Notes under the pieces: model-generated
Told to the model about the DNA's origin: nothing
The model's input: the letters and a program-made list of their open reading frames with translations, nothing else
Databases searched by the model: none
Source of the DNA: a virus
Virus record (IMG/VR): IMGVR_UViG_3300012953_000013
Location: 64,001-128,000 of that record
DNA: 64,000 bases
Strand: one strand, 5' to 3'
Part shown: positions 1 to 64,000 of the stretch, piece after piece
Position numbering within the stretch: position 1 is the stretch's first letter
Layout of the letters: the number at the start of each line of letters is the position of its first letter
Program-made: the position numbers and the translations under genes

Positions 1-62
1 TCTACTTCTTCTTCATAACAAATTTCTGGCACCCAATTGCTTGGAGCGTTATTCTTTTTCAT
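1..62 (-). CDS. Hypothetical protein, 5' end only (runs off window start)
   Basis: ATG at 62 with AAGGAG RBS (68-73) and upstream promoter; reads MKKNNAPSNWVPEICYEEEV open to the edge. Confidence 0.55.
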   Translation of the reverse strand, partial: MKKNNAPSNWVPEICYEEEV

Positions 63-81
63 TTTATCTCCTTTTGATGAA

Positions 82-110
82 ATAATACTCTAACTACGAT
101 TAATTTACAA
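82..110 (-). promoter_or_regulatory. sigma70-like promoter TTGTAA-N17-TATTAT
   Basis: -35 at 105-110, -10 at 82-87, 17 nt spacer, just upstream of an RBS+ATG. Confidence 0.55.
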
Positions 111-206
111 CTTTATTGTCTGGCAATCGTATTAGATTCGTCAATCTTCTCTGCTATTATATCTTTCATTTATTCAGTGTAATACTTTGAATTCTTTGAT
201 AGCATT

Positions 207-713
207 CTAAAAAGTCTTTCTCCAATCTCGAGCTCCACCAACAGTTTTAGAACACTCTAGAGCATCTTCATAAGTAATATCATCATCTTCTTCAGAGTCA
301 AACCAAAGAGCTCCTCTCAGCCTAACTGGCAAATACCTAACTGTTAATTCTTCCCCTGCTTTAATATCTCTTCTAGTTGTAAACTCAATAGTTTCATATT
401 CGAAATTTTGCCGCCAAACAACGCTACAATCTCTTAAGTGGTTATAAACTGCAGCCCAACCCAAAGCATAAGCTAAAAATCCATCTTTCCACGCAAAAGG
501 ATAATCTTGAAGTATATGTCGACAGTTGTTAATCTCGTAAAGATGCTCTGATATGGAGTTATGGACAAGAACAACAGGAGCAGACTCTATCATTGTATGA
601 GCTGGAATATCTTCTTTAGCAAACATCCCCCACCTGTGAATAGGAGACTCTGCGACTTCTACTCTGCTATCTATAAAAACTTTTGGAAATGAATTACGAG
701 GTTCTCTAAACAC
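207..713 (-). CDS. SET-domain protein (lysine methyltransferase-like)
   Basis: SPIHRWGMFAKEDIP, YNH, F.TRRDIKAGEELTVRY SET motifs; GTG start overlaps upstream TAG. Confidence 0.85.
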   Translation of the reverse strand: MFREPRNSFPKVFIDSRVEVAESPIHRWGMFAKEDIPAHTMIESAPVVLVHNSISEHLYEINNCRHILQDYPFAWKDGFLAYALGWAAVYNHLRDCSVVWRQNFEYETIEFTTRRDIKAGEELTVRYLPVRLRGALWFDSEEDDDITYEDALECSKTVGGARDWRKTF

Positions 714-1993
714 TACACACTCACTGAAGAAACTGATGTTCGCATTGCTTTCAGTAATTCTTCAGTCTGGAGTCCGAGCTGTCCATATTCTGAATCTTCT
801 ATTATCTTTTTCACATCTGCATCCACATCATCTGGGTATAATACATCATAAGCATTTTTATGAGTCTCGTAAATACCGTTTGCTGCTTCGTGTGCACTTT
901 GTCTTAATCTTACAATAATATTTCCAAACGCAACAGACCTAATTTGCTGCATTTTTTCTTCTTCAGTAACTGCAGCTAATTCTTCTTCTGATGGCTCTCT
1001 ATTTCCTTGACTTGCAAGAACCATTTTTGCAGCTTCTTCAGATGCTCCGTCTTGAGCTGCTATCTCTTTTGAGTCTGCCGCTAACGAAGCTTCTAGTTCA
1101 GCTTTAGAAGGCATGCCTGTTTCAGGGCTTATTTGCTGTAGCTTATCAAGAACTGCTAAATAATCATTTAACCCTTGTACTGCGCCAAGTTCTCCAAGGA
1201 TCTCGACTAAACTATTAGCAGATTTCACGTCGTCTAAAAGCTCTGATGCGTCATTAATCATGGCTTTTCTAGCTTCTTCAACCCCAGGGAGACCACCGTT
1301 CTCATCAATAATAAGATTAATACCTTCTTCAGTCAATTCAACACCATCAAAATCTCTCTCTTCAAATGGAGGGATATCTTCTTGCTGTTCTTCTTGCTCT
1401 AAAATCATATTAGATCCCGGATCATATCCGGCCATAAATAAACTGTTTAGACCGCGAAGGGCTTTTGAAATCAGTCCGGACTGCTCTCTTTTTCTTGCTC
1501 TTGCTACACTATTTCTATCGGGGCTAGCTAATTCGCCCGGAGTATAATCACCAAAACCAGCACCTCGAAAAAATTCTGCAACTCCTTCTACTGCTCCTCT
1601 ACCACCCTGGGTTTTTGCTGCGACGAACGCGCCAGGATTTAAAAGGAATGCACCTATAGCTACGTCCTGGCTTATCGGTAACTTATCTAAAAGCTGCTGG
1701 GTTTGACCATCTAAGTCTCTCATTCTATCATTATGATTGTCCATAATGTTTTGAATTTTTTGCCTATTGAAGCTTGTCATGACTCTAAACAAAGTCAAGA
1801 GATTCGCAAGCGTTTTTTGAGCTTCAAGCTTTGCTATTTTTAAAACTTCTATCCAGGGTTGGATTAAAGCATCCCAAACTTGACTGGCAGAAAAATTAAT
1901 TGTATACTGCTCAGAAATAATTGGAGACTCTTTTTTATTTTTTAAAGCATGCCTGATTGCTTCTCTTAGTTCTTCTTCGGTAACTTGTTGCAT
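713..1993 (-). CDS. Acidic putative virion (head-internal) protein
   Basis: 426 aa, Glu-rich, N-terminal EEELREAIRHAL leader shared with neighbours; ATACTTA motif upstream. Confidence 0.5.
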   Translation of the reverse strand: MQQVTEEELREAIRHALKNKKESPIISEQYTINFSASQVWDALIQPWIEVLKIAKLEAQKTLANLLTLFRVMTSFNRQKIQNIMDNHNDRMRDLDGQTQQLLDKLPISQDVAIGAFLLNPGAFVAAKTQGGRGAVEGVAEFFRGAGFGDYTPGELASPDRNSVARARKREQSGLISKALRGLNSLFMAGYDPGSNMILEQEEQQEDIPPFEERDFDGVELTEEGINLIIDENGGLPGVEEARKAMINDASELLDDVKSANSLVEILGELGAVQGLNDYLAVLDKLQQISPETGMPSKAELEASLAADSKEIAAQDGASEEAAKMVLASQGNREPSEEELAAVTEEEKMQQIRSVAFGNIIVRLRQSAHEAANGIYETHKNAYDVLYPDDVDADVKKIIEDSEYGQLGLQTEELLKAMRTSVSSVSV

Positions 1994-2033
1994 ATTTCCT
2001 TCACCATTTTATGTAAAACACTGACTACCTCTA

Positions 2034-2040
2034 TAAGTAT
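2034..2040 (-). promoter_or_regulatory. ATANTTA putative late-promoter motif (ATACTTA)
   Basis: In divergent intergenic gap upstream of 1993; motif recurs upstream of about 12 genes. Confidence 0.4.
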
Positions 2041-2061
2041 TATAAAGTGGGTAATTCTTTC

Positions 2062-2739
2062 ATGAAACGAGTTTTTACATTTTTATTAGCTTTAGGGTTG
2101 TTAATGCCAAACTTTACGATGGCAACACCCTCCCCTGATATATTCTTATCTTCTAACTCAGTTGTAAACCGTCATCATAGAGAAAGTAGAGAATCTTCGG
2201 TAAAAATAGTAACTCTTCGAGGGCATGGATCTGGTAGTTATTTCAGGGCTGGCCAAAGACATTTTATCCTTACTGCCAAGCATGTTTTAAGAGGGGTGGA
2301 AATTGTTACAATTCAAGCCGGAGGAAATGAGCTGGTTATAGGAGAGGTTAAGTGGAGATCTGAAACTCAAGATATAGCAATAATCGAGATACCAGAACTT
2401 CAAACAAGAAACCCTGCGAGAATACGAACTTCCAACATCAGAGAATTAGAAATTGGAGATGAGCTCGTGTATTCTGGATATCCGGGAAGAAACAGCTTAC
2501 TAACTTCTGGAGCAATGGTCTCTGGAACAAACAATGGAAGATATATTCTACAAGGGTTTGCGTGGCCTGGGTCTTCAGGCAGTGGAATAATAGACGAAAG
2601 AGGAAAAATAAGAGGCGTTTTAGTAGCCATAGGAATCGAATGGGCAGCTGGGAATCCCCAACTTCTTGAAACAGTAGTTTGGATGGAACCCATTACCACG
2701 ATGACGTGGAGGGAGATAAGAACAGCTCTAGAGTTATAG
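2062..2739 (+). CDS. Secreted trypsin-like serine protease
   Basis: Signal peptide MKRVFTFLLALGLL; triad LTAKH, DIAII, PGSSGS; ATG 2062 preferred to track GTG 2047. Confidence 0.85.
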   Translation: MKRVFTFLLALGLLMPNFTMATPSPDIFLSSNSVVNRHHRESRESSVKIVTLRGHGSGSYFRAGQRHFILTAKHVLRGVEIVTIQAGGNELVIGEVKWRSETQDIAIIEIPELQTRNPARIRTSNIRELEIGDELVYSGYPGRNSLLTSGAMVSGTNNGRYILQGFAWPGSSGSGIIDERGKIRGVLVAIGIEWAAGNPQLLETVVWMEPITTMTWREIRTALEL

Positions 2740-2799
2740 TTTTAAGTTTAGTCATCGTTGCACTTTCAGTTCTTTTCCAAAAGAGATTAGGAGGATCCT

Positions 2800-4365
2800 A
2801 TGCGGAAAAAAGTACTTGCAGCATGTATACTAGCTATCACTGGTTGTAGTGATTACAACTTAGAAAAAATTGTTCAACTCGCGCCAGAAATCGAGGTTAC
2901 TCCTCTGGAGCACGACTACGGAGCTCTAAACGCTGACGGGGAATCAAGCGAAATAACCGTGACTATAACAAATATTGGAAACGATGATCTAGAACTAGAA
3001 TCCATTTATCTTTTAAACGATTATTCAAACTTTAATATAGAAGACTCTTACCCCTCTTTTTTGCAGCCTGGAGAAAACACTGAATTAAGAATTTCATATG
3101 ATCCACTGACTTATGAAACAAATGAAGACCATTTAGTTATTATATCTAACGACGGAGATGAATCAGAAATTTATATTCCGTTAAATGGATCTGGGGATGC
3201 TCCAGTAATTTACGTAAAACCAGACTACTATGATTTTGGATTAACATATATCGGATGCGAAGACCAACTAGAAATTATTATTTCAAACGTAGGAAACGTA
3301 GACTTAGAAGTAAGCGACATAGATTACTACGTTACTACACCTCAAAATTTATATTCTGATCCTGAAGAGGCGAATGGGCCACTACCATGGACTCTTACGC
3401 CGGGTGAGGAAGTTTATTTAAGCGTAGACTATCTTCCGGCTGATTTAGTTGATGACGACGCATATGCTAGAATATCCTCTAATGATCCACTGAGGCCCGA
3501 AGTAGACGCTGTCCAAATAGGATATGGGGATTATGAAGATATTATAATAGACGTACACGAACAGGGAGACGTTACCCCCGTAGATATACTTTTTGTTGTC
3601 GATAATTCTGGGTCTATGAGTGCTAATCAAACGCAGCTAGCAAACAACTTTGATACTTTTATCAACGTATTCGCAGTCTCAGGAGTAGATTATCAAATTG
3701 CATTTATAACAACTGACGACCCAGACTTTGTCGGAGATATTATTACGCCATTAACTACAGACCCTGTAGCTGAGGCAACAAGTCAGATTGCTTCTATCGG
3801 ATGGAGCGGGAGTCCCCATGAAAAAGGGTTTGATATGTCATACCAAGCAACTAGTGCAGGAGGAGACGCAGCCCCAGGATCTACTTTTTTAAGAGATGAT
3901 GCCAGGTTAGTTGTTATATACATTTCTGACGAAGATGACTTTTCAACCACTATCTCTCTAGGTGTTGACATGGCTAACCACCTATACTCTCTTAAGTCGA
4001 GCCCATCCTTAGCCATAGCTCACGCTGTAGCCGGTGATGTTCCTTCTGGGTGTGCTGGAAACGGAGGAGCAACAGCAGCAACTGAATACAATAATGCTGT
4101 TGTCGCAATGAGTGGAACATTTTTATCGATTTGCGCTACAGATTGGGGCACCCCAATGGAAGAACTAGCTAGAGACTCAGTTGGTTTGGTACAGTTTGCA
4201 CTTTCAGAACAACCAATTGAAGACACTATATGGATAACAGTTGATGGGGTTGTTAATACTGATTGGACATATGATTCAACTACTCAAGCCGTCATATTCA
4301 GTATTCCTCCGCCTGAAGGTTCTGAAATTGTTATAACTTATGCGCTATTTCCTGAATGTAATTAA
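2800..4365 (+). CDS. Lipoprotein with two Ig-like (ASH/choice-of-anchor-D type) domains and a vWA domain
   Basis: AGGAGG RBS; lipobox ITG-C; repeated P.I.V.P...DFG Ig-like units; MIDAS DILFVVDNSGSM and VVIYISDEDD. Confidence 0.8.
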   Translation: MRKKVLAACILAITGCSDYNLEKIVQLAPEIEVTPLEHDYGALNADGESSEITVTITNIGNDDLELESIYLLNDYSNFNIEDSYPSFLQPGENTELRISYDPLTYETNEDHLVIISNDGDESEIYIPLNGSGDAPVIYVKPDYYDFGLTYIGCEDQLEIIISNVGNVDLEVSDIDYYVTTPQNLYSDPEEANGPLPWTLTPGEEVYLSVDYLPADLVDDDAYARISSNDPLRPEVDAVQIGYGDYEDIIIDVHEQGDVTPVDILFVVDNSGSMSANQTQLANNFDTFINVFAVSGVDYQIAFITTDDPDFVGDIITPLTTDPVAEATSQIASIGWSGSPHEKGFDMSYQATSAGGDAAPGSTFLRDDARLVVIYISDEDDFSTTISLGVDMANHLYSLKSSPSLAIAHAVAGDVPSGCAGNGGATAATEYNNAVVAMSGTFLSICATDWGTPMEELARDSVGLVQFALSEQPIEDTIWITVDGVVNTDWTYDSTTQAVIFSIPPPEGSEIVITYALFPECN

Positions 4366-5627
4366 AATCGAGACATTGAATTAATTAATCTTATCTCATT
4401 TGCAATTTCATTAAGCGATTCTGAATCTTGGACAGGGGGAATTTTTCCCCTGCCATATCTTGGAATTCCGAGAATGTGATTTAAGGGAGCAAAATTTCCC
4501 GTAATCTTGTATGTAGAGTCATTAAAGCCGTAATTAAAAACAAGTCCCTCTACCGGTGAAGTTATTCTGCCGCATTTTTCAAACTTATCAACATATCGTT
4601 CAATAAGCTTTTTTCTAGCAGACTCATGTCCATCAGAACAAGATTCTACCAGCATGATCGCTGCTTGAACTGAATTTTGAAGACGAGTTTTCTCCCTAGC
4701 AGAATCTTCAATCATCACAGAATCTACATTTTCTAAAATTCGAGCTCCCGTATAAGTCACAACTAGCTCAATTGGAAGCATAGCACTGCCAATAACTTTG
4801 TTTCTATTAACAGATTTACCCAGTTCCGAAACTTGATTTGCGATGTATGGAGGTAAACCTTTTTTGATTTTAACTAGAGAAGTATCTCCTTCTCCAAAGA
4901 TATGAGCCATTAATTGCTTTTTTCTGTCTGGAGAAATTCGAAGATTATTGATAACCCCATTTTCTAAAGTTACTTTTGCAAAATCTCGAAGAGTTGATTT
5001 TGAGTTGCATCCAGAAGCCAGCATAATTTTATTCATACTGTCTTCAAAATTGCTTAAAACTCCATCTCCACGCAAATCTTCAAGCTCTACTAATACAGGA
5101 GGAGAAACTCGCCATTCATTACCATTTACCATAACGGAAAATTCTGAACATCCATGGGCATAACTACTAAAAGATTCTGCTATTCCTCCAGGAGCGTCTC
5201 CAAAAAAATTGCGTACCCCGTGAAACACAATCGCGCATTCATCATAATCAATGGTCATCGGGCGATGCTTGTTGATTAGATCGCAATTAACCCAGTTCCT
5301 ACCGGTAAAACCAAATGGCCAAAACGAGTTTTTGGTAAGCCGATAAAGAGCTTCTGAACCATCTACAAAAGTCTGTTCTGCAGGGTGCCCTTCCATTAAT
5401 TTTGCAAATTGAGGTTGAGTTAAACCGCCTGCGTCGCGATGCTTTCCACTAGTTGAGAATCGGAGATCTCCAGATGAGTCTACCCTAAAGTGGACGTTGA
5501 TACCGTCGAATTTCTCTGTGGCCCTGAGATTGCCCGTACAGGTTTGGTAAAAGATTTCATTAATATCACCAAAGGTAAGATCTAAATCCTCCCAGAGGTG
5601 GCTCATGTGTCCGCCAAGTGATCCCAT
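4362..5627 (-). CDS. Ligase-like covalent nucleotidyltransferase family protein
   Basis: Motif I TEKFDG, motif IV EGLVF, motif V YKITG; N-terminal GGHMSH typical of a T4-like phage family. Confidence 0.55.
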   Translation of the reverse strand: MGSLGGHMSHLWEDLDLTFGDINEIFYQTCTGNLRATEKFDGINVHFRVDSSGDLRFSTSGKHRDAGGLTQPQFAKLMEGHPAEQTFVDGSEALYRLTKNSFWPFGFTGRNWVNCDLINKHRPMTIDYDECAIVFHGVRNFFGDAPGGIAESFSSYAHGCSEFSVMVNGNEWRVSPPVLVELEDLRGDGVLSNFEDSMNKIMLASGCNSKSTLRDFAKVTLENGVINNLRISPDRKKQLMAHIFGEGDTSLVKIKKGLPPYIANQVSELGKSVNRNKVIGSAMLPIELVVTYTGARILENVDSVMIEDSAREKTRLQNSVQAAIMLVESCSDGHESARKKLIERYVDKFEKCGRITSPVEGLVFNYGFNDSTYKITGNFAPLNHILGIPRYGRGKIPPVQDSESLNEIANEIRLINSMSRF

Positions 5628-5650
5628 ATTTATTCTCCTTTTATAATATT

Positions 5651-5679
5651 ATTATATAAGAGAACACTGGATTTTACAA
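5651..5679 (-). promoter_or_regulatory. sigma70-like promoter TTGTAA-N17-TATAAT
   Basis: -35 at 5674-5679, consensus -10 at 5651-5656, 17 nt spacer, AAGGAG RBS downstream. Confidence 0.7.
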
Positions 5680-5690
5680 GCAAAAAATAT

Positions 5691-6419
5691 CTAATCTACC
5701 ATTCTCTTTTTAAGCTCTTTAGCCGAATTGACTTCACCAACAATAATTGGAGCATCAACCCCTCCTCCAGAATCTGGAGAATCTGAAGGATCAGATTTCT
5801 TTAGTCTTTTACGGGGTTTTTCCTTTGGAGCTGCACCCATTTCTACATTATAAGGTGCAATACTCGGTTTGGAGATTTTCTCTACTTCAGTATCTCCAGT
5901 GATTATCTGAGCTATACCATCTAAAAAAGCTTTTAAAGCAATTTTTTCAGGACCAGACAATCCTTCCCACCAAAAGTCAAATCTCTCTTTGACCTCTCCG
6001 TCTTTAAGAGACTTACCAGCCCTAATAATATTAAGCATTTTAGAAATATCTTCTGGCTCCATAGCCGAAGGTAGCTTTTGAGCTTTAACTGTGGGAGAAG
6101 CTTGGTCTTCAGGGGTTTGCTTAGGGGTTTCTTCAGTCGCATCCTCTTGTTCATCTTGAACAGATTCATCATTTTTTTCCGCTCTTAAACCAAGCTTATC
6201 AATCTTATCAGAAGTTTTAGACTGCTTGCTTTTCTCACTTTCAGTCATTATTTTTTCTAGCAAAATATTAACTGAGTCATTGGTCGCAGCTCTTATAAGA
6301 TTGTCTAGAAAAGAGGGCTGAAAATTGGCAATATTACTCTCTTTAACTTGCTTTTTTCGACCGTGTAAGTTATTAGCTTCAGCTTCTTGGTCTGAAGTCA
6401 ACCTATTTCTTTTTGTCAT
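5691..6419 (-). CDS. Hypothetical charged protein, probably virion-associated
   Basis: Track ORF 5691..6503; ATG 6419 (MTKRNRL) avoids long overlap with 6403..6600. Confidence 0.6.
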   Translation of the reverse strand: MTKRNRLTSDQEAEANNLHGRKKQVKESNIANFQPSFLDNLIRAATNDSVNILLEKIMTESEKSKQSKTSDKIDKLGLRAEKNDESVQDEQEDATEETPKQTPEDQASPTVKAQKLPSAMEPEDISKMLNIIRAGKSLKDGEVKERFDFWWEGLSGPEKIALKAFLDGIAQIITGDTEVEKISKPSIAPYNVEMGAAPKEKPRKRLKKSDPSDSPDSGGGVDAPIIVGEVNSAKELKKRMVD

Positions 6420-6600
6420 TTTTCTGCCCAGTGTTATACTTGATTCTATTTTGCCATCTTTCTCTATAGAGTCTATTGTATTCTCTCTGGGGAGAATCGG
6501 CATGCTCTTCGGTATATTCCTTAAGACGATCTCTTTTTATACTATCTTTCTTCTCGAAAGAATCCATAAATTTCTTAAAATATTCTGATACGCTCATCAC
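6403..6600 (-). CDS. Small hypothetical protein
   Basis: 65 aa, GGAGG RBS and ATAATTA motif upstream. Confidence 0.6.
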   Translation of the reverse strand: MMSVSEYFKKFMDSFEKKDSIKRDRLKEYTEEHADSPQREYNRLYRERWQNRIKYNTGQKNDKKK

Positions 6601-6613
6601 TAACCTCCTGTTT

Positions 6614-6994
6614 CTAATTATATCTCTTAAGAAACACTGTTATTTGAAGCTCTGTGTTTAATGAATCTACTTCAATTTTAAACATAGATCCAGTAATTAT
6701 ATTCTTCTTAATCTTGATTGTACACCCTGCTCCGGGGTTCATCTTTAAAACGCTGTCTAAAAAACTATCAGAAACTAAAAAAGAAATAGCTAAAAGTTCT
6801 TCAGGATCACTAGAAGCATCAACAGAATATCCCAAAAACTTTCCACTAATGGAATTACTTCCACAAGTGAGATCCACAGATATTTCTGGAAGCGCTTCAT
6901 CTTCAAAATCGATTCTCCCAAGTAGAGAATCACTTACTATCAAGTTATCTGGATTTTTTAAAACTCTTTGAAGTTCTTTGTCATTACCGCTCAT
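6614..6994 (-). CDS. Hypothetical protein
   Basis: 126 aa, coupled to upstream gene. Confidence 0.6.
   Translation of the reverse strand: MSGNDKELQRVLKNPDNLIVSDSLLGRIDFEDEALPEISVDLTCGSNSISGKFLGYSVDASSDPEELLAISFLVSDSFLDSVLKMNPGAGCTIKIKKNIITGSMFKIEVDSLNTELQITVFLKRYN
6615..6621 (-). promoter_or_regulatory. ATANTTA motif (ATAATTA)
   Basis: 15 nt upstream of start 6600. Confidence 0.4.
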
Positions 6995-7358
6995 AATCTA
7001 TTACATCCTTATAGATTTGATCGAGCTCTTCTGCATATTCTAAATCTAACTCTGTTATTTCTTCAACTGAGTGAGTGTATACTTCAACTACTATTTTGTT
7101 GCCCTCTATTTTAATAGACCCGTTATGCGAAACTGATTGCTCATATTGCAGAACCTCTTTAACGAATTGCAGAACTTGGTTAGAGCCCTTAAAACTGAAA
7201 GACCTTGATAACCTTTGGGGTTTATCTAAAGTTATCCAAACGGGATCACGCTGTGGCTGTATTGGAAATTCTTTATTAATTTTTCCAAAAAGAGAATCTT
7301 TTATCTCAGCCTGAGTTGATTCATTTAGATATTCTTTCATGAGCAAAGTTAAGTTCAT
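6984..7358 (-). CDS. Pterin-4a-carbinolamine dehydratase (PCD/PhhB)-like protein
   Basis: W......RLSRSFSF...V.QFV..V...E....H......VEVYTHS...ITELDLEYA..LD pattern. Confidence 0.75.
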   Translation of the reverse strand: MNLTLLMKEYLNESTQAEIKDSLFGKINKEFPIQPQRDPVWITLDKPQRLSRSFSFKGSNQVLQFVKEVLQYEQSVSHNGSIKIEGNKIVVEVYTHSVEEITELDLEYAEELDQIYKDVIDYER

Positions 7359-8521
7359 TTCTTACCAGTTTTTTCATATTGTGGAAATAGGTCTAAAAAT
7401 AGTCTATATTGTTCTGGATCTTCTTGTTTAAGAAGCTCTACAAATTCTTTGTCTGCTTGTTTTTCGTCAGACACCTCAGCTCTTGCTTTTGCCAAAAGCC
7501 TTTTCATATCGCTTTTTCGAAGCCGCTTAGTGTAAGTCACAATATCAGCAAGAAAGTGTTGGTTCAGATTTTTATCAGCTTTTAAAGCATCTTTTACTAT
7601 TTTCTTAAACAAAAAAGTTCTCAAAACTCTAAGCACTTCTGGATCGTTAAAAGTCGGATCAATTTCTACAAAATGATAGGAAATATAGTCTGTAGCGTCT
7701 TTAAGATCTTCATCATCTACATCTCCAATGTGTTGTAGATAATTAGCAAAAAGCCTTTGCAGCCCGACTGTTACTCCAGAATCACCAGATTTTCCATAAT
7801 AAGGAGCAACATATTTTCCTTTTATTTCTCTCTTATTCGACTGATAAAACTCTTCAAATTCTTCGTCTTCTTTTTTAGACTTCATTCCAGAAGGAGCTCC
7901 CTCGCCGGCTTCCATCGCTTCAAGCTCTTCTTCAGTTGGTTCCCGATCTTCGTCACCATAAAGAGCGTCGTAGTGATTTCCAAGCTTAATACTTCCCCAA
8001 TCACTCATCGCTTCATTAAGCAACAAATCTCTAATTATTTTTCTTAATCTATTTTCGTAAGTTTTCATATTTCCAGTAGCTCCCACTAATTCGGATTCTA
8101 ATTCAGCTTCATCAGCTTCTTCTTCTTCCTGTTCTTCAGTAGGTTCTTCATCATCGTCGTCTTCTACATCGAGAGATCCAACAGCTTCTAGTTCTCGCTT
8201 AACAACATTGTAAAAATCATCTACTTTAGAATCAGGAACTTCTCCTCCAATAGCAGCCAAAGCACTACTCAAAGCAGCGGGATTGTTTGGAGAATATTCT
8301 TCATCATCAATAGGGGGTTTTTCGATAGCTATCCTGTTGGGCATTAGATCAGATGGCTCAACTGGTAAATCTACTTCTCCCCACGCAATAGGGTCTCCAG
8401 AGTCTTTGGGAATAGGTTGACCGCCCTGCCCTTTTGGATGCGACATATACTCTGATCCGTATTTTTGCCAAACATCTTCAAATAGAATTTTTCGAGCTGT
8501 AGCTCTTAGTTTATCACTCAT
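7355..8521 (-). CDS. Acidic putative virion protein
   Basis: 388 aa; LRATARKILFED leader, internal LRKIIRDLLLNE, long Glu/Asp tract; ATAGTTA upstream. Confidence 0.55.
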   Translation of the reverse strand: MSDKLRATARKILFEDVWQKYGSEYMSHPKGQGGQPIPKDSGDPIAWGEVDLPVEPSDLMPNRIAIEKPPIDDEEYSPNNPAALSSALAAIGGEVPDSKVDDFYNVVKRELEAVGSLDVEDDDDEEPTEEQEEEEADEAELESELVGATGNMKTYENRLRKIIRDLLLNEAMSDWGSIKLGNHYDALYGDEDREPTEEELEAMEAGEGAPSGMKSKKEDEEFEEFYQSNKREIKGKYVAPYYGKSGDSGVTVGLQRLFANYLQHIGDVDDEDLKDATDYISYHFVEIDPTFNDPEVLRVLRTFLFKKIVKDALKADKNLNQHFLADIVTYTKRLRKSDMKRLLAKARAEVSDEKQADKEFVELLKQEDPEQYRLFLDLFPQYEKTGKK

Positions 8522-8538
8522 GGAAACCCTCCAGATAA

Positions 8539-8545
8539 TAACTAT
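8539..8545 (-). promoter_or_regulatory. ATANTTA motif (ATAGTTA)
   Basis: Upstream of GGAGG RBS of 8521. Confidence 0.45.
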
Positions 8546-8592
8546 TAATCTGAATCAGATAATAATAAGAAACTTCAATTAAGAAATATAAA

Positions 8593-9045
8593 TCAAGGAG
8601 TGTTTACAGCGTAGGTAACTCCAACAGTTGTAGCTGTACCTATTACTAACCCGATTGCAGTCCAAAAAACAGGATGCTCATACCATTGAGGAGGACTGTA
8701 TTGTTCTTGCAGAAACTCAATTTGCTGGTCTCTTATCAAAAGCCTCTGGTTGTAGAGCTCTGTAGACGTGTCAAATCTAATCTGCAGTTGATCTATATTG
8801 AGTTGAAGTTCTGCTTCTTTTAACCCAACAGCCCTGGTAATCCTTAAATTACAAGACTCTTCTGTTAATTGCAACTCCGCCAGCATTCTTGCAGTAGCTT
8901 CTGTGTTAAAGAGAGTACCAGTAAATGGGGCTGGATCTCCCTCGGTAACAGTTGCTACTTGCTCATCTGCAAAAGCAGGGAGGGGAATTAACAAAGATTG
9001 TGCTAAAAAAGCAACAAGTGTAAAATGTGCAATAAAAGACTTCAT
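8593..9045 (-). CDS. Exported coiled-coil protein with C-terminal TM helix, spanin-like
   Basis: Signal peptide ending AFA, EGDPAPFTGTL motif, coiled coil, hydrophobic C-terminus FWTAIGLVIGTATTVGVTYAV. Confidence 0.5.
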   Translation of the reverse strand: MKSFIAHFTLVAFLAQSLLIPLPAFADEQVATVTEGDPAPFTGTLFNTEATARMLAELQLTEESCNLRITRAVGLKEAELQLNIDQLQIRFDTSTELYNQRLLIRDQQIEFLQEQYSPPQWYEHPVFWTAIGLVIGTATTVGVTYAVNTP

Positions 9046-9079
9046 AATATAATCTTATTGCCAAAGTTATTGGAGTAAA

Positions 9080-10177
9080 TTAACCGTTTAAGATACCAGC
9101 CAATTTATTCCATCTTTCCATAATTCTCTGGTCTGTAGAGCTAACACTTTCTTTTTGCTGGTTTCCTAGAGCGTTTCCGATTGCTGTCAAAGCAGGAATC
9201 AAATCATCAGCGTTTCCATCAACTACATGCACGTTACTATGGTTAAGACCGCCGCCAGTACCGATAAAAGCTCCAGACCACCGGTGGTGACCATCTAAAA
9301 TCTCTCCAGCGGAAGTTACAAAAGCCCCGCCCATATCTGAAAGATCTGTATTTCCAGTCCCTTGGAGGAAGGCAAACAAGAGAGATTTACCGGCAAGAAT
9401 ATTACTTTGGGTTGGAACCATCTTGGAGTTAGCAAGAGATCCACCGACTTGAACTTGAATGTTGTCATCTTTTTCGTTGCCATCATGCTTTCCTTTAACT
9501 AGAAAAGCGAGGGCTTTACCAACAGGATCTGCGCCACCGCCAGCACCGACTAACTTTCCAGGCCCAGGGAATTTATCTTCTTTAAAAAGACCCTCTTTTT
9601 TTACCTCTGGTTCTTTTCCACCAGCTATAGCTTCTTGATCTTTGTCTGATAGAGAACTTATCCAAGCATCAACACTCTCTTCCCCACCAGCATAATCTGC
9701 TTCGAGGTCTATGTTGAATCTTCCGCCCGGAGACAGGGCGTCTTTAACAGCAGGAGCGTCGTCGCCTTCAAGAGCAGGCATCTGGTTCTTGGGTAGGCCG
9801 CTTCCTGGCAAAGCACTTCCGACTTTAGATATTCTAGAAGCTAACTCGCTCTCTCCTGTCTCTTCAGCCCAAGCCTTGATAGCCTCTGCTCCACCGGCTT
9901 TTCCAACTGCACCTGCAGACCAGCTTGTTGCATTCATCATAGCTTGGATAAGAGGAGCGTTTTCATCTCCAGAACTTAACTGCTTATAAGCTTCAGCCCC
10001 ATCAAGGTCAGCAATATTAGTACTAGTGTCAACAGCAGCAAAATTGGCCGCAGCCTCTTCTTCTTGTTCTCTTAATACAGCTCTATATTCTTCTAAAATA
10101 ATCTTTCTAAGATCTCTTGAATCAATTTTTTTAGCTGGCTTCTTAAAGCCATAAATTTCCGAAAGCGTCTTTGCCAT
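9080..10177 (-). CDS. Acidic virion-type protein with C-terminal ParB/sulfiredoxin-like domain
   Basis: LRKIILEE leader; MVPTQSNI and EILDGHHRW motifs; ends RWNKLAGILNG. Confidence 0.6.
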   Translation of the reverse strand: MAKTLSEIYGFKKPAKKIDSRDLRKIILEEYRAVLREQEEEAAANFAAVDTSTNIADLDGAEAYKQLSSGDENAPLIQAMMNATSWSAGAVGKAGGAEAIKAWAEETGESELASRISKVGSALPGSGLPKNQMPALEGDDAPAVKDALSPGGRFNIDLEADYAGGEESVDAWISSLSDKDQEAIAGGKEPEVKKEGLFKEDKFPGPGKLVGAGGGADPVGKALAFLVKGKHDGNEKDDNIQVQVGGSLANSKMVPTQSNILAGKSLLFAFLQGTGNTDLSDMGGAFVTSAGEILDGHHRWSGAFIGTGGGLNHSNVHVVDGNADDLIPALTAIGNALGNQQKESVSSTDQRIMERWNKLAGILNG

Positions 10178-10188
10178 TTTAATATCTC

Positions 10189-10629
10189 CTATGCGAAATC
10201 GCCATTAACTAGTTTACCAGACACAGATTTCATAGCAGCTAATACTACCTTACGAATCTCTACTGTTATATCATTTTCTAAATCATACGACGCTGCGTCC
10301 ACTTGCTCTCTCCACCAATCTTTGGCTTCAGCCTGGCTCATTTCACCGTCATTTGTCATGGAAGGATCACCGGGATCATAGGCGCTCATTTCCATATCAT
10401 GCCACTTATCGACTAATTCTCCAACAGAGCTGTCCCAAGCAATTCTTGGCCAATGGTGGTCTCCATTAGATCCATCTGGATTTTCTAAATCGATTTCGTC
10501 TAGACTCCCAGACTCATTTTCTGTATCAAGACCTGGCTTAACTCCGCCACCAGCCTCAGTTTCTTCTAGAAGAATTCTAATTTTTTCTTCTTTAATAATT
10601 CTTCGCAATTGATTCTTGGATAATTTCAT
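10189..10629 (-). CDS. Acidic putative virion protein
   Basis: MKLSKNQLRRIIKEE leader; ATAATTA upstream. Confidence 0.6.
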   Translation of the reverse strand: MKLSKNQLRRIIKEEKIRILLEETEAGGGVKPGLDTENESGSLDEIDLENPDGSNGDHHWPRIAWDSSVGELVDKWHDMEMSAYDPGDPSMTNDGEMSQAEAKDWWREQVDAASYDLENDITVEIRKVVLAAMKSVSGKLVNGDFA

Positions 10630-10648
10630 TATAGCGCTCCCGTATGCA

Positions 10649-11062
10649 TTAATTATATAGCTTAAAGCCCATTATTTCAGATATCTTTTCAGTCAACACT
10701 TCTGGGTCTTCTTCTGACTCTTTTAATAAAGCGTCGATTTTCTCTTTTTTATCTTCTTCCAAGTCATCAGAAAGCTCTGCATATCTTTTTTCGACATCTT
10801 CGATAGTTTTTTTGTATTTATCATTTGCTTTCTGAAGCTCTTCTATTTCTTTGAGACGCGATTTTTCAATCGCGTCCAACTCTTTTTCGTGATCTTCTCT
10901 GATTCTGCTTAAAACTTTTCCAGCACCAGAGCCTCTTCCAGCCAAAATCATTATAACAATTGGAATAGCAGCGCCTACTAATAGCTGCCAATATTTCTTA
11001 CACCAAGCCCAGGCTTTTTTAAGCCACGTCTTGAATGTTAGCCATGCGATTGCCGCAGTCAT
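10649..11062 (-). CDS. i-spanin-like membrane protein
   Basis: N-terminal TM (LLVGAAIPIVIMILAG) then long charged coiled coil; follows holin-like gene. Confidence 0.55.
   Translation of the reverse strand: MTAAIAWLTFKTWLKKAWAWCKKYWQLLVGAAIPIVIMILAGRGSGAGKVLSRIREDHEKELDAIEKSRLKEIEELQKANDKYKKTIEDVEKRYAELSDDLEEDKKEKIDALLKESEEDPEVLTEKISEIMGFKLYN
10650..10656 (-). promoter_or_regulatory. ATANTTA motif (ATAATTA)
   Basis: 21 nt upstream of start 10629. Confidence 0.4.
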
Positions 11063-11316
11063 TATCTTTTAAACCCGTGCTTCCAAGAAACTGCAGCATC
11101 TATAACAGTTTGACCACCGATATAAATAGCTGCAATCATTCCCCAGATATCCGGAGTAAGTGTACTCCATATCATCAAACCAGTTGCTGTCAAGAAAACA
11201 AAAAACTTTCTAGAAATCATCCGACCCAAAATTTGGTCTAAAATCCCAAGTTTTTCTCCCTCAATCAAAGCCTTGGCTTCTTTAATATCAATATTATTAT
11301 CTGCCATGTTTATCAT
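11062..11316 (-). CDS. Holin-like small membrane protein
   Basis: 84 aa, SRKFFVFL then two short TM segments, basic C-terminus. Confidence 0.55.
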   Translation of the reverse strand: MINMADNNIDIKEAKALIEGEKLGILDQILGRMISRKFFVFLTATGLMIWSTLTPDIWGMIAAIYIGGQTVIDAAVSWKHGFKR

Positions 11317-11325
11317 CTCAATCTC

Positions 11326-11640
11326 CTAATTCCAGTTATTTCCATCGTCGTCATCGTCATCATCTTTATCTCTGAAAGAAAAACGGAATTCATTTTTGTT
11401 GACAGGTTTCATCAACGCATAAAGTACATCTTGGAGACTGGTAACCTCTTCAGCTAATCCTTGATAAGTGGTAAGAATTAGCTGCAAAGAAACTTGAACG
11501 TCTTTGAGGTTTGTTTTTATTTGTTCAAGCTCTAAATTACTTTGGAGTAACTTGTTTTCAAGCTCTGAGTTTTTGAGCGTCATCTCCTGAACTCTCTTTT
11601 CTAACTCACTATAGTTCCCTTTAAAAAATTTATCTAACAT
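11326..11640 (-). CDS. Coiled-coil hypothetical protein
   Basis: Heptad-rich middle, acidic tail. Confidence 0.6.
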   Translation of the reverse strand: MLDKFFKGNYSELEKRVQEMTLKNSELENKLLQSNLELEQIKTNLKDVQVSLQLILTTYQGLAEEVTSLQDVLYALMKPVNKNEFRFSFRDKDDDDDDDGNNWN

Positions 11641-11924
11641 CAGCGACCCTCCAGAGGGTTTTCTTGATTGATCGCGTCAAAAATACTTTCAGCATCTGTT
11701 GAGTTGACTTTCTTTTCAAAAACCCTGTTCTTTTTATTATATTCGATTTCATCAAGAAATTTAGTAAGGGTCTCATCCCCATCAACTATTTTCACTGCAA
11801 GAAATTCAAAAACCTCCTGCATAGAAAGCTCTCTCTTAAACAAAGCCATTCTAAACTCTGTGTGAGTGTCTTTGTTAAGATTTATATGAATTGATTTTTT
11901 AAGTTGAAAGGGACTTGATGTCAT
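11640..11924 (-). CDS. Ribbon-helix-helix-like DNA-binding protein
   Basis: KKSIHINL strand then two helices (THTEFRMALFK, MQEVFEFLA). Confidence 0.5.
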   Translation of the reverse strand: MTSSPFQLKKSIHINLNKDTHTEFRMALFKRELSMQEVFEFLAVKIVDGDETLTKFLDEIEYNKKNRVFEKKVNSTDAESIFDAINQENPLEGR

Positions 11925-12652
11925 TAAACAGCTCCGCCTCCACCGCCACCGCCAGCGCCAACTGCAAGCGGAGCAGCTACTTCTATGTCTTCTAATTCTT
12001 CTATCTCTGAATCAAAATCTAAATCATGGCGCAATCTCAAAATTTCTGCAAAAGCTTCAGCAACTTCTTCACCATACTTTATCATTAAAAACTCTTTTGC
12101 TTTGTTAAAGATAATAGATTCCATATCCATTAAAGTTTGATAATTCATTATCAGTCTTGCGACGTCACTGGAAAAAAGCTCAATATCTAATTCATTCTCT
12201 GAAACGATTTCTTCTTCGACTGTTGCTGGTTCTTCTTGCTCAAACAGCAAATCACTCAAATTTCTACTGTACCACTCGTTAGTAGAGTCTGTGACAACAT
12301 CTTCTACGACTTCTTCTTTTGCAATTACGTGAATTTGAGCGCTTTTTAAAGCATTCACTTCATAATCTTGAAGTATTGAATCGAGCGCTATATCGAATTG
12401 TTTTCCAAGCCTGACTTCGTCTCCAGCTTCAATAGCGACAACTTCTTCTTCTTCTTCAGCTGCTGCTTCGCCTTCTTCGCCGCCTTCTTCGCCAGTATCT
12501 TCAGCTGCTTCATCACCTTCAGCTGCTTCATCGTCTCCGTCTGCTGCATCATCGCCGCCAGCGTCGTCTCCGAACAAATCTTCTTCTTCATCTTGCTCAG
12601 TCAATAAGTTATATTGGCGTTGAAAAAATTCTTTTAGTTGTTCTCTTTTCAT
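11924..12652 (-). CDS. Highly acidic putative virion/scaffold protein
   Basis: MKREQLKEFF..LLTEQ leader, D/E/G/A low complexity, NLSDLLFEQ motif, poly-Gly tail. Confidence 0.6.
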   Translation of the reverse strand: MKREQLKEFFQRQYNLLTEQDEEEDLFGDDAGGDDAADGDDEAAEGDEAAEDTGEEGGEEGEAAAEEEEEVVAIEAGDEVRLGKQFDIALDSILQDYEVNALKSAQIHVIAKEEVVEDVVTDSTNEWYSRNLSDLLFEQEEPATVEEEIVSENELDIELFSSDVARLIMNYQTLMDMESIIFNKAKEFLMIKYGEEVAEAFAEILRLRHDLDFDSEIEELEDIEVAAPLAVGAGGGGGGGAV

Positions 12653-13365
12653 TTTAAAACCTTTGAAACTTTTTCTGCATTTTTAAATCTACCTTCGATA
12701 ACAGACCAATTAAATTGTTTCATCATCGCATATATAAACGCTTTTTTATCATCTAAATAATCTCTATAGTAAGCATGCTCCCACATGTCCATGACAATAA
12801 CTGGGTAGCAGTTAATTGGAACATGCAGACTGTGAAGGTCTACTACTACATTCATATACCTTTTTAGAAAACCATTATAAACTGTAATTGCCCACCCATT
12901 TCTAGAAGCTAGGCAGCAAGCAATAAAGTCTTTTTGCCACGCATCAAAAGTTCCAAAATCTCTTTCGAGCCTAATAAATGAAAGGGTGTCCATCGAAACT
13001 TTAGAATGGAGGTCTGATATGTTTTCAAAATAAAGAGCATGCAGAAAAGCAGCATTGCAATTGTAAGTCTCGTCTTGCTTTAAAGACCTGAATTGAGAGT
13101 CTCGAGAATTTACTCCATCTCTGTCAACTGTGTCTAATTGAGCAGAAACTTCATTCAGAGTTTCAACATATTGCTCGAAAAGATTCTGATGAGACTGTTT
13201 TGCTTTGTTACTCAAAAGTTCTGTTTGCAAGCTAAACTTTTTAGCTTGAGTTACATAAGCTTCTTGTAGGCTTTCTGATGGAGGAAGGCCGAGGCCCTCT
13301 CTAATTGTGGTTACCACTTCTTCAGAGAGCGTATTTGTTTTTTTGTCATTTTTGTCGTTGGCCAT
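12649..13365 (-). CDS. sod: Fe/Mn superoxide dismutase with N-terminal extension
   Basis: HQNLFEQYV, LHALYFEN, DFGTFDAWQKDF, GWA, DMWEHAYYRDY; four metal ligands appear present. Confidence 0.9.
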   Translation of the reverse strand: MANDKNDKKTNTLSEEVVTTIREGLGLPPSESLQEAYVTQAKKFSLQTELLSNKAKQSHQNLFEQYVETLNEVSAQLDTVDRDGVNSRDSQFRSLKQDETYNCNAAFLHALYFENISDLHSKVSMDTLSFIRLERDFGTFDAWQKDFIACCLASRNGWAITVYNGFLKRYMNVVVDLHSLHVPINCYPVIVMDMWEHAYYRDYLDDKKAFIYAMMKQFNWSVIEGRFKNAEKVSKVLK

Positions 13366-13385
13366 GTAATAATCCTCAATATTAT

Positions 13386-13392
13386 TAACTAT
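13386..13392 (-). promoter_or_regulatory. ATANTTA motif (ATAGTTA)
   Basis: AATAGTTAATAAT, same 13-mer as upstream of 16519; precedes GAGG RBS of SOD. Confidence 0.5.
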
Positions 13393-13398
13393 TAGACT

Positions 13399-13806
13399 CT
13401 AATCTAATTCGTAATCTTTTTCAAACTCGTCTTTATCTATAATATAGAGAGTTTCTTCTTCGTCTTCTTCAGTGGAGTCTATTTCAGCTTCTTCGTCTTC
13501 TGGAGCAGTTTCTTGATTCGAAAATTGCCTTGGATGATTATCCGGTAGGTGACCATCCATGATTACACCTTCTTCACCCTCTGGTTCAACGCGGGGCTCT
13601 TCAGGGTCTCTTAAAACAACTTGTATTCCATCTTCATCAGATACCACATCATCAACAGTATATTCGTATCCACTGTCTTTATGCCTGACCTTTAAATCTT
13701 TAGAAACTATAATGTTCCCTTGGTCGTCTAAAACATCTACTTCAGAAAGAGCATTAACTAATTTCTTCGTGTATTCTTCTAGTAAAACTTTTCTTAATTT
13801 AATCAT
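13399..13806 (-). CDS. Small acidic putative virion protein
   Basis: ATG 13806 (MIKLRKVLLEE) preferred to track start 13854. Confidence 0.6.
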   Translation of the reverse strand: MIKLRKVLLEEYTKKLVNALSEVDVLDDQGNIIVSKDLKVRHKDSGYEYTVDDVVSDEDGIQVVLRDPEEPRVEPEGEEGVIMDGHLPDNHPRQFSNQETAPEDEEAEIDSTEEDEEETLYIIDKDEFEKDYELD

Positions 13807-16519
13807 CTTGAATGCCCGCCAATTTTCTCCAACGCGCCATGGCGTCATAGTCATTAGATTCAGTTAAAACGTATTTATCTTCTTCAAAAAATCCGTAATC
13901 AAAATTTTCAGCGAAAACTTCCATACCAGCAGCCATGTTAATAGCTTTCCTCAGCTTTCTACGCGCTCTAGTTGCTTTTTGGCCCTGGCTTACGATATCG
14001 GGATGTTTCTTTAGAATCGCCGCTAACTTATTTTTATCTATTGGAATCTTTCCGAGAGTGCCTGCAGCTTTTTTAGCTTCATCATCAAGCTTCTTTTGCT
14101 CTTCATCAGTAATGCCTGCGGGATCCTCAATGTCCAATTCAGCGTTTGGATCAACTGCTTCTTCTTCTCCAGAAAGAGCCGTTTTTAAAGCTTCTAAATC
14201 TGGCTCAGGAACACCAGATACTTCGACTCCAAGCTCTTTAAAAGATGGAATAGCCTTTGCAAAGACTGCATATAATAAATCAGTTGAGATATCTCCTGCG
14301 TGCTTGTCAATAGTTTTTTGTACATCAACCCAAGAATACTGTCCCTCAAAAAGTAAACCAGAGAGACTTTTTCTAAAGTAATTTTCTTCAAGCTGGAAAT
14401 CATCTCCAAAAAGCTCTTGGGAAACTTTTGCTAACACTGTAGGTACTTCTTTATCTTGGCCATCCGCTCCTATTAAATCAAGAAGCTCCTCGTCATTACC
14501 ATATACATCATCAATGGCAGATGCAATCTTACCACTAAACTCAGAAGTCTTTATGGAATTTGTAGCGCTTTCTTCTTCGCCGCCTTCTTCTTCCTCTTCT
14601 TCTGGTTGTTCATCGCCGCCAATTTTGTACTTAGCATATTCTTCGCTTTTTTCTGCAGCTTTATTGACTAGGTCCACAAACTCTGGAACATCTGCCAATT
14701 TGGGTGCTCCATCTCCTTTTTGATCAGTGTATGTGTTATTAAAGTCAACATCCATATCTTTAAGATCGTCTTGTTCATAACCAGCTCTATCAGAAGCACC
14801 TAAAAGAACTTCAAAGGTATCTAAAGACGGGGGACCACCATAGAAATATTTTCCGTCTAACCAGAATCCAAGCTGTGATCGCCTTTTAGCAGTGGCATCT
14901 AAGTCATCCCATTTCGGAAGAGCTTCTTCGATTTCTAAATCAATAGCTTGGTCTGAAAAAACTTGGTTGATTTTTTGAACTAATCCACTTGTGTCGACGT
15001 CTTTAAAAACTTCTTCATTTTCTTCCATCGCTGCGCCGACGATTGCTTGATAGTCTTCAGCCGAAACAGATGCTTCTGTTAAAGCTCCTAAATTCTTGTA
15101 TCGTAAACTTTCTTCAATCGTTATATTCAGATTCTTGAAAATGTCGGAATCTAACAATTTACTTACTATTATACTGCCTGCTTCTCCAGAAATCTCTTTT
15201 GCCTTAGCCAGTATTTCTTTTTTAGATAAAACTTGAGATACATCTTCTGGATCTAATTCTTCAGCACCTTCAGCTTCATCTTCTAGATCTTCAATAGCTT
15301 CATCAGTTTCACCCGTAGGGGGCTTAATTGGGTTGCCTGATTTATCAACTACCTCAATGCCTTGGTCTACTAATGCTTGAGCAAAGGGGGCTATCAGTGG
15401 CTCTATGGCGTCAGCGCCTAATCCCTTAAGTGGCCCGGGTGCATGTTTTCCAAAAACACCTACAAGGTCTGGCCATTTTACTTGCTCTAAAAGTAAAAAA
15501 GATAGAGAAGATCTATAAGACTCAGACAGGCCGGCAATCTTTTTAAAGTCCGGATCTTTAGAAACAGCGGCCATCCACTGCTGACCGAGCTTTAAAAGTC
15601 CTGCATCAGCACCATCAGATTTAAGCTTATCGAGCCACGCCTGTCCAGCTTTTCCAATTTCATCAGCTGTTAAATTGGTATCTGCCTCTTCTTCAGTTCC
15701 GCCTGTTGAATCTTCGTTATTAGCATTAGACATTGCGTCATCTACAGCACCATCGTCTGGTGTGGGTACCGAATTAAGCGCTTCTACCAAGCTTGCCAAC
15801 TCGGGAAGAGTTAACTCCATAATTTCTGGCATGACGTTTTCAAGAGGAAATTCTGATAAAGTGACCCCAGGAATCTTGGCAGCTTTTCCGCCAAGCTTCT
15901 TCATTAGGCCTTGAGAGTCTTTAAGTTCCTCATTTCCCATAGATTTGTCAAAAGCTTTTTTAATTCCGGAAGCAATGTCTTCTTTAGTAAGTCCAGTCTC
16001 AGCAGGAACATCAACCAATTTTATTTCGTCAGCTAACTTTCCCTCTAAGTTTCTTTGAACCAGTGCAGTGGCCTCTCCTAGTGCTTTAAGTCCGCCAGCA
16101 GCTTGCGTATCTATTAATGCAACAGCAGCAACTCCATTTGCCACTGTAAAACCTTTCCCAAAAACGCTCTTAACCCAGTCTTTAGCGCCCTTAGGCTTAT
16201 TCAAATCCAGCTTCATCACAAATTTTTCTGCAGCTTGGATATTTCTACCTTGGGCTTGGTACCACGCAGCGGCAGATGGAAGCTTAGTACTTAAAGCCTC
16301 TACTTTCAAAATATTAACTAAATACTCTTTGAGTTTTGTTGTGGATGTTCTAAGAGCTTCTACATCGGGCTGGTCTAAATCACCTTCGGTGATAAGATAC
16401 AATAAATTTCCCTCTAAGAGAGCTTCATCTTCCGACAAAGATTTTCTCAATATCTCTCTTAAGAACTCTTGATTTTGCGGATAAAAACTGTTAAAAGATT
16501 CTGACATTTTCGTTCCCAT
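13799..16519 (-). CDS. Large acidic putative head-internal (poly)protein
   Basis: 906 aa, repeated SL..LL.E junction motifs, ends RWRKLAGIQDD. Confidence 0.6.
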   Translation of the reverse strand: MGTKMSESFNSFYPQNQEFLREILRKSLSEDEALLEGNLLYLITEGDLDQPDVEALRTSTTKLKEYLVNILKVEALSTKLPSAAAWYQAQGRNIQAAEKFVMKLDLNKPKGAKDWVKSVFGKGFTVANGVAAVALIDTQAAGGLKALGEATALVQRNLEGKLADEIKLVDVPAETGLTKEDIASGIKKAFDKSMGNEELKDSQGLMKKLGGKAAKIPGVTLSEFPLENVMPEIMELTLPELASLVEALNSVPTPDDGAVDDAMSNANNEDSTGGTEEEADTNLTADEIGKAGQAWLDKLKSDGADAGLLKLGQQWMAAVSKDPDFKKIAGLSESYRSSLSFLLLEQVKWPDLVGVFGKHAPGPLKGLGADAIEPLIAPFAQALVDQGIEVVDKSGNPIKPPTGETDEAIEDLEDEAEGAEELDPEDVSQVLSKKEILAKAKEISGEAGSIIVSKLLDSDIFKNLNITIEESLRYKNLGALTEASVSAEDYQAIVGAAMEENEEVFKDVDTSGLVQKINQVFSDQAIDLEIEEALPKWDDLDATAKRRSQLGFWLDGKYFYGGPPSLDTFEVLLGASDRAGYEQDDLKDMDVDFNNTYTDQKGDGAPKLADVPEFVDLVNKAAEKSEEYAKYKIGGDEQPEEEEEEGGEEESATNSIKTSEFSGKIASAIDDVYGNDEELLDLIGADGQDKEVPTVLAKVSQELFGDDFQLEENYFRKSLSGLLFEGQYSWVDVQKTIDKHAGDISTDLLYAVFAKAIPSFKELGVEVSGVPEPDLEALKTALSGEEEAVDPNAELDIEDPAGITDEEQKKLDDEAKKAAGTLGKIPIDKNKLAAILKKHPDIVSQGQKATRARRKLRKAINMAAGMEVFAENFDYGFFEEDKYVLTESNDYDAMARWRKLAGIQDD

Positions 16520-16527
16520 TTAAATTC

Positions 16528-16541
16528 TAATTATTAACTAT
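16528..16541 (-). promoter_or_regulatory. Tandem ATANTTA motifs (ATAGTTA, ATAATTA)
   Basis: AATAGTTAATAATTAG directly upstream of start 16519. Confidence 0.5.
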
Positions 16542-16625
16542 TACGTCAGACGTTAAAAGGTAACCACCTTTATTTCATGATTGACAGCTTGAAATCTATA
16601 AAATTTCAGTAATCAGTTAATATAA

Positions 16626-17183
16626 TCAGCTTTTAAGAGCGTTCCAAAGCTCCCACTCCAAACCAATCTCTTTCAAGTGATTCTTTATTTTCTTTTCTCT
16701 AGAAGACCAATCATTTCCCTTTAATTTTCTCGAATGCCACTCTATAAACAATTTATCTACTCTGTTTATTACGCCAGTCTCTATCAAATCTTCTAATACG
16801 ACATACTCAGCGCCCTCAATATCCAGTTTAAGATATATTAAGTCGTTTTCTTCTGTGTTGCTTGAAATAAAAGTAGACAATCTCACGGTCTCTACTTTAG
16901 AAGGATTTTTTCTATCTAGCTTTCCAGAATTTTTCTCAGCAATCAAAGTAGAGCCGCCAGAGCCCTTTCTTTTGTCTACCAAAAAATCCATTGTGCCGTC
17001 TTCATTCCAGACCGCTTTATTAATTAGTTCGTGATTTTTAAACCCTTCATACTTATTATTCCAAGCACTACGAGGTTCAAATGTTATTATACGAAAAGAT
17101 TTATCTTTGTCGTGATTTTTCCTAAAGTGTCTCACTGAACACCCGTTATTTCCACCTGCATCTATAAAAAATTTTCTCGACAT
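16626..17183 (-). CDS. FkbM-family SAM methyltransferase
   Basis: FIDAGGNNG, FEP, NKAVW, LKLDIEGAEY. Confidence 0.85.
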   Translation of the reverse strand: MSRKFFIDAGGNNGCSVRHFRKNHDKDKSFRIITFEPRSAWNNKYEGFKNHELINKAVWNEDGTMDFLVDKRKGSGGSTLIAEKNSGKLDRKNPSKVETVRLSTFISSNTEENDLIYLKLDIEGAEYVVLEDLIETGVINRVDKLFIEWHSRKLKGNDWSSREKKIKNHLKEIGLEWELWNALKS

Positions 17184-17587
17184 TAAAAAGCCCTGACTTT
17201 AATTCCAGATTTTTTTAGTATATCTACGCCAGACATATCTCTATAAGCTTCTTTATAGATAACTTCATCAATCCCTGAATTAACTATTGCTTTCGCGCAC
17301 ATTCTACACGGAGATAGTGTTAAATAAAGCTTTTTCTTCTTGGGATTATTATAATCTAGTTTTATTAAAGCGTTAATCTCAGCATGGAGCATTCCAGAAT
17401 TCCCAGGAACTTGTGATTCTACTTCATTGGGTCCGCCTGCATAGTTTCCATTGTATCCAATCGCTAAAACTTGGCAATTATCTTCAGTTACGATCACCGA
17501 TCCGACTTGAAATCTAGGGTCGTAAGACCTTTTAGCAATAGCGTGACAAAAGTCCATCCATATCTCATCCCAATTTGGTCGACTCAT
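17183..17587 (-). CDS. dCMP deaminase
   Basis: HAEINA and SPCRMCA zinc motifs, IGYNG. Confidence 0.9.
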   Translation of the reverse strand: MSRPNWDEIWMDFCHAIAKRSYDPRFQVGSVIVTEDNCQVLAIGYNGNYAGGPNEVESQVPGNSGMLHAEINALIKLDYNNPKKKKLYLTLSPCRMCAKAIVNSGIDEVIYKEAYRDMSGVDILKKSGIKVRAF

Positions 17588-17591
17588 TTTA

Positions 17592-18317
17592 TTAATCTCC
17601 TAAGTTCTCAAACTCGTAAGGGTACATTTTTAAAAATTTCAAATACTGCTGTTGAACCTTTTCTTTTTTTCGTTGGCCAGATTCTCCCATATAGTAAGTT
17701 GAATAGTGGCGACGATCTTTTCTAGTTTTTACCCATATTCCCCATTTTTTTAATTCTACGCGAGGGGCTTTAAGAATATACAATAACTCATTGAAGTCTT
17801 CTTCTAGATTCTCAAACCTTAAAGTATGATCTATACAGGGCTTACCATCTAGCAAATAATATTTCTGCCATGGCAAAAACCGGTCTTTAGTCTGAAAAGA
17901 ATTGTTGACGTGCTTTGGATCTTTATCGACAAGATTTTGCTTTTTGTTGCTCCACCAAAAAGAAGATACTTCTGCATCCCATGGATTTCTAATTACGGCA
18001 ACTTTCAGATAATCTTTCCAAACAGAGTTGCCCCATTTTTTCTTGAATCTCGTTTGCTTTAAGATATTTTGCACTTGCCTTGGTGACCAATGTTTACCGT
18101 AACGCTTTGCAAGAGCAAATGCATCTTCGTCAAAAGACTCTTTTTTTAAAGTTTCATAGTAACTTACATTGTCATAAATACTTTCAATATCTTTTTTATT
18201 CCTAAAACACCAGATGTCAGACCCAGCGCAAATCTCAGCTAAAGAAACTTGAACGCTAGTAGAACCTGTTTTTTGAGGATTAAAAAATATAAACTTGTAT
18301 TTGTGATTTACTATCAA
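17592..18317 (-). CDS. Sulfotransferase family protein
   Basis: FFNPQKTGSTSV (5'-PSB), IRNPWDAEVSSF (3'-PB), RFENLEEDF. Confidence 0.8.
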   Translation of the reverse strand: MIVNHKYKFIFFNPQKTGSTSVQVSLAEICAGSDIWCFRNKKDIESIYDNVSYYETLKKESFDEDAFALAKRYGKHWSPRQVQNILKQTRFKKKWGNSVWKDYLKVAVIRNPWDAEVSSFWWSNKKQNLVDKDPKHVNNSFQTKDRFLPWQKYYLLDGKPCIDHTLRFENLEEDFNELLYILKAPRVELKKWGIWVKTRKDRRHYSTYYMGESGQRKKEKVQQQYLKFLKMYPYEFENLGD

Positions 18318-19213
18318 CCCTTATCTACCTTCGGTTTAGAAGTCTTTGCTGCGCGGCGTTTTCGTGCAGTTTTTGGCTTGTCGAATAGGTCTTCCACATG
18401 CTGTCCTACTGGTAACTGGAATCCTGCAGCTTTTTTATGACCACCTCCGCCAAACCTCTTTGCTATTTCTGAAACATCAACAGTTTCGTGAAATGCCCTA
18501 AGACTTACTTTGGTTTCTCTTGCTTCATGGTCCCAATACCAAATCATTGCAAAATCTCAGTCTGGGCTTAACCTGGAGCCAATCTCTGACATCCAATGAG
18601 AGGCGTTTACAACCATAACATGCTTATCGTCCATTTTTCTATGAGAAGCTTTTTCGCATACTTTTTTAATAACTGTTTTTGAATATGCTAAAACATATGA
18701 TCCACGCTTTACTGCATCATCGAAAACTGAATCATCTTCAAATTTCTCAAACTCTTCAAACTCAAAAGGTACCATGTCAAACGCAGCAGCAAATTCTTTT
18801 GAATATGGAAGTTCCCACTTCCATAAATCTCTGTCCTCAATATAATTGATAAACTTTGGCGGCTCTTTTCCTGGGTGAAAAAAGTCCCACGCTAATCTAG
18901 CGCCTGAGTGCTTCATATCGAATATAGTGTTGCTGATATCGTGAAGTTCTACCACTGCAGATTTATGGTGGTCTATTACAATAAGCGCAGCAGCTTCCTC
19001 TATCATTTGTTTTGTTGTAGCGTTATCAAAAGAAAAATCTAAAATTGCTACATGCTTCCCTTTAATATCAGGGGGAGAGTCTCCATGCTTACAAGCATGA
19101 TACTCGGCTCTATTGCCAAGTAATTTCCATGCAGAATAAGCTGCACCGAATCCGTCAGTACAGTTAGCATGGTAAATTACGCAATCAATAAGTGATGGTT
19201 CTACTATAGGCAT
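18314..19213 (-). CDS. DHH/DHHA1 phosphoesterase interrupted by one in-frame TGA (18557-18559)
   Basis: YHANCTDG and IDHH in 18557..19213; SLR..FGGGGH..AAGF in 18314..18547; junction reads CCA GAC TGA GAT TTT GCA ATG in one frame. Confidence 0.8.
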
Positions 19214-19229
19214 TTTCTATCCATTGATT

Positions 19230-19637
19230 CTAGGTTTCAGTTTTTCGTCCATAGTCGTCAAACAACATTACACTTCCAGTATTAGAAGAACTTCCAATTT
19301 CAAAGACTTCGGAATCTTCTAATGCTGTAAGTCTATATGGACAACCAGACTGTATACAAAAAGAATCACCCTCTTTTAGATTAGTGCTATTAAAATCAGA
19401 TGGATACTTTTTGTGGGTAGAATTTTCATCTCCCCATAAAACTCTAACTCTACCGCGCCTAACTAAAAGAACTTCATCTTTTTGAAGATAATATTTCAGA
19501 CTAGTAGATTGGCCCTTGTTTAAGAGTAATACTTTTCCACAAACGCCTCTAAGAGATGCCCAAGAGATTTCATAACCCCAGGGTTTTTCTTCTTTAGAGT
19601 TTCTACCTCGCCAACAAGTTTTTGCTTCGTCGTTCAT
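19230..19637 (-). CDS. Cupin, mannose-6-phosphate isomerase type II C-terminal-like
   Basis: KPWGYE and G...SL.Y...KDE pattern; ATAATTA at 19650-19656 upstream. Confidence 0.65.
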   Translation of the reverse strand: MNDEAKTCWRGRNSKEEKPWGYEISWASLRGVCGKVLLLNKGQSTSLKYYLQKDEVLLVRRGRVRVLWGDENSTHKKYPSDFNSTNLKEGDSFCIQSGCPYRLTALEDSEVFEIGSSSNTGSVMLFDDYGRKTET

Positions 19638-19687
19638 AATACCGTCCCTTAATTATTTTATCAAAAATGTTAATTTTGTTTCGAATA

Positions 19688-20251
19688 TTAAGGGTTAAAG
19701 TGTAAAAAACACTTCGGCTGATACATTTCTGACCCACCGACTTCAATTTGATGGTCTGAACGACCTCCGATTTTTTTTGTATAGTGTGCATCTAATCCGC
19801 AGGTTGAACATACTGCAGGGCAAACTTCTATTTTGGTTGCATAGGGCATCATTTCTTGCATTTCTTTATAAGGAGTAAAATCAGAAGAAAGCTGCAGAGA
19901 AGAAGCTAAGATAGTATGACCCTCTTTGAACAAAGAAACCAGAACTTCTCCCACTCCATCTATCATAAAAGCTTCGTCGACAGCAATTACAAAAGTTTCG
20001 TCTTCTTCTTGCCAAGCTGTGGCTTCTCTCAAATACCTTAGCAGCTCTTTGCCATCACCAATCCTTTTGGCAGATAGTTTGCCGCCCCAATGAGTGACAA
20101 TTTCTTCTTTAGAATAACGCTCATCAACATTTGGTTTAAATGCCAATATATTTCTACCTTGGTATGTGTACCTGTCTATAGCGCTTAAAAGCTTTGTAGT
20201 TTTCCCTCCAAACATTGGACCCACAAATAGCGTAAATTCATTATTCATCAA
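19688..20251 (-). CDS. tdk: Thymidine kinase
   Basis: GPMFGGKTT P-loop, VDEA, CSTC and GG.E.YQPKC. Confidence 0.9.
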   Translation of the reverse strand: MMNNEFTLFVGPMFGGKTTKLLSAIDRYTYQGRNILAFKPNVDERYSKEEIVTHWGGKLSAKRIGDGKELLRYLREATAWQEEDETFVIAVDEAFMIDGVGEVLVSLFKEGHTILASSLQLSSDFTPYKEMQEMMPYATKIEVCPAVCSTCGLDAHYTKKIGGRSDHQIEVGGSEMYQPKCFLHFNP

Positions 20252-21233
20252 ACCCCCACCAAGAAAAAGTCTTTTCCAGACCGCTTATTAAACTATATTT
20301 TGGGAAGAACCCTAATTCTCTCTCTGCTTTTTTAGTACATGCTAAAGTGTGTTTTACGTCTCCAGGGCGAACTGGAGCATTTACAATCTCAACGCCAGGA
20401 AACTTTTCTTTAAAAATATCTAAAATATCATTATTTGAATAAGATTTTCCTGTACCTATATTAATTCTATCACCACAGAAATTTTGTTCACGAATAGCTG
20501 CTAAAATATTTGCCTCAGCAACATCTTCTACAAAAACCATATCTCTAGTTTGAGTGCCATCGCCATCACTTCTTAATGGCAAACCCTTTTTAACTTTATC
20601 GCACCAAGAAACAACAGCAGTCGAGTAAGGAGAATCACCGTATTGGTTAGGACCAAATACGTTAAAATATCTTAGACAAGCAATATCTAAATCATAGGCC
20701 TTAGAATAAAGCCGAGCCCATTCTTCTACATTTAATTTCTGAAGTGCATAAGGACTATTGGGATTTTTCCCGTGATCTTCTGTTGTGGGGAGAGACCACG
20801 GATCTCCATATACAGAGCAGCTTGAAGAAAATACGATCCTTTTGACATTTCCAATAGAGTGGGTAAACAATTGGATTGTTTTCATAAAATTTTCGTGTGT
20901 AGTTTCTACGGGATTCTGAATGGAGTACTCAACTCGGGGATTTGCAGCGCAGTGAAAAATCACGTCATATCTTTGGTCTACGATTCTTCTTATTACTTCT
21001 TGACTTACAAAATCTCCAACTAAAACTAAAATTTGGTCTGGAAAATTCTTGACTTGTTGTTCAAAAATATGCCCCATTTGAGTCGGTACTGTTCTAAAAG
21101 AGTGATCATCTAAGAAAGCATAATCACCATTCGACATGTCATCTACAATCTCAACTTCCCAGCCGTTATCTACTAATTTTTTTGAAATACATGACCCGAT
21201 AAATCCACAACCACCAGTTACAAGCGCTCGCAT
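20241..21233 (-). CDS. NAD-dependent nucleotide-sugar epimerase/dehydratase
   Basis: GGCGFIGS, SSS, YALQK (YxxxK), LRYFNVFGP, TRDMVFVEDVA. Confidence 0.9.
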   Translation of the reverse strand: MRALVTGGCGFIGSCISKKLVDNGWEVEIVDDMSNGDYAFLDDHSFRTVPTQMGHIFEQQVKNFPDQILVLVGDFVSQEVIRRIVDQRYDVIFHCAANPRVEYSIQNPVETTHENFMKTIQLFTHSIGNVKRIVFSSSCSVYGDPWSLPTTEDHGKNPNSPYALQKLNVEEWARLYSKAYDLDIACLRYFNVFGPNQYGDSPYSTAVVSWCDKVKKGLPLRSDGDGTQTRDMVFVEDVAEANILAAIREQNFCGDRINIGTGKSYSNNDILDIFKEKFPGVEIVNAPVRPGDVKHTLACTKKAERELGFFPKYSLISGLEKTFSWWGFDE

Positions 21234-22396
21234 AATACAATTTCCTCCTTCAAGTTATTTTGCATTAAAAAACTTTCTTCTGCCAATTCTAAACCGCCAT
21301 TTAAATATTCAACTACTTGAGTTGTCATATCTCGAGCTGTACATGTTGGAACATTTTGCGCTATTACATTCAACTGTTTTCTATCCGCCATTTCAAAATC
21401 ATGGGGTAAACCCATCATATGCAATAACTCTCTTATTGACATTCCTCTATCTTCTTTGGGATGAACAAGATGAGTAAGAGTTCTTCCAACTATTGCGTTT
21501 GTTCTGTTGTAGTAATATCCCGGAGAAGCGTCCATAAATCTTCCGCCAGACTGAACTTTTTTATAAATAGCTCGAAGCCTGCGATGTTCGGCAGTTTCTT
21601 CTATTCCTCTTTTCTCGATCCATTCAATACACTCTTTTAGTAATTCATTTTCAGCTAAATAAGAAAATATTGAATGAATAGAACCTGAGTCGTTATTTTT
21701 AACAAAATGCTCATGAGTTACACCTAGATGCTGTAATACAAAAGCATACGAATCAAAGTTTTCTGAAATTTTTCCTTCGATATTAAATTGATCTTGTAGT
21801 GAAGCTTCAGCTGGGATCTCTTCAATATAATCTGCAAAAGACGGCATTGGGGTATTGAAATAATTCAAGAGTGGCGGATTTGAATCTCTCCAGAAAAAAT
21901 AAAATGTCCTCACCCTTCTTTGCGGGATGCCATGACGCTGAGTATCTGTCTTATAGAGAGAAAAGGTGTATCCATGCTCTCTAGCTAGACCTTTTAATTT
22001 ATCTCGTACGTACGCGCCCGAATTTGTAAAAAGGCCGGGGGCATTCTCGCCCCAAAAAACTCTTGGACGAACCTGACCCAAAACGGTCCTTGCAGATTCA
22101 TACATCCAATAATTCTTTCCCTCTCTTGTATCTTTGCTTCTAGAAGTATTAAGCTGGCTCAGTCCAGCACATGGACAAACCGAATTTATAAAATCTATAT
22201 CACCACCAGGAATTTTGCCACCTTCATCTAAAACAATTCTTGGAACATCTTCCCAGTAATCTGTAAGATATTTTTCATTTGCTCCAAAAGCAGAATAACT
22301 TAAGTGGTATTCTGGTTTTTTATTTGTCGCTTTATAACACCCTATGGCGCTTCCTCCGACCAGAGGAATAATAGTTCCCCACTTTAAGTTATCCAT
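21218..22396 (-). CDS. C5-cytosine DNA methyltransferase-fold protein with degenerate SAM motif
   Basis: Motif IV CPCAGLS, VI ENAPGL, VIII GIPQRRVR, IX RELLHMMGLP; motif I reads IPLVGG rather than FxGxGG, motif X AQNVP. Confidence 0.75.
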   Translation of the reverse strand: MDNLKWGTIIPLVGGSAIGCYKATNKKPEYHLSYSAFGANEKYLTDYWEDVPRIVLDEGGKIPGGDIDFINSVCPCAGLSQLNTSRSKDTREGKNYWMYESARTVLGQVRPRVFWGENAPGLFTNSGAYVRDKLKGLAREHGYTFSLYKTDTQRHGIPQRRVRTFYFFWRDSNPPLLNYFNTPMPSFADYIEEIPAEASLQDQFNIEGKISENFDSYAFVLQHLGVTHEHFVKNNDSGSIHSIFSYLAENELLKECIEWIEKRGIEETAEHRRLRAIYKKVQSGGRFMDASPGYYYNRTNAIVGRTLTHLVHPKEDRGMSIRELLHMMGLPHDFEMADRKQLNVIAQNVPTCTARDMTTQVVEYLNGGLELAEESFLMQNNLKEEIVLCERL

Positions 22397-22397
22397 A

Positions 22398-23264
22398 TCA
22401 GTCTTCTTCCTTTATTGTATATCCGTATTCTTCAAAATCAACTTTATAATCTACTGCTAACATTTTTTTAATTTTTTCTGAAATGATATTCTCAGTTTTC
22501 ATGTAGCGTATTTTTACAATATTTGAATGAGGGAGAACAGAATCACTCGAAATTATATCTCTATCTTTGAGATCTTTTAATAGATTTTCAAGATCTTCAA
22601 ATTTATAAATTTTTGTTTCAGGAGAAACATACCATCGGCATGGGTTTCTCTGCACACCGCCTCGGCCAAGGTCTGCAGTATTTTTAAAGTAAAATTCTAA
22701 CTGAGCGCCTGGTTCCATATTTCGAAAATCTAAACCGGTTTTTTCATAAAAATTACGGATAGTATATAGAATTTGCGACTCCGCTCTCTGTTTTCCTGGC
22801 AGCTCTATTAGGCTTTCAATATATTTTTTAATTCCAGCATGAGCTTTTTCAACTGGGGCATCTCTAACAGAAACAAATTCGTCTTCATGCGATACTTCTA
22901 AGCCTAATCGATGAAAATGATCCATAAAGTATTTGTCGTCATATGATATTTGCCCCTTTAACATTTTCCACACAGGTTCAACTTCAGTTTCATAATAAAG
23001 GTAGTTAAACCACATATTAAAATGAGAAACAACTCTTGTGTAGGGATGCCTGACAACTGTAAAAGTAAAGCCTGCGTTAACTGCTTCTTTCCAGTCTCTC
23101 CAAACACTATATACTTGGTGTCCTCCACCCACAGGAAAGTAATCTGGTTCTTTTATCCTGGTCCAGCCATTTTCTTCAATTAATTTTCTGACAGACATAC
23201 CTCCACATTTTGGTATGTGGATAAAATGAATGGTCTCACCATTTCTTTCGTAGAGTGGCATCAA
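22398..23264 (-). CDS. Sulfotransferase family protein
   Basis: FIHIPKCGGMSV, VRHPYTRVVSHF. Confidence 0.8.
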   Translation of the reverse strand: MMPLYERNGETIHFIHIPKCGGMSVRKLIEENGWTRIKEPDYFPVGGGHQVYSVWRDWKEAVNAGFTFTVVRHPYTRVVSHFNMWFNYLYYETEVEPVWKMLKGQISYDDKYFMDHFHRLGLEVSHEDEFVSVRDAPVEKAHAGIKKYIESLIELPGKQRAESQILYTIRNFYEKTGLDFRNMEPGAQLEFYFKNTADLGRGGVQRNPCRWYVSPETKIYKFEDLENLLKDLKDRDIISSDSVLPHSNIVKIRYMKTENIISEKIKKMLAVDYKVDFEEYGYTIKEED

Positions 23265-24133
23265 TCACCAACCTTATAATCGAATAACGAATAGTCGTCA
23301 CCATATAAAAACAAAAATACACTTTGAAAGCTTTGTGAAAACTCGCTTAGTGAAAAAGATTCTTTTTTAGATAATGAATATAGCTTTTTATTCTCTACAG
23401 AGAGCCCACGCTTGTACGACTCTTGATTTATTATATTTTTTTCTAAAAGCCTCTCTAATAGATTTTCTTTTTCTTCTAATTTAAAAACTTCAACAGTGGG
23501 ATCTACATAAAGTCTAGAAGGAGTGGGATTACCACCCCCGTGATTTATTTTATGGAACTTATGTTTCAAAAAACTATATAAAAAATTCTCTAGAATAGAT
23601 GATGAATACTTTATGCCTGAAATTTCTTCCCAAGCTGCAGCTAAAACCCTATGTTTATGAATCATATTAGCGTTGCGATCTTCAGATATTAGAGTTGTCA
23701 ATTTCATAAAACTTTTTTGTAGTTCTTCTGGTTTTAAAATAATATCTTTAGGGTAAGAGATACCAAGTTCAGAAAACACTAAATCAATATAATTTAGAAT
23801 AACCCAGTTATATTCGTGCTCTATCCCGTTAATTTGCATCTCCAAAACTTCATATAATCTCTCCATGTAGAGATCACCGTTTGTAGACATCCACATATTG
23901 CAGTGAGATACGATCCTGTCAATCGGGTTTCTAACTAAAGTAAATTTAAATTCGCACTCTTGTATTGCAGGAAAATTTCCCCAACATATTCTCGGTACAT
24001 GCGGAATCCCGCCCACTTCTGCTGGCAAATACTCCCAGTTATTGTCTGTCAAAAGTTTTTTTACAGATGTACCGCCACATTTAGGGATATGAGCAAAAAA
24101 TATTTTTTCATTATCTCTAATAAACGTTGGCAT
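23261..24133 (-). CDS. Sulfotransferase family protein
   Basis: FAHIPKCGGTSV, VRNPIDRIVSH; tandem paralog of previous gene. Confidence 0.8.
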   Translation of the reverse strand: MPTFIRDNEKIFFAHIPKCGGTSVKKLLTDNNWEYLPAEVGGIPHVPRICWGNFPAIQECEFKFTLVRNPIDRIVSHCNMWMSTNGDLYMERLYEVLEMQINGIEHEYNWVILNYIDLVFSELGISYPKDIILKPEELQKSFMKLTTLISEDRNANMIHKHRVLAAAWEEISGIKYSSSILENFLYSFLKHKFHKINHGGGNPTPSRLYVDPTVEVFKLEEKENLLERLLEKNIINQESYKRGLSVENKKLYSLSKKESFSLSEFSQSFQSVFLFLYGDDYSLFDYKVGD

Positions 24134-25638
24134 TACAGTGCTCGATAAATTTTATCTTCTTTAGCGACGACTCCCTTTTTTACTAACTTCTGGAGAATCA
24201 TCCAACTTTCTTTCCAAGTTCCGTTTTGCTTATAGTGAACCAAACCCTTAGATTCAATTACCTTAGCAACCTCAGCGTGTTTACAAGCTCCACCAAGGCT
24301 ATTCATTATTGAAAGTATTTCAAGCTCTTTATTTGTAGCTGAAAAATCTAAACCAGTAGATTCAGACGGTGGTACAGTTGTCACTTCAGGACCTGAAGGT
24401 TCGGGGAGAGATTCTTGTTCCGGAACTTTTGATTCTAGGTCTGGAACACTATCTTCTTTCATAAATCCAAGCTTTTGCATTATGGATTTTGGCGTAATAA
24501 TCATTTTAACTTCCTCTTTTGAAATTGGGGCTGAAGCCCTTCGATTAGCAAGTTTCTTGTCTTCTCTAAGCTTTCTGTAAACACCAAACTGACAACAAGA
24601 AATTTCGCAACCAAAATTTGTAAAATATCCAAGCTCTGAAACTTTTTTCATATAGTAATCTGATTTATCAGAGCTCTTTAAATCAAAAAAACTGTTTTGA
24701 TGACGTCTTATAGCATTAATAAGCTTTTTTCCAACTTTGTCGTTAATCGAATGACCGCGATGTTCATAAAACCAGTTTATTGCATTCATCGCACCGACTC
24801 CAGGAACCACATAATCGTCATCTTCATCAATGTTTCCCGGCATTCCCTCAAATATTAAATTACCAACTTCTGGCATACGAGCCAAGTTACAGCTAAAGTG
24901 ATAACCGTAATAATTTCCAATCCCTTTATATGAATTTAGAAATTTAAATGACTCTTCCATCGTTGGCTTAGTTTTATAAAATTCAACCCATTGAGGGCCC
25001 AAAAAAGTAAACCAAAATAAAATATCTGATGGTCTAAGCATTCTTTTGGACCGATCGATGGCTGATGTTTTCTCCAAAATGTCAATTGGTGATCCTACAC
25101 TTCTAGCGTAGTTTCTAGCTGAGGTTTGTAAGCTGGTCCTAAGCTCAGTTGTTCCATAGATTTTTTCTTTATTTTTAACTACTTCTTCTATGTTTACGCA
25201 GAGTTTCTCTAGATATTTTGGATCATTGATAAACTTTTTATATACAACAAAATCATCTCCTGTACCCTCAACCATCATTTTAAGGGTCTTCGATGGCCCA
25301 TAGAATTTCACAATTGCAGCGTTAATAAGCTTATCTTCAAAAGTTGCTTTGGGGTTATAGAATAGGTTCTCGTTTAACCAGATAATCTCATCGTGAAAGC
25401 TACGGTTAGGGTGGAAGTAGGGAACTGACTTTCCATCAACTATAAACCCAAGCTTATACAAAAGAACTTTGTTTGGTTCGTGTTGAAACGTATCAAATGT
25501 GCAAGACTTTGCAAACCTAACAAGATATTCTCTTCGATTCAACTCTTTAATAAAATGAACAAAATCATCTTTCTTATACTGAGGGATTTCATCGAAGAGT
25601 TCTTCGTCTGTATATTTTAAAAGCTCTCTATTGCTCAT
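24133..25638 (-). CDS. 5-hmdU DNA kinase helical / aGPT-Pplase1-like protein with C-terminal winged-helix-like domain
   Basis: YFHPNRSFHDEIIWL, GIGNYYGYHFSCNL, VVPGVGA..AINWFY, FGCEISCCQFGVY match the family pattern as I recall it; Pro/Glu linker then wHTH-like tail. Confidence 0.65.
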   Translation of the reverse strand: MSNRELLKYTDEELFDEIPQYKKDDFVHFIKELNRREYLVRFAKSCTFDTFQHEPNKVLLYKLGFIVDGKSVPYFHPNRSFHDEIIWLNENLFYNPKATFEDKLINAAIVKFYGPSKTLKMMVEGTGDDFVVYKKFINDPKYLEKLCVNIEEVVKNKEKIYGTTELRTSLQTSARNYARSVGSPIDILEKTSAIDRSKRMLRPSDILFWFTFLGPQWVEFYKTKPTMEESFKFLNSYKGIGNYYGYHFSCNLARMPEVGNLIFEGMPGNIDEDDDYVVPGVGAMNAINWFYEHRGHSINDKVGKKLINAIRRHQNSFFDLKSSDKSDYYMKKVSELGYFTNFGCEISCCQFGVYRKLREDKKLANRRASAPISKEEVKMIITPKSIMQKLGFMKEDSVPDLESKVPEQESLPEPSGPEVTTVPPSESTGLDFSATNKELEILSIMNSLGGACKHAEVAKVIESKGLVHYKQNGTWKESWMILQKLVKKGVVAKEDKIYRAL

Positions 25639-26047
25639 GCAAATCCTCTAAGTGCCTTCTGTTTTCTTTAGCAACGTGAGGGTTGTTAACATGAATCACT
25701 TTCGTTCCAATATTCCAGGTTTCTACTTCATTTAATTTTCTTTCTATCTCAGCTTTTTGAACTTCATCATCTTCAAAAAAATATTGAACGCTGAGTCCTG
25801 CTCTATGGAGAATCTTAATAGTTTCTCCTTTGTGCCACCCTGAACTCTGACGAGTTTTTTCTGAGTAGTCACATTGATTAAAGAAAACTGGGTTATTAAT
25901 TCCATTACGACGAAGAAAAGCCAAAGTTTCAGCTTCTTCTTCATAACTACGACCAGTGATAATTACATCTCCTGGGCCTGGACGAATTCCACAAACTCCA
26001 TCGCCAAGATGGATAACGCCATCAATATCAAAACCGTTAACCTTCAT
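25628..26047 (-). CDS. Small capless HAD phosphatase
   Basis: FDIDGV, ITGR, HK, FEDD. Confidence 0.8.
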   Translation of the reverse strand: MKVNGFDIDGVIHLGDGVCGIRPGPGDVIITGRSYEEEAETLAFLRRNGINNPVFFNQCDYSEKTRQSSGWHKGETIKILHRAGLSVQYFFEDDEVQKAEIERKLNEVETWNIGTKVIHVNNPHVAKENRRHLEDLHEQ

Positions 26048-26756
26048 TGAATTCTCCTCTTTTTCTTATAAAAAACTGAGTGCCTAAAATCATCATGTCT
26101 AAAGACCTTGTGTCACACCAAACCCTATAATGAGGAGATAGAGCCTGGCCGTTTCCTGGGTTGAGCATTTCGCTTAAACCAATTAGTTTCGTATTCCCAG
26201 TCTTCCAAGCAATTAAAGTATTCTCGTGTGGAGGAGTCAAACCAATAGACATTGCAAATTGATTGACTGCTTCTACAGCTCCCCAATCTGATTTTTGTGT
26301 ATAATCATCTCCAGTTATCCAACCGCCCGGCTTAAGTTTTGGCCACCAACTCTCAAGATCTATTTTTACAGCTTCATACCTATGGTCGCCATCAATGTAA
26401 ATCCAGTCAAAATAATTGTTAGAAAAATTCTTAGCAGCGTTTTCAGAAAAATCTCTGTATACAGAAATCTTGGTTTCATCGCTGCTCATCTCATCAGCCC
26501 AATTTTTTACTTTTTGAAACCTAGCATCTTGTTCTTCTTGAGAGTCTTTTGCGTGTTGGTCGTGCTGATCTGTTTGCTGCACCCAAGGGTCTACTAAGTG
26601 AATTTCTGACGGGTTTTTGGAAAAAATCTTGCGAGAAAATGCGCCATTGAAAACACCTATTTCTGCACACTTAGCTCCCTGGGCTATTTTTTCTAAAACC
26701 CTGTCTTCGTAGACTCTTTCTCCTGGATTTTCTTTTTTGAAATTATCTCTAAGCAT
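26037..26756 (-). CDS. Class I SAM methyltransferase (Methyltransf_24-like)
   Basis: AEIGVFNG, VDPW, YIDGDHRYEAV..DL..W..L.PGG.I.GDDY. Confidence 0.85.
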   Translation of the reverse strand: MLRDNFKKENPGERVYEDRVLEKIAQGAKCAEIGVFNGAFSRKIFSKNPSEIHLVDPWVQQTDQHDQHAKDSQEEQDARFQKVKNWADEMSSDETKISVYRDFSENAAKNFSNNYFDWIYIDGDHRYEAVKIDLESWWPKLKPGGWITGDDYTQKSDWGAVEAVNQFAMSIGLTPPHENTLIAWKTGNTKLIGLSEMLNPGNGQALSPHYRVWCDTRSLDMMILGTQFFIRKRGEFNEG

Positions 26757-27468
26757 TATCTTTCCTAAAGAAAGTATAGTCTAAAACTTTCGTTGTTCCA
26801 TACATTAAAATTGGATGTTCTACCTTCTTCCACTTAGACTCTGGAAAAAACAGACTAGGATATTGATCAAAAGGAGAACGAGTGTTATGAAATTCAATGC
26901 CAACAATTTCAACAAAATCCGGAATTTTTGGAATAGAATCTAGGATATCGTACTCTTTGCCTTCAATATCAATCTTTAATATTTCTGGTCGGTATTTTTC
27001 TAAAAGACTAGAAAAAGAAATCCCGGGGACTGAAATAGTAGTAGAAGATGCATTCCTTCTCCGAAGAGTTGATGAAGAAACAGAATTACGCTTGGATTTA
27101 GCGTAGTGAAAAACTACTTCATTTTCATCTTCTTCACACACTGCGGCGTTAATACACTCTACACCCGGGGCATTAATTTCCAAAAGTTGAAAATTATGAG
27201 GGCAGGGCTCGAGTGCAATAATCTTCTTTGCGCCGTTATCCAAACACATCTTAGCAAATCCACCAATATTGGCCCCAAGGTCTAATACGGTTTTGCCTTC
27301 AACTGGAATGCATGTGTAATTGTCTATACACTCCTTAATTGAACTCAAATCAAATGTATCGGGACGATACCACATCCCTTTTCTTGAGTTCCATTTTATT
27401 TCGCACTCTTCGAAGGCTGGTACAGCTGGATTAAACCGCATGCCCGTCTGTTCGTGGATTTTAGCCAT
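26749..27468 (-). CDS. FkbM-family SAM methyltransferase
   Basis: VLDLGANIGGF, LEP, NAAV, LKIDIEGKEY. Confidence 0.85.
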   Translation of the reverse strand: MAKIHEQTGMRFNPAVPAFEECEIKWNSRKGMWYRPDTFDLSSIKECIDNYTCIPVEGKTVLDLGANIGGFAKMCLDNGAKKIIALEPCPHNFQLLEINAPGVECINAAVCEEDENEVVFHYAKSKRNSVSSSTLRRRNASSTTISVPGISFSSLLEKYRPEILKIDIEGKEYDILDSIPKIPDFVEIVGIEFHNTRSPFDQYPSLFFPESKWKKVEHPILMYGTTKVLDYTFFRKDNA

Positions 27469-28658
27469 TAATCTACCTCTTTGTTATGAGATGGACAAAT
27501 CTTATAAAGCTCTTCAGCGTCGTAAGAAGATGTCTGCCTCTTTGTGAATCTGGTTAATTGTCGCTCTGAAAGTGCATCACATTCATAAAGCGTTTCGCTA
27601 AACATAAGTTGTTGTGGAGGAGTTTTTTGCGTAAATGCTGACGGGCCTCGAAGAGCACCAACAATCCCCATTTCTCTAGCGGTCTTGAGATAACGAACTG
27701 CATCAATAACAACTCCGCCAGAGTTTGGAGAATCAATTACAGAGAGTCGAGCATCAAAAGTTACCGGAGCGCCAAGAAACCCTTCCATCTCTACTCTAAA
27801 ATTAGCAACCTTGTTATCTCCATAATAGCGAATGTATTCTGAAGGTCCCGCATGGAGAAATGACTCATCTGGGTCGACTCCCCGAATTACATGTTGAGAG
27901 CGAATAACGTTTTCCTTAGATACCTTTTTATACTTGAGGCGCGATTGATCGACCATGTTCAAGAAATCAGTGTTTCCGCCAACATTTCTCTGAATATGAG
28001 CTTTAACATTTAAGCCGCGAGCAAAGGCCAGTTCTTGTAGCATTTGAGAAAGAATAGAAGCTCCAAACTGTGATTTCATATCATCACCAATTAATGGAAT
28101 TCCAGCATCGATAAACTTTTGTTCCCACTCTGGATTAGAAGCAATAAATACGGGAATGCAGTTTAGTAGAGAAACACCAGCATCTAGACAAGCTTGGGCG
28201 TAATACTCTGTAGCTTTCTGAGACCCAACTGGAAGATAATTGATTAGAATATCAACCTTGCGATCTTCTAGTATCTGAACCACATCTACGGGCTCTTCAT
28301 TTGAAACTCTGAAGGCTTCATCATCTGGATAATCACTCATCAAGCTTGGTACCCCATCAAGCACTGGACCCATTTGAACTATTGGACCATCAGGTACATT
28401 CGCTTCGTATTCTGGAGTACAGTTTGGCTTAGCCCACATTGCTTCCCTAAAACACTTACCGACTTTTCGCTTATCTACGTCAAATGCAGCCACAACCTCA
28501 ATATTCGCAACTGAGTATCCGCCAATTCGAGACTTCATTACTCCGTCTCTTTCTTGGCCGGCTGTATATCCAGCATAGTATGTTAAACCTTGATAAAGCG
28601 AATTTGCGCAGTTTCCGACGCCTACAATTGCTACTCTAATATTTTGCTTTTTACTCAT
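27468..28658 (-). CDS. ino1: Inositol-3-phosphate synthase (MIPS)
   Basis: VAIVGVGNCA, FDVD..KVG, NYLPVGS, NCIPVFIAS, GDDMKSQFGA, GGNTDFLNM, SK..SK, DSPNSGGVVIDAVR. Confidence 0.93.
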   Translation of the reverse strand: MSKKQNIRVAIVGVGNCANSLYQGLTYYAGYTAGQERDGVMKSRIGGYSVANIEVVAAFDVDKRKVGKCFREAMWAKPNCTPEYEANVPDGPIVQMGPVLDGVPSLMSDYPDDEAFRVSNEEPVDVVQILEDRKVDILINYLPVGSQKATEYYAQACLDAGVSLLNCIPVFIASNPEWEQKFIDAGIPLIGDDMKSQFGASILSQMLQELAFARGLNVKAHIQRNVGGNTDFLNMVDQSRLKYKKVSKENVIRSQHVIRGVDPDESFLHAGPSEYIRYYGDNKVANFRVEMEGFLGAPVTFDARLSVIDSPNSGGVVIDAVRYLKTAREMGIVGALRGPSAFTQKTPPQQLMFSETLYECDALSERQLTRFTKRQTSSYDAEELYKICPSHNKEVD

Positions 28659-28681
28659 TAATTCTTTCTCCTAATTTAGAA

Positions 28682-29746
28682 TTATTCTTTATTATGTCGC
28701 GGGTTGGGTTGATTGTTAAATAAATCCCAGTAATAAGACATCGGACTCAAATGAACACTTTTTGGGCGTTCCATATATTCAAAATCAAGCTCCCCCGATT
28801 CATTCAAAAATCCCGGTGGCCACTCAAAAGTTTGCCACTTATTCTCTATTGATATTTTATCAACAGCAGCATTAAATGTATTGACTAACTTTGTTCTTTC
28901 TTCCCAAGTTCCAAAATATGGAGTCTTCTTATAATATCCAGTTTTAGGGAGCTTTCTAGAAATATTTTCTATTGGAAGAGCATGAACAATCTCAACGTTT
29001 GGAACTCCAAGAGACTTAAGCTGGTGCCCGAGCTCGATTCCCATCGCGTGGGCTTTCTCAAACGGGTTTTCTTGCCTCATGAGGTGATGGCGAATATCAA
29101 TATTCCCCATATAGAAAGTCAAGTGAGTCAAATCGCTTACTTTCATACCAGATTTTTCTTCAATAATTTCTTTTACACCGTCGCGTATAGTAGAAAAAAG
29201 AGTAAGGCCATCATTTCGGCATACAGAATAACCGGGTTTCCAAGTAGAAAAACAATGGCTATCTCCGAAACAAAGTTTTGTAGTTTCTTCAACATGATTA
29301 AACCCCGGAGTTCTTTTACAAATTTCATCAAGCTTGTTTAAGTCTAGCTGGCCGACATTAGCACTTGTGGATTTATTATGCAATCTTCCCCTGATGGTCG
29401 TTCCAATGAGCGGCATCTCATGATTCATAATGTACGTGGGGCCAGAAAACTCTTGAATTCTCTTGAATCTACGAACTACGTTATCGTCGACGCCAAAGAA
29501 AAAGTTAATTGTGCCAGCATAAGCAATCCCGGGATAAAAAATCATGGCATCATACCCTTCATAGGTATCATGGTTTCCAAGAATAGTTACGTCTGTCCAG
29601 CCTGATGAATGGAGCATATTTTTATAAAGCCATACCCAAGCTGCATTGTGGCTATGCTTTCGGGTTGGAATATTTCGCTCTAGTCCATCAATTCCGATCT
29701 TAGCATCTTTTGGAAGATCTGATGCGACTTCTAAAAATGTTTTCAC
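28682..29746 (-). CDS. Uncharacterised phage protein: beta-glucosyltransferase-like N-domain plus SGNH-like C-domain (tentative)
   Basis: GTG 29746 after CAGGAG RBS; N-part KIGI..YDAMIF..TINFFFG; C-part GDSH, GNID, SVH. Confidence 0.5.
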   Translation of the reverse strand: MKTFLEVASDLPKDAKIGIDGLERNIPTRKHSHNAAWVWLYKNMLHSSGWTDVTILGNHDTYEGYDAMIFYPGIAYAGTINFFFGVDDNVVRRFKRIQEFSGPTYIMNHEMPLIGTTIRGRLHNKSTSANVGQLDLNKLDEICKRTPGFNHVEETTKLCFGDSHCFSTWKPGYSVCRNDGLTLFSTIRDGVKEIIEEKSGMKVSDLTHLTFYMGNIDIRHHLMRQENPFEKAHAMGIELGHQLKSLGVPNVEIVHALPIENISRKLPKTGYYKKTPYFGTWEERTKLVNTFNAAVDKISIENKWQTFEWPPGFLNESGELDFEYMERPKSVHLSPMSYYWDLFNNQPNPRHNKE

Positions 29747-29747
29747 A

Positions 29748-30188
29748 TTAAACTCCTGTGCTGCCAAAGCCGCCAGCACCACGGGTTGTAGTTGAATAAA
29801 AAAGCTCTTTATCTGGCACTACTTTTACATCAGGATACTTGACTGGCAACAATAAAAATTGAACAATTTTTTCTCCTCCCTCTAAAGCTACCGGCTCTGT
29901 ACCAGAATTCATGAGGTGCAGATGAATTTCGCCCTGGTAGTCTTCATCAACGACGCAAGCTCCCACTGTTAACTTCTTTTTCAGAGCTACGCCACTCTTG
30001 TTGTGAGCTACAAAAGCGTAGCCTTTAGGGACATTAACTCTGATTCCAGATGGAATACAGACGTCTCCTCCTGGAGGCACGCTTGCTGATAAGCCATCAG
30101 GTACATAAAAGTCTAGACCTGCAGATCCAGGGGTTCCTCGAGTCGGCGTCTTTACTTCTCTAGTTTTTGACATTTTTATGTTTTTCAT
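29748..30188 (-). CDS. dut: Trimeric dUTPase
   Basis: SAGLDF, KSG, VVDEDYQGE, KIVQ, RGAGGFGSTG. Confidence 0.95.
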   Translation of the reverse strand: MKNIKMSKTREVKTPTRGTPGSAGLDFYVPDGLSASVPPGGDVCIPSGIRVNVPKGYAFVAHNKSGVALKKKLTVGACVVDEDYQGEIHLHLMNSGTEPVALEGGEKIVQFLLLPVKYPDVKVVPDKELFYSTTTRGAGGFGSTGV

Positions 30189-30190
30189 TT

Positions 30191-30421
30191 TTACCCCAAC
30201 TTTGATTCTGCGGCTTCTACCATTTCTCCAAGACTGTCGTCTGAAACATCCAGCCTAGACTTAATCTTAGCAATACTAATTGCCGCTTTTACAGCTTTGA
30301 TGTCTAGCTTAGACTTATAATCATCAAATAGCTGCTTCTGCTCTTCTGCAAGAAGCTGCTTTTCCCCATCAATTCTCATAAGCTGTTCTACCAAATCTTT
30401 AATATCGTCTTGTACGCTCAT
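30191..30421 (-). CDS. GapR/DUF2312-like small DNA-binding protein
   Basis: IKDLVEQL.RI..EK..L.EE.KQLF..YK...D.KA.K pattern. Confidence 0.5.
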   Translation of the reverse strand: MSVQDDIKDLVEQLMRIDGEKQLLAEEQKQLFDDYKSKLDIKAVKAAISIAKIKSRLDVSDDSLGEMVEAAESKLG

Positions 30422-30431
30422 TATTTTCTCC

Positions 30432-30614
30432 TTATTGAAACTTTACGTAATCTTTAAGCAAACTGTCAATGCTTTTAATAACTTGTTCACAAAGCACTGA
30501 AGTATGCTTCGTATTCATAACTGAAGTTGAAGAATGCTTCTCTTCAAGCCCATCATAGAATTCAATAACGTGCCTTCGAAGCTTCACCAACTTTTCAATC
30601 TCTTCATTTTTCAT
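30432..30614 (-). CDS. Small hypothetical protein
   Basis: ATG 30614 (MKNEEIEKLVKL) after AGGAG RBS. Confidence 0.55.
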   Translation of the reverse strand: MKNEEIEKLVKLRRHVIEFYDGLEEKHSSTSVMNTKHTSVLCEQVIKSIDSLLKDYVKFQ

Positions 30615-30888
30615 TACTTCTCCTTTTTTCATTGATGTAATTTTGCCATCCCCCAATATAAGCAACAGCGTCTAGTAAATTGTCTTCTTTAAAATTGTAA
30701 GACTGCCTAGAAAACTTGAGAGCAATCATGGCGATAAACATATCGTCCGCGGTCCAGTTTCGACCTGACATCCCACTAGCAATCATTGCAGCGCGCTCAA
30801 AACCTTCGCCCAAGGGACCATATTGACGCTCTTTTTCTTCTGAGCGATTATTGATTATTTCATCTGCTTGTTTTAGAATATTAGCCAT
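30604..30888 (-). CDS. DUF6378-like small helical protein (possible nucleotide pyrophosphohydrolase)
   Basis: A..I...R.....YG......A..........M.ALK..R......DN..D...Y pattern. Confidence 0.6.
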   Translation of the reverse strand: MANILKQADEIINNRSEEKERQYGPLGEGFERAAMIASGMSGRNWTADDMFIAMIALKFSRQSYNFKEDNLLDAVAYIGGWQNYINEKRRSNEK

Positions 30889-31750
30889 TGAAAATAACTC
30901 CCTTTATTTTGTTTACGTGATCAAATATTTCAGATTTTTCCATATCACTAGATGGAAGCTCTGCTGACAAAGATAAAAGCTTTTTATAAGTTAGATCTGG
31001 CTTTAAAACCGTTTTATCAGTTTGGGGATAATGACCACCCAAAACGCTTACATAATAATTGTCTAAAATCTTATCCATCATCTTAAAGTGTCTCTCATAA
31101 ATGTGAAAACTTCCTGCATTATGATAATATGTCCCAAGATGGAGATTCATGCCGTGATCGTTTAAGTGATTAAGCATCAACTGTTGAAAAAGAGCGAATG
31201 TAAAAACATCGTTGCAAAAACCAAAAATGGCATCATTAGATCTCATATAGACGCCCATATCCAAAACACCTTCTCTTATAAAAAACTGAATATATTGAGT
31301 ACATGGATAATCTTTAGAATTTTTTTCTTTATGATATGGCTGGTTAATTGCTATAGTTGCTCTCCTGGTGTCTGGATCGCTTACTAGCTCATTTACAACC
31401 CAATTCCATTGAGAAATATACATTTTGTTCAAAACAGGAAAAATATAAGACCCATAATTTGACTCTGCTTCGCCAAATTGGTCTTGGATATCAGCCCAAA
31501 TAGATGCAAGCTTAGATATGTTGTTTACTTTTTGGTTTGAAGATACGTACCAAAGCCACTCTGCAATAGCATAATTTATGTTAAATTTTCGAGCAGGAAC
31601 AATAATATCTAGCTGTTCAGGGTTCTTAATTTGAAAGGAAACAAATGTTCTTTCTAGCTGTTTAGAGCCCCTAGAATGAACTATATTTCCGGCCATTTTT
31701 AGTTTAGCTAGCTCTTCAACGAAAGCTTCATTTAGATTATAGTACATCAT
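30881..31750 (-). CDS. Thymidylate-synthase-fold dCMP hydroxymethylase-like enzyme
   Basis: AEWLWY, SNYG, RRA, PCT, RSNDAIFGFCND, GSFHIYERH; Asp at the base-specificity position as in T4 gp42; ATG 31750 after AGGTGG. Confidence 0.8.
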   Translation of the reverse strand: MMYYNLNEAFVEELAKLKMAGNIVHSRGSKQLERTFVSFQIKNPEQLDIIVPARKFNINYAIAEWLWYVSSNQKVNNISKLASIWADIQDQFGEAESNYGSYIFPVLNKMYISQWNWVVNELVSDPDTRRATIAINQPYHKEKNSKDYPCTQYIQFFIREGVLDMGVYMRSNDAIFGFCNDVFTFALFQQLMLNHLNDHGMNLHLGTYYHNAGSFHIYERHFKMMDKILDNYYVSVLGGHYPQTDKTVLKPDLTYKKLLSLSAELPSSDMEKSEIFDHVNKIKGVIFNG

Positions 31751-31766
31751 TTTTACCACCTATAGA

Positions 31767-31794
31767 ATCATACTAAAATTTACGTAATTGTTCA
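31767..31794 (-). promoter_or_regulatory. TGAACA-N16-TATGAT promoter heading the modification operon
   Basis: Same spacing as four other DNA-metabolism promoters. Confidence 0.65.
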
Positions 31795-31796
31795 GA

Positions 31797-34700
31797 TTAT
31801 AATTCGATTATTTTGAGCCTGTGCCACTTGGTACTACAGCCAAAATCGTTCTTATCAATTTCCGCGACGCAGAAGCTGTAGGGTTGAATTTCTGCATCTT
31901 TCGGAGTTCCCCAACAAAAGATTTTTGAAATTTTTCCAGTAGAAGCTATGCCGTTTAGAAGAAAGTAAGGCTTTTTGTTTTTCGTTAGCTTTGGCACCGC
32001 AGCAGTTACCATAAACCAATAGTAATCTCTTTCTTCCCAGTCATCTATTGATCTAATATTTTTACGCTCTAGCTTTTTCATAAGCTCTTCTGAAAGTAAC
32101 GCCTCAACATTTACAGAGCCAAGCAGGTTACTCTCAAACTCCATGAGCTCTTTTTGAGACCATTCAGGGATTGGAACTGCTTCTCCAAGAGCCTCATAGA
32201 AATTGGTCATGCCGCGGCGAGGTTCTCTCTTGGTACGCTTACGAAAATCACCATATCCAGAGCTCACTACTTCAAGCATCTGCTTATGGGAATTAAAAGT
32301 TTTGTCTTCACCCACAAGCCCAATAGAGCTAAGTCCCCTAATTTTAATCAGGGACTCAAGCGCTCTCTTATTAAACTTCGAATGTTTCCAAGAGCCATCT
32401 TCATTCCACAAAAGATTCTCAATAGAAGAATAAGGGCGGTTTAACAAAATTTCATCAACAGCTGCAGAGCCTATACCTTTGCAAGATAAGAATGACGGCA
32501 TAAGCTTTTTATCACCAACACTAGTCCAGGTCTTTTCAGCATAGTTAATGTCGATTGGAACAATCTTGAAACCCAGCCCTTTTACTTCACTGACGGCTTT
32601 TGCCAACTTTTTGGGATTTCCTGAAGCAGCTTCGAGATAAGCTTTAATCCACTCTTCTTCATAATAAGTCATTAGCCAAGCGCAGTGATAAGAATTTACA
32701 GCGTAAGATACTGCGTGAGACTTATTAAATCCATAACCTGCAAAGAAGAGAATCTTTTCATAAAGACTTTTAGCAATAGATTCACTGACACCGTTCGAAA
32801 CAGCACCCTTAATGAACTGGTCTCGAAGCTTTTTAGCTTTATCGATATTATCACTTCCAGAGCTAACAGGCTTCATCATTTTTCTCATAGCGTTACATTC
32901 GTCTTTTGGAATGCCGGCTACATGATGGCAAAGGCCCATAACTTGCTCTTGGAAAATAATACATCCATAAGTCTCTTTAAGGACATCTTCAATTAAAGGG
33001 TGCCCATACTCAACCATATCTGGGCGCTTCTTATTTTGAATGTATAGTTTATCAACTTTTGCGCCAAGAGGCCCAGGGCGATAAATAGAAGTTAGAGTAG
33101 CGAGGTCAACTATAGACTCAGGCTTGGCTCTTTTAAAGAGTGCTTGAGCACCTCTTTGAGTACATTGAAAAATGCCAGCCCACCGACCTGCGTGATAAAT
33201 ATTTTGATATACTTTTTGGTCATCAAAATTTATAACGTTTGGAGCAATATTATCATTATACCAACCCGAAACCTCTTCAAAGCCTGGATTTTCATTGCCC
33301 TGCTTTTTAAGAATTTGCTCAATAGTTCTTTCAATTATCCTTAGGGTTTCTAGGCCAAGCAAGTCAAACTTAATCCAGCCAAATTCCTCAAGGTGCTTAT
33401 TTGTCATACCTTCAGTCCAAGGAGTTTGTAGTTCGCCTCTGGCCATAATCAAAGGCATTTGCTGAGGGATGTTTTCTGAAATGATAACACCTCCAGCATG
33501 ACGACCTAGAGCTTTATTTTGCTTAAACAAAACTCCAATTGGTTCAATAACCTCCGGATGCTTTTCAAGATAAGTTCTAAGAGAGTCTGAATACTTGATT
33601 GCCTCTTTGATGCTTATGTCAAAACTATCTTCAGCATCATCATCACTCTTGCGGCCACGACGGACATCTCGCTCAAGCGGAGCAAGGGCCTTGTTTACTT
33701 CTGAAAACTCAATACCATAAAACCTAGATACATCTTTAATCAAACTCTTTAACTTAAATGTGTTATAGTTCGAAATTGGAATAATGTTGTCATTTCCAAA
33801 CTTTTCTCGAAGCAATTCAATCAGTGCATCGCGGTCAGCGACATCATTATCAATATCAGGCGCATCAGAACGATCAATGCTCAAAAATCTTTCAAACAAT
33901 AATCCATATTCGATAGGGTCGATATCTGTAATATTCAAAACATAGTTCACTAATGAACCAGCACCAGAACCACGACCAGGGCCAACAAGCATTTTATCTC
34001 TTGCAATATCGATAATTGCTTTCATTGTCAAGAAATATTCAGCAAAATCCTTTTCTTTGATGATTGTAAGCTCCCACTTAAGCCTCTCAATATACTCTGG
34101 GCGAGTGTGCAAGCCCCTATCTTTTAGACCAGACTTGCAAGCTTCTAGTAGTGCTTTATTAGCGGTTGTGTCTTCTGGAATAACATAAGACGGAAGCTTC
34201 ATCTTTCGATCAGGGTGAATATCACCAATCATTTCGTGAGCAACATCGTGAGTGCGCTCAACAGCATCAAACATTAGCTGATCATCATAAAAATCATGGC
34301 CTTGCTTAACTTCTAGGTAGGTATCCCAAACTTGCTGAGCATTTTTTGGGTATAGCTCGCACTTAAGGTCATCTTTTGACTTTGGCAAACTATCTGGATT
34401 GAACTCTTTATAGTTCAGCCACCCAAGCTTCTTATAAAGTTCGCGCTCTTTCCAGTGATCTGGTGAAGCATAGTGAGAATCGCAAGTAACAATCAGCTGA
34501 TTTTGCATTCCATTACGGTTTGCAGCTTCAATGATTGCTCGATTTACCAAATGCTGCGCAGAAAGCTTATTGAATTGAAGTTCAAGCATAACATTTTCTA
34601 GACCGACAGCGTCGACAAGCTGGTCAATAGTATTGCCTACGCCGGATTGGACAGATTCAAAAATAGATTTATCGTTCAAGAGATCAGGGGTAAGTCTGTC

Positions 34701-35387
34701 AAATTCATACCCTTGGAGACGGCTGAAGGCTTCATATGCTAGAGGTCCGCCAATACACGCGGTGGAGATCATTAAATGGCCACCCTCAGCAGCTTTTTTA
34801 ATCATCTTATAGTCCACTCTAGGAAATCTATAGAATCCGTCCATATAACCTTGGGATACTAACCCAAAGAGTCTGCGAAGCCCTTCAGAAGTCTTTGGAA
34901 GGACAACTAGGTGGTGACGACGTTTGATAGGATCATAAAACTTTGATGATTTTGTTTCTTCTTCATTTTCAACAGTAAGATTAGCGTCTGCGGTGTCTAA
35001 ATTTATTGTCTCATCATCTCCATCTACAATCGCGATAAGCTTTGTTCTAAGATGCTCATGAGAATCAATGATTGCTTTAATTGCAGATTTGTCTCCTTTT
35101 TTTGCAGCCTTTTTAATTTCGTACTGCGCGCGCCAGAGCTCTAAGTCTGGATGTACATACATTTCGCATCCAGGAATAAACTTCATATTTGCGCCAGCTT
35201 TAATCAACTTTTGTGCATGCAAGTAAGCATGAGCAAACCCGTTCATGTGGCCATGGTCTGTAAGAGCCCACCCGTCTAGTCCGTTTTCTAAACAAAAGTT
35301 GATATGCTCTTGTGGATAGCCTAGACCATCAAATGTGCTAAAACCAGAATGCGCATGCAAACCAAAAAATCTTGTTGGGTATTTCAT
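31797..35387 (-). CDS. dnaE: DNA polymerase III alpha subunit (family C)
   Basis: PHP LHAHSGFS..DG, GRGSGAGSLV, PDIDND, RHAGGV, KFDLLGL, YGFNKSHAVSY; start 35387 because track start 35426 lies inside the promoter. Confidence 0.95.
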   Translation of the reverse strand: MKYPTRFFGLHAHSGFSTFDGLGYPQEHINFCLENGLDGWALTDHGHMNGFAHAYLHAQKLIKAGANMKFIPGCEMYVHPDLELWRAQYEIKKAAKKGDKSAIKAIIDSHEHLRTKLIAIVDGDDETINLDTADANLTVENEEETKSSKFYDPIKRRHHLVVLPKTSEGLRRLFGLVSQGYMDGFYRFPRVDYKMIKKAAEGGHLMISTACIGGPLAYEAFSRLQGYEFDRLTPDLLNDKSIFESVQSGVGNTIDQLVDAVGLENVMLELQFNKLSAQHLVNRAIIEAANRNGMQNQLIVTCDSHYASPDHWKERELYKKLGWLNYKEFNPDSLPKSKDDLKCELYPKNAQQVWDTYLEVKQGHDFYDDQLMFDAVERTHDVAHEMIGDIHPDRKMKLPSYVIPEDTTANKALLEACKSGLKDRGLHTRPEYIERLKWELTIIKEKDFAEYFLTMKAIIDIARDKMLVGPGRGSGAGSLVNYVLNITDIDPIEYGLLFERFLSIDRSDAPDIDNDVADRDALIELLREKFGNDNIIPISNYNTFKLKSLIKDVSRFYGIEFSEVNKALAPLERDVRRGRKSDDDAEDSFDISIKEAIKYSDSLRTYLEKHPEVIEPIGVLFKQNKALGRHAGGVIISENIPQQMPLIMARGELQTPWTEGMTNKHLEEFGWIKFDLLGLETLRIIERTIEQILKKQGNENPGFEEVSGWYNDNIAPNVINFDDQKVYQNIYHAGRWAGIFQCTQRGAQALFKRAKPESIVDLATLTSIYRPGPLGAKVDKLYIQNKKRPDMVEYGHPLIEDVLKETYGCIIFQEQVMGLCHHVAGIPKDECNAMRKMMKPVSSGSDNIDKAKKLRDQFIKGAVSNGVSESIAKSLYEKILFFAGYGFNKSHAVSYAVNSYHCAWLMTYYEEEWIKAYLEAASGNPKKLAKAVSEVKGLGFKIVPIDINYAEKTWTSVGDKKLMPSFLSCKGIGSAAVDEILLNRPYSSIENLLWNEDGSWKHSKFNKRALESLIKIRGLSSIGLVGEDKTFNSHKQMLEVVSSGYGDFRKRTKREPRRGMTNFYEALGEAVPIPEWSQKELMEFESNLLGSVNVEALLSEELMKKLERKNIRSIDDWEERDYYWFMVTAAVPKLTKNKKPYFLLNGIASTGKISKIFCWGTPKDAEIQPYSFCVAEIDKNDFGCSTKWHRLKIIEL

Positions 35388-35414
35388 ATGTCTCTCTTGA
35401 TAATGTATAGTTCT

Positions 35415-35442
35415 ATTATAACACACTGAGACGTATTTTTCA
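35415..35442 (-). promoter_or_regulatory. TGAAAA-N16-TATAAT promoter of dnaE
   Basis: Consensus -10 at 35415-35420, element at 35437-35442. Confidence 0.7.
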
Positions 35443-35539
35443 CGATTACTCCCGAATTAATTTGCTTTTTATGGAGATTAATGTATTTCTCAAGCTATGT
35501 TACCTCTTCACCAAATAGATTATATTTAAAGTATAGGGA

Positions 35540-36277
35540 ATGAACATGGGAAAAATAGAAAATTTATTTGCATTTGATTTTGATGATACTCTAGCTGTAA
35601 CCCCGAGCGTTATTGGGGTGCAAAGAGTTAACGAGTACGGAAAATCAGATCCAGAATTTAGAAATTGGATTATTGACAACAATCTAGATATTCTAGACAT
35701 TGATAGAGAAGATACAGAATCTGAAGTTATTTGGTTCTCTTCTGGAGATTTTGCAAAATACGAAAAAGCGCATCATTCAGACTTGGAGTACTTGGATTCT
35801 AATAAACTCAAAGACCTTTATGATTTTACTAAAACAGCGTCTGTAGACGTGCAAGGTTCTTCTCCAATCACTCCAGTCTTAGATATTTTAAAACAGGCTA
35901 GCTCTAGGGCAGACTCCATGGTTGTTATTATAACTGCGAGAAGTGGAAATGAACCAATGTCTGGTCTTGGTGGGAACAATGTTCAACCGACTAACCAAGA
36001 AGACATCCAGGATTTTCTTGATTTACAGGGAATCTCTCTAGACTTTGGAAATATAACGACTGCAGGAGACATTGGGCAAGGCCCTCAAGCAAAAGTTAAA
36101 GCTATGCAGTCTTATATCGACACTTACAACCCAAAAACAATATATTTTTATGATGATAATATGGGAAATGTAAATGCTATAGCTGGAATGTGCGCAGATT
36201 ATTTTCCTGGAATTAATATAAAAACATTTACTGTTGGTGAAGGCGGACAGGTTTCATTTCACGGCGAGTGCAGTTAA
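35540..36277 (+). CDS. HAD-family phosphatase (PNKP/RNA-repair-like)
   Basis: FDFDDTL, ITAR, K, FYDDN; ATATTTA at 35522-35528 upstream. Confidence 0.75.
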   Translation: MNMGKIENLFAFDFDDTLAVTPSVIGVQRVNEYGKSDPEFRNWIIDNNLDILDIDREDTESEVIWFSSGDFAKYEKAHHSDLEYLDSNKLKDLYDFTKTASVDVQGSSPITPVLDILKQASSRADSMVVIITARSGNEPMSGLGGNNVQPTNQEDIQDFLDLQGISLDFGNITTAGDIGQGPQAKVKAMQSYIDTYNPKTIYFYDDNMGNVNAIAGMCADYFPGINIKTFTVGEGGQVSFHGECS

Positions 36278-36507
36278 ACAAATTCGATTTTTCGCCCAGG
36301 AACATCGTAAAATATATCATTACCAACTAAAATTTCGCACAAAGTTCCCACTTCTTCACAGTATTGAGCTTTAAGCAACAAGCCAATTTCACCAGCATTT
36401 ATTACAGAAGTCGGCCAAAGAGGCATCTGCCTGTGTTCTCCATTTTGCGGAATCTCCAATATAGCTTCACAATTATCTATGAAGTATACTAATTTACCAG
36501 AATTCAA
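36274..36507 (-). CDS. Small hypothetical protein
   Basis: 77 aa, overlaps upstream stop. Confidence 0.5.
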   Translation of the reverse strand: MNSGKLVYFIDNCEAILEIPQNGEHRQMPLWPTSVINAGEIGLLLKAQYCEEVGTLCEILVGNDIFYDVPGRKIEFV

Positions 36508-37301
36508 TTTACCCTGCCTTTGCCAGAAAAAGAAAGGTTGCGGTTTTTCTTTTGTGGCTTTTTATCTTTTTTAATATAAGATAATTTCCAATCGTCAATT
36601 GTATCGTTTTTCCAAGCTTTTAAATAACTTTCTAAAACTGGAATAGGAACAGGCTTTTCTCCAAGAGACTTTAAAAGAAATTCCATAAATAAATGCTGCT
36701 CAATTATGTCATCATTTAAATTTCCCCAGGTCCAAGGAACAAGCTCTTTTTTCTGGCCTATTTTATTTTTTATTTTTTTGATTCCGCTGTCTAAAAGAGA
36801 AAGATACCCAGCATCTTCAATCTCGAATTCAATTCCAAGCTTTTCGGCTTGAACTACAAGGTCTTCTAAAGAACCGCTCTCAAGTAATTGTTTAGATTTT
36901 TTAAAAAACTTCTCTCTTTCAGCAACTTCTTCTTCACTTAAACCTAAAGATTGAACTTTGTCTGGATGAGTTTGCAAAGCAATTTGCTTATAGAGTTTTT
37001 TAGCCCATTCTGGAGCAATATTTTCTTTATTTGAAATTTCTAAATTTCCATCTTCATCAAAAGAATATCTTATGTCATCTTTATTAAATTCAAAAGAGTT
37101 ACTTAAATCTTCTTCAGGTGAAATTTCTTCTTCTTGCGAAGAATACTTTGCAAGATCACAAACAATTAGATTAAGCTCATTTTCGTAAATCGAAAACAAG
37201 TCAAGAAAGTCATGCTCGACTTCCTTGAGATATTTTAGCTCTCTTTTTTTGAGCCTTATTTCAGTCTTAAGCTTTTTTTCTTTTCGAAGCGATTTAGACA
37301 T
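36504..37301 (-). CDS. J-domain-containing protein
   Basis: KKLYKQIALQTHPDKV (HPD motif) after a coiled-coil N-terminus. Confidence 0.7.
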   Translation of the reverse strand: MSKSLRKEKKLKTEIRLKKRELKYLKEVEHDFLDLFSIYENELNLIVCDLAKYSSQEEEISPEEDLSNSFEFNKDDIRYSFDEDGNLEISNKENIAPEWAKKLYKQIALQTHPDKVQSLGLSEEEVAEREKFFKKSKQLLESGSLEDLVVQAEKLGIEFEIEDAGYLSLLDSGIKKIKNKIGQKKELVPWTWGNLNDDIIEQHLFMEFLLKSLGEKPVPIPVLESYLKAWKNDTIDDWKLSYIKKDKKPQKKNRNLSFSGKGRVN

Positions 37302-37315
37302 AGTGCCCCGCTTCT

Positions 37316-37322
37316 TAAGTAT
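37316..37322 (-). promoter_or_regulatory. ATANTTA motif (ATACTTA)
   Basis: 15 nt upstream of start 37301. Confidence 0.4.
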
Positions 37323-37328
37323 AAGTTC

Positions 37329-37598
37329 CTAAGATGAAAATGGGGAATCGCTAAATGATTCTTGATCGCTTTCTTGATTCGAACTAGTGTTTTCAGCATC
37401 GTTCATCATACTGTTTAGATTTGCTTCAAAATTTTCTTGGCAGTCAGCAGTAAGAACTAGTTTATCTTCTGAAATTGTAAGCTCGATAATCCTAAGATTA
37501 TCAACAATATCAGTACCCGTAATAATTGCAACTTGAAGTGCTTTAGCAACATGAGCAATTACACTATCGCTAAGCTTATATGTGTTTTCTTGTGACAT
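37329..37598 (-). CDS. Hypothetical protein
   Basis: 89 aa, AAGGAG RBS. Confidence 0.65.
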   Translation of the reverse strand: MSQENTYKLSDSVIAHVAKALQVAIITGTDIVDNLRIIELTISEDKLVLTADCQENFEANLNSMMNDAENTSSNQESDQESFSDSPFSS

Positions 37599-37642
37599 AG
37601 AATTCTCCTTTCAGTTATTATATTGATAAATTTCTTCTTGTA

Positions 37643-38806
37643 TTACTCTAAATTTTTTAAAAAATCTCTCCAACTACTCCAGTAATCTTCAGAAAAAATT
37701 GATTTCTCAAGCTCTAAAACTTTTTCTCTTGAGTTTTTACAGTTTGAATCATTTGACAAATAAGAGACTGCATCCCAAATATCTGAAGCGGTAAACACAT
37801 CAAAATAGTGGTTTGAATCTTTTTGTTCTCCCCAGGCACTCTTAAACTTTGTTCCTAAAATATAATTTCTATGTACTATTATAGGAGTTCCAGTAGAGCG
37901 GCATGCTGACGGTACGCCTCCGGCCCAATCATCAGATTTTAAATGAATAACTCCCCTAGACTTAAAATATTGCTTTAAAACTTCTCTCGGGCTGAGTGTT
38001 TTGTAGTTTCCAGTTATTCCATTTTCTCCAGAATATCTTATATCTGCACCCTGCCGTCTAATATTGCCTCCAAAATTTTCTAAAGTGCCTCCGTAAGTTG
38101 ACAGAGCAGAGTTAAGAGCTTCTTGAACTTTGATTGTATTTTCTGGTTGTCTGACTTTGAAATTATGATGAAAACTAGAAAAGGTAAGGTTATCACTCCA
38201 GAGATTTTGATTTTCAACTGGGTCTACGCCTAAGATCTTGATTTCATTAGAGTGTCTATAAAAACCTACGTGATTTTTTATACCAGCTTTTGGAGATAGC
38301 CCTTCGTAGCATGCCGGTAGAAATTCGCAACTATTAGAAAACCAACTCATTCTTTCTCTAAAGTTTCCTGGGTCAAAAGTGCTATTGATTATTTTTGATC
38401 CCTTACAATATTTCTCAATCAAACTTAAAACACCTTGAAGCCTCTCTTTATGAAAGTGCGGCGTAATATGAACAGCGTCAAAAAAATTGTTTTCTTTCTC
38501 TATATCAACTAGTTTTACTGTACAACTTTTTTCAGTAATTGGCTCAACGAAATCTTCTAAAAACAAAAAATTGTCTTCTCCGTATGGCAATTCTCCCAAC
38601 TTATGAAAATCGTGATAATGAAAATTAGTTTGAGATGGATTTTCTGAAGACCAACTTAGTAAAATGGGCCACAAAAGAGTCTTATCCCACTCGATTAAAC
38701 TAGTAGATCCCGGTTTAACATAAAAAACCTCATGGCCTAACTTGTTATAGTGGTATACTAAACTACTTACGGCTCTCCAATTAGTGTCTAATATTAAGAT
38801 TTTCAT
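37643..38806 (-). CDS. Putative GT-B glycosyltransferase-like protein
   Basis: MKILILD..LGHEV N-terminal Rossmann strand; C-terminal SACRSTGTPIIV resembles EAxAxGxPVI. Confidence 0.45.
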   Translation of the reverse strand: MKILILDTNWRAVSSLVYHYNKLGHEVFYVKPGSTSLIEWDKTLLWPILLSWSSENPSQTNFHYHDFHKLGELPYGEDNFLFLEDFVEPITEKSCTVKLVDIEKENNFFDAVHITPHFHKERLQGVLSLIEKYCKGSKIINSTFDPGNFRERMSWFSNSCEFLPACYEGLSPKAGIKNHVGFYRHSNEIKILGVDPVENQNLWSDNLTFSSFHHNFKVRQPENTIKVQEALNSALSTYGGTLENFGGNIRRQGADIRYSGENGITGNYKTLSPREVLKQYFKSRGVIHLKSDDWAGGVPSACRSTGTPIIVHRNYILGTKFKSAWGEQKDSNHYFDVFTASDIWDAVSYLSNDSNCKNSREKVLELEKSIFSEDYWSSWRDFLKNLE

Positions 38807-38813
38807 TTATTGA

Positions 38814-39629
38814 TTACACTCCAATTGTTTGGTGGTTGGGGCTCCAGTGAGTAGATCTTCCATCAGGAGTAGTCTCTTTTTTCACTTCATTTCCGTCTTC
38901 ATCAATTTTTCTATTATATACTAAAAACCTAGAAGAGTATTGGCCAGCATTTCCATCTAAATCTCTATAAGAAGAAATTGTAGCTCCACCTGATTTATAA
39001 CTTTCTCTCAGTATTATTTTTATTGAGTTGTTGAGACTTTCAAGATTTCTATCTGACAAATCTTTTACATTAGCGTGAGGATTAATTCTTGATAGCCACA
39101 AAGAATCTGCTTTAACATAATTTCCAACTCCACATATAACTGATTGGTCCATCACGGCTTTGCATATGTTATGCTTATTTTTCTTTCTCAGCCTCTCAAT
39201 AAATTTTTCTGCTGAGACATCTTCTGAAAGCATATCTGGGCCGAGAGATTGCAGTTTTTCAATAAGCTGATGTTTTCCTCTAACAAATTTTAGAGTTCCA
39301 AAATTTCTCTGATCTCTATAATATAGATAGTCTCCATTGGAAAAACTAAACCTAACCCTATTGTGAGGGTGCTCTTCAGTAACCCAAGAACCCGTCATCC
39401 CCAAAGTATTCCAAATAGAAAACTCTTTATTTAATATCCAGTAGATGAATTTACCGTGTACTCCAACGCCGGCAACTTTTGCAGGAAGTTCTTCTTTAAA
39501 AGAATCTATACCGCTTGGAAGCTTTTTTGTATATCTTCCAGACAGAATCTCGACATTAGTCATTTTTTTATTCGAAACAAATTTTGCTAAACTCTCAGCA
39601 ATTCTTTTGCACTCTGGTCCTTCTGGCAT
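38814..39629 (-). CDS. Fpg/Nei DNA glycosylase, zincless-finger type
   Basis: MPEGPE start, HGKF, LGMTG, RNFG, LGPD, H2TH MDQ...GVGNY; no Cys4 finger. Confidence 0.9.
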   Translation of the reverse strand: MPEGPECKRIAESLAKFVSNKKMTNVEILSGRYTKKLPSGIDSFKEELPAKVAGVGVHGKFIYWILNKEFSIWNTLGMTGSWVTEEHPHNRVRFSFSNGDYLYYRDQRNFGTLKFVRGKHQLIEKLQSLGPDMLSEDVSAEKFIERLRKKNKHNICKAVMDQSVICGVGNYVKADSLWLSRINPHANVKDLSDRNLESLNNSIKIILRESYKSGGATISSYRDLDGNAGQYSSRFLVYNRKIDEDGNEVKKETTPDGRSTHWSPNHQTIGV

Positions 39630-39679
39630 TTATAAACTCCTGCAATAGTGATATTTTAATAATATAGGAAGAATTGTTC

Positions 39680-40339
39680 ATGAAAAGAGTAATCATATCA
39701 GACCTTCACATTGGGAGCAAATTTTATAACTCAAAAGAACTACTTGAATTTCTAAACTCTGAGCATTATGATGAGCTTATTTTAGCCGGAGACATAATAG
39801 ATTTCATAAAAATACCGATTTTTACTAAAAGGTGTTTGGATATAGCTAAATCAATAGACTATTCCAAAAAAATAATTTATATCGTTGGAAATCATGATGA
39901 GGGGCTAATAAATTTAGTTGGTCAAAAAATAGGCAACGTTGAATTTATGAAAAGATATGAGTTTGAGTCTTTTGGAAGAAAATTTAGAATAGAGCATGGA
40001 GACGAATATGATAGAGGAGTTTTGCATAACAGGGTTTTTGTAAAATTTCTATCAGTAATCCAAAATATTTTAGAGTTTGCTTTTGATTTTGATTTTACCA
40101 GCTGGTGGACAGAGAAGCAAATCAAAAAACATAAACTAAGAAGTGCTATTCACATAATAAAGCACAATCCAGACGTTGATGTTTTTATTATGGGACATAA
40201 TCATTTTCCAGAAGCAATAATATGGGTCGATGAAGACCAGAATATAAAAACATACATCAATGCTGGAGACTGGGTTACACACCAAACTTATGTCACAATA
40301 GAGGGTGGTGTCGCTAGATTAAGAAAGTTTGATTCTTAA
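39680..40339 (+). CDS. Calcineurin-like metallophosphoesterase (LpxH-like)
   Basis: SDLHIG, GDIID, GNHD, EHGD, GHNH, NAGDW. Confidence 0.85.
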   Translation: MKRVIISDLHIGSKFYNSKELLEFLNSEHYDELILAGDIIDFIKIPIFTKRCLDIAKSIDYSKKIIYIVGNHDEGLINLVGQKIGNVEFMKRYEFESFGRKFRIEHGDEYDRGVLHNRVFVKFLSVIQNILEFAFDFDFTSWWTEKQIKKHKLRSAIHIIKHNPDVDVFIMGHNHFPEAIIWVDEDQNIKTYINAGDWVTHQTYVTIEGGVARLRKFDS

Positions 40340-40764
40340 ATTTCTTGGTAAGTCCCAAAAACCTTATCAATGAAAGGATATGTTCCAGAAAAATTAGACT
40401 TTACTTTTCCAAGGTGGTGGCTCATATGATGATTAGCAGCTTTTGTATCCGCCCCTGTATGAGCTCTTCGATGTCGATAAGCATATAAAGCAAAGAAGCT
40501 TATTAACCCAATTGAAAATGCTGGTGCTAAAATAAAAACGCCAATAGCGAAACTCCAGACAGCTAAATTAGCCCACCACGGAAAAAAGAAAGCGCCCGGA
40601 TCTTCCGGACGTTGATGATGTCTCGTATGAATAGCTTTCCACTGCTTAAGCACTGGGTATTTGCCAAGCGGTCCGTGAAAAATATAGCGATGAAAAAAAT
40701 AAAACATGTAAGCGCCAAATAAATGGCCAAGAACTGCTAGCAATAAACTGAGTGCTAAGTCCAC
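40336..40764 (-). CDS. Fatty-acid hydroxylase / sterol desaturase family protein
   Basis: His boxes FHRYIFH, HTRHH, HRRAH, HHMSHH; D.VFGT; TM segments. Confidence 0.8.
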   Translation of the reverse strand: MDLALSLLLAVLGHLFGAYMFYFFHRYIFHGPLGKYPVLKQWKAIHTRHHQRPEDPGAFFFPWWANLAVWSFAIGVFILAPAFSIGLISFFALYAYRHRRAHTGADTKAANHHMSHHLGKVKSNFSGTYPFIDKVFGTYQEI

Positions 40765-40778
40765 AATAGTCTCCCGAT

Positions 40779-41255
40779 CTAAATAGATTCTCCTTTGACC
40801 CTTAGGTCCACTAAATAACTATAATAATAATTTAAAGCGTGATCTGTCGGGGTCACATTTTCCCAATCACCTTTACAAAAAATATGCCAAGCATCATCTG
40901 CATACTTTCCGCAGCCATATAAGTCTTTGGCAGTTTTCCAGTCAGCGCTAAGATAATCTTTCGAAAATTTCATTAAAGTTTTTGCTCTCTTATTAGAAAG
41001 ACCAAGTGGTTTCAAAATATCTCTTAAGTCTTCTTCATCAGCTAAAACCATAAAATCTGGCTCTGGATACTTTTTAAAAAGTGTTGGAAGAATTTTTCTA
41101 ACCTGCTTATGAGTTGTTAGATTCAATAAAATACAGCAAACGAGTATCTTCCACTCATCTCCAAAGTATGGCTCTTGGACAAGATTCATTGGAGACTGTG
41201 GTGGATTCCAGTTTTGCATGAATAAAATATAATCGGCAAAACTGGAATTTATCAA
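40779..41255 (-). CDS. MBD4-like HhH DNA glycosylase
   Basis: QE..F.D.WK.L...I.LN, LKPLGL...RAKT..KFS, L.G.GKYADD...IFC..W..V.P.DH.L. Confidence 0.85.
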   Translation of the reverse strand: MINSSFADYILFMQNWNPPQSPMNLVQEPYFGDEWKILVCCILLNLTTHKQVRKILPTLFKKYPEPDFMVLADEEDLRDILKPLGLSNKRAKTLMKFSKDYLSADWKTAKDLYGCGKYADDAWHIFCKGDWENVTPTDHALNYYYSYLVDLRVKGESI

Positions 41256-41914
41256 AGTTTTTCAAACTTATATCCAAATGTCTCTATTTCCCAAGCACAA
41301 ATTCTTTCAATATACTCACTAGTTTCGTAGTCATAATTTTTCAAATAGTCTTTTCCAAAACCATGCTTATTCTTATGAAATACTTTGTTAAAAGAGTGGT
41401 CTAAATTGAGTTCTTCACAAGCCCTGTTTAAATCTTCTTTCATATATTCCATTCTACCAACAAAGTCTACCAATATATTTCCGTCTAAATCTGAAATGTA
41501 AGTAAGTGCAGACAAGGGGTTTCTTTTTCCAGCAGTAGGACAATCTATTAAATGATTACAAACTTTTCTAGATTCCAGCAACCATTTTTTAAAATCTTTA
41601 ATTTTGTGGCACTTTTGCCTTTCAAGCGACCATTTCCATTGACAGAACGCTCTTTGCCACGGGTTTCTAACCCATGCAATTTTATGCCAATCTTCCCAAA
41701 TATCTTTGCCAACTTTATTTTTCACATATAAAGCAGTCGCGTGCTTTTGATACCTGTGGATTTTTATTTTATAGAAATGATTATAAGCAGTTGATCCGCC
41801 AGCTTTTGGAATATGGATAAAGACGCCTTTTGCGTCTTTTGGAATGCCGCGGTCTTCCATGGTGTGCTTAGCTATGGTAAGATTGCCAGTTTTTTTATTT
41901 CGTCTTCTTGGCAA
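41252..41914 (-). CDS. Sulfotransferase family protein
   Basis: FIHIPKAGGST, VRNPWQR, VDFVGRME. Confidence 0.8.
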   Translation of the reverse strand: MPRRRNKKTGNLTIAKHTMEDRGIPKDAKGVFIHIPKAGGSTAYNHFYKIKIHRYQKHATALYVKNKVGKDIWEDWHKIAWVRNPWQRAFCQWKWSLERQKCHKIKDFKKWLLESRKVCNHLIDCPTAGKRNPLSALTYISDLDGNILVDFVGRMEYMKEDLNRACEELNLDHSFNKVFHKNKHGFGKDYLKNYDYETSEYIERICAWEIETFGYKFEKL

Positions 41915-41940
41915 AATTTCACCTCCTTAAACTAAAGAGG

Positions 41941-42267
41941 CTACATGAACTTCATCGCCCAAGCAAAGAAAGCCATTCCAAACTGAACTACAGCAAATAT
42001 TGTTATAGCCTTAGTTTTGAACAGCTTAAGGTCTTCAACTTCTTTTACCATTGTTTGTAATTGCGTCGGAGAAGCAACTTCATCGACTTTTTCTTTCCAA
42101 GCTCTAAGCTCGTCAACTCGGTCTTCTCTTTCTCTCATTCTTGCAATTTCTTGCTTGAGTTCTTGAATTTCTGAATTTAAAGATTGTATACTTGCAGCCA
42201 AAGTTTCGAGTTCTTTAAGCACTAGTCGTGAATACTCGCTCCAGCCGTTGTTGGCATCATCACTCAT
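41941..42267 (-). CDS. Coiled-coil protein with C-terminal TM (XhlA-like holin candidate)
   Basis: NGWSEYSRLVLKELE, heptads, TM AITIFAVVQFGMAFFAW; ATG 42267. Confidence 0.5.
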   Translation of the reverse strand: MSDDANNGWSEYSRLVLKELETLAASIQSLNSEIQELKQEIARMREREDRVDELRAWKEKVDEVASPTQLQTMVKEVEDLKLFKTKAITIFAVVQFGMAFFAWAMKFM

Positions 42268-42505
42268 CACATTTCTCCAGGTCTTTTTCGCGATCTGGAT
42301 CAATCAAAACAAGTAAAGAGTCTATTTTATTCACTATGTTTTCTCGACTAACACCTGGATCACTAGCATATGTTTTCAAAACTTTCAACTCGTCAACTAT
42401 AGCATCTTTAATCGCGAAAGCATTCTTCCATTGAGTTTGTTTATTGCATAATTCTTCACGTAATTTACGCAATTTCTGTATAGAAGTTTTTGTTTCACAA
42501 TCCAT
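42260..42505 (-). CDS. Hypothetical protein
   Basis: ATG 42505 within track ORF 42260..42541. Confidence 0.5.
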   Translation of the reverse strand: MDCETKTSIQKLRKLREELCNKQTQWKNAFAIKDAIVDELKVLKTYASDPGVSRENIVNKIDSLLVLIDPDREKDLEKCDE

Positions 42506-42569
42506 AAAAAAAGCCCGAACAATTCCAACGTTAATAAGCAACGCTTACTATTACATATTACATTCGGCT

Positions 42570-42815
42570 CTAATTATTCGGTAAAATCCATTCGTTTCTA
42601 GAGCTTAAACCTTGAGAGAAACACTCACATTCCCTGCTGGTGGCTGACTTCATTCCGGAACCGTAAGCTTGGCAAGATTGTCGGCATTTTTCAATAATAC
42701 TTTCATCGACGCCGCAAGAATTAATTCCAAAACAGAGAACTATGGTTACGCAAACATAAAAAATAGATTTTATAGCTAAATTAGATAATGAATCAATTTT
42801 GGGGTTTTCCGACAT
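42570..42815 (-). CDS. Small membrane-anchored Cys-rich protein
   Basis: TM segment then C..SC..Y.....A...CEC. Confidence 0.55.
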   Translation of the reverse strand: MSENPKIDSLSNLAIKSIFYVCVTIVLCFGINSCGVDESIIEKCRQSCQAYGSGMKSATSRECECFSQGLSSRNEWILPNN

Positions 42816-42951
42816 CTTGGTCTTCCCTCAGCTCTTCTTCGCTATAGACTATCATTTTTTTAAACTTATTAGTTTCCGGATCCCAAACTAGTCTCCACCT
42901 AATTAGATCTTCAATCTCACGAAGAAAAGATTTGATTTTTTCTCTGCTCAT
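42793..42951 (-). CDS. Small ORF below track cut-off (52 aa)
   Basis: MSREKIKSFLREIEDLIRWRLVWDPETNKFKK...; fills an otherwise empty gap and overlaps both neighbours. Confidence 0.5.
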   Translation of the reverse strand: MSREKIKSFLREIEDLIRWRLVWDPETNKFKKMIVYSEEELREDQDVGKPQN

Positions 42952-43178
42952 AATCTACTCTCAGCAGATTCCCATATTAGCGTCCACCACTCTCTATACA
43001 TTGATTTCATGTCTGACCAAAAAGTGCCGACAAATATACCAAATAAAAAATAAGGAAAAATTGTCGGCAAGCCGAAAAATTCTGTGGCTGTTTCTAGGAA
43101 AAAATAGAAAAAAGTAAAAGCAAATAGCGGAATCAAAGCAACTAAAAAAGCAAAAAAAGTAACTAAAAAATTCCTCAT
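42948..43178 (-). CDS. Small two-TM membrane protein
   Basis: 76 aa, Phe/Leu-rich segments. Confidence 0.55.
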   Translation of the reverse strand: MRNFLVTFFAFLVALIPLFAFTFFYFFLETATEFFGLPTIFPYFLFGIFVGTFWSDMKSMYREWWTLIWESAESRL

Positions 43179-43888
43179 CAGCTTCTTCTTGTTTCTTGAT
43201 ATGCTTTAACTGTTACCGGCCAAAGATTCGCCGCCATGTCCAAGCAGGCTTCTGCGACTTTTTGGATTTCCCATTGTGCTCCCACATGCGTTCGTAAGTC
43301 AACGAACTTGAGCAAATTATTAAGATTGGTAGTTCCATAATATTCCGTATACATGTTTTGAGGTAGTACACCTCGAGCTTGTTCTCTACAGACACCCATT
43401 TTAATAAGGTTTTCATATAAGTTAAGAGAATTATTATTATGTTCTTTAATTACAGTAGAAGCTGTTTTTCCGTATTCAGTATCGCTTAAGTCTGGAATTA
43501 TTACAGGGTCAATTAGATTATCTACGTTCGAAGCTTGTCGATTACTTTTATGCTGAGTTCTAAAAGAGTCCGGCTGGTAAAACTTGATATCGATATCAGT
43601 GTACCTCCTAGAGATCTCATTGTAGGACCAAGTGCGATGACGATGGTGCTGGCTACGCACAAAAATAGGAACACAAAAACGAAAGGTAACCAGGTTGTGT
43701 TCAAGTGTACTAGTATGTCTGTGTTCAATAAGGTATCTGATAAGCTTTTCATCTCTCTCGTCCATAGTCATTTTTTGCTTACCGAAAGAAACTCTCGCGC
43801 TGTTAACTACGCTTAGGTCAGAACCCATATGCTCAACGTACTCAACTGCGCCTATTCCGTCACCATAAAGCTCAATTCTTTTATTCAT
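43178..43888 (-). CDS. thyX: FAD-dependent thymidylate synthase
   Basis: VNSARVSF, HTSTLEH, RHRTWSYNEISRRY, EQARGVLP; ATG 43888 in ATGA overlap. Confidence 0.95.
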   Translation of the reverse strand: MNKRIELYGDGIGAVEYVEHMGSDLSVVNSARVSFGKQKMTMDERDEKLIRYLIEHRHTSTLEHNLVTFRFCVPIFVRSQHHRHRTWSYNEISRRYTDIDIKFYQPDSFRTQHKSNRQASNVDNLIDPVIIPDLSDTEYGKTASTVIKEHNNNSLNLYENLIKMGVCREQARGVLPQNMYTEYYGTTNLNNLLKFVDLRTHVGAQWEIQKVAEACLDMAANLWPVTVKAYQETRRS

Positions 43889-44793
43889 TTGTCCACACAA
43901 TATAATGGGTTATTTTTTAAATCTTTAAGCATTTCTTCGATGTCTAATCCTGCACAATCAATTTTTCTTTTAGTTAAGTGAAAATGAGAACAAAAACCCT
44001 TAAATTTATTGGATTGGCAGTCTGGATCGACAGCCCATTTAGTAGAAGGTGCTTCTAGTGGTATGCCAAGCCCCTCATGACATGCCATCCACAGGGCTTT
44101 CAGAGCTTCTTTCTGAATTGGATAAAAATCCATAAATGGATCCATTGATTTGCCATGACAAGTGGCATCAGATATTAACGGTCTTTCTCCGAAACCATTT
44201 CTAGCATACCAATTCTGATACTTTGGATAATAAGCATTAGCTATTTCAACTCCAACTGAAGAATGATTCCATTTTGATCCTCCGGCATGCCAAGCCCCGT
44301 CATTCATGTCCATTAATTGATAAATAGTCCCATCATTATCAATACAGAAATGAACTGATATGTTTCTCTTGTTTAAGACTTTTACGCATGAATCGCTAGA
44401 GAGGCAAACGTCCCAATGGTTAACAAAAAACTTTATATTTCTCTTTTTTCCAGCATAAGAGTTTCTTCCACCAGTTAAAACAAGAGCTTCAGAATCTAAA
44501 TGTGTAACTACTTTATCCCAGTTAATTGGGATTGGCTGACCCCTATAATAGATACATTCACTAGAAATCTTAATTTGATATTTTTTAATATCGGTTAAAG
44601 ACTGTCTCTCAGTGTTAATTCTTCTATAAGTTGTTGGGCCACACATCCCATCAGCAGAAAGACCGTGAGCCTTCTGAAATTCTTTTATAGCCCTGGTTAA
44701 TTTCTTGTCAAAATCTCTGTGACCCGGAATAAACCAATCCGGTTCCCACTCCAACTTTACTGCAGAAGCTTCATTATAAAACTCTTTATCCAT
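43885..44793 (-). CDS. N-acetylmuramoyl-L-alanine amidase with PG-binding domain (endolysin candidate)
   Basis: AIKEFQKAHGLSADGMCGPTT; VNHWD, SVHFCID.DGTIYQL, AWHAG, GVEI. Confidence 0.88.
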   Translation of the reverse strand: MDKEFYNEASAVKLEWEPDWFIPGHRDFDKKLTRAIKEFQKAHGLSADGMCGPTTYRRINTERQSLTDIKKYQIKISSECIYYRGQPIPINWDKVVTHLDSEALVLTGGRNSYAGKKRNIKFFVNHWDVCLSSDSCVKVLNKRNISVHFCIDNDGTIYQLMDMNDGAWHAGGSKWNHSSVGVEIANAYYPKYQNWYARNGFGERPLISDATCHGKSMDPFMDFYPIQKEALKALWMACHEGLGIPLEAPSTKWAVDPDCQSNKFKGFCSHFHLTKRKIDCAGLDIEEMLKDLKNNPLYCVDK

Positions 44794-44827
44794 TTTTGAT
44801 TGTCCAAGTTAATGGTTATAAGACATT

Positions 44828-45430
44828 CTATTCAAAATCCACTTCAACAGAAACTGAAATGTTGATTTTTGGTACTCTTAAGTGGTTAACGATACCGTGC
44901 TTTTTAGCTTCTTCAGCATCCATAAACCAATCAGCGTGTTTTTTCTGAAAGACTTTCTTCTTAAAATAATCGTCTTTCTTTCCACAGTTTCTTGCCATCA
45001 TAGTGAAAATCTTTTCATCTAGACGTTCAGCTTCTTTGACATCAGCCTTAAGCTCTTCTATCTTTCCAAATCCACCACTGCTAACATCATGTATCATAAC
45101 TGTTGCGTTTTGATCAGCAAATCTCATTCCCTCTTCACCAAAAGTAAGAAGCACTGCACCACAAGACATCGCTTTTCCTTCGACAATCGTTGCAATTGGA
45201 AGCTCTGAGTGTTTAATTGCTGATATCATCGTCATTAAAGAGTACACTTGCCCTCCATAGGAATCAATTACGACTGGAATAACTTTTTGTCCTGTATTGT
45301 GAGCTTGGGCTATTTGCTGTTGGAAATCCTTAGCGGATTTTTCATCAAATTTGTTGACTGTTATGATAACCGGATTTTTTCTTAACTCTACTTCTTTAAT
45401 CAAAGGAGATATTTCTGTAGTCCATTTCAT
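44828..45430 (-). CDS. clpP: ClpP-like protease subunit
   Basis: IDSYGG, GKAMSCG, MIHD, DWFMDAEEA..HGIV. Confidence 0.85.
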   Translation of the reverse strand: MKWTTEISPLIKEVELRKNPVIITVNKFDEKSAKDFQQQIAQAHNTGQKVIPVVIDSYGGQVYSLMTMISAIKHSELPIATIVEGKAMSCGAVLLTFGEEGMRFADQNATVMIHDVSSGGFGKIEELKADVKEAERLDEKIFTMMARNCGKKDDYFKKKVFQKKHADWFMDAEEAKKHGIVNHLRVPKINISVSVEVDFE

Positions 45431-45438
45431 GATTTATC

Positions 45439-45822
45439 CTATTTTTTATGTTTCTTTTTATAGTCTTCTATTGCGGCTTTAATAGCGTCTTCAGCTAAAA
45501 CCGAGCAATGAATTTTTACTGGTGGCAAACTTAAATGGTTTGCAATTTCTGAATTTTTGATTTCTTGAGCTTCTTCAAGAGTTCGACCCTTAATCCACTC
45601 TGTTACTAAAGAAGATGAAGCAATTGCAGAGCCGCAGCCAAAGGTCTTAAACTTAGCTTCTTGAATTATTCCAGCGTCATCAATCTTTATTTGAAGCTTC
45701 ATTACATCACCGCAAGCAGGTGCTCCCACTATTCCGGTACCAACGTCAGGACTTTCCTTGTTTAAAGAACCAACATTTCTCGGATTATCAAAGTGATCAT
45801 TTACTTCTTTTGAATATGCCAT
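45439..45822 (-). CDS. iscU: Fe-S cluster scaffold IscU
   Basis: GAPACGDVM, FKTFGCGSAIASSS, LPPVKIHCSVLAEDA. Confidence 0.97.
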   Translation of the reverse strand: MAYSKEVNDHFDNPRNVGSLNKESPDVGTGIVGAPACGDVMKLQIKIDDAGIIQEAKFKTFGCGSAIASSSLVTEWIKGRTLEEAQEIKNSEIANHLSLPPVKIHCSVLAEDAIKAAIEDYKKKHKK

Positions 45823-45830
45823 TTATCTAA

Positions 45831-48269
45831 TTATCCGCATTTTGCCATTCCGCAATTCAAGCACGTAGCACAACCTTCTTGGTATACTATATTTGGAGAT
45901 TCACAACATCCATCAAGTACACCATTACTGGCTTTAGTCCCATCAGCAATATATTTTTTCAAACACCTAGCAACAACTCTAGAAAATGAAAACATATCAG
46001 CTTCTTTATCTTTTTGAAGTTGCTCTACCAAAAACTGCAGCGGTATTTTATGTCTTAACGCCAAAGAAATAGTCCTTGTAAAAGAAGTGTGATTAGGGTT
46101 ATCAAAAACTTTCACAATATCTTTGATTACAAATTCATCTCCATTTTTTCCAATAGTCAAGTCATATTTGTTTGCCATCGTTTTTCTAGGACGTTTTCTG
46201 ATTAAACCTTGAGAGTATTTTTTTGGAATCTCAACATATTCTGAAAGTCCTCCAAAAATTTCATAAGGATATCCATCCACAACGCCCACTAGAATAGTCC
46301 AATCTTCGCCCTTAATTGTTGCTCTATGAATTTCGCAACCAACTACTTCTGGGCGCTTTTGAGCTTTTTGCAGAGCATCTCCACCTGCTTTTTCTTCTTT
46401 TTTTGTTACTAAAACCCCAGATCTAGAACCATCGACGTATATAGTTACGCCTTTCAGTCCAGCTCTCCAAGCGTCTAGATATAAATTACCAACAATTTCA
46501 GGTTTAGTTCCCTCAGGAAGATTAATCGTAGAACTGATGGAGTGGTCAATGTGATTTTGAATTGCTGATTGCACTCCTATTCTACCAGCCCAGTCGATCT
46601 TATCAGAAGTAGTGAAATAACTTGGTAATTCTTCTATTTCACATTTTCCAGAGATATTCCAGTAATTTTTAATTTCATGGTGATAAATTTCAAATTCTTG
46701 CCATTTATCTCCTAAGTCATCAGTAAAATCAACTCTAGAAGTCTTATCACTTGGATTAATTTTTTTTCTACGAGTATAGCTTAGTCGAAAAATTGGTTCG
46801 ATGCCGCTTGAGGTTTGGGCCGCAATAGAGCAAGTGCCTGTTGGTGCGTTTGTGAGAATTGAAATGTTTCTGCGGCCAACTTTAGACATTTTTAGCTTCA
46901 TATCTTCGGGAAGATTTTGAATGAAGTTGTTGTTTCTTTCTTTATCCCAATCAAAAACAGTGAATGGAGCTCTTTCTTCAGCTAAATTAACGCTTTCGCT
47001 ATAAGCGCTTACTTTAAGAGTTTCATAAATAGAATCTACAGCCTTTATTGATTCTTCAGATCCATACTCTAGACCAAGTCTACAAAGAGTGTCTCCCAAC
47101 CCAAGGGTGCCTAATCCTGTCCGCCTTCCTTTCATACAAGCATCTAAAAGATTAGTCCAGAGAATTTTTTCATCTTCTGTATCTACTTTTTCTAAGATCT
47201 TATATAGTTTCTCTATCTCTAGCTCTACTAAATCATCACTCAACCTCATAGCTTTACTCGCTACTCGACCAAATTTTTCTAAATTAAAGCTGGCTTTTTC
47301 TGTGTATGGATCATCAACAAAATTGACTAAATTAATTGCAATAAGCCTACAAGAATCATAAGGGCTTAAAGGAATTTCGCCGCATGGGTTAGTGGTTACT
47401 GTGTTAAAACCAACGTCTGCATACTCGTGTGCTGGAAGGTTGTTGACGATGGTATCCCACATCATTAATCCAGGCTCGGCTGTCTTAGTGGCGCTTTCTA
47501 CAATAAGATTCCAGAGAGATTTAGCTTCAATCACTTTTGTTGAAGTTGGATTGGGCGAATCAACCGGAAACTTTAAAGTAAAAGTTTCACCATTTTCAAC
47601 CGCTCGCATAAACTCATCGCTTATTTTCACCGAAACATTAGCCCCGGTTACTTTTGAGAGATCATGCTTCATCGTCACAAAATTTTCGATATCTGGATGA
47701 CGAACATCCATTGTTATCATAAGAGCACCACGACGACCATTCTGGCCTATCATTCGGCAAACATACGAATAAAAATCTGCAAAAGACCAAGCACCCGTAG
47801 TACTGCCAGCGCTATTAGAAACTGCAGTGTGTTCAGGTCTAAGTGTGGATATATCTACCCCAACACCGCAACGCCTCTTAAAGAGATTCGCGAGATCTTT
47901 CCCGCGGTTCATTATGGAACTAACATCATCTGTTGGAGAATCCACAACTACGCAATTAGAAAGACTTACAACAGCATGCTCATTTCCAATACCATACATT
48001 GGAGAACCTTGGGGGATTATATATTTGAAATCCTTGAGCAGTTCGTAAATTTCTTCTTCGCTTAAAGCGTTTTTCTGAAACTTGGATTCAATTCTTGCGA
48101 ATTCTGAAGCAAGCCTCTTATGCATATCATCTGGGGTTTTTTCTAAAAAATTATTCTCTTTGTCTTTTAGCAAATACTTTCCAACGACTGCAGAAGCAGC
48201 TAAATCATCTTCTTTAAAATAATTTTTAGTTTCTTTTAAAACTTCATCGTAAGACCATGTCATCGCCAT
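45831..48269 (-). CDS. nrdJ: Class II (B12-dependent) ribonucleotide reductase
   Basis: PQGSPM, LSNC, TNPCGE, APTGT, IDHSISSTINLP, C-terminal Cys cluster; no beta subunit adjacent. Confidence 0.85.
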   Translation of the reverse strand: MAMTWSYDEVLKETKNYFKEDDLAASAVVGKYLLKDKENNFLEKTPDDMHKRLASEFARIESKFQKNALSEEEIYELLKDFKYIIPQGSPMYGIGNEHAVVSLSNCVVVDSPTDDVSSIMNRGKDLANLFKRRCGVGVDISTLRPEHTAVSNSAGSTTGAWSFADFYSYVCRMIGQNGRRGALMITMDVRHPDIENFVTMKHDLSKVTGANVSVKISDEFMRAVENGETFTLKFPVDSPNPTSTKVIEAKSLWNLIVESATKTAEPGLMMWDTIVNNLPAHEYADVGFNTVTTNPCGEIPLSPYDSCRLIAINLVNFVDDPYTEKASFNLEKFGRVASKAMRLSDDLVELEIEKLYKILEKVDTEDEKILWTNLLDACMKGRRTGLGTLGLGDTLCRLGLEYGSEESIKAVDSIYETLKVSAYSESVNLAEERAPFTVFDWDKERNNNFIQNLPEDMKLKMSKVGRRNISILTNAPTGTCSIAAQTSSGIEPIFRLSYTRRKKINPSDKTSRVDFTDDLGDKWQEFEIYHHEIKNYWNISGKCEIEELPSYFTTSDKIDWAGRIGVQSAIQNHIDHSISSTINLPEGTKPEIVGNLYLDAWRAGLKGVTIYVDGSRSGVLVTKKEEKAGGDALQKAQKRPEVVGCEIHRATIKGEDWTILVGVVDGYPYEIFGGLSEYVEIPKKYSQGLIRKRPRKTMANKYDLTIGKNGDEFVIKDIVKVFDNPNHTSFTRTISLALRHKIPLQFLVEQLQKDKEADMFSFSRVVARCLKKYIADGTKASNGVLDGCCESPNIVYQEGCATCLNCGMAKCG

Positions 48270-49670
48270 CTATAACCCCCTTACATCTTTCCACTTTTCT
48301 CTCAGTTTTGACTTCATGTCATTTTCATCTTCTCTAAGTGCTTCGTTAAGAGTCAAGTGGTCTTCGTCTAATATATCAAATCTAGAACGGGCTGTATCTA
48401 TGGAAATAGGGAACAATAACCCGTCTCTACCAGCCCTATTTTTTGCTATATAAAGTCTTCCAGTCCCGCCAGCTTTTTCTGTCGCTTTTCTAGAAATAGA
48501 AACTACAACATCTGCCACCATGGCTTTACCATAAGCCTCTGACATATTTTCTAGACCCACAATATCTGAATTTGCAGAATCTCTATTGGCTTGACTTGCT
48601 GTCCAAATAGGAATATTCAACTCCATTGCTAAATTTCTTAATTCTTCATAAACCAGCTTCAATTCATGTCTTAATGAATCAAAAGATCTAGTACTTCTCA
48701 TAATATCCGCATAATCCACAATGATTACATGCGGCTTAAAATCTTTCAAAAGTAATTTATCTAAGTGGTTTTTTATAGTAACAATGCTAGCAGAACCAGT
48801 TGGATATTCTTTAATGAAAAGTCGGCCCATATTCTTGTCTTCATAGAAGTCTTTGACTTCTTTCTTTCGCTTCACAATTTCGTTGCTTGGGATGTCTGTC
48901 AAACAAGAATCATATCGGATACCGACATTTTCTTCTGAAAGCTCAAAGGTATAGTGGACTACATTTCTACCAGCTTTCATAGCATTAACGCCCATTTGAA
49001 CTAGCCAGTGAGATTTTCCAACGCCAGTATTAGCTGTTACAACTCCGATTTCTCCTTTTCCAAGCCCGCCTCTAAAAATATCATGAGAGTCTAATCTCGG
49101 AATACCGGTTGGAACAACAACACGGGTTGACTTTTTAAATCTGGCGTCCATATCTTCAAAGAAATCATGGCCAGTAGTATTGGACATCCCCATACCGACC
49201 GCTTTCTTCATCAGCCCAACTACAGATTCAAATTTTTCTGTTGCAATAAGTTCTACAGACTGCTCTAGAGCTTCTTTAAAGGCTTGAGTTTTGCAAAAAT
49301 CCAAAGACTTTTCTTTTACGTAGTGTTGGTCACCAAGATCTGGATTTGACTTAAGCCTATGCAGAAACTCTACAACTTGCTCTCGAAGTAAGATAGTTGA
49401 ATCGTCTGTTAGGTCATCTCTAACGATAGAGACCAAAAGCTTTAAACTAGGGAATGAACTATATTTTTGCCTATATGAGAAGTATTTTTCAGTCAAATAC
49501 TGTAAATACTTGAGCTCAAAAAAATCCGGGTGCATAACTTCAATCATTTGCGCCGCAAAGCGATTATCTGAAATTAAAGCTTGAAAGATTTTCTCTTGAA
49601 AATGCTTTCCATATTGTCCAAACCATGCTTGACCTGACTTAGGCGCAAGCTCATAGGCTGCTTCTGCCAT
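48270..49670 (-). CDS. Replicative helicase (DnaB / T4 gp41-like)
   Basis: ANTGVGKS, IVDYAD, WTASQANR, SEAYGK, KNRAG. Confidence 0.9.
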   Translation of the reverse strand: MAEAAYELAPKSGQAWFGQYGKHFQEKIFQALISDNRFAAQMIEVMHPDFFELKYLQYLTEKYFSYRQKYSSFPSLKLLVSIVRDDLTDDSTILLREQVVEFLHRLKSNPDLGDQHYVKEKSLDFCKTQAFKEALEQSVELIATEKFESVVGLMKKAVGMGMSNTTGHDFFEDMDARFKKSTRVVVPTGIPRLDSHDIFRGGLGKGEIGVVTANTGVGKSHWLVQMGVNAMKAGRNVVHYTFELSEENVGIRYDSCLTDIPSNEIVKRKKEVKDFYEDKNMGRLFIKEYPTGSASIVTIKNHLDKLLLKDFKPHVIIVDYADIMRSTRSFDSLRHELKLVYEELRNLAMELNIPIWTASQANRDSANSDIVGLENMSEAYGKAMVADVVVSISRKATEKAGGTGRLYIAKNRAGRDGLLFPISIDTARSRFDILDEDHLTLNEALREDENDMKSKLREKWKDVRGL

Positions 49671-49680
49671 TTCCTTCTCC

Positions 49681-50634
49681 TTAGTTAAAAACTGACCTTG
49701 CGGTCATGAAAAATTTATCTGCATCAAAAACCCGGATGCCTTCTCTAATCATTATTCTCATAAAGCTAATCTTATCTAACTTGCGCTCAATAGTATCGAT
49801 TTTAAAATTTATTTTTTCAATTTGACTAGCAGATAGGTTGGCGATATCTAGATACATAAGCTTCCAGTTCATTAGCGGGATTCCACTATCAGCCACTATT
49901 TGGTGATAAATTTTCACCTTTGAGTCTTCAGACCGCTGGTGGCTGATCTTAATTATCTCTTCAACGCTAACAAATTCTTCTCCCGTTATTTCTGGAAAAC
50001 GTTTACACAGTGTGCGAAAACCCGCACCTTTTATACCTGGAAGACCGTCAGAACCATCTCCGCAAAAACATCTAGCAACGCAAAAGTTTTCTGGATATAT
50101 CCCAAATCTTTCCCTAACAGACTCTGTTGTCAATATTTTCTTTTGGCCAGGTGACCAAATTTTTACTCGATTTTTTTCTAAAAGTTGATAGTAGTCTTTA
50201 TCAGAAGAGACAATGGTTATATTTTCATTTTTAAGCTTGTACTTTGCTAAATAACCAATCACGTCATCTGCTTCGCAATCAGAAACATATATCTGAGGGA
50301 TCCCAGAAAGACCCAGCAGTTTAGTTGTTAAGTTAATCTGATAATTCCTATTGTTAACTGTATCAGGGATATCAGATTCATAAAATCTATTTAGCTTAAC
50401 AGGTCGCCGGCCCCTCTTGTAATTCTTGAATATATTTCTTCTTCTCAGCGAACCGCCGCCTTCCCAAATGACATATATTTTTTCTGGATGAAGATTATCT
50501 ATTAAAAGCTGAATGCCTTTTAGAAAGCCTATTGCACCGCCTATATGTTCACCATTATCGCTAGTAGAAGGGTTAGCTGCAAAATGCCTCATAAAAAAAT
50601 TGAGTGCATCGATTAATATGATTCCAGAAGTCAA
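49681..50634 (-). CDS. 5'-3' exonuclease / T4 RNase H-like
   Basis: IDALN, W.G.GS..R, YK..R, EADDVI, SSDKDYYQL, GDGSDGLPGI. Confidence 0.9.
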   Translation of the reverse strand: MTSGIILIDALNFFMRHFAANPSTSDNGEHIGGAIGFLKGIQLLIDNLHPEKIYVIWEGGGSLRRRNIFKNYKRGRRPVKLNRFYESDIPDTVNNRNYQINLTTKLLGLSGIPQIYVSDCEADDVIGYLAKYKLKNENITIVSSDKDYYQLLEKNRVKIWSPGQKKILTTESVRERFGIYPENFCVARCFCGDGSDGLPGIKGAGFRTLCKRFPEITGEEFVSVEEIIKISHQRSEDSKVKIYHQIVADSGIPLMNWKLMYLDIANLSASQIEKINFKIDTIERKLDKISFMRIMIREGIRVFDADKFFMTARSVFN

Positions 50635-51816
50635 CTAGTCCTCCAAGTCAACGTCTAAATTCATTTCCATAGCAACAGACCTGACTTCTTCATATGACTC
50701 AACATCTACATCTAAATCTGAAGAATCAATGGTTTTTATCATTGCTGCCTCTAGTAAATCTTCGATGTAACAGTTGTGCTCTGAGCTCTGCCAAACTTCA
50801 TTAAAGTCCGCTTTGTAGAATTTTTTCTCTACTAAGACTTCTCCTGTGTTAGTATCTGTAACGGTTAATTTCTTCCAGGCTCCGGTACCCGAGATTTCAA
50901 TTTCTTTTCCATTCACTTGAGCTGGACCGTGTTTCCTCAACAAATCAAAAACTTGCTCGTGTTCATATACACCTTTACCAAAGTGAATTTCAAAATTCGC
51001 AGTCCTAAAAGGGGCTGACACTTTGTTTTTGATTGTTTTTGCTGAAACATTAATTCCTATAACTTCTTTATCTTTATCTTTAATTTGAGAACCAGCTCCA
51101 AGTTTAATTCTAACTGAAGAATGAAACGGAATGGCTTTACCGCCAGGAGTTGTTGTTGGGTCACCAAACATAACTCCAATTTTAGTTCGAATTTGGTTAA
51201 GAATTACAAAAAGAGTGTTGGTTTGGCCAATAACTCCAGTTATTTTTCTCATTCCCTTTGAAATAGCTCTTGCTTGAAGTCCTATAGAGTTTTGTTCATA
51301 GGTGCCATCAAGTTCTGCTTTCGGCGAAGAAGCTGCTACGGAATCCCAAATAATAGTTATAGGAACATCTTTCTCCATTGCCCTAGCTTTCATAATCGTG
51401 GACTCTGCAATCGATAGTACTTCTTCTGTACAATGAGTGTCAACATAAACAAATCTCTTACTTATATTGACGCCCAAAAGCCTGAGATTTTCTACGCTAG
51501 TAGCATTTTCGGTATCAATATAAACAACGATTCCGCCCATTTGCTGAGTTGTTCTTGCGATTTGAATAGCAAGGTGAGATTTACCAATAGAAGGAGGGCC
51601 GAATATTTCTACAATCCTTCCCTCTGGAAGTCCGCCATCTCTCCTATTTGAGACTATATAATCTAGCTGTCTTGAGCCTGTACTAATCCAACGCTTTACG
51701 TGGGTTGGAGATTCGTCATACTCAAGATTATAAGCAATTTTAGAACCGTGTTCTTTGTTGAGAGACTTGATCAGATCTGAAGTGAAGTCGTCTCCATCTT
51801 TAGTTTTTTTAGCCAT
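50635..51816 (-). CDS. recA: RecA/UvsX recombinase
   Basis: STGS..LD, GPPSIGKS, IDTE, WDSVAA, NQIR.KIGVMFG, GGKA..F. Confidence 0.95.
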   Translation of the reverse strand: MAKKTKDGDDFTSDLIKSLNKEHGSKIAYNLEYDESPTHVKRWISTGSRQLDYIVSNRRDGGLPEGRIVEIFGPPSIGKSHLAIQIARTTQQMGGIVVYIDTENATSVENLRLLGVNISKRFVYVDTHCTEEVLSIAESTIMKARAMEKDVPITIIWDSVAASSPKAELDGTYEQNSIGLQARAISKGMRKITGVIGQTNTLFVILNQIRTKIGVMFGDPTTTPGGKAIPFHSSVRIKLGAGSQIKDKDKEVIGINVSAKTIKNKVSAPFRTANFEIHFGKGVYEHEQVFDLLRKHGPAQVNGKEIEISGTGAWKKLTVTDTNTGEVLVEKKFYKADFNEVWQSSEHNCYIEDLLEAAMIKTIDSSDLDVDVESYEEVRSVAMEMNLDVDLED

Positions 51817-51834
51817 AAAAGACCTCCATGCTGA

Positions 51835-51862
51835 ATAATAAACTAATTTGACGACATGTTCA
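51835..51862 (-). promoter_or_regulatory. TGAACA-N16-TATTAT promoter of recA
   Basis: Just after the gp32 terminator, before GGAGG RBS. Confidence 0.65.
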
Positions 51863-51874
51863 TGATTAAATACT

Positions 51875-51901
51875 AAAAAGGGGCACGTTTCCGTGCCCCT
51901 T
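51875..51901 (-). terminator. Rho-independent terminator after gp32
   Basis: 10 bp stem AAGGGGCACG/CGTGCCCCTT, GAAA loop, followed by T run on minus strand. Confidence 0.85.
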
Positions 51902-51922
51902 AAAAGCTTTTAGAACAAATCT

Positions 51923-52729
51923 CTAGAAATCATCTTCCAAATCTGCAAACGCATCATCCAAACTCTGGTACTTTTGAGCTGCGTCTTCAGTTGAAGCACT
52001 GCTTGGAGTAGTTTTTACGTTTGTAGTTACATTTGGAGCTGAGCGGGAAGTGCCGGCACTATCGCTAGTGTCATCCTCTCCACCGATCCAGGCATTTACA
52101 ATCTTTTCTAGCTCATCATAAGACTTGCAGCTATACATATCGTCTAGATTAGGAATACTCTTAATCCAGCCATTTGCTTGCTTTTGGTCTTCAGCCAAGA
52201 GAGTAGCTTTTCCTCGAGGTCGAACATCCGTAACTGCATACATCCGGCCTGGTGGCTTGTTGCAAACAACCTTAATATCACGACCTGACGAGGGGTCAGT
52301 AATATCTCCATAGTCTTCATCAAGCATGATATTCAAAAGAGATTGATATACCATTTTTCCAAAAGACCAAAGCCTTACGCCCTTATCTTCTTCACCACGA
52401 ACAATTACAGCTGCATAAGCTCGCATCTTAGGATAAAGCTTCTTAGCTAGCTCATAGCTTTCCTTATTTCCATCCGAACGAAGCTCATTGATCAGCTCTT
52501 GAATGGGATCAGGATTACCAAACTGGTGGGGAGCCAAAAGTCCAGGGTTGTTTCCAATGTTATAATAGAACCAACGTTCCTTGAACGGTTGACCGTCGTT
52601 ATCGGGAAAAGCGATAATTCTTACTACGTGCTCTTCCCCTTCTTGCGGACGCCAGAGAGCATCTCGGCGGCTGTTATTTCCAGAAAGCTTATTAAGCTTT
52701 GCTCGAATTGCATTTAGATCTAGTGCCAT
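51923..52729 (-). CDS. T4 gp32-like ssDNA-binding protein
   Basis: ATG 52729 with GGAGG; W.P..G...VRI, F.E.WFYY, KLW.FGK.VY, DITDP..GRD, acidic tail DDAFADLEDDF. Confidence 0.85.
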   Translation of the reverse strand: MALDLNAIRAKLNKLSGNNSRRDALWRPQEGEEHVVRIIAFPDNDGQPFKERWFYYNIGNNPGLLAPHQFGNPDPIQELINELRSDGNKESYELAKKLYPKMRAYAAVIVRGEEDKGVRLWSFGKMVYQSLLNIMLDEDYGDITDPSSGRDIKVVCNKPPGRMYAVTDVRPRGKATLLAEDQKQANGWIKSIPNLDDMYSCKSYDELEKIVNAWIGGEDDTSDSAGTSRSAPNVTTNVKTTPSSASTEDAAQKYQSLDDAFADLEDDF

Positions 52730-52802
52730 TTTTTCCTCCAAATGTTTAATGTGCAATCTCTAAAAATCTAACTTTTAGTAATAGCCAAGTGGCTATATAA
52801 TG

Positions 52803-52830
52803 ATAATATCCACACCGTTGTGAATGTTCA
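52803..52830 (-). promoter_or_regulatory. TGAACA-N16-TATTAT promoter of gp32
   Basis: Identical hexamers and spacing to the recA promoter. Confidence 0.65.
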
Positions 52831-52840
52831 AATCAAATGT

Positions 52841-53278
52841 TTAATTTCTTTGCAAAACTATGAGAGAAGAATAGGTGACTTCTTTTAGCTCTGTTCCGCA
52901 TATAATAGTCGATTTATCTGGTTTTCCCAGCTTATAAGAAATCTTATATACAATTCCGGTATGTTCAACAGCTGGATCTTCTCTATAGGAATCTCTAGTA
53001 TAAGAAAGGACTAAATCTCCAACTTGCGGAGACATTGGTTTAGACTCTGCTAAACTCTCTGCTGCCATATAAAGTTTATGACAAATACTTTTTGATACTA
53101 TGTAGTAGTTCGGTCTAGAATAAGAAGAACCAACAGAGTCTTCTACTATCAAATCTTTTTCACCGCTCACCACAACGCGACAAATAGAGACTCTATCTGC
53201 GTAGCTTCCCTCTTTTCCAATTTCACCGCCAAAAACAGCTACTAAATCACCTGGCTCAAAATTAATTTCTTCATTCAT
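52841..53278 (-). CDS. Hypothetical protein (two SH3/KOW-like repeats possible)
   Basis: F.PGDLV and PQVGDLV units; ATG 53278 in ATGA overlap. Confidence 0.55.
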   Translation of the reverse strand: MNEEINFEPGDLVAVFGGEIGKEGSYADRVSICRVVVSGEKDLIVEDSVGSSYSRPNYYIVSKSICHKLYMAAESLAESKPMSPQVGDLVLSYTRDSYREDPAVEHTGIVYKISYKLGKPDKSTIICGTELKEVTYSSLIVLQRN

Positions 53279-53574
53279 TCTAGACATTTGGTTCTATAAG
53301 AGTAAATATAAAGCTGATTCACTTCACCAGCTAACGAACTTTCTCTATCTAACCAAACGCGTCTTTCGATCTGCCAGCTTTCTTCTGAAATTTTTCCTTC
53401 TGCGTAATCAGAAATAGTTATTTCAAAATCTTTTCTAGCAACGTCTCTAATATTTTGAATTCTTACAATATTTTCTAAAACTGGCATACACCTTGCTTGC
53501 AACTCTTCTTGAGATTCTCCAAGAGGACTACTACATGAAAGTAATACTAAAATTGCGAGCAAAAAATATTTCAC
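53275..53574 (-). CDS. Small lipoprotein
   Basis: MKYFLLAILVLLS-C lipobox; GTGA overlap. Confidence 0.6.
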   Translation of the reverse strand: MKYFLLAILVLLSCSSPLGESQEELQARCMPVLENIVRIQNIRDVARKDFEITISDYAEGKISEESWQIERRVWLDRESSLAGEVNQLYIYSYRTKCLE

Positions 53575-53879
53575 TTATACCAATCCTCACCCGAGTCGTC
53601 TTTTTTCTTTTTCTTCTTTTTTTTAACCGGCTTTGCATCTCCAAAACTCGATCCAGCAACTTTTCCCCTTTGTTTAAGAGATGTTGGACTATTTGAAGCT
53701 CCAAGAGGGAGTGTATAACCAGCGATATTTGCAACAACGTTTTGTTCGTCATAACCTTCCTCCTCTCTTTCATCTTCATTCGATAAATCGGGTTCACCAA
53801 GCAAGTCTTCTTCTTTTTCTTTTTTTTCTTCTTTTATAATTTGAACTATAAAATTTCGAAGCAACTCTTCTAGTTTCAT
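53571..53879 (-). CDS. Small putative virion protein
   Basis: MKLEELLRNFIVQIIKEE leader, IAGYTLPLG motif; ATG 53879. Confidence 0.55.
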   Translation of the reverse strand: MKLEELLRNFIVQIIKEEKKEKEEDLLGEPDLSNEDEREEEGYDEQNVVANIAGYTLPLGASNSPTSLKQRGKVAGSSFGDAKPVKKKKKKKKDDSGEDWYK

Positions 53880-54139
53880 TTTAAGTCTCCACCGTCGAAC
53901 TTGTGCATTTCCCACCAGTCGGCGTCATAATCATTTTTGTATTGCCTGAGCTTATTGTTCATTTTTTTGCCATAATCAAAAGCCTCTTCAAGTCTTTTAG
54001 AAATTAATTCATAATTCTTTTCAGAGATTTCATTTTTCTTTCTCATTTTGTTGATGTGCCTATAAATCTCTCTGTGAACTTCGCATATTGTTCTAGAGAT
54101 CACTTTTCCTTTTTTTGGCTTGTGATTAATATTGCCCAT
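53876..54139 (-). CDS. Hypothetical protein
   Basis: 87 aa, ends in ATGA overlap. Confidence 0.6.
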   Translation of the reverse strand: MGNINHKPKKGKVISRTICEVHREIYRHINKMRKKNEISEKNYELISKRLEEAFDYGKKMNNKLRQYKNDYDADWWEMHKFDGGDLK

Positions 54140-54149
54140 CTTCTTAAAC

Positions 54150-54647
54150 CTACTTTAAATAAACCACTACGTTATCGCCACTTCTTGTGACCTCAACGTC
54201 TTTTTTCCACTTAATTCCAAAAGCAGAAGTGGCTCCAATAAGGGTATATTCTACATATTTTTGGGCATCTCGAGGTTGGACTACTGATACTTTTACTGCT
54301 ACAGCTTCAACCGGGTTTCCATCTTTATCTTTGGCGGTGGGTTGGTTTGAAGGCACTGTAAAAACTTCACTCATCTCATCAGTTCCACCAGCAGCATCTT
54401 CTAGAAGTTTTTGGAGCATCTCTAGTTGAGATTTATTTTTATCTACAGCGCCAACTTTTAAATTACTCATAAGTTTCTTGGGGTCTTCTTTTGCAAGCGC
54501 CCCTGTTTCTGTAACACTAAATTTTAATCGGCCGCGGCCGACGCCAACTGATCTGATCTTGCCAGATTTTTCTTTTTTTTCTTGCCCTTGATCTTGTTCT
54601 GCAAGAATTTTTCTAATGTGGCTTCTAATATATTGTTCTGTATTCAT
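54150..54647 (-). CDS. Putative virion protein
   Basis: YIRSHIRKILAEQ leader; ATATTTA upstream. Confidence 0.55.
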   Translation of the reverse strand: MNTEQYIRSHIRKILAEQDQGQEKKEKSGKIRSVGVGRGRLKFSVTETGALAKEDPKKLMSNLKVGAVDKNKSQLEMLQKLLEDAAGGTDEMSEVFTVPSNQPTAKDKDGNPVEAVAVKVSVVQPRDAQKYVEYTLIGATSAFGIKWKKDVEVTRSGDNVVVYLK

Positions 54648-54665
54648 TTCGTACCAACCATAATA

Positions 54666-54672
54666 TAAATAT
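54666..54672 (-). promoter_or_regulatory. ATANTTA motif (ATATTTA)
   Basis: 19 nt upstream of start 54647. Confidence 0.4.
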
Positions 54673-55859
54673 TAACTTAAAATCTGGAAATCAAGCGGAA
54701 ATTCGCCTAATCCTTCAATAAATATGCTTGAAGATATATTCTTGAAATCTTCTATGTCATCAGGGTGAATATCTACTAACATTGCATCATGAATAAAAAA
54801 TATTGGCCTCACTCTAGAGGGTGCTTTGTCTAAAATTTGTCCAAACCCTAAAAGTGCAACATCAACTCCAGTTGATTGAATGTAATTGTTATATAATAAG
54901 GAATCGCGCGCGGAAGAGGGTTTGATTGGCCGACCAAAAAAATTCTTAATCCTTCCAGTAGATTCATAATTTTTCTTTTGTTCTCTTACAACCATATCGT
55001 AGTTTAATATGCTCTTAGTTTTTTCTACTAGGCGTTTGATATTAACCCCTTCTGGCAAACCCTTTTTTAAAGTTGACTCTGAAGCTCCATAAACTGCGCA
55101 TAAAACCAACTTTTTCACTGCAGATCTAGAAACTGGTTTATCAAAAAGTTTTGAGCCTAATGATTCATAGATATCAGAGCCCAAATCCTTATCTGTTAAA
55201 AGCATAGCTGTTCTTGGTTCATGAGAAACAAAATCAACTTGGGCTATTTTTCCTCCAGGATAAGAAGACTTAAAGTATTTTCTTATAAGTTTTGGAGCTG
55301 TTAAAATTTGAGGCCCTTCTGTAATCGTCATTCTCCCAGTAAGAGTTTTAGTGACGCTATACTTGGGAAGCGATAAAAAATTGTCTCTTGAATTTGAAAT
55401 AAAGCCCTTAGCTACTGAAACATTTTTAATTTTTCCAGTCTTAATTCCCCTATTGATCGAATTACCGTCTGTCTGAGCTCTCTGAACCCTCTTGAGGGTT
55501 CTGTTACATTCCATAAAGGTATCCAAATAACCAGATTCTTGAATACACTCGAGGGCTATTCTGGATTGTTTGAAGGCTTCTTTAATTTCTTCTATCATTT
55601 TTTCTGGAGACTGAACTCCATCTATTGGTATGCTTGCTAGATCAGCACCCAAAATTTCGAATGTTTTCAATATTTTTGTAGAAATCAACTGAGGTTTTTC
55701 AAGAGACAAGAGTTCAAAAACTGGATCAATAGAACGGCAAGCATTAGAGTCTCCTAGACAATAGCTTTCTTCGTCAGATTCTCCCCATGAAAAACCGGTT
55801 CCAGAGCTGGTAAGAGACTTCTGTTTTAAAAATCTATTCTTGGGTATAGTAATCTTCAT
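54672..55859 (-). CDS. Truncated family A DNA polymerase (polymerase domain only)
   Basis: TLTGRM, motif A VDFVSHEPR, motif B RSAVKKLVLCAVYG, NNYIQSTGVD, motif C IHDA. Confidence 0.75.
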   Translation of the reverse strand: MKITIPKNRFLKQKSLTSSGTGFSWGESDEESYCLGDSNACRSIDPVFELLSLEKPQLISTKILKTFEILGADLASIPIDGVQSPEKMIEEIKEAFKQSRIALECIQESGYLDTFMECNRTLKRVQRAQTDGNSINRGIKTGKIKNVSVAKGFISNSRDNFLSLPKYSVTKTLTGRMTITEGPQILTAPKLIRKYFKSSYPGGKIAQVDFVSHEPRTAMLLTDKDLGSDIYESLGSKLFDKPVSRSAVKKLVLCAVYGASESTLKKGLPEGVNIKRLVEKTKSILNYDMVVREQKKNYESTGRIKNFFGRPIKPSSARDSLLYNNYIQSTGVDVALLGFGQILDKAPSRVRPIFFIHDAMLVDIHPDDIEDFKNISSSIFIEGLGEFPLDFQILS

Positions 55860-55865
55860 AGAAGA

Positions 55866-55893
55866 ACTATATCAAAGTATTTGAATGTTTTCA
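55866..55893 (-). promoter_or_regulatory. TGAAAA-N16-TATAGT promoter of the PolA-like gene
   Basis: Same spacing as dnaE promoter. Confidence 0.55.
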
Positions 55894-58893
55894 AGAATCT
55901 GATGAAGTATTTGAAGTAGCTGCTGAAATTATAGCTTGAGCTCTTTCTGTTTGTGTTAGCATCGATTCATATTTACCAAAAGCATCAATTGGTATGAGCT
56001 TAAATTTGGTCATAAATTTTCCAGGTTCTATAGAGTGATCTAAACCTGAAATAGCATACACATTATCAACAGTAGTTCCAGTACCCATATCAATAAAAAA
56101 TTGTTGTCCATGATTTAAAATTGGGCATCCAAAGGATTCGCCACTTGCTTGCATGGGCATCATTCTTAAAGGAAGACCGCGATCTTGCTCTCCTGGAGTT
56201 CCGGAATCAGAAGTACTTCCACGCTGAGCTCGAAGCATGTGAATTGTGGTATCAGCAGAATTATGCATGGAGCCAACTGAGAGAGACGTTAATCCACAGT
56301 TTTGAGACCCATAAGTTATAGATGGCATATTAGACTTAATATAGTGTTTGAGAGCTGGAGAACCGCCTTTTATTCGATAAAAATCTGTTCCATCAATCGC
56401 CTCAAGAATTCCAGACTCTTTAAGCTTATTTTCAAATGTTGATCCTATTTCTGCCCAGTTAGAATCTTCTGAATTTTCATCTGCTGCTACTTGAGTTGCT
56501 GCAGCTCTGACAGCGCCCATCTCAGTATTTCTTAATGCTCCAAGAATATCGTGCAATCCCGAATACTTTGCTGCTGAGTCATCGAAAAAATGGAGTCTTA
56601 AAATAGTATCTTGAGGTCCAAAAGCATCTTCATCAGAAGTTTTTGCTTTTTTATGCGGAACACACTCGGGAATCATTCTAACTCGAGGCAACTTAAATGC
56701 AGTAGCCATCCCAGAACCTTGATAGGCTCTTTCTAAAACTCTATCTTTACCACTAGAAAGTTCACTAACATTATCTTCATTTGCAATTACTGCTTTTCCA
56801 TCTTCATCTCTAGTGAATAGGTTATTAAAGCCATAAGCTTTGCAAGCCATACTACTTAAAAAATACCTATTGACAAAACCCATGAAACTAGCAACGGAAA
56901 TCTGGACTTTCTCTTTTTGCCACTCTTCAAAAAGCTTTGGAAAACCCGTGTTTCCATTCATTTCTATTGGAAAACTAGCAATATTTTGGTTATACATGTA
57001 AGAAGCTTTATCGTTAAATGTATAGAATATCAATTGAACTTCATTAAACCTTTTAGTTTCCATCAGGGGAGCGCCTATAAACAAACTGGCCAACCTTCCA
57101 AAAGAGCACCAATTAGAATTATCTTTTACTCTTGATGGATGGTTAGGAATTCTAGAAGAAGTTGACGTTTTAGATTCTCCCCTTGGTTTTAAAAATGGAT
57201 CTCCCTGAGATTTTGCTATTCTTAATTTTCTTGTGATAGTTCCTGCAATTGTTGTCTGAATCTCGCTTGTAGAATCCACTGCAGCTTGAAGAGAGTCTGC
57301 AAGAGCTTCTGTATCTCCACCAGCATTATTAGCGCTTCTCATAAAAGCCTGAATTTCTTCAAATTTTTCACCAGAAAACATTGCGCCAGCATTTGTTGGG
57401 CTTAAGTTAGAAATTGTCGACATTCCAGTGACGTCTGCCATCTCTGGGCTGTCTCCCAAGACGCTTCTTCGCAATAAATTAATTGACTCTATTAAAGCTT
57501 CAAGGGCCTGATATTTTGTTGTTGCTTCTGGCGAAACTCCAACATCAGTAACATTTATTGAGCTGGCTCCTTTAGATACGCAGCTTAAAGAAATCTCTAC
57601 TTGACCATCATCTTTAAAAGTATATTTTGAGTTGTATACTCCGAATTTCTCTTTTACCCTCAGAGCATTAATAAACATACCATAAGGATTATTAATATTC
57701 CCATTGTTTCCAGGGGCGTCTGGATGGCTCCAGCCATACTCTATGAGAAGCTCTGTTTGACCAAAAGATGATGGTTTAACAAAAGCACCAATTTCGCCAA
57801 GCCTAGACCTATCATGAAGTACCAGCTTGATCTCTGCTGATTTGTGAGCCATCATTCCACGAGTAGGGGTAATTTTTATGCTTAATGAAGTCATTGTCAT
57901 AAAAGGGCGCATTTTATCTAAAACGGGCGCGCCTCTTGGTGAACCTGCTTGGCCTGGCCAAGGAACTTCTTGACCGCCGGAAGTTCGAGTTCTAGCACTT
58001 GCTTCTGTAAAAGCTGCAACTTCATCATAGCTAGAATAGTTTTCCCAGGAAGGGACTAAAGTTTGCGGTGAAGTGAAGATTTCCATTCCAGCTGAAGAAT
58101 ATTGGGCTGGTACTGCATCTGTGGGAGGAGCTGTACCGGCTGAAGCTGCTGCAGAATTGGCAGCAGCATTTTGGTTTGCTGCTGTCTCAGCAGCTGCAGC
58201 ATCTGCAGAAGCAGCTGCCGCGCTTTTGGCTTGAGCAATTATACTATCTGCTGAATCGACTGTAATTTTTGACATCCCGTTTAAGAATCTTAAATTGCTG
58301 ATTCCAGAATATTTCATATTCGCCCCTTCGCCAGTAACTTGGGGGCCAGGGGTTATAACCTCAACATCTACATAGGGAACAGCTCGAGACCATTCTAGTG
58401 TTGGTATCATATTCATAAATACTTCTACACCGCCAGTATCTCTTTGCCCAAAATTTAGCATAGCAGGAAGTATTTGAACGCAACAAAGACCGGGTTGAGC
58501 TTTGTTCGGAGCAGATGGATTAGATGCGGCACTTCCAATCTGATTGCCAAGCATATCATTCATTGTTATTCCAGAAAGAATACCTGTAGAATCAGACCCA
58601 ACGCCATTAGTCCCTATCATATAAAATGCTTTTTTAAGGGCTGATGAGTCTCCGCCAGCAGCGGCTTCTCCAATTTTTGTCAGTATTTCAGCTAAAAATA
58701 ACCCGCCATCTGTAAGACCTGTAACAACTTCAAAAGCTTTTGCATTCATGCTGAGGCCTGTAGTAGGGTCTTCTCCCTCTACTTGCCCCTCTTCCATTTG
58801 AAGCGCTTTTAAGAAAAAATCGTCTAAACTAGCAGCGTTACCGTATTTCTTGAGTTGCCTAATAGCTAAAGTAATATCATCAAAATTACTCAT
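55891..58893 (-). CDS. Large tail/baseplate protein (hub-like)
   Basis: 1000 aa between LysM gene and replication block; C-terminal G.P....GQ.FFID.GTGT..DN.Y.I.GLDHSI.PGKF.T. Confidence 0.5.
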   Translation of the reverse strand: MSNFDDITLAIRQLKKYGNAASLDDFFLKALQMEEGQVEGEDPTTGLSMNAKAFEVVTGLTDGGLFLAEILTKIGEAAAGGDSSALKKAFYMIGTNGVGSDSTGILSGITMNDMLGNQIGSAASNPSAPNKAQPGLCCVQILPAMLNFGQRDTGGVEVFMNMIPTLEWSRAVPYVDVEVITPGPQVTGEGANMKYSGISNLRFLNGMSKITVDSADSIIAQAKSAAAASADAAAAETAANQNAAANSAAASAGTAPPTDAVPAQYSSAGMEIFTSPQTLVPSWENYSSYDEVAAFTEASARTRTSGGQEVPWPGQAGSPRGAPVLDKMRPFMTMTSLSIKITPTRGMMAHKSAEIKLVLHDRSRLGEIGAFVKPSSFGQTELLIEYGWSHPDAPGNNGNINNPYGMFINALRVKEKFGVYNSKYTFKDDGQVEISLSCVSKGASSINVTDVGVSPEATTKYQALEALIESINLLRRSVLGDSPEMADVTGMSTISNLSPTNAGAMFSGEKFEEIQAFMRSANNAGGDTEALADSLQAAVDSTSEIQTTIAGTITRKLRIAKSQGDPFLKPRGESKTSTSSRIPNHPSRVKDNSNWCSFGRLASLFIGAPLMETKRFNEVQLIFYTFNDKASYMYNQNIASFPIEMNGNTGFPKLFEEWQKEKVQISVASFMGFVNRYFLSSMACKAYGFNNLFTRDEDGKAVIANEDNVSELSSGKDRVLERAYQGSGMATAFKLPRVRMIPECVPHKKAKTSDEDAFGPQDTILRLHFFDDSAAKYSGLHDILGALRNTEMGAVRAAATQVAADENSEDSNWAEIGSTFENKLKESGILEAIDGTDFYRIKGGSPALKHYIKSNMPSITYGSQNCGLTSLSVGSMHNSADTTIHMLRAQRGSTSDSGTPGEQDRGLPLRMMPMQASGESFGCPILNHGQQFFIDMGTGTTVDNVYAISGLDHSIEPGKFMTKFKLIPIDAFGKYESMLTQTERAQAIISAATSNTSSDS

Positions 58894-58896
58894 GAT

Positions 58897-59196
58897 TTAC
58901 CCCACATATAGAGAAACCTGAGACAGATCTGTTGGTATTGTTAAAACTATTCCAGGCGGTACTTGTAAAGCCCAGCCAATTCCGCTAGCTGCCGCAATAA
59001 TCCACCAAAGTCCAGCATCACCATAAGTTTTTCCCGCTATAATGTCTAGACGTTCTCCAGCTTTAACCTGTCTTCTTTCAACAGTTAAAGATCCATTTTG
59101 CGCAGCAGAATAAAGAGCTATTCCAGCTCTTCCAGTTCCAACTGTAGAACCACCCTTTAGAACTGGCGATCTTGAGTATCTTCTTATTGCTGCCAT
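58897..59196 (-). CDS. LysM / tail protein X-like baseplate component
   Basis: VKAGERLDIIA...YGD..LWWIIA.A.GI......PG..L.IP. Confidence 0.8.
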   Translation of the reverse strand: MAAIRRYSRSPVLKGGSTVGTGRAGIALYSAAQNGSLTVERRQVKAGERLDIIAGKTYGDAGLWWIIAAASGIGWALQVPPGIVLTIPTDLSQVSLYVG

Positions 59197-59201
59197 GATT
59201 A

Positions 59202-62200
59202 TTATGCTCCCTCGGGTTTTGGATCGTCTTCTTCTTCTGGAGGTGGAGGTAGTAATTTAGCCAACGCCTCAGTCAACATTGCTTTCGTATTTGTTTCTGC
59301 TGTCAAAGAATGTCCAGAACCAAATAGACCTCTAACAATTCCACCAACATTATATGCTGGGGCTCGAATTGCTCCGTCGTAATCTAGACCAAGTGGAATA
59401 TCGTGAATTGGAGAGAATCCCATTGTTACTTTTACATAAGTCGGCGCCCTTCTTCCGGGAGTTTCATCCCAAGGGGCTAAATTCCAATCAAAATCAAGCT
59501 GGGTTATTGCTCCAGCAATACCCTTACCACCAGATTCATGAAAAGCACGAACTATGCTGTTTCCAGATATATCTCCCTCTTTAGTTCCGAAAAAGTCTTT
59601 GAGTCCATCTGCTGTAAAAAGAGTCGGTTCTGGTGGATCTGCAAACGGGTTAGGCAAGCCACCAGCACTAGCTGCTGAACCAAGAGTATTATTAATAGCG
59701 TCTAAAGCGGCTTGTTCATGATCTAAGATTAAATCCATATCTCCGCAAATAACACATTGGTTAGCGGGATCTTTTAAGCCTTTAACTAAAGGTCCAGCCT
59801 CGTCTAAAACCACAGCATATCTTACTCTAGCTTTTTCTTTTACTCTCGTTTTTGTGTTATCTGAAGCATTTTCTGTTCCCCCACCAGATACATCAACAAC
59901 TGGCCTGATAACAAAGCCAGCAACCTTACCTTTTCTATCAGCTTCTTGACTGGCTGGAACTTTAAGCTTTCCAAAAAATGCTTCTTTAAAATTAACTGTA
60001 GTTACATCTAATTTACAAATCTTGTATCTTGAAGGTTTTATTATCACTGTTGAACCGACTGCAAAACCTTTAGATACTCCGGGTATCATTGGAAGGCCTG
60101 CAGCAACTGCTATATTAGCTGCTATGGCTTCTTCATATGGGGGCGGGCCATTTTGAGCTTCTGCATGGAGGTTCTCCATATAGTCCATAACATTTTTAAT
60201 TTTCCCGTCCATGTCTTCTTGCTTATCAACTCCAATATCTTTATACGGAGCTTTACTATCTATTGTGAAACTTGAACTTCCAAGACCGAAAAGCCTAGAT
60301 AAACTTTGGATTGAATAGTTGCTTGACCAAAGTTCTCCAACTCTTAAGCGAATTATTGGAGAAGCAGTTGGAACTTGAGAGAATGGCATTATAAACGTGT
60401 TCTTTCCATCTGCAGATTTCTTCATTGTGCCTTTAGACCAAGATGGATATACCATAGCAACTAATCTATTGATTGCGAAATACATTTCATCCATATCTTC
60501 TGGTCCTGTAGCCACCATAAAGAAGCTCAACCCCATAGACCTCTTAGTCTTCTTATAGATCATGACGTCGTCCATCCTACCAAATCCGCCCATATTACTC
60601 CATTCAGGAGCAAAACTATCGGTAAAACTGTCTATAAAAGTGTGCATTGCTAAAATTTCATTAGTTCTAAGATCGTGAAAATAAAATGGTATGTAATAAG
60701 CATTTAGCTCATCTTCAAACTGCTGCCTTTCATCTGCAGTATATCTGCCGCCAAGAGGTCTTGCTGGAACATCATCGCTAGCAGATTGGGGAGATCCTTC
60801 ATCTTTTGGAGCAATTCCACCAAATTTCTGGGTTTTTTCTCCTAGTCTTCCAACACCTTTCGGCATTTTGCCAGCAACTCCAAAAGCTTCATTGAAACCC
60901 ATTGCAGCATTTGCGCCCAATACGTTTGGTGGCAACAAATATCTACTCGGAGTAGAACCAAATCTCCAAGCCAACCTATAGTCTGGATCTTTACCCATTA
61001 AAGTCCTAGATTTAATATGAAGATTTGCAATTCCAGGAGCTAATCTGTCTGGTTGTCCTTGGGCGCTTGTATATGGTGAAAATTCCATAGCTCCACCACT
61101 AAAACCACCGGACAATAATACTATATCCCCTAAAGAAGCAAGAGTGTTTAAAAACTGGAATGTTGTCGAGGTTGCAAAAGCGTCTAAGACAACAAAGACA
61201 CTCTCTAATCCTCCAACAATGTTACTAAAATCTGCTTCAGCAATTGAGTTTGAAATTTGTTCTAAATCTCTAATTGCAGCCCTAGAAACAATGATAAAAT
61301 ACCCTGATGAAATTACGTCTATGATTCTAAAGTAAAACTGTAAAATTCCATAAAACATAGCTGCTAAAAAGCTTTTTCCAGAACGCAATATTGGCATTCT
61401 TAAAAGTTTCATCAGCCATTTCCCAATAGTCAGATCACCGAAATCAGGTTGGCCTGCAGCAGCACCCATTGGAAGGGGCTCGGGAGTCTCTTCCACTTGG
61501 CCTGGTGGGAACATTAAGAAAATTAAGCTGATTATAGCCGCTAAAATTATTCCAGCAACTAAAACTGCTACAGCTGCTATAACCGCTAAAACGATCATCC
61601 CAGTGGGTAGAGGTCCGTCGAAAGGTTCTAAATAACTGTTTAGTTGCCCATAAGATTTTGCATTTTTAGCGTCAAGCCCTTCGGTATTAGCGCCTTTTCT
61701 TCTAATTCCATCCTGCTTTAAATCAGTATTGGGGTTTCCGGGGTGGTCGCCAAATGGATTTCCATGAGCGTTTTCAGTCCTAAGTGAAGATCGACTAACT
61801 TTCGCAAGTTGAAGCTGCACATCTATTCCTTGACCTATTGCATTTGTTTGATCTGCGCTGTCTGGATTAGCATCTGAATCACTTGCGCCAGCGGCTGAAA
61901 GCATCAATGAAAATCCTACTTTGGCCAACTCTTCAAAAGCTGCACCTTCAGCATCTTCATTGTATCTTCCCATGGTTTTCTGGATGCTGAACATACCGTC
62001 TGAATATTCTTTATCTTGGATGTATGGGGACTCTGTACCAGGTGAAAACCTGTTATATTTTAAAACATCTGAAACTTTTTTGCGAAGATCAACGCCTGGA
62101 TCAGATGCATTTTCTACCGTTTCATAAACACCACTCCAAACATCACCCACAACTTTGCCTAAAAGTTCATGTCCGTCAGTTTGGCTGCTTTTGTCTAAAA

Positions 62201-62567
62201 AGTCAGTTAAGGGGCCAATAGTACCGCCACCTTCGGCGTCTGGAGTAGAACCATCAGTAATAGTCGCATAATATGATTTTGCTACTTGCTGAACTCCGGC
62301 CATAAAACCATCAGGCATAACCCCATCGACAGCTATATCGATTAGTTCTGGAGTCCCTAAAACTAAAGGGTCATCCGGCGTTGTTTTTTCAACAGGAGCA
62401 GTTGGGTGGTATTGGTTTGTTTCTGTAGACGATAGCATCCACTGTCCCAAAGTCTCCATAGAGGAGTCTTTGAGATCTGACGTCTCAAATGCAACTGGTT
62501 CAGCCGGAGCTTCTTCAGCGGCTGGATCAGATGTTGGCGTAAAATCGCTATCTTTAACTTCAGACAC
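59202..62567 (-). CDS. Tail-tube-initiator/baseplate-like domain fused to long N-terminal region with TM-like helices
   Basis: PFYFHDLR....F..SF.D.F.PEW....FGR....IYK.T.R...LSF; PIIRLRVG; P.YVKVTM.F.PIHD. Confidence 0.55.
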   Translation of the reverse strand: MSEVKDSDFTPTSDPAAEEAPAEPVAFETSDLKDSSMETLGQWMLSSTETNQYHPTAPVEKTTPDDPLVLGTPELIDIAVDGVMPDGFMAGVQQVAKSYYATITDGSTPDAEGGGTIGPLTDFLDKSSQTDGHELLGKVVGDVWSGVYETVENASDPGVDLRKKVSDVLKYNRFSPGTESPYIQDKEYSDGMFSIQKTMGRYNEDAEGAAFEELAKVGFSLMLSAAGASDSDANPDSADQTNAIGQGIDVQLQLAKVSRSSLRTENAHGNPFGDHPGNPNTDLKQDGIRRKGANTEGLDAKNAKSYGQLNSYLEPFDGPLPTGMIVLAVIAAVAVLVAGIILAAIISLIFLMFPPGQVEETPEPLPMGAAAGQPDFGDLTIGKWLMKLLRMPILRSGKSFLAAMFYGILQFYFRIIDVISSGYFIIVSRAAIRDLEQISNSIAEADFSNIVGGLESVFVVLDAFATSTTFQFLNTLASLGDIVLLSGGFSGGAMEFSPYTSAQGQPDRLAPGIANLHIKSRTLMGKDPDYRLAWRFGSTPSRYLLPPNVLGANAAMGFNEAFGVAGKMPKGVGRLGEKTQKFGGIAPKDEGSPQSASDDVPARPLGGRYTADERQQFEDELNAYYIPFYFHDLRTNEILAMHTFIDSFTDSFAPEWSNMGGFGRMDDVMIYKKTKRSMGLSFFMVATGPEDMDEMYFAINRLVAMVYPSWSKGTMKKSADGKNTFIMPFSQVPTASPIIRLRVGELWSSNYSIQSLSRLFGLGSSSFTIDSKAPYKDIGVDKQEDMDGKIKNVMDYMENLHAEAQNGPPPYEEAIAANIAVAAGLPMIPGVSKGFAVGSTVIIKPSRYKICKLDVTTVNFKEAFFGKLKVPASQEADRKGKVAGFVIRPVVDVSGGGTENASDNTKTRVKEKARVRYAVVLDEAGPLVKGLKDPANQCVICGDMDLILDHEQAALDAINNTLGSAASAGGLPNPFADPPEPTLFTADGLKDFFGTKEGDISGNSIVRAFHESGGKGIAGAITQLDFDWNLAPWDETPGRRAPTYVKVTMGFSPIHDIPLGLDYDGAIRAPAYNVGGIVRGLFGSGHSLTAETNTKAMLTEALAKLLPPPPEEEDDPKPEGA

Positions 62568-62586
62568 AATTACCTCTTAATATCCT

Positions 62587-62593
62587 TAATTAT
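62587..62593 (-). promoter_or_regulatory. ATANTTA motif (ATAATTA)
   Basis: 20 nt upstream of start 62567, before GAGG RBS. Confidence 0.4.
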
Positions 62594-62895
62594 CTTCCAC
62601 CCATTTTTTTCTTAGCAAGTTCCTGGAATCTTTTCTTTCCTTCAGGGGTGCTAAGCATTGTCTTAAAGTGGTCTAAAACTTTTTGGTATTTTTCTGACTG
62701 AATTTTGGCTTCTTTAAGAACTTCAGATTTTTCTACGTCTTGAAGATCTTTAGTTACTTCTTTAAACGCAGCAGTTTCTTGTAGAAACTCGAATATATTC
62801 AGCTTGTTGATTTCTTCTACAGTTTCTCCGACTCCAAAAGGGCCGCCTCTTTCGTCAAATTTAACTTTATTTTTTTGTTCGTCTTTTTTACTCAT
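62590..62895 (-). CDS. Hypothetical protein
   Basis: 101 aa, AAGGAG RBS. Confidence 0.6.
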   Translation of the reverse strand: MSKKDEQKNKVKFDERGGPFGVGETVEEINKLNIFEFLQETAAFKEVTKDLQDVEKSEVLKEAKIQSEKYQKVLDHFKTMLSTPEGKKRFQELAKKKMGGR

Positions 62896-62904
62896 TTTAT
62901 CTCC

Positions 62905-63999
62905 TTAAGCTGTTGAGCCTCCAAGTGATGAAACTCGAGAACTTGACCCTCTCAATACTAAATCACTCTCAATTAGTGGTGTAGCAACATCCATAGCCTT
63001 CATCGTGACATTTAAGCTCATGTTAATAGTAACATTACCATCCGCAATTGTAATATTATCTCGCTTAACTCTAAGGCTTTCGTTAACTTGCTCTAGAACA
63101 GCATCGATATTTAATGGTGTTATATTTGAGAGTCTTGCTGCTTGATCGTTGTATGCTTGAACAATATCTGCAATATGTTTTACGCCTTCTCCAACGGCGA
63201 CCTGATCAAAATCCATAATACCGGATTCTGCAATATCGGCTGCCATATCAGTAAAGCCTTTAGACATCCTTCCAAGATCTCTAGCGCTGTTAATCCAACT
63301 AGTAGCCATTTCCGGATTAATTGTAAATCCTCCTGAAGCAGCTAAAGTAGCAGCGGTATTAGCCCAAACATCTAAGCCAATGATATCGGCAACATGATTA
63401 ACCATTTGAACAATTGCTGTGCTGGCAGCTCCGCCACCTTCAGAAAAATCTTCATTAAGAGCTGATTGGTTTTCTTCCCACGCTTTTAAGATTTTTCCAA
63501 TGCCATTAATCATATCTCCAAACGCTTTGGCTTTTTCTCCCATTCCTTCTGGCATCGCCCGAAGACCACGGACCATTGATCGTACCAATCTTGGAATAGT
63601 TGGCCCAATTCTATCAAGAAGCGTTGTCATCGCGCCGACGACAGCGTTAATTTTTTCATCTACACCCTCACCGGTGACTGCACCGACAATTGAGTCCATT
63701 GCCCCATGATTTTCTACGACTGCTGTAATTGGTCCCGACATAGCTGAAGCTAAGTTTGCAACTCCACCAACCATGCCCGCAATAGCTTCAGCACCCTTAA
63801 GCGCTTTTTCATCCATTTTACCAGCCATGCCCACCAGAAGCTCGATCATTCGAGTCATAGTATCGCCAACAGCTTCAATGAACCTAACAGACATATTAAC
63901 CATATCATCCATGCTGGTATCACCAAATACTTCGCTGGCTACACCAACCATTGCCATGTCTAGTCCAAGGCCACCAATAGCTGCAGTGGCTTCTATTAC
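62905..63999 (-). CDS. Tape-measure-like protein, C-terminal part (5' end beyond window)
   Basis: Frame stays open upstream of track start 63957 to the window edge; Ala/Gly/Met-rich amphipathic helices; upstream of baseplate genes. Confidence 0.55.
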   Translation of the reverse strand, partial: VIEATAAIGGLGLDMAMVGVASEVFGDTSMDDMVNMSVRFIEAVGDTMTRMIELLVGMAGKMDEKALKGAEAIAGMVGGVANLASAMSGPITAVVENHGAMDSIVGAVTGEGVDEKINAVVGAMTTLLDRIGPTIPRLVRSMVRGLRAMPEGMGEKAKAFGDMINGIGKILKAWEENQSALNEDFSEGGGAASTAIVQMVNHVADIIGLDVWANTAATLAASGGFTINPEMATSWINSARDLGRMSKGFTDMAADIAESGIMDFDQVAVGEGVKHIADIVQAYNDQAARLSNITPLNIDAVLEQVNESLRVKRDNITIADGNVTINMSLNVTMKAMDVATPLIESDLVLRGSSSRVSSLGGSTA

Positions 64000-64000
64000 T

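Follow-up and report, generated by a model that had tools for sequence, protein, structure and literature searches.

In the 64,000-nucleotide stretch of DNA analysed here (the window), which comes from a large uncultured phage, a row of 22 co-oriented and tightly packed minus-strand ORFs, running from 31759 to 16626, is probably a DNA hypermodification locus that acts on 5-hydroxymethylcytosine (5hmC) and gives rise to an inositol-bearing base. Inositol-decorated 5hmC is the best reading because of the co-occurrence of a small gene module across phages, fusions within this module, the presence of its myo-inositol-phosphate synthase (MIPS) and HAD genes in thymidine-hypermodification clusters and a sugar symporter in related Aeromonas phages, although it should be considered a candidate that is chemically unproven. 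An initial annotation of this DNA had proposed such a pathway, adding that no inositol-bearing DNA base is known, and our literature search indeed found no paper on one. Our analysis supports the proposal in part, through the hydroxymethylase-type TS homolog, module co-occurrence and the placement of MIPS and HAD in thymidine clusters, but does not support its kinase step, likeness to BGT or single promoter.

The row is genuine. The ORF listing of the window agrees with the compact arrangement of about 21 genes described earlier, as junctions are mostly overlaps of 1-16 nt or gaps of less than 25 nt, the widest being 50 nt at 19637/19688. Profile searches of the row ORFs against Pfam, PHROGs and NCBIfam confirmed most of the families previously listed, though not a kinase label, and added genes that had been missed, namely those for an SDR, a thymidine kinase, a cupin, a DHH/DHHA1 phosphoesterase, a dCMP deaminase, a further sulfotransferase-like ORF, a second FkbM protein and a GapR-like protein. 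Immediately upstream, also on the minus strand, is the DnaE gene, a lineage-conserved neighbour (synteny in L007-L020). The claim that one promoter serves the row cannot be demonstrated, since the site between the DnaE and TS genes is a 9/12 match of a kind no more common in the region than in shuffled sequences (64 versus 54 +/- 7), and since the DnaE gene precedes the row on the same strand. The features are as follows, all on the minus strand:

31797..35426, minus: DnaE-type (Pol III alpha) polymerase, identified by tblastn against Pol III alpha genes of phages
31794-31767, minus: promoter-like site TGAACA-16-TATGAT
30881..31759, minus: TS homolog of the dCMP hydroxymethylase (T4 gp42) type (Pfam PF00303, 82 bits)
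30604..30888, minus: DUF6378 protein, a frequent companion of the module (Pfam PF19905, E 1.4e-10)
30432..30665, minus: 77-aa ORF of no family, without a profile match
30191..30421, minus: GapR-like DNA-binding protein, this phage only (Pfam PF10073, 25 bits)
29748..30188, minus: trimeric dUTPase (Pfam PF00692, 81 bits; TIGR00576, 107 bits; weak DCD match)
28682..29782, minus: two-domain SGNH protein, N17781 (PHROG 17781 and 13881)
27468..28658, minus: MIPS of the Ino1 type (Pfam PF01658; PDB 1GR0)
26749..27468, minus: FkbM-family O-methyltransferase (Pfam PF05050; TIGR01444, 83 bits)
26037..26756, minus: class I methyltransferase, Methyltransf_24, TylF-like (Pfam PF13578, 66 bits)
25628..26047, minus: minimal HAD-type phosphatase of ~135 aa, constant partner of MIPS (PHROG 415; motifs)
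24133..25638, minus: helical Glu/Cys protein, C17781 (Pfam PF18723, HMUDK_hel, 26.3 bits, cut-off 25)
23261..24133, minus: sulfotransferase-like protein a (Pfam PF03567, Sulfotransfer_2, 38.5 bits)
22398..23264, minus: sulfotransferase-like protein b, a paralog of a (Pfam PF03567, 25 bits)
21218..22396, minus: C5-cytosine DNA methyltransferase homolog (Pfam PF00145, match starting at residue 58, 69 bits)
20241..21233, minus: extended SDR, GalE-like NAD-dependent epimerase/dehydratase (PF01370, 159 bits; TIGR01179, 171 bits, below cut-off)
19688..20251, minus: thymidine kinase (Pfam PF00265, 115 bits)
19230..19637, minus: small cupin, weak (Pfam Cupin_1, 18.7 bits, below cut-off)
18314..19213, minus: split phosphoesterase, DHH at 18557-19213 (23.8 bits, below cut-off) and DHHA1 at 18314-18547 (35.9 bits)
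17592..18317, minus: third, weak sulfotransferase-like ORF, this phage only (full-length PF03567 match of 20.3 bits, short of the cut-off of 22)
17183..17587, minus: dCMP deaminase (Pfam PF00383, 79 bits)
16626..17183, minus: second FkbM-family methyltransferase, this phage only (Pfam PF05050, 48.5 bits; PHROG 8156)

The core of the row is a four-gene module encoding the SGNH protein, MIPS, the HAD phosphatase and the helical protein. Their co-occurrence, which the initial annotation had put forward as a check, is near-exceptionless across unrelated phages: MIPS and the SGNH protein were each present in 61 of the 62 viral loci retrieved by the helical-protein profile alone, and HAD, adjoining MIPS, in 58, though many of these loci come from few lineages and should not be read as 62 independent events. 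The genes for the helical protein and MIPS are a median of 1.2 kb apart, and no further than 1.5 kb in 61/62 loci, and the DUF6378 protein is present in 44/62. The module is found on at least three phage backbones, DnaE-type (this lineage), T4-like (L033, L036 and L037) and a split-PolB group (L034), with a TS of the gp42 type in every module phage checked. Aeromonas phage 31 and L037 encode the SGNH and helical proteins as one fused polypeptide (795 and 791 aa, respectively), and in the T4-like contig L033 the helical protein is fused to FkbM (P0092, 720 aa). MIPS and HAD are also found between or beside HMUDK_hel, P-loop kinase and ADDT in L026, L027 and L028, which carry a TS of the dUMP-hydroxymethylase type, beside ADDT in one T7-like contig, and beside Tet_JBP, ADDT and a kinase in L108 and the cultured Caulobacter phage Cr30. 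The pair within genuine thymidine-hypermodification clusters is an independent tie to DNA base chemistry.

These data bear on the possibility, which we consider unlikely, that one early-gene block serves two functions, with the TS, SGNH and helical proteins placing a non-cyclitol group on the 5hmC of DNA, while a free cyclitol or sugar, methylated or sulfated, would be the product of MIPS, HAD, the methyltransferases, sulfotransferases, SDR and cupin (for instance as an osmolyte or signal, to decorate the host envelope or as a glycan of the virion). FkbM, Sulfotransfer_2 and GalE-like enzymes usually target sugars, lipids and glycans, Stenotrophomonas Menderaviruses carry MIPS and HAD without the helical protein, and in Aeromonas phages 31 and 44RR2.8t the fused SGNH-helical enzyme occurs although MIPS is absent, such that this pair can do without it. 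However, the proximity of MIPS to the helical protein on several backbones, the FkbM-helical fusion and the thymidine-type clusters, where MIPS and HAD separate ADDT from kinase or TS genes, argue against such a division, as does a row with no glycosyltransferase, lipid-related or export gene; the Menderavirus pair, moreover, again lies in a DNA-modification (7-deazaguanine) cluster, where HAD also adjoins MIPS, as it does in the thymidine-type clusters. Among cultured phages, the nearest relative of these two proteins is the Aeromonas fusion (ORF233c, PHROG 17781, found with ORF234c), with 31% identity to the SGNH protein and 42% to the helical protein. Its carriers have gp42 and gp56 and no glucosyltransferase (PMC2993671), but they lack both MIPS and HAD, and a vSGLT-like Na+/sugar symporter instead adjoins the fused gene. 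Such an arrangement would agree with a co-substrate in the form of a free sugar or polyol, obtained by synthesis or by import.

The base that would be decorated is suggested by the TS homolog, which likely starts at ATG 31750, behind GGTGG. When aligned with E. coli ThyA, T4-type gp42 and RB69 gp48, it retains Cys146 and presents Asp at positions 143, 169 and 177 (E. coli numbering), the pattern of T4-type gp42, while RB69 gp48 differs in having Asn169 (for the residue criteria, see PMC13326640). Because of this signature, the enzyme should make 5-hydroxymethyl-dCMP and not 5-hydroxy-dCMP, such that the cytosine-type TS assigned earlier is borne out as a predicted dCMP hydroxymethylase. The dUTPase is possibly also dCTP-directed. 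The 77-aa ORF has no counterpart in relatives and tblastn of related loci found no match to the GapR-like protein.

MIPS is the likely source of the donor. It scores 344 bits against TIGR03450, under the equivalog cut-off, and its nearest solved structure is Ino1 (1GR0, E 1.3e-90). The identity of the cyclitol is not fixed by this, because the second-closest structure, 6K96 (E 1.9e-52), is a five-membered cyclitol-phosphate synthase. The HAD assignment of the initial annotation holds for motifs (DxDGV, TGR and EDD in pairwise alignments) and for PHROG 415, but not in Pfam, where no match is significant (Hydrolase_6, E 0.17). The similarity to 6K96, together with the resemblance of the TS homolog to CMP/dCMP hydroxymethylases, could also be taken to mean that the module works on the nucleotide pool or on a nucleoside-like small molecule rather than on DNA. 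One such product would be a carbocyclic nucleoside or hydroxymethyl-cytidine compound, formed in the manner of MilA and Ari2 in the biosynthesis of nucleoside antibiotics. We give this hardly any credence, as MIPS is far nearer Ino1, the module lies among replication genes, the relatives of the helical protein target bases within polymeric DNA, this protein has a winged helix, and as a gp42-type enzyme, a dUTPase and a dCMP deaminase form the classic gene set for replacing cytosine in DNA.

The helical protein starts with a PF18723-like domain (1-390), which a linker connects to a winged helix at the C terminus (436-501), and it appears to be a divergent member of PF18723 (HMUDK_hel, aGPT-Pplase clade 1). 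This family is the only link at the sequence level, as comparing its profile with those of PUGT, of an HMUDK_hel protein and of the ADDT family gave nothing significant. The AF2 model (pLDDT 87) matches the 5-PmdU glycinyltransferase PUGT (8z2m) with a VIA Z of 9.2 over 229 residues, a level at which the tool cautions that helical proteins may merely share a common arrangement, and its winged helix matches wHTH proteins with a Z of about 10. In BFVD, Foldseek gave a probability of 1.0 to the helical domains of the SP10 and PhiW-14 5-hmdU kinases and to Pplase1. An invariant Glu345-x3-Cys349 has the spacing of Glu243/Cys247 in PUGT and of the invariant Glu-x3-Cys in the ADDT alignment; M6 gp51 and ViI gp247 require this Glu/Cys pair (PMC8989533). 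The previous label, 5-hmdU-DNA-kinase-like, thus fits the helical domain only, no P-loop kinase being present. An activating kinase was looked for across the virus record and none was found that would serve the proposed activation on DNA. With respect to stand-alone PF18723 proteins, M6 gp55 is dispensable in vitro (PMC8989533).

In the SGNH protein, a Rossmann-like N-domain of no known family (about residues 28-165) precedes a C-domain of the SGNH hydrolase/acyltransferase fold (166-366). The modelled structure (AF2, pLDDT 89.7; Foldseek PDB E 1e-4) confirms this fold, with a VIA Z of 12.8 to SGNH esterases and O-acetyltransferases, and G173-D-S175-H, N227 and H344 are invariant in the family. 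The BGT likeness that had been suggested is weak, the hhalign match of the N-domain to T4 BGT having an E of 0.007 and a probability of 5%.

The helical protein's Pfam score is marginal and motif I of the C5-methyltransferase homolog is degenerate, which would agree with DNA that contains only plain 5hmC or 5mC, the helical, SGNH and C5-methyltransferase-like proteins being inactive relics or serving regulation or DNA binding. This is very unlikely, given that the module recurs on different backbones and that purifying conservation is strong: at 40-80% identity, the helical family keeps 73 columns invariant and the SGNH family 41, including the candidate Glu/Cys and Ser/Asn/His residues, respectively. 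The C5-methyltransferase homolog, also found in the T4-like L036 group, had been described as degenerate, and this is correct for motif I, although its PC, ENA, QxRxR and QNVP motifs, the catalytic ones among them, are conserved in the family alignment.

Among the remaining genes, the cupin is conserved across the lineage. The Methyltransf_24 gene is inserted at this site in this phage only and is missing there in relatives. Sulfotransferase-like protein a has the PAPS motifs PKCGGTS and RNPxxRxVS and shares 30% identity with protein b (E 9e-26). The sulfotransferases are absent from all relatives examined, which carry other methyltransferases or a weak sulfotransferase-like ORF at equivalent cluster positions, and a search for a phage APS kinase found none. 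Gene position alone suggests that the adduct may be methylated, sulfated or acylated, and that DNA may be the target of the sulfotransferases and additional methyltransferases.

A close parallel is thymidine hypermodification in phages M6, ViI, PaMx11, PhiW-14 and SP10, which employs a dUMP hydroxymethylase, a 5-hmdU DNA kinase and aGPT-Pplase2/AADT (PMC8989533, PMC11472151). In both, a TS-superfamily hydroxymethylase provides a hydroxymethylpyrimidine, a helical, glycosylase-like Glu-x3-Cys enzyme is predicted to work after replication on a flipped base, the group donor is a free small molecule (the serine hydroxyl in ViI being an example of an oxygen nucleophile) and variable tailoring enzymes follow. 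Here, however, the base is cytosine rather than uracil, divergent PF18723-like and SGNH proteins replace the P-loop kinase and PF18724 protein, MIPS and HAD would supply the donor in place of PLP, radical-SAM or FAD enzymes, and sulfotransferase-like genes are present. T-even glucosylation of 5hmC (gp42, gp56 and alpha/beta-glucosyltransferases) shares the gp42-type hydroxymethylase with identical specificity residues, the pool enzymes, the proposed decoration after replication and, weakly and unproven, an N-domain comparable to that of BGT, but differs in its GT-B glycosyltransferases and nucleotide-sugar logic, where the donor here is apparently a phage-made free cyclitol. The arabinosyl-5-hydroxycytosine pathway of RB69 and DLP3 likewise has a TS homolog neighbouring the genes for its decorating sugar, within a large phage's replication region, yet its Asn169 (Asp169 here) leads to 5-hydroxy-dCMP, and it uses UDP-arabinose and glycosyltransferases (PMC13326640). 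In Cr30, the locus encodes Tet_JBP, ADDT, a TAGT-like protein, MIPS, HAD and a P-loop kinase. Its MIPS and HAD (46% and 50% identity) similarly lie amid enzymes for hydroxymethylpyrimidines in DNA, but its route is that of thymine, relying on a TET/JBP oxygenase, a kinase and a true PF18724 transferase, and it has no SGNH or PF18723-like protein.

In the pathway that we propose for inositol-decorated 5hmC, the TS homolog would convert dCMP to 5-hydroxymethyl-dCMP, with the dUTPase, dCMP deaminase and thymidine kinase handling the pools, and 5hmC would be incorporated during replication. Judging by their families, MIPS would convert glucose-6-phosphate to inositol phosphate, from which the HAD phosphatase would release the cyclitol, most likely myo-inositol. 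Fold, motif, fusions and co-occurrence suggest that the SGNH and helical proteins jointly act on the flipped-out 5hmC. In aGPT-Pplase2/AADT enzymes, a cysteine attacks pyrimidine C6 to yield an exocyclic methylene. With its winged helix as a presumed anchor on DNA, the helical protein may use its cysteine in the same way, upon which a cyclitol hydroxyl would add to give an ether-linked inositol-5-methylcytosine. The SGNH protein would stand in the place of the missing kinase and, as a guess, may install a leaving group via acyl transfer. The adduct might then be O-methylated by FkbM and, in this phage alone, be tailored further by the second FkbM, Methyltransf_24 and up to three PAPS-type sulfotransferase-like proteins, as their positions suggest. 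As Cr30 is cultured, the idea of an inositol-bearing base is open to testing in that phage. If true, such a modification would be expected to shield phage DNA from host nucleases.

In the ORF listing of the window, the row of genes read by the initial annotation as a hypermodification pathway for modified cytosine and inositol comprises 22 consecutive ORFs on the minus strand, from 31759 down to 16626. The packing is as tight as had been described, with junctions that overlap or are short and a largest gap of 50 nt at 19637/19688. The families named for TS, DUF6378, dUTPase, MIPS, FkbM and Methyltransf_24 were borne out by searches, as were the PF18723 (HMUDK_hel) protein, the two Sulfotransfer_2 paralogs and the C5 DNA-methylase homolog. 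The genes on which the following analysis centers, together with those not previously listed, are:

30881-31759, minus strand: TS homolog
28682-29782, minus strand: SGNH protein, 366 aa (N17781)
27468-28658, minus strand: MIPS
25628-26047, minus strand: HAD protein
24133-25638, minus strand: helical protein, 501 aa (C17781), PF18723-like
31759 down to 16626, minus strand, additional genes: GapR-like protein; GalE-like SDR; thymidine kinase; cupin; split DHH/DHHA1 phosphoesterase; third, weak sulfotransferase-like ORF; dCMP deaminase; second FkbM enzyme

The single promoter that had been assigned to the row could not be upheld. The site at 31794-31767 matches at only 9 of 12 positions, a level that shuffled sequence also reaches in this region, and a DnaE-type polymerase gene on the same strand ends 38 nt upstream of the row. 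As no dedicated promoter can thus be demonstrated, the single-promoter operon was dropped. The whole IMG/VR record spans 184,866 bases and is ~71% complete according to CheckV, which should be considered when referring to genes that were not found in it. The whole row gave no megablast match to cultured phages. Just downstream, a 906-aa ORF (13799-16519) could be placed in no Pfam family, and tblastn against 50,697 phage records left it unmatched; a further phage ORF (12649-13365) contains the C-terminal domain of an Fe/Mn superoxide dismutase (66 bits). An Fpg/Nei-type glycosylase (38814-39629) and an HhH-GPD glycosylase (40779-41255) are encoded a few kb away, and in the group of related loci represented by L034 an HhH-GPD gene adjoins DUF6378. 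In a phage with modified DNA, such glycosylases may police unmodified or host DNA.

The modified base was addressed through the TS homolog, which has the TS fold by its match to PF00303 (82 bits) and was aligned with E. coli ThyA, a T4-type gp42 and RB69 gp48. Cys146, Arg166 and Ser167 are retained, and Asp stands at positions 143, 169 and 177 (E. coli numbering). The replacement of Asn177 by Asp points to a preference for cytosine and to dCMP as the substrate, that of Leu143 by Asp or Glu points to water access and a hydroxymethyl product, and that of Asp169 by Asn defines the 5-hydroxy-dCMP synthase branch of RB69 gp48 and DLP3 gp80 (PMC13326640). By these criteria, Asp at both 143 and 177 forms the dCMP hydroxymethylase signature, in agreement with the cytosine type assigned initially, and this signature marks the protein as a predicted dCMP hydroxymethylase, synthesizing 5hm-dCMP. 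A 5-hydroxycytosine chemistry was also considered and was dropped, as Asn169 is absent; Asp169 is kept in the window TS and in the TS homologs of 18 further loci with N17781/C17781. The gp42 signature was present in every TS checked among the phages that carry the module, i.e., the SGNH protein, MIPS, HAD and helical protein; where the TS is remote from the module, it is encoded elsewhere in the genome.

Whether these genes belong together was assessed by a co-occurrence check that was set beforehand. A related-locus search with the single helical protein retrieved nothing and a family profile was needed; the profile yielded 62 viral loci, in which gene presence was then scored by tblastn. These loci should not be considered as independent events, yet three or more backbones and various gene orders are represented, and MIPS was found in 61/62 and the SGNH protein in 61/62 of them, with the lone locus lacking the latter being cut off on that side. 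HAD was found in 58/62, FkbM in 45/62 and DUF6378 in 44/62 loci, and MIPS lay at a median of 1.2 kb from the helical protein. The backbones include the DnaE lineage of the window, T4-like contigs (L033, L036, L037 and others) and a split PolB group (L034). Gene fusions tie the module parts together, as the SGNH protein is fused to the helical protein in Aeromonas phages and L037, and the helical protein is fused to FkbM in L033. In the T4-like contig L033, the genes, including this last fusion and a HAD-like ORF, can be translated only with TGA coding for Trp, such that the phage may be recoded. In another T4-like version of the module, L036, NTP_transferase-like and PNP_UDP_1 phosphorylase-like genes (L036:6446-8515) precede HAD and MIPS, and the SGNH and C5-MTase-like genes are flanked by two conserved genes of no known family (263 and 328 aa).

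The window MIPS aligns with characterised Ino1 (1GR0, E 1.3e-90) over residues 6-352 and matches PF01658 with 79 bits. It scores below the TIGR03450 equivalog level (344 bits vs a cut-off of 638), and its second-best match is a five-membered cyclitol-phosphate synthase. For HAD, the Pfam match to Hydrolase_6 is weak (E 0.17) and that to PHROG 415 has E 2.8e-8, while the motifs FDIDGVI, ITGR and FEDD are kept in pairwise alignments with three distant homologs.

The helical protein corresponds to the C-terminal half of PHROG 17781, a 795-aa family of Aeromonas T4-like phages whose N-terminal half matches the 366-aa SGNH protein. Its match to PF18723 (aGPT-Pplase clade 1) covers profile positions 57-250 of 281 and scores 26.3 bits (E 5.7e-6; cut-off 25), while PaMx11 gp50, used as a control, scores 141 bits; in precomputed tables, most homologs of the helical protein carry PF18723. 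The AlphaFold model (pLDDT 87) has an all-helical domain (residues 1-390) joined through a disordered linker to a winged helix (436-501). In a Foldseek search of the viral models in BFVD, the best match was Aeromonas ORF233c; the helical part of the SP10 5-hmdU DNA kinase (E 2.6e-4) and the PF18723 proteins of PhiW-14, phiRSL1 and Lucky3, as well as entries named 'Pplase1 clade 1', were all matched with probability ~1.0. The modeled fold is thus common to PF18723 members of characterised phages. Among solved structures, the helical protein superimposes on PUGT, the 5-PmdU glycinyltransferase of PaMx11 (8z2m_A), with VIA Z 9.2 (rmsd 4.5, 229 residues aligned), and on the glycosylase-like DUF2419 with Z 9.1, although this is a Z range where helical arrangements are common. 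A Foldseek search of the PDB with the helical model matched the winged helix only.

All 37 aligned sequences of the helical family share Glu345 and Cys349. The resulting Glu-x3-Cys, followed by Gln-Phe, parallels Glu243-x3-Cys247-Lys-Trp of PUGT, the likeness consisting of the spacing and the following residues, and the alignment of ADDT (PF18724, aGPT-Pplase2, amino acid:DNA transferase) contains an invariant Glu250-x3-Cys254-Glu-Tyr with the same spacing. In M6 gp51 and ViI gp247, the Glu/Cys pair is required for transferase activity (PMC8989533). Profile comparisons of the helical family by hhalign were not significant for the ADDT alignment (E 0.23), PUGT (E 0.34), a HMUDK_hel protein or a single ADDT protein. 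The helical protein itself has no Pfam match to PF18724 at E up to 5, and the family profile found nothing among PDB sequences at E up to 10. The helical protein is, as judged from its sequence, only a distant member of PF18723 and lies outside the ADDT family. The association of PF18723 with a P-loop 5-hmdU kinase and a dUMP hydroxymethylase does not extend to this phage, as the TS is of the dCMP type and no PF18748 match to the kinase was found in the ~71% complete record. In the same ~71% of the genome, tblastn with PaMx11 gp45-50 and with the kinase, helical and ADDT proteins of the related contig L026 gave no match, and family searches found neither PF18724 nor thymidylate kinase.

The SGNH protein was modeled with pLDDT 90. 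Residues 166-366 adopt the predicted SGNH fold (Foldseek E 1.4e-4, probability 1.0), and this C-domain resembles many SGNH esterases and PatB/OatA with VIA Z 10-12.8. All 36 aligned sequences share G173-D174-S175-H176, N227 and H344, which provide the block I Ser, block III Asn and block V His. The Asp usually found three residues before the His is absent, with Lys341 in the window protein. The N-domain (residues 28-165) is Rossmann-like. While the SGNH part of the initial description stands, the likeness of the N-domain to that of T4 BGT comes down to a weak hhalign match (E 0.0073, probability 5%, 46 columns), in which GTxNxFGG of the SGNH family is paired with SSINFFGG of BGT. A protein atlas search with the N-domain gave no usable match and no assignable family, and the ESM Atlas fold search returned only unnamed viral clusters. 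Two-domain SGNH proteins of PHROG 13881/17781 form more than 800 clusters in metagenomes.

Retrieval by MIPS rather than by the helical protein also yielded contigs without the helical protein. L026 presents PolA, HMUDK_hel (E 9e-43), P-loop 5-hmdU kinase, ADDT, FkbM, MIPS, HAD, TS and MazG, in this order, and its TS has Asp143 and Asn177, as in dUMP hydroxymethylases. L027 and L028 are arranged similarly. In the thymidine-type cluster of L028, a TET-associated glycosyltransferase gene (PF20691, E 1.7e-8; L028:9108-10037) lies between ADDT and MIPS, and some thymidine-type versions may thus add sugar as well. Homologs of the L026 ADDT subfamily adjoin MIPS and HAD in a T7-like contig and in another one that also encodes Tet_JBP and a P-loop kinase. 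In Caulobacter phage Cr30 (L002:3703-12596), Tet_JBP, ADDT (E 1e-52), a TAGT-like protein, MIPS, HAD and P-loop kinase are clustered, the Tet_JBP oxygenase (E 8e-21) being annotated there as 'putative SNF2 DNA repair protein'. This locus is predicted from its genes to be an unannotated hypermodification cluster of a cultured phage, in a thymine version. Considering the L026-type, Tet_JBP-type and cytosine-type settings, the inositol genes are wired to three different routes for making hydroxymethylpyrimidines. In Stenotrophomonas Menderaviruses, MIPS and HAD lie between FolE and QueC/DpdA in a DNA-modification cluster, as in the 7-deazaguanine cluster of phage Marzo (L001:8101-13624), where MIPS and a mini-HAD lie between GTP cyclohydrolase and QueC/DpdA. 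This hints that a cyclitol may also be linked to deazaguanine bases.

Aeromonas phages 31 and 44RR2.8t have gp42 and gp56 without glucosyltransferase (PMC2993671). We found that they encode the fused SGNH-helical enzyme without MIPS. The fused gene is adjoined by ORF234c (in phage 31, L006:6286-7809), a full-length Na+/solute symporter closest to Vibrio vSGLT (E 9e-104), and a phage-borne importer of sugar or polyol is unusual in itself. A free sugar or polyol co-substrate, either made or imported, would explain both the MIPS and the symporter arrangements.

What is particular to the window is its non-T4 DnaE backbone, the largest tailoring set among the loci examined and the sulfotransferase-like genes. 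The Sulfotransfer_2 paralogs score 38.5 and 25.0 bits vs a cut-off of 22, with only the N-terminal third covered, and both carry the PAPS motifs PKCGG(T/M)S (5'-PSB) and R-x-P-x-x-R-x-V-S (3'-PB), while the third sulfotransferase-like ORF remains below the cut-off (20.3 bits). No phage APS kinase was found in the ~71% complete record. None of the relatives has Methyltransf_24, the second FkbM or these sulfotransferase-like genes; at the same cluster sites, they carry other methyltransferases or a weak sulfotransferase-like ORF, as expected of a variable tailoring zone. The DHH and DHHA1 domains are encoded by two adjacent ORFs (18314-19213; 218 and 77 aa), a split that is conserved in the lineage and is also found in relatives without sulfotransferases. 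NrnA-type DHH enzymes degrade pAp, a by-product of sulfotransferases. In the C5-MTase homolog, PCAGLS, GENAPG, PQRRVRTFYF and AQNVP are kept across 11 family members, corresponding to motifs IV, VI, VIII, IX and X. The SAM-binding motif I (FxGxGG) is degenerate, with the N-terminus reading IPLVGGS and the Pfam alignment starting at residue 58. As C5 would already be substituted in such a genome, the usual C5-MTase reaction would find little substrate.

Taken together, these findings suggest the following mechanism. According to its signature, the TS is predicted to make 5hm-dCMP. Glucose-6-phosphate would yield inositol phosphate and, from this, free inositol, as family membership suggests. 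With its winged helix keeping it on DNA, the helical cysteine enzyme would then replace the activated 5-hydroxymethyl group by a cyclitol hydroxyl via an exocyclic methylene, a step for which fold, motif, fusion and co-occurrence argue. The SGNH protein, placed where the kinase stands in thymidine clusters, might supply the leaving group, although this is a guess. From its position, FkbM may methylate the adduct, an assignment strengthened by its fusion to the helical protein and its presence in 45 of the loci; position likewise suggests that Methyltransf_24, the second FkbM and the sulfotransferase-like proteins could tailor the adduct further in the window phage. In the most far-reaching form of this reading, to which we assign a low probability, the cytosines of this phage would bear myo-inositol in ether linkage on the 5-methylene, further O-methylated and O-sulfated. 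Its installation would then need no kinase, with an SGNH acyltransferase-type protein activating 5hmC and the PF18723-like cysteine enzyme performing the substitution.

Thymidine hypermodification (PMC8989533, PMC11472151) follows the same logic, which would here be applied to cytosine, using another enzyme pair and a cyclitol as donor. The thymidine system is defined by its kinase, whereas no such DNA kinase and, by sequence, no member of the ADDT/AADT family was found in the window row. Our literature searches brought up no DNA base bearing inositol; where inositol appeared alongside hypermodified DNA, 5-hmdU or hydroxymethylcytosine, the mentions were incidental. To our knowledge, all described phage pyrimidine hypermodifications are sugars (added by glycosyltransferases), amino acids, polyamines or small amine or ether groups. 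If true, the proposed product would be without precedent among natural DNA bases, both in bearing a cyclitol and in being sulfated; the cyclitol would represent a chemical class new to DNA, and its sulfate esters would add fixed negative charge in the major groove. Cultured carriers exist both for the thymine version (Cr30) and for the enzyme pair (Aeromonas phages 31 and 44RR2.8t). Such bases bear on restriction and CRISPR resistance, phage-therapy host range, virome sequencing bias and enzyme tools for 5hmC tagging, and the reading, if true, would give a first function to the PHROG 13881/17781 SGNH two-domain family and to the divergent PF18723 branch.

Follow-up and report, generated by a model that had tools for sequence, protein, structure and literature searches.

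A virus-only clade of C5-methyltransferase-fold proteins accompanying hydroxymethylase-type thymidylate synthase homologs, with a possible role in processing 5-hydroxymethylcytosine

A gene in the 64,000-nucleotide stretch of viral DNA analysed here (positions 64,001 to 128,000 of IMG/VR record IMGVR_UViG_3300012953_000013; hereafter the window) encodes a protein with the fold of C5-methyltransferases (C5-MTases), and it belongs to a virus-only branch which seems to be a fixed part of gene sets that replace cytosine by 5-hydroxymethylcytosine (5hmC, hmC) before replication. The enzyme probably does more than plain methylation. Phages are known to reach C5-modified cytosine by two routes, one at the nucleotide level with a thymidylate synthase (TS) homolog, the other at the DNA level with a methyltransferase, with or without TET. 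The methylase clade combines both routes in one cassette, an apparent redundancy if the methylase-fold enzyme has no new function.

Fold and catalytic motifs

The reading frame lies exactly where the original prediction placed it, and each of the motifs listed in Table 1 was recovered by translating the window. The gene product matches Pfam PF00145 with 69.1 bits (cut-off 22; E 5.9e-19) over residues 58-341, a match that stops short of motif I at one end and of motif X at the other. An AF2 model of the protein (pLDDT 90.4) was compared with known structures over residues 1-368. In this VIA comparison DNMT1, 3g7u, CmoX (8yf3), HaeIII and HhaI are matched at Z 22-25, and the fits to HhaI, HaeIII, DNMT1 and CmoX have an rmsd of 2.8-3.8 Å with 270-330 residues aligned; for Dnmt2 structures the Z is about 20.6. 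In the predicted model the two-domain C5-MTase fold is complete.

Table 1. Features of the methylase locus (positions in the window)
Feature	Position	Strand	Remarks
C5-methyltransferase-fold gene, 392 aa	21218..22396	minus	ORF; member of virus-only clade
Motif I variant IPLVGG	22352..22369	minus	I10, P11, L12 in place of canonical F, x, G; G14-G15 retained
Motif II N40-E41	22274..22279	minus	aligned to canonical ANE by hhalign
Motif IV CPCAGLS	22157..22177	minus	Cys76 = nucleophile; Ala77 at HhaI Q82 position (canonical Gln)
Motif VI ENAPGL	22031..22048	minus	Glu117; Ala119 at HhaI V121 position
Motif VIII QRRVR	21908..21922	minus	Q159, R161, R163; 99-100% conserved
Motif IX RELLHMMG	21410..21433	minus	window translation, HMMER alignment to MET1
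Motif X variant AQNVP	21347..21361	minus	Gln347 aligned with canonical Asn (HhaI N304; CmoX Arg350)
NAD-dependent sugar epimerase/dehydratase gene	20241..21233	minus	16-nt overlap with 3' end of methylase gene
Variable tailoring module: two sulfotransferase-like genes and a 5-hmdU-DNA-kinase-like (HMUDK_hel) gene	22398..25638	minus	directly upstream of methylase gene
TS homolog, cytosine/hydroxymethylase type (DYPCT ... MRSNDAIFGFCND)	30881..31759	minus	sole TS homolog of the 185-kb record

Conservation was calculated over 250 homologs (31-88% identical), and the correspondence to M.HhaI numbering was taken from hhalign and from MAFFT alignment against canonical enzymes, with an additional HMMER alignment to MET1 for motif X. 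Like M.HhaI, M.HaeIII and the catalytic domain of DNMT1, the protein has the fold, the Cys nucleophile, the Glu of ENx, QxRxR, motif IX, the Asn-Glu of motif II and the GG of motif I. Cys76 is found in 99% of the homologs, and Glu117, Arg161 and Arg163 in 100%.

Several differences from canonical C5-MTases lie at positions of the cofactor pocket. In M.HhaI numbering the alignments give I10=F18, L12=G20, G14G15=G22G23, N40E41=N39E40, A77=Q82, A119=V121 and Q347=N304, so that the clade-fixed substitutions read F18 to I/V, G20 to L, Q82 to A, V121 to A and N304 to Q. Motif I of the clade is (I/V)-P-L-x-G-G and departs from the SAM-binding FxGxGG pattern in having lost the stacking Phe and the first Gly, while P11, L12, G14 and G15 are conserved at 97-98%. 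In motif X, Ala-Gln347-Asn stands where canonical enzymes have Gly-Asn, and Q347 and N348 are conserved at 98%. Ala77 is present in 87% of the homologs and the position is never Gln; Ala119 is present in 99%. N40 (96%) and the acid at position 41 (E/D, 97%) of motif II are preceded by a clade-specific insertion of about nine residues containing a conserved F37. The motif deviations first noticed in the single gene (TIIPLVGG and AQN, with PC, EN and QxRxR intact) are thus genuine, and they reflect neither chance nor decay because the odd positions are conserved in 250 homologs. The window gene carries all of the clade signatures (IPLxGG, PCAGLS, ENAP and xQNVP) together with an Asp-type TS in its genome.

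Cofactor pocket

Is the SAM site degenerate, as originally proposed, or even free of SAM? Neither description is supported. Motif I, the motif II acid and motif X are each conserved at 96-98% in the 250 relatives, and conservation in the N-terminal cofactor region equals that of the catalytic motifs (2.36 bits per column; the target-recognition domain has 1.67). Note that the motif II acid, which binds the cofactor ribose (E40 in HhaI, E47 in CmoX; CmoX contacts from PMC12783734), is kept in 97% of the homologs. A cofactor is very probably still bound, since the N-terminal region and this acid are conserved, and the pocket, with its positions at 87-99%, appears rebuilt and then frozen.

Some indication of what the changes mean comes from M.HhaI, in which Q82, Y254 and N304 surround the transferred group; methylation drops about 16-fold in Q82A, and N304A shows a preference for larger groups (PMC3526304). 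Two of these positions, Q82 and N304, are altered both in the clade and in the engineered M.HhaI Q82A/Y254S/N304A (PMC3526304), whereas the clade changes are natural, put Gln rather than Ala in place of Asn, and have been kept by hundreds of viral lineages. A natural carboxymethyltransferase, CmoX, has Arg at the same Asn position (PMC12783734).

Association with thymidylate synthase homologs

The original prediction assumed a genome whose C5 is already substituted, and it suggested asking whether the divergent clade always occurs together with an Asp-type TS. The premise holds in that the TS homolog of the operon is of cytosine type and resembles T4 gp42 (PDB 1b49, E 2e-20), with D-x-x-C-T and the equivalent of Asp179 present. 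The association is borne out as well. A TS homolog lies within 10 kb in 30 of 88 clade loci, and the cytosine-specifying Asp is present in all 30, while canonical C5-methyltransferase loci have such a TS in 0 of 80 cases (Fisher p = 5e-10). These control loci were gathered with a four-sequence canonical alignment; controls from single queries were set aside, as the Nostoc phage N1 methylase gave no viral loci and Dcm gave enterobacterial prophages only. Among the long clade-carrying virus records examined, an Asp-type TS was found in 10 of 10, including those of the cultured phages S-TIM5, XG4 and Bacillus phage G. Every partner TS has the gp42-like D-x-x-C-T signature except that of one metagenome-assembled genome (MAG) contig and that of S-TIM5, which has a ThyA-like CPPCH context. 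The pairing of the methylase clade with Asp-type TS is not mentioned in the MetaGPA paper.

Distribution and gene neighbourhood

The clade is virus-only and almost absent from cellular genomes: a search of 185,579 cellular species gave two matches, both on MAG contigs, one of which carries the triad of methylase, epimerase and TS(Asp). Unlike canonical C5-MTases, its members have no restriction partner and are tied to Asp-type TS genes.

The adjacency of methylase and epimerase genes seen in the window is repeated in other lineages, in either order, and in at least seven lineages of differing gene order the methylase gene lies close against its cluster neighbours or overlaps them. The position of the tailoring module is taken by other genes in relatives. 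Clade clusters that are free of inositol genes have instead a CTP-transferase with a T4-type alpha-glucosyltransferase, or sugar-nucleotide clusters, or nothing (S-TIM5). One locus (L071) has two tandem methylase paralogs, and some relatives are fused to CXXC and to Tet_JBP domains.

Several searches for further components returned no match. In the 71%-complete record, dCTPases of the MazG and PRA-PH types were not found, nor was CmoA (TIGR00740), the control for which matched in E. coli. The Tet_JBP profile (PF12851) had no match in five records, its positive control being likewise silent, and tblastn with the TET part of the fusion protein P0239 gave no match, which is not proof of absence. 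DUF6378 and a 366-aa protein had no match in PDB sequence searches, and the Atlas search with DUF6378 returned only DUF6378 clusters. CpG and GpC odds ratios, compared between 10 control loci and a set made up of the window and 16 clade loci, pointed to no target motif; the one deviation, a shortage of CpG, is usual in low-GC genomes. A literature search for the DNA modification of S-TIM5 gave nothing useful.

Discussion

What does a methylase-fold enzyme do in a genome that makes hmC beforehand? In the known phage clusters of C5-MT, TET/5mYOX and glycosyltransferases, the methyltransferase makes 5mC at GpC sites, and post-replicative oxidation of this base by TET follows (PMC8256090; bioRxiv 10.1101/2023.12.21.572611). 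Like these, the clade clusters place a C5-MT among genes for cytosine hypermodification, with epimerase and glycosyltransferase genes as frequent companions; they differ in that the hydroxymethyl is pre-replicative and derived from the TS homolog. Because the TS homolog supplies it before replication, a 5mC writer is apparently redundant here. Another parallel is the hmC pathway of phage T4, which consists of gp42 dCMP hydroxymethylase, gp56, gp1 and the alpha- and beta-glucosyltransferases; the window has a gp42-like TS, and relatives carry a T4 AGT-like transferase. To our knowledge, however, T4 and its relatives run this pathway without a C5-MTase-fold gene.

Our preferred reading, which we hold tentatively and at less than even confidence, is that the substrate is 5hmC already present in phage DNA at particular sequences, and that its hydroxymethyl is removed or replaced. 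This reading takes in the editing enzyme that the original prediction named as an alternative. Going by the conserved residues, the protein would be capable of catalysis on DNA, flipping a cytosine-type base out of the helix, with Cys76 attacking C6, Glu117 protonating N3, and Arg161 and Arg163 holding O2, like M.HhaI. E41 and the GG loop would hold a ribose-bearing, SAM-like cofactor, with I10, L12, A77, A119 and Q347 reshaping the pocket around the group that is transferred. Covalent activation at C6 could release the hydroxymethyl, either as formaldehyde or by way of an exocyclic methylene, and the cofactor methyl would be its simplest replacement, so that chosen sites would become 5mC or C and would be closed to decoration by the tailoring enzymes. 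Coupling of a nucleophile would be an alternative outcome. Covalent attack and hydroxymethyl loss are documented for the fold among the atypical 5hmC reactions of C5-MTases (PMC3526304; PMC11347137); M.MpeI becomes covalently linked to 5hmC DNA and shows apparent hydroxymethyl removal followed by remethylation (PMC11347137). We put forward with somewhat more reserve the broader proposal of a natural 5hmC-rewriting enzyme as a widespread core of viral hmC pathways. By attack of its Cys on C6, such an enzyme would take off the hydroxymethyl or swap it for another group at chosen sequences, and so yield 5mC, C or a new C5-methylene adduct; this chemistry is not known so far except as a weak side reaction in vitro.

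Several points count against processing of 5hmC. The reactions of canonical C5-MTases on 5hmC are slow side reactions, weak in vitro (PMC11347137). The retained motif II acid and GG loop would be equally compatible with ordinary SAM binding, the CXXC and Tet_JBP fusions of relatives are what is expected of true 5mC writers, and replacement of cytosine in this phage may be less than full, no dCTPase of the MazG or PRA-PH type having been found in the 71%-complete record. All but the first of these speak for the next reading, which is quite possible although we rank it behind processing of 5hmC: an ordinary SAM-dependent C5 methyltransferase that would methylate cytosines escaping hmC replacement, or a specific motif, and so leave no cytosine unmodified, with its pocket tuned to hmC-rich DNA, for example to avoid dead-end attack on hmC. 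Membership of PF00145 and the full set of catalytic residues agree with it. If some dC may enter the DNA for want of a dCTPase, there would be cytosine for such an enzyme to act on; the tandem paralogs follow a pattern known for sequence-specific methylases, and the CPPCH-type TS of S-TIM5 may be a dCMP methylase with the same 5mC product. What it leaves unexplained is the exclusive tie of the clade to Asp-type TS, the absence from cells and from restriction-modification contexts, and the five rewritten and fixed pocket positions, including the Q82 and N304 equivalents.

An unlikely possibility is that the enzyme alkylates unsubstituted cytosine at C5, with a modified SAM as donor of something larger than methyl. 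CmoX of Synechococcus phage S-B43 is a natural precedent from a marine cyanophage, being a DNA cytosine C5-carboxymethyltransferase that makes a handle for hypermodification, with Cx-SAM made by its partner CmoA (PMC12783734). It shares with the window enzyme the phage C5-MTase fold and a replaced motif X Asn, it ranks with the best structural matches (Z 24.4), and M.HhaI with Ala in place of Q82 prefers extended groups (PMC3526304). The two differ in that CmoX has Arg350, SPPC and CmoA, whereas the window enzyme has Gln347, which is unable to pair with a carboxylate, CPCA, and a dCMP-hydroxymethylase-like TS as partner in a record where CmoA was not found. Moreover, the clusters do not all have any one cofactor-modifying gene in common, and little free C5 would be left under hmC replacement. 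We consider it more doubtful still that the protein does not modify DNA and instead binds hmC, regulates, or acts on RNA or free nucleotides. Dnmt2 is a precedent for the fold acting on tRNA, but the 99-100% conservation of Cys76, Glu117, Arg161 and Arg163 favours catalysis, the large target-recognition domain and motif IX are typical of DNA enzymes, and the gene sits among DNA-level tailoring genes. Least probable of all is that the enzyme couples inositol, or the particular adduct of each cluster, to 5hmC. C5-MTases are reported to couple nucleophiles to 5hmC in vitro, as the original prediction pointed out when it suggested inositol attachment, and genes for inositol-phosphate synthase and for HAD-like and HMUDK-like proteins adjoin in the window, in L002 and in L076-L078. 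The same enzyme with identical pocket residues is found, however, in clusters without inositol genes (L001, L071, L079, L085 and S-TIM5), so its job must be common to all clusters.

Should the enzyme process hmC, it would be the first natural editor of this base and might serve as a tool to map or rewrite 5hmC. Should it methylate only leftover cytosine, pre-replicative replacement would be routinely incomplete and in need of a dedicated back-up. Under either reading, the cultured carriers S-TIM5, XG4 and Bacillus phage G open the question to direct test. In public sequencing data, the stretch analysed here is covered by no raw long reads and was found only in assembled marine metagenome contigs.

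Partnership with a cytosine-type thymidylate synthase homolog

Which kind of thymidylate synthase (TS) homolog accompanies the C5-methyltransferase-fold gene of the window (hereafter the methylase)? The record has a single TS homolog, encoded in the same operon, and judged by its sequence it is cytosine-type. Among proteins of solved structure the best matches are the CMP hydroxymethylase MilA (E 7.7e-30) and the T4 dCMP hydroxymethylase gp42 (2e-20), with ThyA behind them at about 1e-15. The alignment of its segment MRSNDAIFGFCND with MRSNDVVFGFRND of gp42 places an Asp at the position of ThyA Asn177 (Asp-type, as opposed to the ThyA-like Asn-type), and the catalytic Cys stands in a D-x-x-C-T context as in gp42 (DFMCT). 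Asp169 is retained, and thus the homolog lacks D169N, which marks the recently reported 5-hydroxy-dCMP synthases (PMC13326640).

The original prediction raised the question whether the divergent clade of the methylase, recognised by IPLxGG in motif I, PCAGLS, ENAP and xQNVP, goes together with Asp-type TS, and the answer is positive. We compared 88 clade loci (1.55 Mb; 80 viral loci together with loci from assemblies, phage records and two MAG contigs). A TS homolog lies within the flank in 30 of them, and the specificity position is Asp in all 30, including locus L065, which reads RSNC instead of RSND. The control, 80 viral loci (1.15 Mb) retrieved with aligned canonical C5-methyltransferases as query, gave one TS, of Asn-type (Fisher's exact p = 5e-10), and a further 42 Dcm-like loci gave none. 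Where TS was absent within 10 kb, whole records were searched. In each of four virus records (G001-G004) an Asp-type TS lies at a distance of 30-50 kb, and there is a true ThyA as well, encoded separately; Asp-type TS is also present in three others (G005-G007), cyanophage S-TIM5, Pseudoalteromonas phage XG4 and Bacillus phage G, in which gp301 is distantly related to the clade (CPCSGLS, ENAPTL, AQGVP). The complete control records G010 and G011 have either no TS or Asn-type only. Gene order differs widely between lineages: the methylase follows a T4-type alpha-glucosyltransferase and a cytidylyltransferase in locus L001, is surrounded by glycosyltransferases, LicD and a pyruvyl transferase in L079, lies within a large sugar-nucleotide cluster in L085 and is nearly alone in S-TIM5, while L071 has two clade paralogs in tandem, in a cluster rich in glycosyltransferases and next to an AGT-like gene and an Asp-type TS. 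The link between methylase and TS is therefore not one inherited block.

Some of these TS homologs have features of their own. In the 389-kb jumbo-phage record G004 (locus L095), one in-frame TGA falls inside the gp42-like TS match, and a full ThyA is present in the same record. The homologs of S-TIM5 (gp076; L004/L101) and of a Microbacteriaceae MAG contig (L236) are Asp-type with a ThyA-like CPPCH, not D-x-x-C-T, and could act as dCMP methylases instead of hydroxymethylases. The cultured Bacillus phage G (497 kb; L150/L233; gp301 and 233481-234188) has its gp42-like Asp-type TS about 13 kb from gp301, plus a normal ThyA; we are not aware of any report that deals with the bases of its DNA.

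A conserved but rebuilt cofactor pocket

The methylase is a 392-aa open reading frame with exactly the predicted boundaries. A Shine-Dalgarno-like AAGGAAG lies upstream, a 1-nt gap separates it from the preceding sulfotransferase-like gene, and the following epimerase gene overlaps it by 16 nt. It is the only PF00145 gene in the record; the match (69.1 bits, cut-off 22) covers residues 58-341 only, so that the motif I and motif X ends fall outside the profile match. It also matches PHROG 116 'DNA methyltransferase'. In the AlphaFold2 model (25 homologs as input, mean pLDDT 90.4), residues 1-368 align with DNMT1, the CP-933R prophage methylase (3g7u), CmoX (8yf3), HaeIII and HhaI at Z 22-25, and disorder is confined to the catalytic loop (residues 76-83), as is usual in the absence of DNA.

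All motifs quoted in the original prediction were re-read from the window sequence, but its description of the SAM site as degenerate was not borne out. At E < 1e-5, 1666 homologs were found in a database search. Representatives at 50% identity, searched exhaustively, include 295 clusters below 1e-30, and 250 of these sequences (31-88% identical to the window methylase, median 41%) were used for conservation. P11, L12, G14 and G15 are conserved at 97-98%, F37 at 94%, N40 at 96%, Glu/Asp at residue 41 at 97%, Cys76 at 99%, Glu117 at 100%, Ala119 at 99%, Arg161 and Arg163 at 100%, and Gln347 and Asn348 at 98%; residue 77 is Ala in 87% and Gln in none. Mean information per column is 2.36 bits in the N-terminal 60 residues, 2.6-2.8 in the catalytic blocks and 1.67 in the target-recognition domain. 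Loss of the ligand would bring drift, and the SAM side does not drift; thus it has been rewritten, not degraded.

Where do the changes fall? According to hhalign, run against a canonical methylase (that of Nostoc phage N1), and to a MAFFT alignment that includes Dcm and further phage enzymes, I10, P11, L12 and G14G15 correspond to F18, A19, G20 and G22G23 of M.HhaI, N40E41 to N39E40 after a 9-residue insertion, A77 to Q82 and A119 to V121; a HMMER alignment to MET1 equates Q347 with N304. In the structural matches, model residue 1 falls on HhaI residue 9 and CmoX residue 16, offsets that would fit this mapping provided that there are no early gaps. In M.HhaI the group to be transferred is enclosed by Gln82, Tyr254 and Asn304; methylation falls about 16-fold with Q82A, and N304A gives a strong preference for larger groups (PMC3526304). 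The natural carboxymethyltransferase CmoX has Arg350 at the N304 position, holding the Cx-SAM carboxylate (PMC12783734). The clade therefore departs from canonical enzymes exactly at residues facing the transferred group and C5. CmoX contacts its cofactor through F25 (adenine stacking) and E47 (ribose) (PMC12783734); on this mapping the methylase has an aliphatic residue at the former and keeps the Glu. Identity with CmoX itself was rejected: the methylase has CPCA instead of SPPC and Gln instead of Arg at the N304 equivalent, and CmoA was not found in the 184,866-bp record (control positive in E. coli).

The operon and its tailoring genes

The methylase sits within a long co-oriented operon, which starts with DNA polymerase III alpha, the TS homolog, DUF6378 and dUTPase. 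Then come a 366-aa protein, inositol-1-phosphate synthase, an FkbM methyltransferase, a Methyltransf_24 enzyme, a small polynucleotide-kinase/HAD-like protein, an HMUDK_hel-like protein, two sulfotransferase-like proteins and the methylase; epimerase, thymidine kinase, cupin, DHH protein, a third sulfotransferase-like protein, dCMP deaminase and a second FkbM methyltransferase complete it. A swap site separates the 366-aa gene from the methylase. It holds inositol-phosphate synthase, two methyltransferases, a kinase-like gene and two sulfotransferases in the window, only the synthase and the kinase-like gene in locus L002, and a cytidylyltransferase with a T4 AGT-like transferase in L001.

Coordinates of the methylase and associated features (window unless a locus is named)
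Feature	Position	Strand	Remark
Methylase	21218-22396	-	
Sulfotransferase-like genes (PF03567)	17592-18317, 22398-23264, 23261-24133	-	three in operon
HMUDK-like protein	24133-25638	-	
366-aa protein	28682-29782	-	core gene of cluster
DUF6378 gene	30604-30888	-	always between Asp-type TS and dUTPase in this phage group
Swap site, window	22398-28658		
Swap site, L001	8155-10004		
Swap site, L002	7136-10011		
Tandem paralogs, L071	9962-11182, 11182-12378		

The 366-aa protein has no Pfam match and no PDB sequence match. The C-terminal half of its AF2 model (pLDDT 81) resembles SGNH esterases and O-acetyltransferases (Foldseek: Axe2, sialate O-acetylesterase, PatB; E about 1e-3, prob 1.0), and the N-terminal half gave no structural match. 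It falls on positions 11-335 of PHROG 17781 (795 positions) and the HMUDK-like protein on 372-779, so the two are probably fused in some phages and act together. The latter is a 5-hmdU-DNA-kinase-like domain within a cytosine-type cluster. No solved relative was found for DUF6378, which is labelled 'phosphofructokinase' in PHROGs, and it shows neither a MazG nor a PRA-PH signal. The three sulfotransferase-like genes have no counterpart by tblastn in the 84 related loci compared.

Possible function of the methylase

In the clade, the catalytic apparatus is intact, the cofactor pocket is conserved but rebuilt, the distribution is virus-only and the partner is fixed and gp42-like. What, then, does the methylase do? 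Beyond these four facts we infer its function. The tailoring genes vary from system to system but the enzyme and its pocket residues do not, so its job must be one that all these systems share. This argues in particular against the inositol attachment to 5hmC considered originally, and such coupling by the methylase is very improbable. Our leading, though tentative, explanation is that it works on 5hmC. C5-methyltransferases are capable of covalent attack on 5hmC and apparently strip off its hydroxymethyl group before methylating the base again (PMC11347137). The pocket changes sit where the C5 substituent would be, which supports this reading, and action on 5hmC would explain the exclusive partnership with Asp-type TS.

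Another possibility, which we place second, is that the methylase methylates cytosines escaping replacement. Ordinary SAM binding is compatible with the retained motif II acid and GG loop, there are relatives with a fused CXXC or Tet_JBP domain, and tandem paralogs occur; moreover, no recognisable dCTPase was found in the record, so dC may not be fully excluded. However, such methylation leaves both the absence of canonical methylases from these clusters and the rewritten pocket unexplained. Less likely than either is CmoX-like transfer of a larger group, which we consider improbable, and a non-DNA or non-catalytic role is more doubtful still, followed only by inositol coupling. The searchable literature describes related systems (C5-MT and TET modules, TS-based hmC and 5hoC pathways, CmoX); a search of it gave no account in which an enzyme of the C5-MTase fold constantly accompanies dCMP hydroxymethylase.

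Distribution and clade relatives

Among 185,579 prokaryotic species (one genome each) there are only two clade matches, both on MAG contigs, one of which has a methylase-epimerase-TS(Asp) triad. Two homologs from short metagenome contigs (P0125, P0239) are clade relatives in eukaryote-looking fusions, one with a CXXC zinc finger and one with C2H2 fingers and a Tet_JBP oxygenase domain; two others (P0121, P0123) have long low-complexity tails.

Follow-up and report, generated by a model that had tools for sequence, protein, structure and literature searches.

Which reaction, if any, does a relative of the helical domain of 5-hmdU DNA kinases carry out in a phage whose hydroxymethylase is of the cytosine type? 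The question is raised by P0001, a protein of 501 aa encoded by an open reading frame on the minus strand (24133-25638) of the window analyzed here, a stretch of 64,000 nucleotides from an IMG/VR virus record (IMGVR_UViG_3300012953_000013, positions 64,001 to 128,000). Arguing by analogy with characterized enzymes, we propose that P0001 is a Cys-dependent transferase which attaches inositol to the 5hmC of phage DNA; this chemistry is hypothetical, and we hold belief and doubt in this reading to be in balance.

Family and fold of P0001

P0001 is a divergent clade-1 aGPT-Pplase (PF18723), as both its family membership and its fold show. At the level of domain organization, the minus-strand gene encodes a helical, HhH-glycosylase-like core (residues 1-380; 24499..25638), which belongs to a divergent branch of PF18723 (aGPT-Pplase clade 1, or HMUDK_hel), a linker (residues 381-433; 24340..24498) and a tail (residues 434-501; 24136..24339) that structural matches assign to the winged helix-turn-helix fold. 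The gene is real, since 154 homologs exist in a large protein collection. According to Pfam, the PF18723 profile HMUDK_hel matches residues 91-328 with an E-value of 5.7e-6 and 26.3 bits; because the gathering cut-off is 25 bits, this match is marginal when taken alone. The same profile is passed by all ten distant relatives that were recovered with a clade profile (38-195 bits) and is precomputed on most of the close homologs, and PF18723 clusters make up 26 of the 30 ESM Atlas neighbors of P0001. Judged by sequence profiles, the relation to the known PF18723 members is remote. The clade profile matches just 65 clusters among 1.84 billion representatives.

The predicted structure is all-helical with an appended winged helix, and the core is modeled with a pLDDT of 87.5. 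Among the viral models of BFVD, Foldseek matches P0001 to the SP10 5-hmdU DNA kinase (gp186) and to proteins of PhiW-14, phiRSL1, Lucky3 and others labeled 'Pplase1', with E-values of 4e-5 to 3e-2 and prob 1.00 for the Pplase-type models. The best solved-structure match to the core is the 5-PmdU glycinyltransferase PaMx11 gp46 (8z2m; VIA-align Z 9.4, 228 residues, rmsd 4.4). A Foldseek search of the PDB with the whole model found no match at E <= 1e-3; apart from winged helices, it gave only weak hits to AlkA (E about 2, prob 0.1), and the profiles A1 and A3 gave no meaningful match to PDB sequences. The aGPT-Pplase1/HMUDK-helical pattern noticed in the first-pass annotation is thus borne out by the profile, by the Pplase models and by 8z2m. 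Nor does P0001 match PF00730 (HhH-GPD), the profile of HhH DNA glycosylases, at E-values up to 10.

The same annotation had described a Pro/Glu linker and a wHTH-like C-terminus, and both are recovered. The linker is rich in Pro, Glu and Ser and is disordered, with a pLDDT below 50 over residues 396-433. The tail, modeled with a pLDDT of about 85-97, is a winged helix, a DNA-binding fold: residues 430-501 match MecI (Z 9.8, rmsd 2.6, 65 residues), Fur (Z 9.4), Z-alpha (Z 8.9), BlaI and dozens more winged helices. It is restricted to the closest clade within the P0001 family; most homologs are about 400 aa long and cover 75% of the query.

A conserved inositol module

Upstream of P0001, the minus strand carries a row of closely spaced genes. 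P0122 (25628..26047), which overlaps the start of P0001 by 11 nt, is a minimal HAD-type phosphatase of 139 aa (phrog_415, polynucleotide kinase, phosphatase part, E 2.8e-8). It is followed by two methyltransferases assigned by Pfam, one of the Methyltransf_24 type (26037-26756) and one of the FkbM type (26749-27468), and by an inositol-3-phosphate synthase (MIPS; 27468..28658), which matches the M. tuberculosis Ino1 structure 1gr0 with an E-value of 1.3e-90; its match to TIGR03450 has an E-value of 9.5e-103 and lies below the cut-off of that equivalog. The next gene (28682..29782) encodes P0121, for which structure and profile matches indicate an alpha/beta N-domain and a C-terminal SGNH/GDSL domain with a GDSH block I. 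The model of P0121 has a pLDDT of 89, and its residues 166-366 match GDSL esterases (Z 12.4; Foldseek E 1e-4). The N half matches phrog_17781, and a search of the ESM Atlas with the N-domain gave no usable match.

The linkage of these genes was examined in 80 IMG/VR loci that were picked solely by their P0001-like peptides. MIPS is present in 76 of them, a P0121-like gene in 74 and a HAD-like gene also in 74, and the P0001-like gene occurs together with MIPS, the HAD phosphatase and the SGNH protein in 71. All three partner genes are encoded on the same strand, with median distances between 1.4 and 3.5 kb, and the trio is found in 8 of 9 clusters formed at 60% identity. An FkbM homolog accompanies 59 of the 80 loci, and in three homologs (P0092, P0261, P0265) it is fused to P0001-like domains. 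The near-obligate linkage to MIPS, the HAD phosphatase and the SGNH protein is the strongest clue at the locus, and it was missed at first pass. Stenotrophomonas phage Moby and Caulobacter phage Cr30 possess MIPS and the HAD gene without P0001; hence inositol need not pass via P0001. Among uncultured aquatic phages the clade is common, and it occurs also in cultured Aeromonas phages. At least two replication types carry it: T4-like phages, whose polymerase belongs to family B, and the DnaE-type jumbo phage studied here.

In the Aeromonas phages 31 and 44RR2.8t, and also in L013, the P0121-like and P0001-like halves form one protein of 791-795 aa; in the Aeromonas phages the P0121-like half is at the N-terminus. 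The core of the hypothetical protein ORF233c (795 aa) of phages 31 and 44RR2.8t is orthologous to P0001: it shares 42% identity with residues 1-375 (E 6e-86; Foldseek E 1.4e-27) and the ExxxC motif discussed below, and the phage likewise has a gp42-type thymidylate-synthase homolog. ORF233c differs from P0001 in its fusion and in the absence of a winged-helix tail. No MIPS was found in Aeromonas phage 31; an SGLT-type sodium:solute symporter (Pfam 7e-53; vSGLT 9e-104) adjoins the fusion gene there, which fits a replacement of MIPS by uptake of an unphosphorylated, sugar-like polyol as co-substrate. Our literature search on base modification in phage 44RR found nothing relevant. Since the phage is cultured, the Aeromonas module is testable.

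Directly downstream of P0001 lie two tandem sulfotransferase-like genes (22398..24133, minus strand; PF03567), and a third is located at 17592-18317 (PF03567); their PAPS-site motifs read HIPKCGGTSV and VRNPIDRIVS. No homologs occur in the 80 related loci, so these genes are specific to this phage and stand outside the conserved module. The record yielded no APS kinase. The P0001 operon further encodes a C5-methyltransferase-like protein (21218-22396) with an intact Pro-Cys motif, which could be the coupling enzyme instead of P0001.

The ExxxC motif and the question of catalysis

Two motifs stand out in the core. In the Gly-rich loop GIGNYYGYH (residues 239-247; 24898..24924, minus strand), which is nearly invariant, G239, Y243, Y244, G245, Y246 and H247 each recur in 76 or more of the 78 viral ORFs compared; read by eye, the loop looks helix-hairpin-helix-like. 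The second motif, E-I-S-C-C (residues 345-349; 24592..24606, minus strand), contains the Glu345/Cys349 pair, and this ExxxC is invariant in all 72 P0001-like ORFs that cover it. The pair aligns with E291/C295 of M6 gp55, and in M6 gp51 the motif (E243/C247) occupies the corresponding place in the C-terminal part. The underlying hhalign comparison of the P0001 family profile with single M6 sequences is weak (probability 22% for gp55, 0.1% for gp51) and was used for the local alignment of ExxxC only.

The amino-acid:DNA transferases of clade 2 (PF18724: M6 gp51, PaMx11 gp46, ViI gp247, PhiW-14 gp109) have the Glu-x3-Cys in common with P0001, and mutagenesis of the Cys and the Glu, carried out on M6 gp51 and ViI gp247, has revealed for gp51 that both are required (PMC8989533). 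P0001 itself does not match the PF18724 ADDT profile at E-values up to 10. The known members of clade 1 (M6 gp55, ViI gp160, PhiW-14 gp72 and the C-terminal domain of SP10 gp186) resemble P0001 in profile, predicted fold and ExxxC; like the P0001 clade, they occur in phage DNA-modification gene clusters and are frequently fused to a catalytic partner, but the winged-helix tail of P0001 is an addition.

M6 gp55, the sole clade-1 member tested, is dispensable for the reaction in vitro (PMC8989533), and for this reason the P0001 clade may be non-catalytic. The PF18723 core and the winged helix would then form a targeting subunit, which recognizes or flips modified pyrimidines for a partner enzyme, in parallel with the 'helical domain' of SP10; candidate partners are the SGNH domain of P0121, the C5-methyltransferase-like protein or a methyltransferase. 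The extra DNA-binding tail of P0001 is in line with such a role, and so are the repeated fusions to catalytic domains, i.e. to the P-loop kinase in SP10 gp186 (PMC5889632), to SGNH in the Aeromonas phages and to FkbM in the three homologs named above. Yet Glu345, Cys349 and some 40 further positions are invariant among relatives down to 24% identity, which exceeds the usual conservation of a binding module and extends to the motif that is catalytic in the sister family. We therefore consider a purely targeting function unlikely and retain the Cys-dependent transferase as the preferred reading.

No kinase found in the protein or its neighborhood

The first-pass annotation called P0001 kinase-like; this part has to be withdrawn. 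P0001 lacks a P-loop domain, with no match to PF18748 or to other P-loop families at E-values up to 10, while M6 gp54, as positive control, matches PF18748 at 7.7e-18; P0001 is thereby ruled out as a kinase. The true 5-hmdU DNA kinase family is PF18748 (HMUDK_HMUD1, M6 gp54), and PF18723 is the family of M6 gp55 and of the SP10 gp186 C-domain, whose own activity has never been demonstrated (PMC5889632; PMC8989533). The latter family owes its name only to the fusion with a P-loop kinase in SP10 gp186. An annotation as 'kinase helical domain' is accordingly misleading on a protein without a kinase and is now corrected.

Known clade-1 proteins have a dUMP hydroxymethylase, a P-loop 5-hmdU DNA kinase and an amino-acid:DNA transferase as neighbors; the P0001 clade has none of the three, but instead a dCMP hydroxymethylase, MIPS, the HAD phosphatase and the SGNH protein. 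Neither the PF18748 kinase nor the PF18724 transferase has a match in the record of 184,866 bases (about 71% complete), and genes resembling M6 gp54 or gp51 are absent from all 80 related loci. The context is hence non-standard for the family, as had been noticed before, but the phosphomethyl-cytosine intermediate suggested at the same time is left without a supporting enzyme.

A related reading is that 5hmC is activated as a phosphate or other ester by an unrecognized enzyme, and that P0001, not itself a kinase, displaces the leaving group. The characterized sister family works in this way on 5-phosphomethyl-uracil (PMC8989533, PMC11472151), and P0121, with an N-domain of no assigned fold, holds the position that the kinase occupies in the SP10 gp186 fusion (PMC5889632). 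However, the missing kinase counts against such a route in the record as well as in the loci, P0001 has no P-loop match, and SGNH is a fold of acyl transfer and not of kinases. The sulfotransferase-like genes, considered as providers of a sulfate leaving group, cannot be the general activator because they are absent from all 80 loci. Prior activation as an ester appears distinctly doubtful to us, and the transfer of inositol by P0001 remains the reading that we follow.

A cytosine-type hydroxymethylase

The base on which P0001 might act is suggested by a thymidylate-synthase homolog on the minus strand (30881-31759), which matches MilA (7.7e-30) and the T4 dCMP hydroxymethylase (2e-20). In the numbering of E. 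coli ThyA, the diagnostic positions for this group are a retained C146, an acidic residue at L143, a retained D169 (not Asn) and N177 replaced by Asp (PMC13326640). The phage protein carries this dCMP hydroxymethylase signature (L143D, C146, D169, N177D): in the alignment, positions 143/146/166/169/177 read D-C-R-D-D, which is the pattern of T4 gp42, in comparison with E-C-R-N-D in RB69 gp48 and D-C-R-D-N in dUMP hydroxymethylases. A 5-hydroxy-dCMP synthase of the RB69 type is ruled out by the retained D169 (PMC13326640). D-C-R-D-D is likewise found in all 23 fully readable non-ThyA homologs near P0001 relatives, and one further, partly readable homolog (24 in all) carries the N177D residue. 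The pairing with a cytosine-type hydroxymethylase, as first annotated, is therefore upheld. Because the T4 gp42-type enzyme makes 5-hydroxymethyl-dCMP, 5hmC is probably built into the phage DNA.

The operon also encodes a dCMP deaminase (17183..17587, minus strand; PF00383, E 2e-22), and the first-pass annotation considered that it might reroute hm-dCMP to hm-dUMP, so that the DNA would carry 5hmU as the substrate of P0001. PF18723 proteins are indeed otherwise known from thymidine-hypermodifying phages (PMC5889632). But T4-like loci, too, have the deaminase beside gp42-type enzymes, the operon of P0001 includes a thymidine kinase, which argues against thymine exclusion, neither a kinase nor an AADT was found, and every linked thymidylate-synthase homolog is of the cytosine type, with no dUMP-type hydroxymethylase seen. 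The detour is unnecessary, and we regard it as highly improbable. T4 itself has a dCMP deaminase yet carries hmC, not hmU.

Hardly credible, finally, is a DNA glycosylase that removes a base, for instance from unmodified host DNA or damaged phage DNA, and is unrelated to inositol: the glycosylase-like fold class, the weak matches to A. fulgidus AlkA and a Z of 9.0 to the queuine-salvage glycosylase DUF2419 speak for it, but PF00730 does not match, structure and profile searches alike give Pplase-type proteins as the best matches, and it would be left unexplained why the gene is so tightly linked in its operon to MIPS, HAD and SGNH.

A model for inositol transfer to 5hmC

The gene context points to a putative inositol-bearing DNA base. 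In the model that we prefer, P0001 would be a helical, DNA-glycosylase-like enzyme that acts on a pyrimidine base in DNA and carries a DNA-binding winged-helix tail. The T4 gp42-type enzyme would provide 5-hydroxymethyl-dCMP and hence 5hmC in phage DNA, on which, after replication, P0001 and the SGNH protein P0121 would act; the role of P0121 is one that we infer. By analogy with the amino-acid:DNA transferases, Cys349, assisted by Glu345, would add to C6 of the base. Loss of the oxygen substituent from the 5-methylene, possibly once P0121 has activated it, would follow, and a hydroxyl of myo-inositol, putatively supplied by the adjacent MIPS and HAD phosphatase, would then add, which would turn 5hmC into its inositol ether. 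ViI gp247 offers a precedent, in that a hydroxyl nucleophile there forms a C-O-C link to the 5-methylene (PMC8989533, PMC13458397). The PF18724 transferases differ in their use of kinase-made 5-phosphomethyl-uracil; at the P0001 locus the base is cytosine-derived and no kinase was found.

The module shares its logic with the glucosylation of 5hmC in T4, in which a hydroxymethyl handle is decorated after replication. The phage also has in common with T4 an hm-dCMP synthase of the gp42 type, signature residues included, which stands beside a dCMP deaminase and a dUTPase. Unlike T4 with its alpha- and beta-glucosyltransferases, the conserved core of the P0001 module includes no enzyme that makes an NDP-sugar donor; the decorators would be the Pplase-like Cys enzyme and the SGNH protein, with a cyclitol from MIPS and HAD as the likely donor.

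In this phage, the methyltransferases and the three sulfotransferase-like enzymes might tailor the product further. That the cyclitol on 5hmC is both O-methylated (by FkbM and class I methyltransferases) and O-sulfated (by three PAPS-type enzymes) seems rather improbable to us; if true, cytosines of the virion DNA would bear a methylated inositol ether with sulfate esters on it, and to our knowledge no such decoration of DNA has ever been described.

Implications

The known hypermodifications of phage pyrimidines follow two schemes: sugars are placed on 5hmC or 5-hydroxy-C by glycosyltransferases, and amines or amino acids on 5hmU by a kinase and a transferase. In the literature searched, we found no report of inositol on DNA. 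The P0001 gene set would merge both ideas: a cysteine enzyme of the Pplase type would act on a base derived from cytosine, and its cyclitol donor would require no nucleotide activation. If the chemistry is confirmed, the DNA base would be of a new class, the enzyme activity would be new as well and could serve to label 5hmC, the clade-1 Pplase family would receive its first function, and the way in which these phages evade restriction would be explained.

Domain organization and family assignment of P0001

The open frame at 24133-25638 (-) encodes P0001, a protein of 501 residues, for which PF18723 (HMUDK_hel) is the single significant Pfam family (residues 91-328, E 5.7e-6, 26.3 bits at a cut-off of 25). 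Taken alone this match would be marginal; it is strengthened by four independent lines of evidence. With a profile built from 49 homologues, 65 clusters were reached among 1.84 billion representatives, and all ten distant relatives scanned passed PF18723 with 38-195 bits. PF18723 clusters account for 26 of 30 neighbours in the ESM Atlas. The AlphaFold model (pLDDT 87.5) matches viral models of the SP10 '5-hmdU DNA kinase', PhiW-14, phiRSL1 and 'Pplase1 clade 1' proteins (E 4e-5 to 3e-2, prob 1.00). The best alignments of the core (23-375) to solved structures are with the PaMx11 gp46 5-PmdU glycinyltransferase (8z2m; Z 9.4, rmsd 4.4 over 228 residues) and with DUF2419, a queuine-salvage glycosylase (Z 9.0). 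A linker rich in Pro, Glu and Ser (396-433, pLDDT <50) leads to a winged helix (430-501), whose best match is MecI (Z 9.8), then Fur, BlaI and Z-alpha; this tail is limited to the closest clade. Hence, the pattern described in the first-pass annotation, i.e. an HMUDK-helical core, a Pro/Glu linker and a wHTH-like C-terminus, is real in all three parts.

A conserved gene module

The 80 related viral loci were chosen by P0001-like peptide patterns alone, and identities to P0001 range from 24 to 72%. Near the P0001-like gene, 76 contain a homologue of inositol-3-phosphate synthase (MIPS; 27468-28658 (-) in the window), 74 a gene like P0121 (28682-29782 (-)), and 74 a homologue of the small HAD-type protein P0122 (25628-26047 (-)); all three occur together in 71. 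They lie on the same strand as the P0001-like gene at median distances of 1.4-3.5 kb. Most loci without the full trio lie at contig edges or have the Aeromonas fusion, and eight of nine clusters of P0001-like proteins (60% identity) possess it. The MIPS of the window is very near bona fide enzymes (M. tuberculosis Ino1, 1.3e-90). P0121 combines an N-terminal alpha/beta domain (~10-165) with a C-terminal SGNH/GDSL fold (166-366; Z 12.4, Foldseek 1e-4) in which the GDSH block is invariant; none of its 817 homologues in a large protein collection has a Pfam family.

In the cultured Aeromonas phages 31 and 44RR2.8t, a single 795-aa protein joins a P0121-like N-terminal half to a P0001-like C-terminal half (PHROG 17781, tblastn), and the fusion is present also on a metagenomic jumbo contig, which implies that both proteins work jointly. 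Aeromonas phage 31 lacks an inositol-phosphate synthase altogether. Directly upstream of its fused gene lies ORF234c (L001:6286-7809), an SGLT-family sodium:solute symporter (Pfam 7e-53; Vibrio vSGLT 9e-104), which may import the co-substrate. A free sugar-like polyol would be the outcome both where it is made and then dephosphorylated, as in most phages, and where it is imported, as in the Aeromonas form; this would be expected if the polyol is the co-substrate. Conversely, the MIPS/HAD pair stands without P0001 or P0121 in Caulobacter phage Cr30 and in Stenotrophomonas phage Moby (L095:7210-12624), where genes of a 7-deazaguanine DNA-modification cluster, FolE on one side and QueC/TGT/QueE on the other, flank it. 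MIPS/HAD, as the supply pair, and P0121/P0001 thus form two units that can be separated, the second of which tracks with the gp42-type synthase.

The cytosine context

The 184,866-base record has a single gene for a thymidylate-synthase homologue, at 30881-31759 (-), and the solved proteins closest to its product are the CMP hydroxymethylase MilA (7.7e-30) and T4 dCMP hydroxymethylase (2e-20). At the ThyA positions that separate hydroxymethylase types (PMC13326640), alignment to E. coli ThyA gives L143D, C146, D169 and N177D, identical in type to T4-like gp42, so that the pairing with a cytosine-type hydroxymethylase proposed earlier stands. In contrast, M6 and SPO1-like phages have dUMP hydroxymethylases with N177 unchanged, and the RB69 5-hydroxy-dCMP synthase has D169N where the window protein keeps D169. 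In IMG/VR loci, 23 non-ThyA homologues encoded no more than 10 kb from a relative of P0001 share this D-C-R-D-D signature, as do those of Aeromonas phage 31 and of locus L009; a 24th, partial sequence has only N177D visible. These residues indicate that the base acted on is cytosine-derived. Between the dUTPase and this gene lie a GapR-like DNA-binding protein and a DUF6378 protein (30191-30421 and 30604-30888, both -); DUF6378 accompanies the module in 57 of the 80 loci.

Candidate active site and alternative functions

About 40 positions are invariant in the P0001 family. Near the end of the core, an ExxxC motif (E345, C349) is kept in all 72 covering viral ORFs, down to 24% identity. It recurs at the equivalent place in phage M6 gp55 (E291, C295; aligned by hhalign and MAFFT) and is carried by M6 gp51 (E243, C247), whose activity is abolished by mutating either the conserved Cys or the adjacent Glu, the Cys being proposed to form an adduct at C6 of the pyrimidine (PMC8989533, PMC11472151, PMC13458397). 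The shared motif is good, albeit indirect, evidence that P0001 is an enzyme with the same chemistry. The strongest rival holds that the PF18723 domain is a mere targeting or base-flipping subunit serving a catalytic partner: M6 gp55 is dispensable for the reaction in vitro, and activity has been demonstrated for no member of aGPT-Pplase clade 1 (PMC8989533). We consider this unlikely.

Somewhat less likely still is a phosphomethyl-cytosine route with an unrecognised activator, possibly P0121. As controls for the family names, M6 proteins were scanned against Pfam: gp54, for which 5-hmdU DNA kinase activity is shown by experiment, falls into the P-loop family PF18748; gp51, the glycine:DNA transferase, belongs to PF18724 (ADDT); and gp55 is a member of PF18723, formerly aGPT-Pplase clade 1 (E 8e-56). 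The name 'kinase helical domain' is explained by SP10 gp186, a kinase fused to a C-terminal clade-1 Pplase domain (PMC5889632, Table 3). P0001 has no P-loop family match at E up to 10 and is thus not a kinase, contrary to its 'kinase-like' label. Neither the PF18748 kinase nor the PF18724 transferase was found in the record (~71% complete) or in any of the 80 loci, which also speaks against a phosphomethyl-cytosine intermediate. A detour in which the deaminase reroutes hm-dCMP to hmU, likewise put forward in the first-pass annotation, is very improbable: dCMP deaminase commonly accompanies gp42-type enzymes, the same operon holds a thymidine kinase, and dUMP-type hydroxymethylase, kinase and amino-acid:DNA transferase are all unseen. 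Equally improbable is a plain HhH glycosylase, because P0001 has no PF00730 match.

Further genes of this phage

The phage is not T4-like, as it encodes a DnaE-type polymerase (1209 aa, 31797-35426 (-)), DnaB, RecA and ribonucleotide reductase; it follows that the module has passed from one lineage of phages to another. A separate family A polymerase fragment-like ORF (395 aa, 54672-55859 (-); PF00476, 35 bits) and an Fe/Mn superoxide dismutase-like protein (12649-13365 (-); Sod_Fe_C, 2.8e-18) are also encoded. The operon additionally includes further methyltransferases, a GalE-like epimerase, a cupin and three paralogous Sulfotransfer_2-like genes (17592-18317, 22398-23264 and 23261-24133, all -) with both PAPS-binding motifs kept, e.g. 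HIPKCGGTSV and VRNPIDRIVS. Sulfotransferase homologues are absent from the 80 loci, and the phage record yielded no APS kinase. The three sulfotransferases thus have the look of tailoring enzymes specific to this lineage; phage sulfotransferases within a DNA-modification operon are unusual. A C5 DNA-methyltransferase-like protein of the same operon (21218-22396 (-); PF00145, 5.9e-19), with homologues in 19 of the 80 loci, retains the Pro-Cys motif (CPCAGLS), ENAPG and QRRVR, and its motif I is atypical (IIPLVGGSAIG). C5 methylation being impossible in a 5hmC genome, it may perform other chemistry. DHH and DHHA1 domains are distributed over two adjacent ORFs (18557-19213 and 18314-18547, both -; 218 aa and 77 aa) instead of being joined in a single protein, which could be a split or frameshifted phosphoesterase.

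Proposed mechanism

Our model builds on what is observed about family and fold, the ExxxC motif, the cytosine context, the gene linkage and the fusion. According to this model, 5hmC would be built into phage DNA, and P0001, held by its winged helix, would flip it out of the duplex. Cys349 would attack C6; the oxygen substituent of the 5-methylene would depart, directly or once esterified by the SGNH protein, and a hydroxyl of inositol would be added, like that of serine in the ViI enzyme. That P0001 is a DNA-base enzyme of the PF18723 clade tied to 5hmC is very probable; for the full statement, including transfer of inositol to 5hmC, we judge the chances to be even. We found no report in the literature searched of inositol on DNA, nor of a function for the P0001 clade. 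What would be new is a Pplase-type group transfer that is shifted to cytosine and draws on a cyclitol as donor, and, as the deazaguanine cluster of Moby suggests, other modified bases may be decorated with inositol too.
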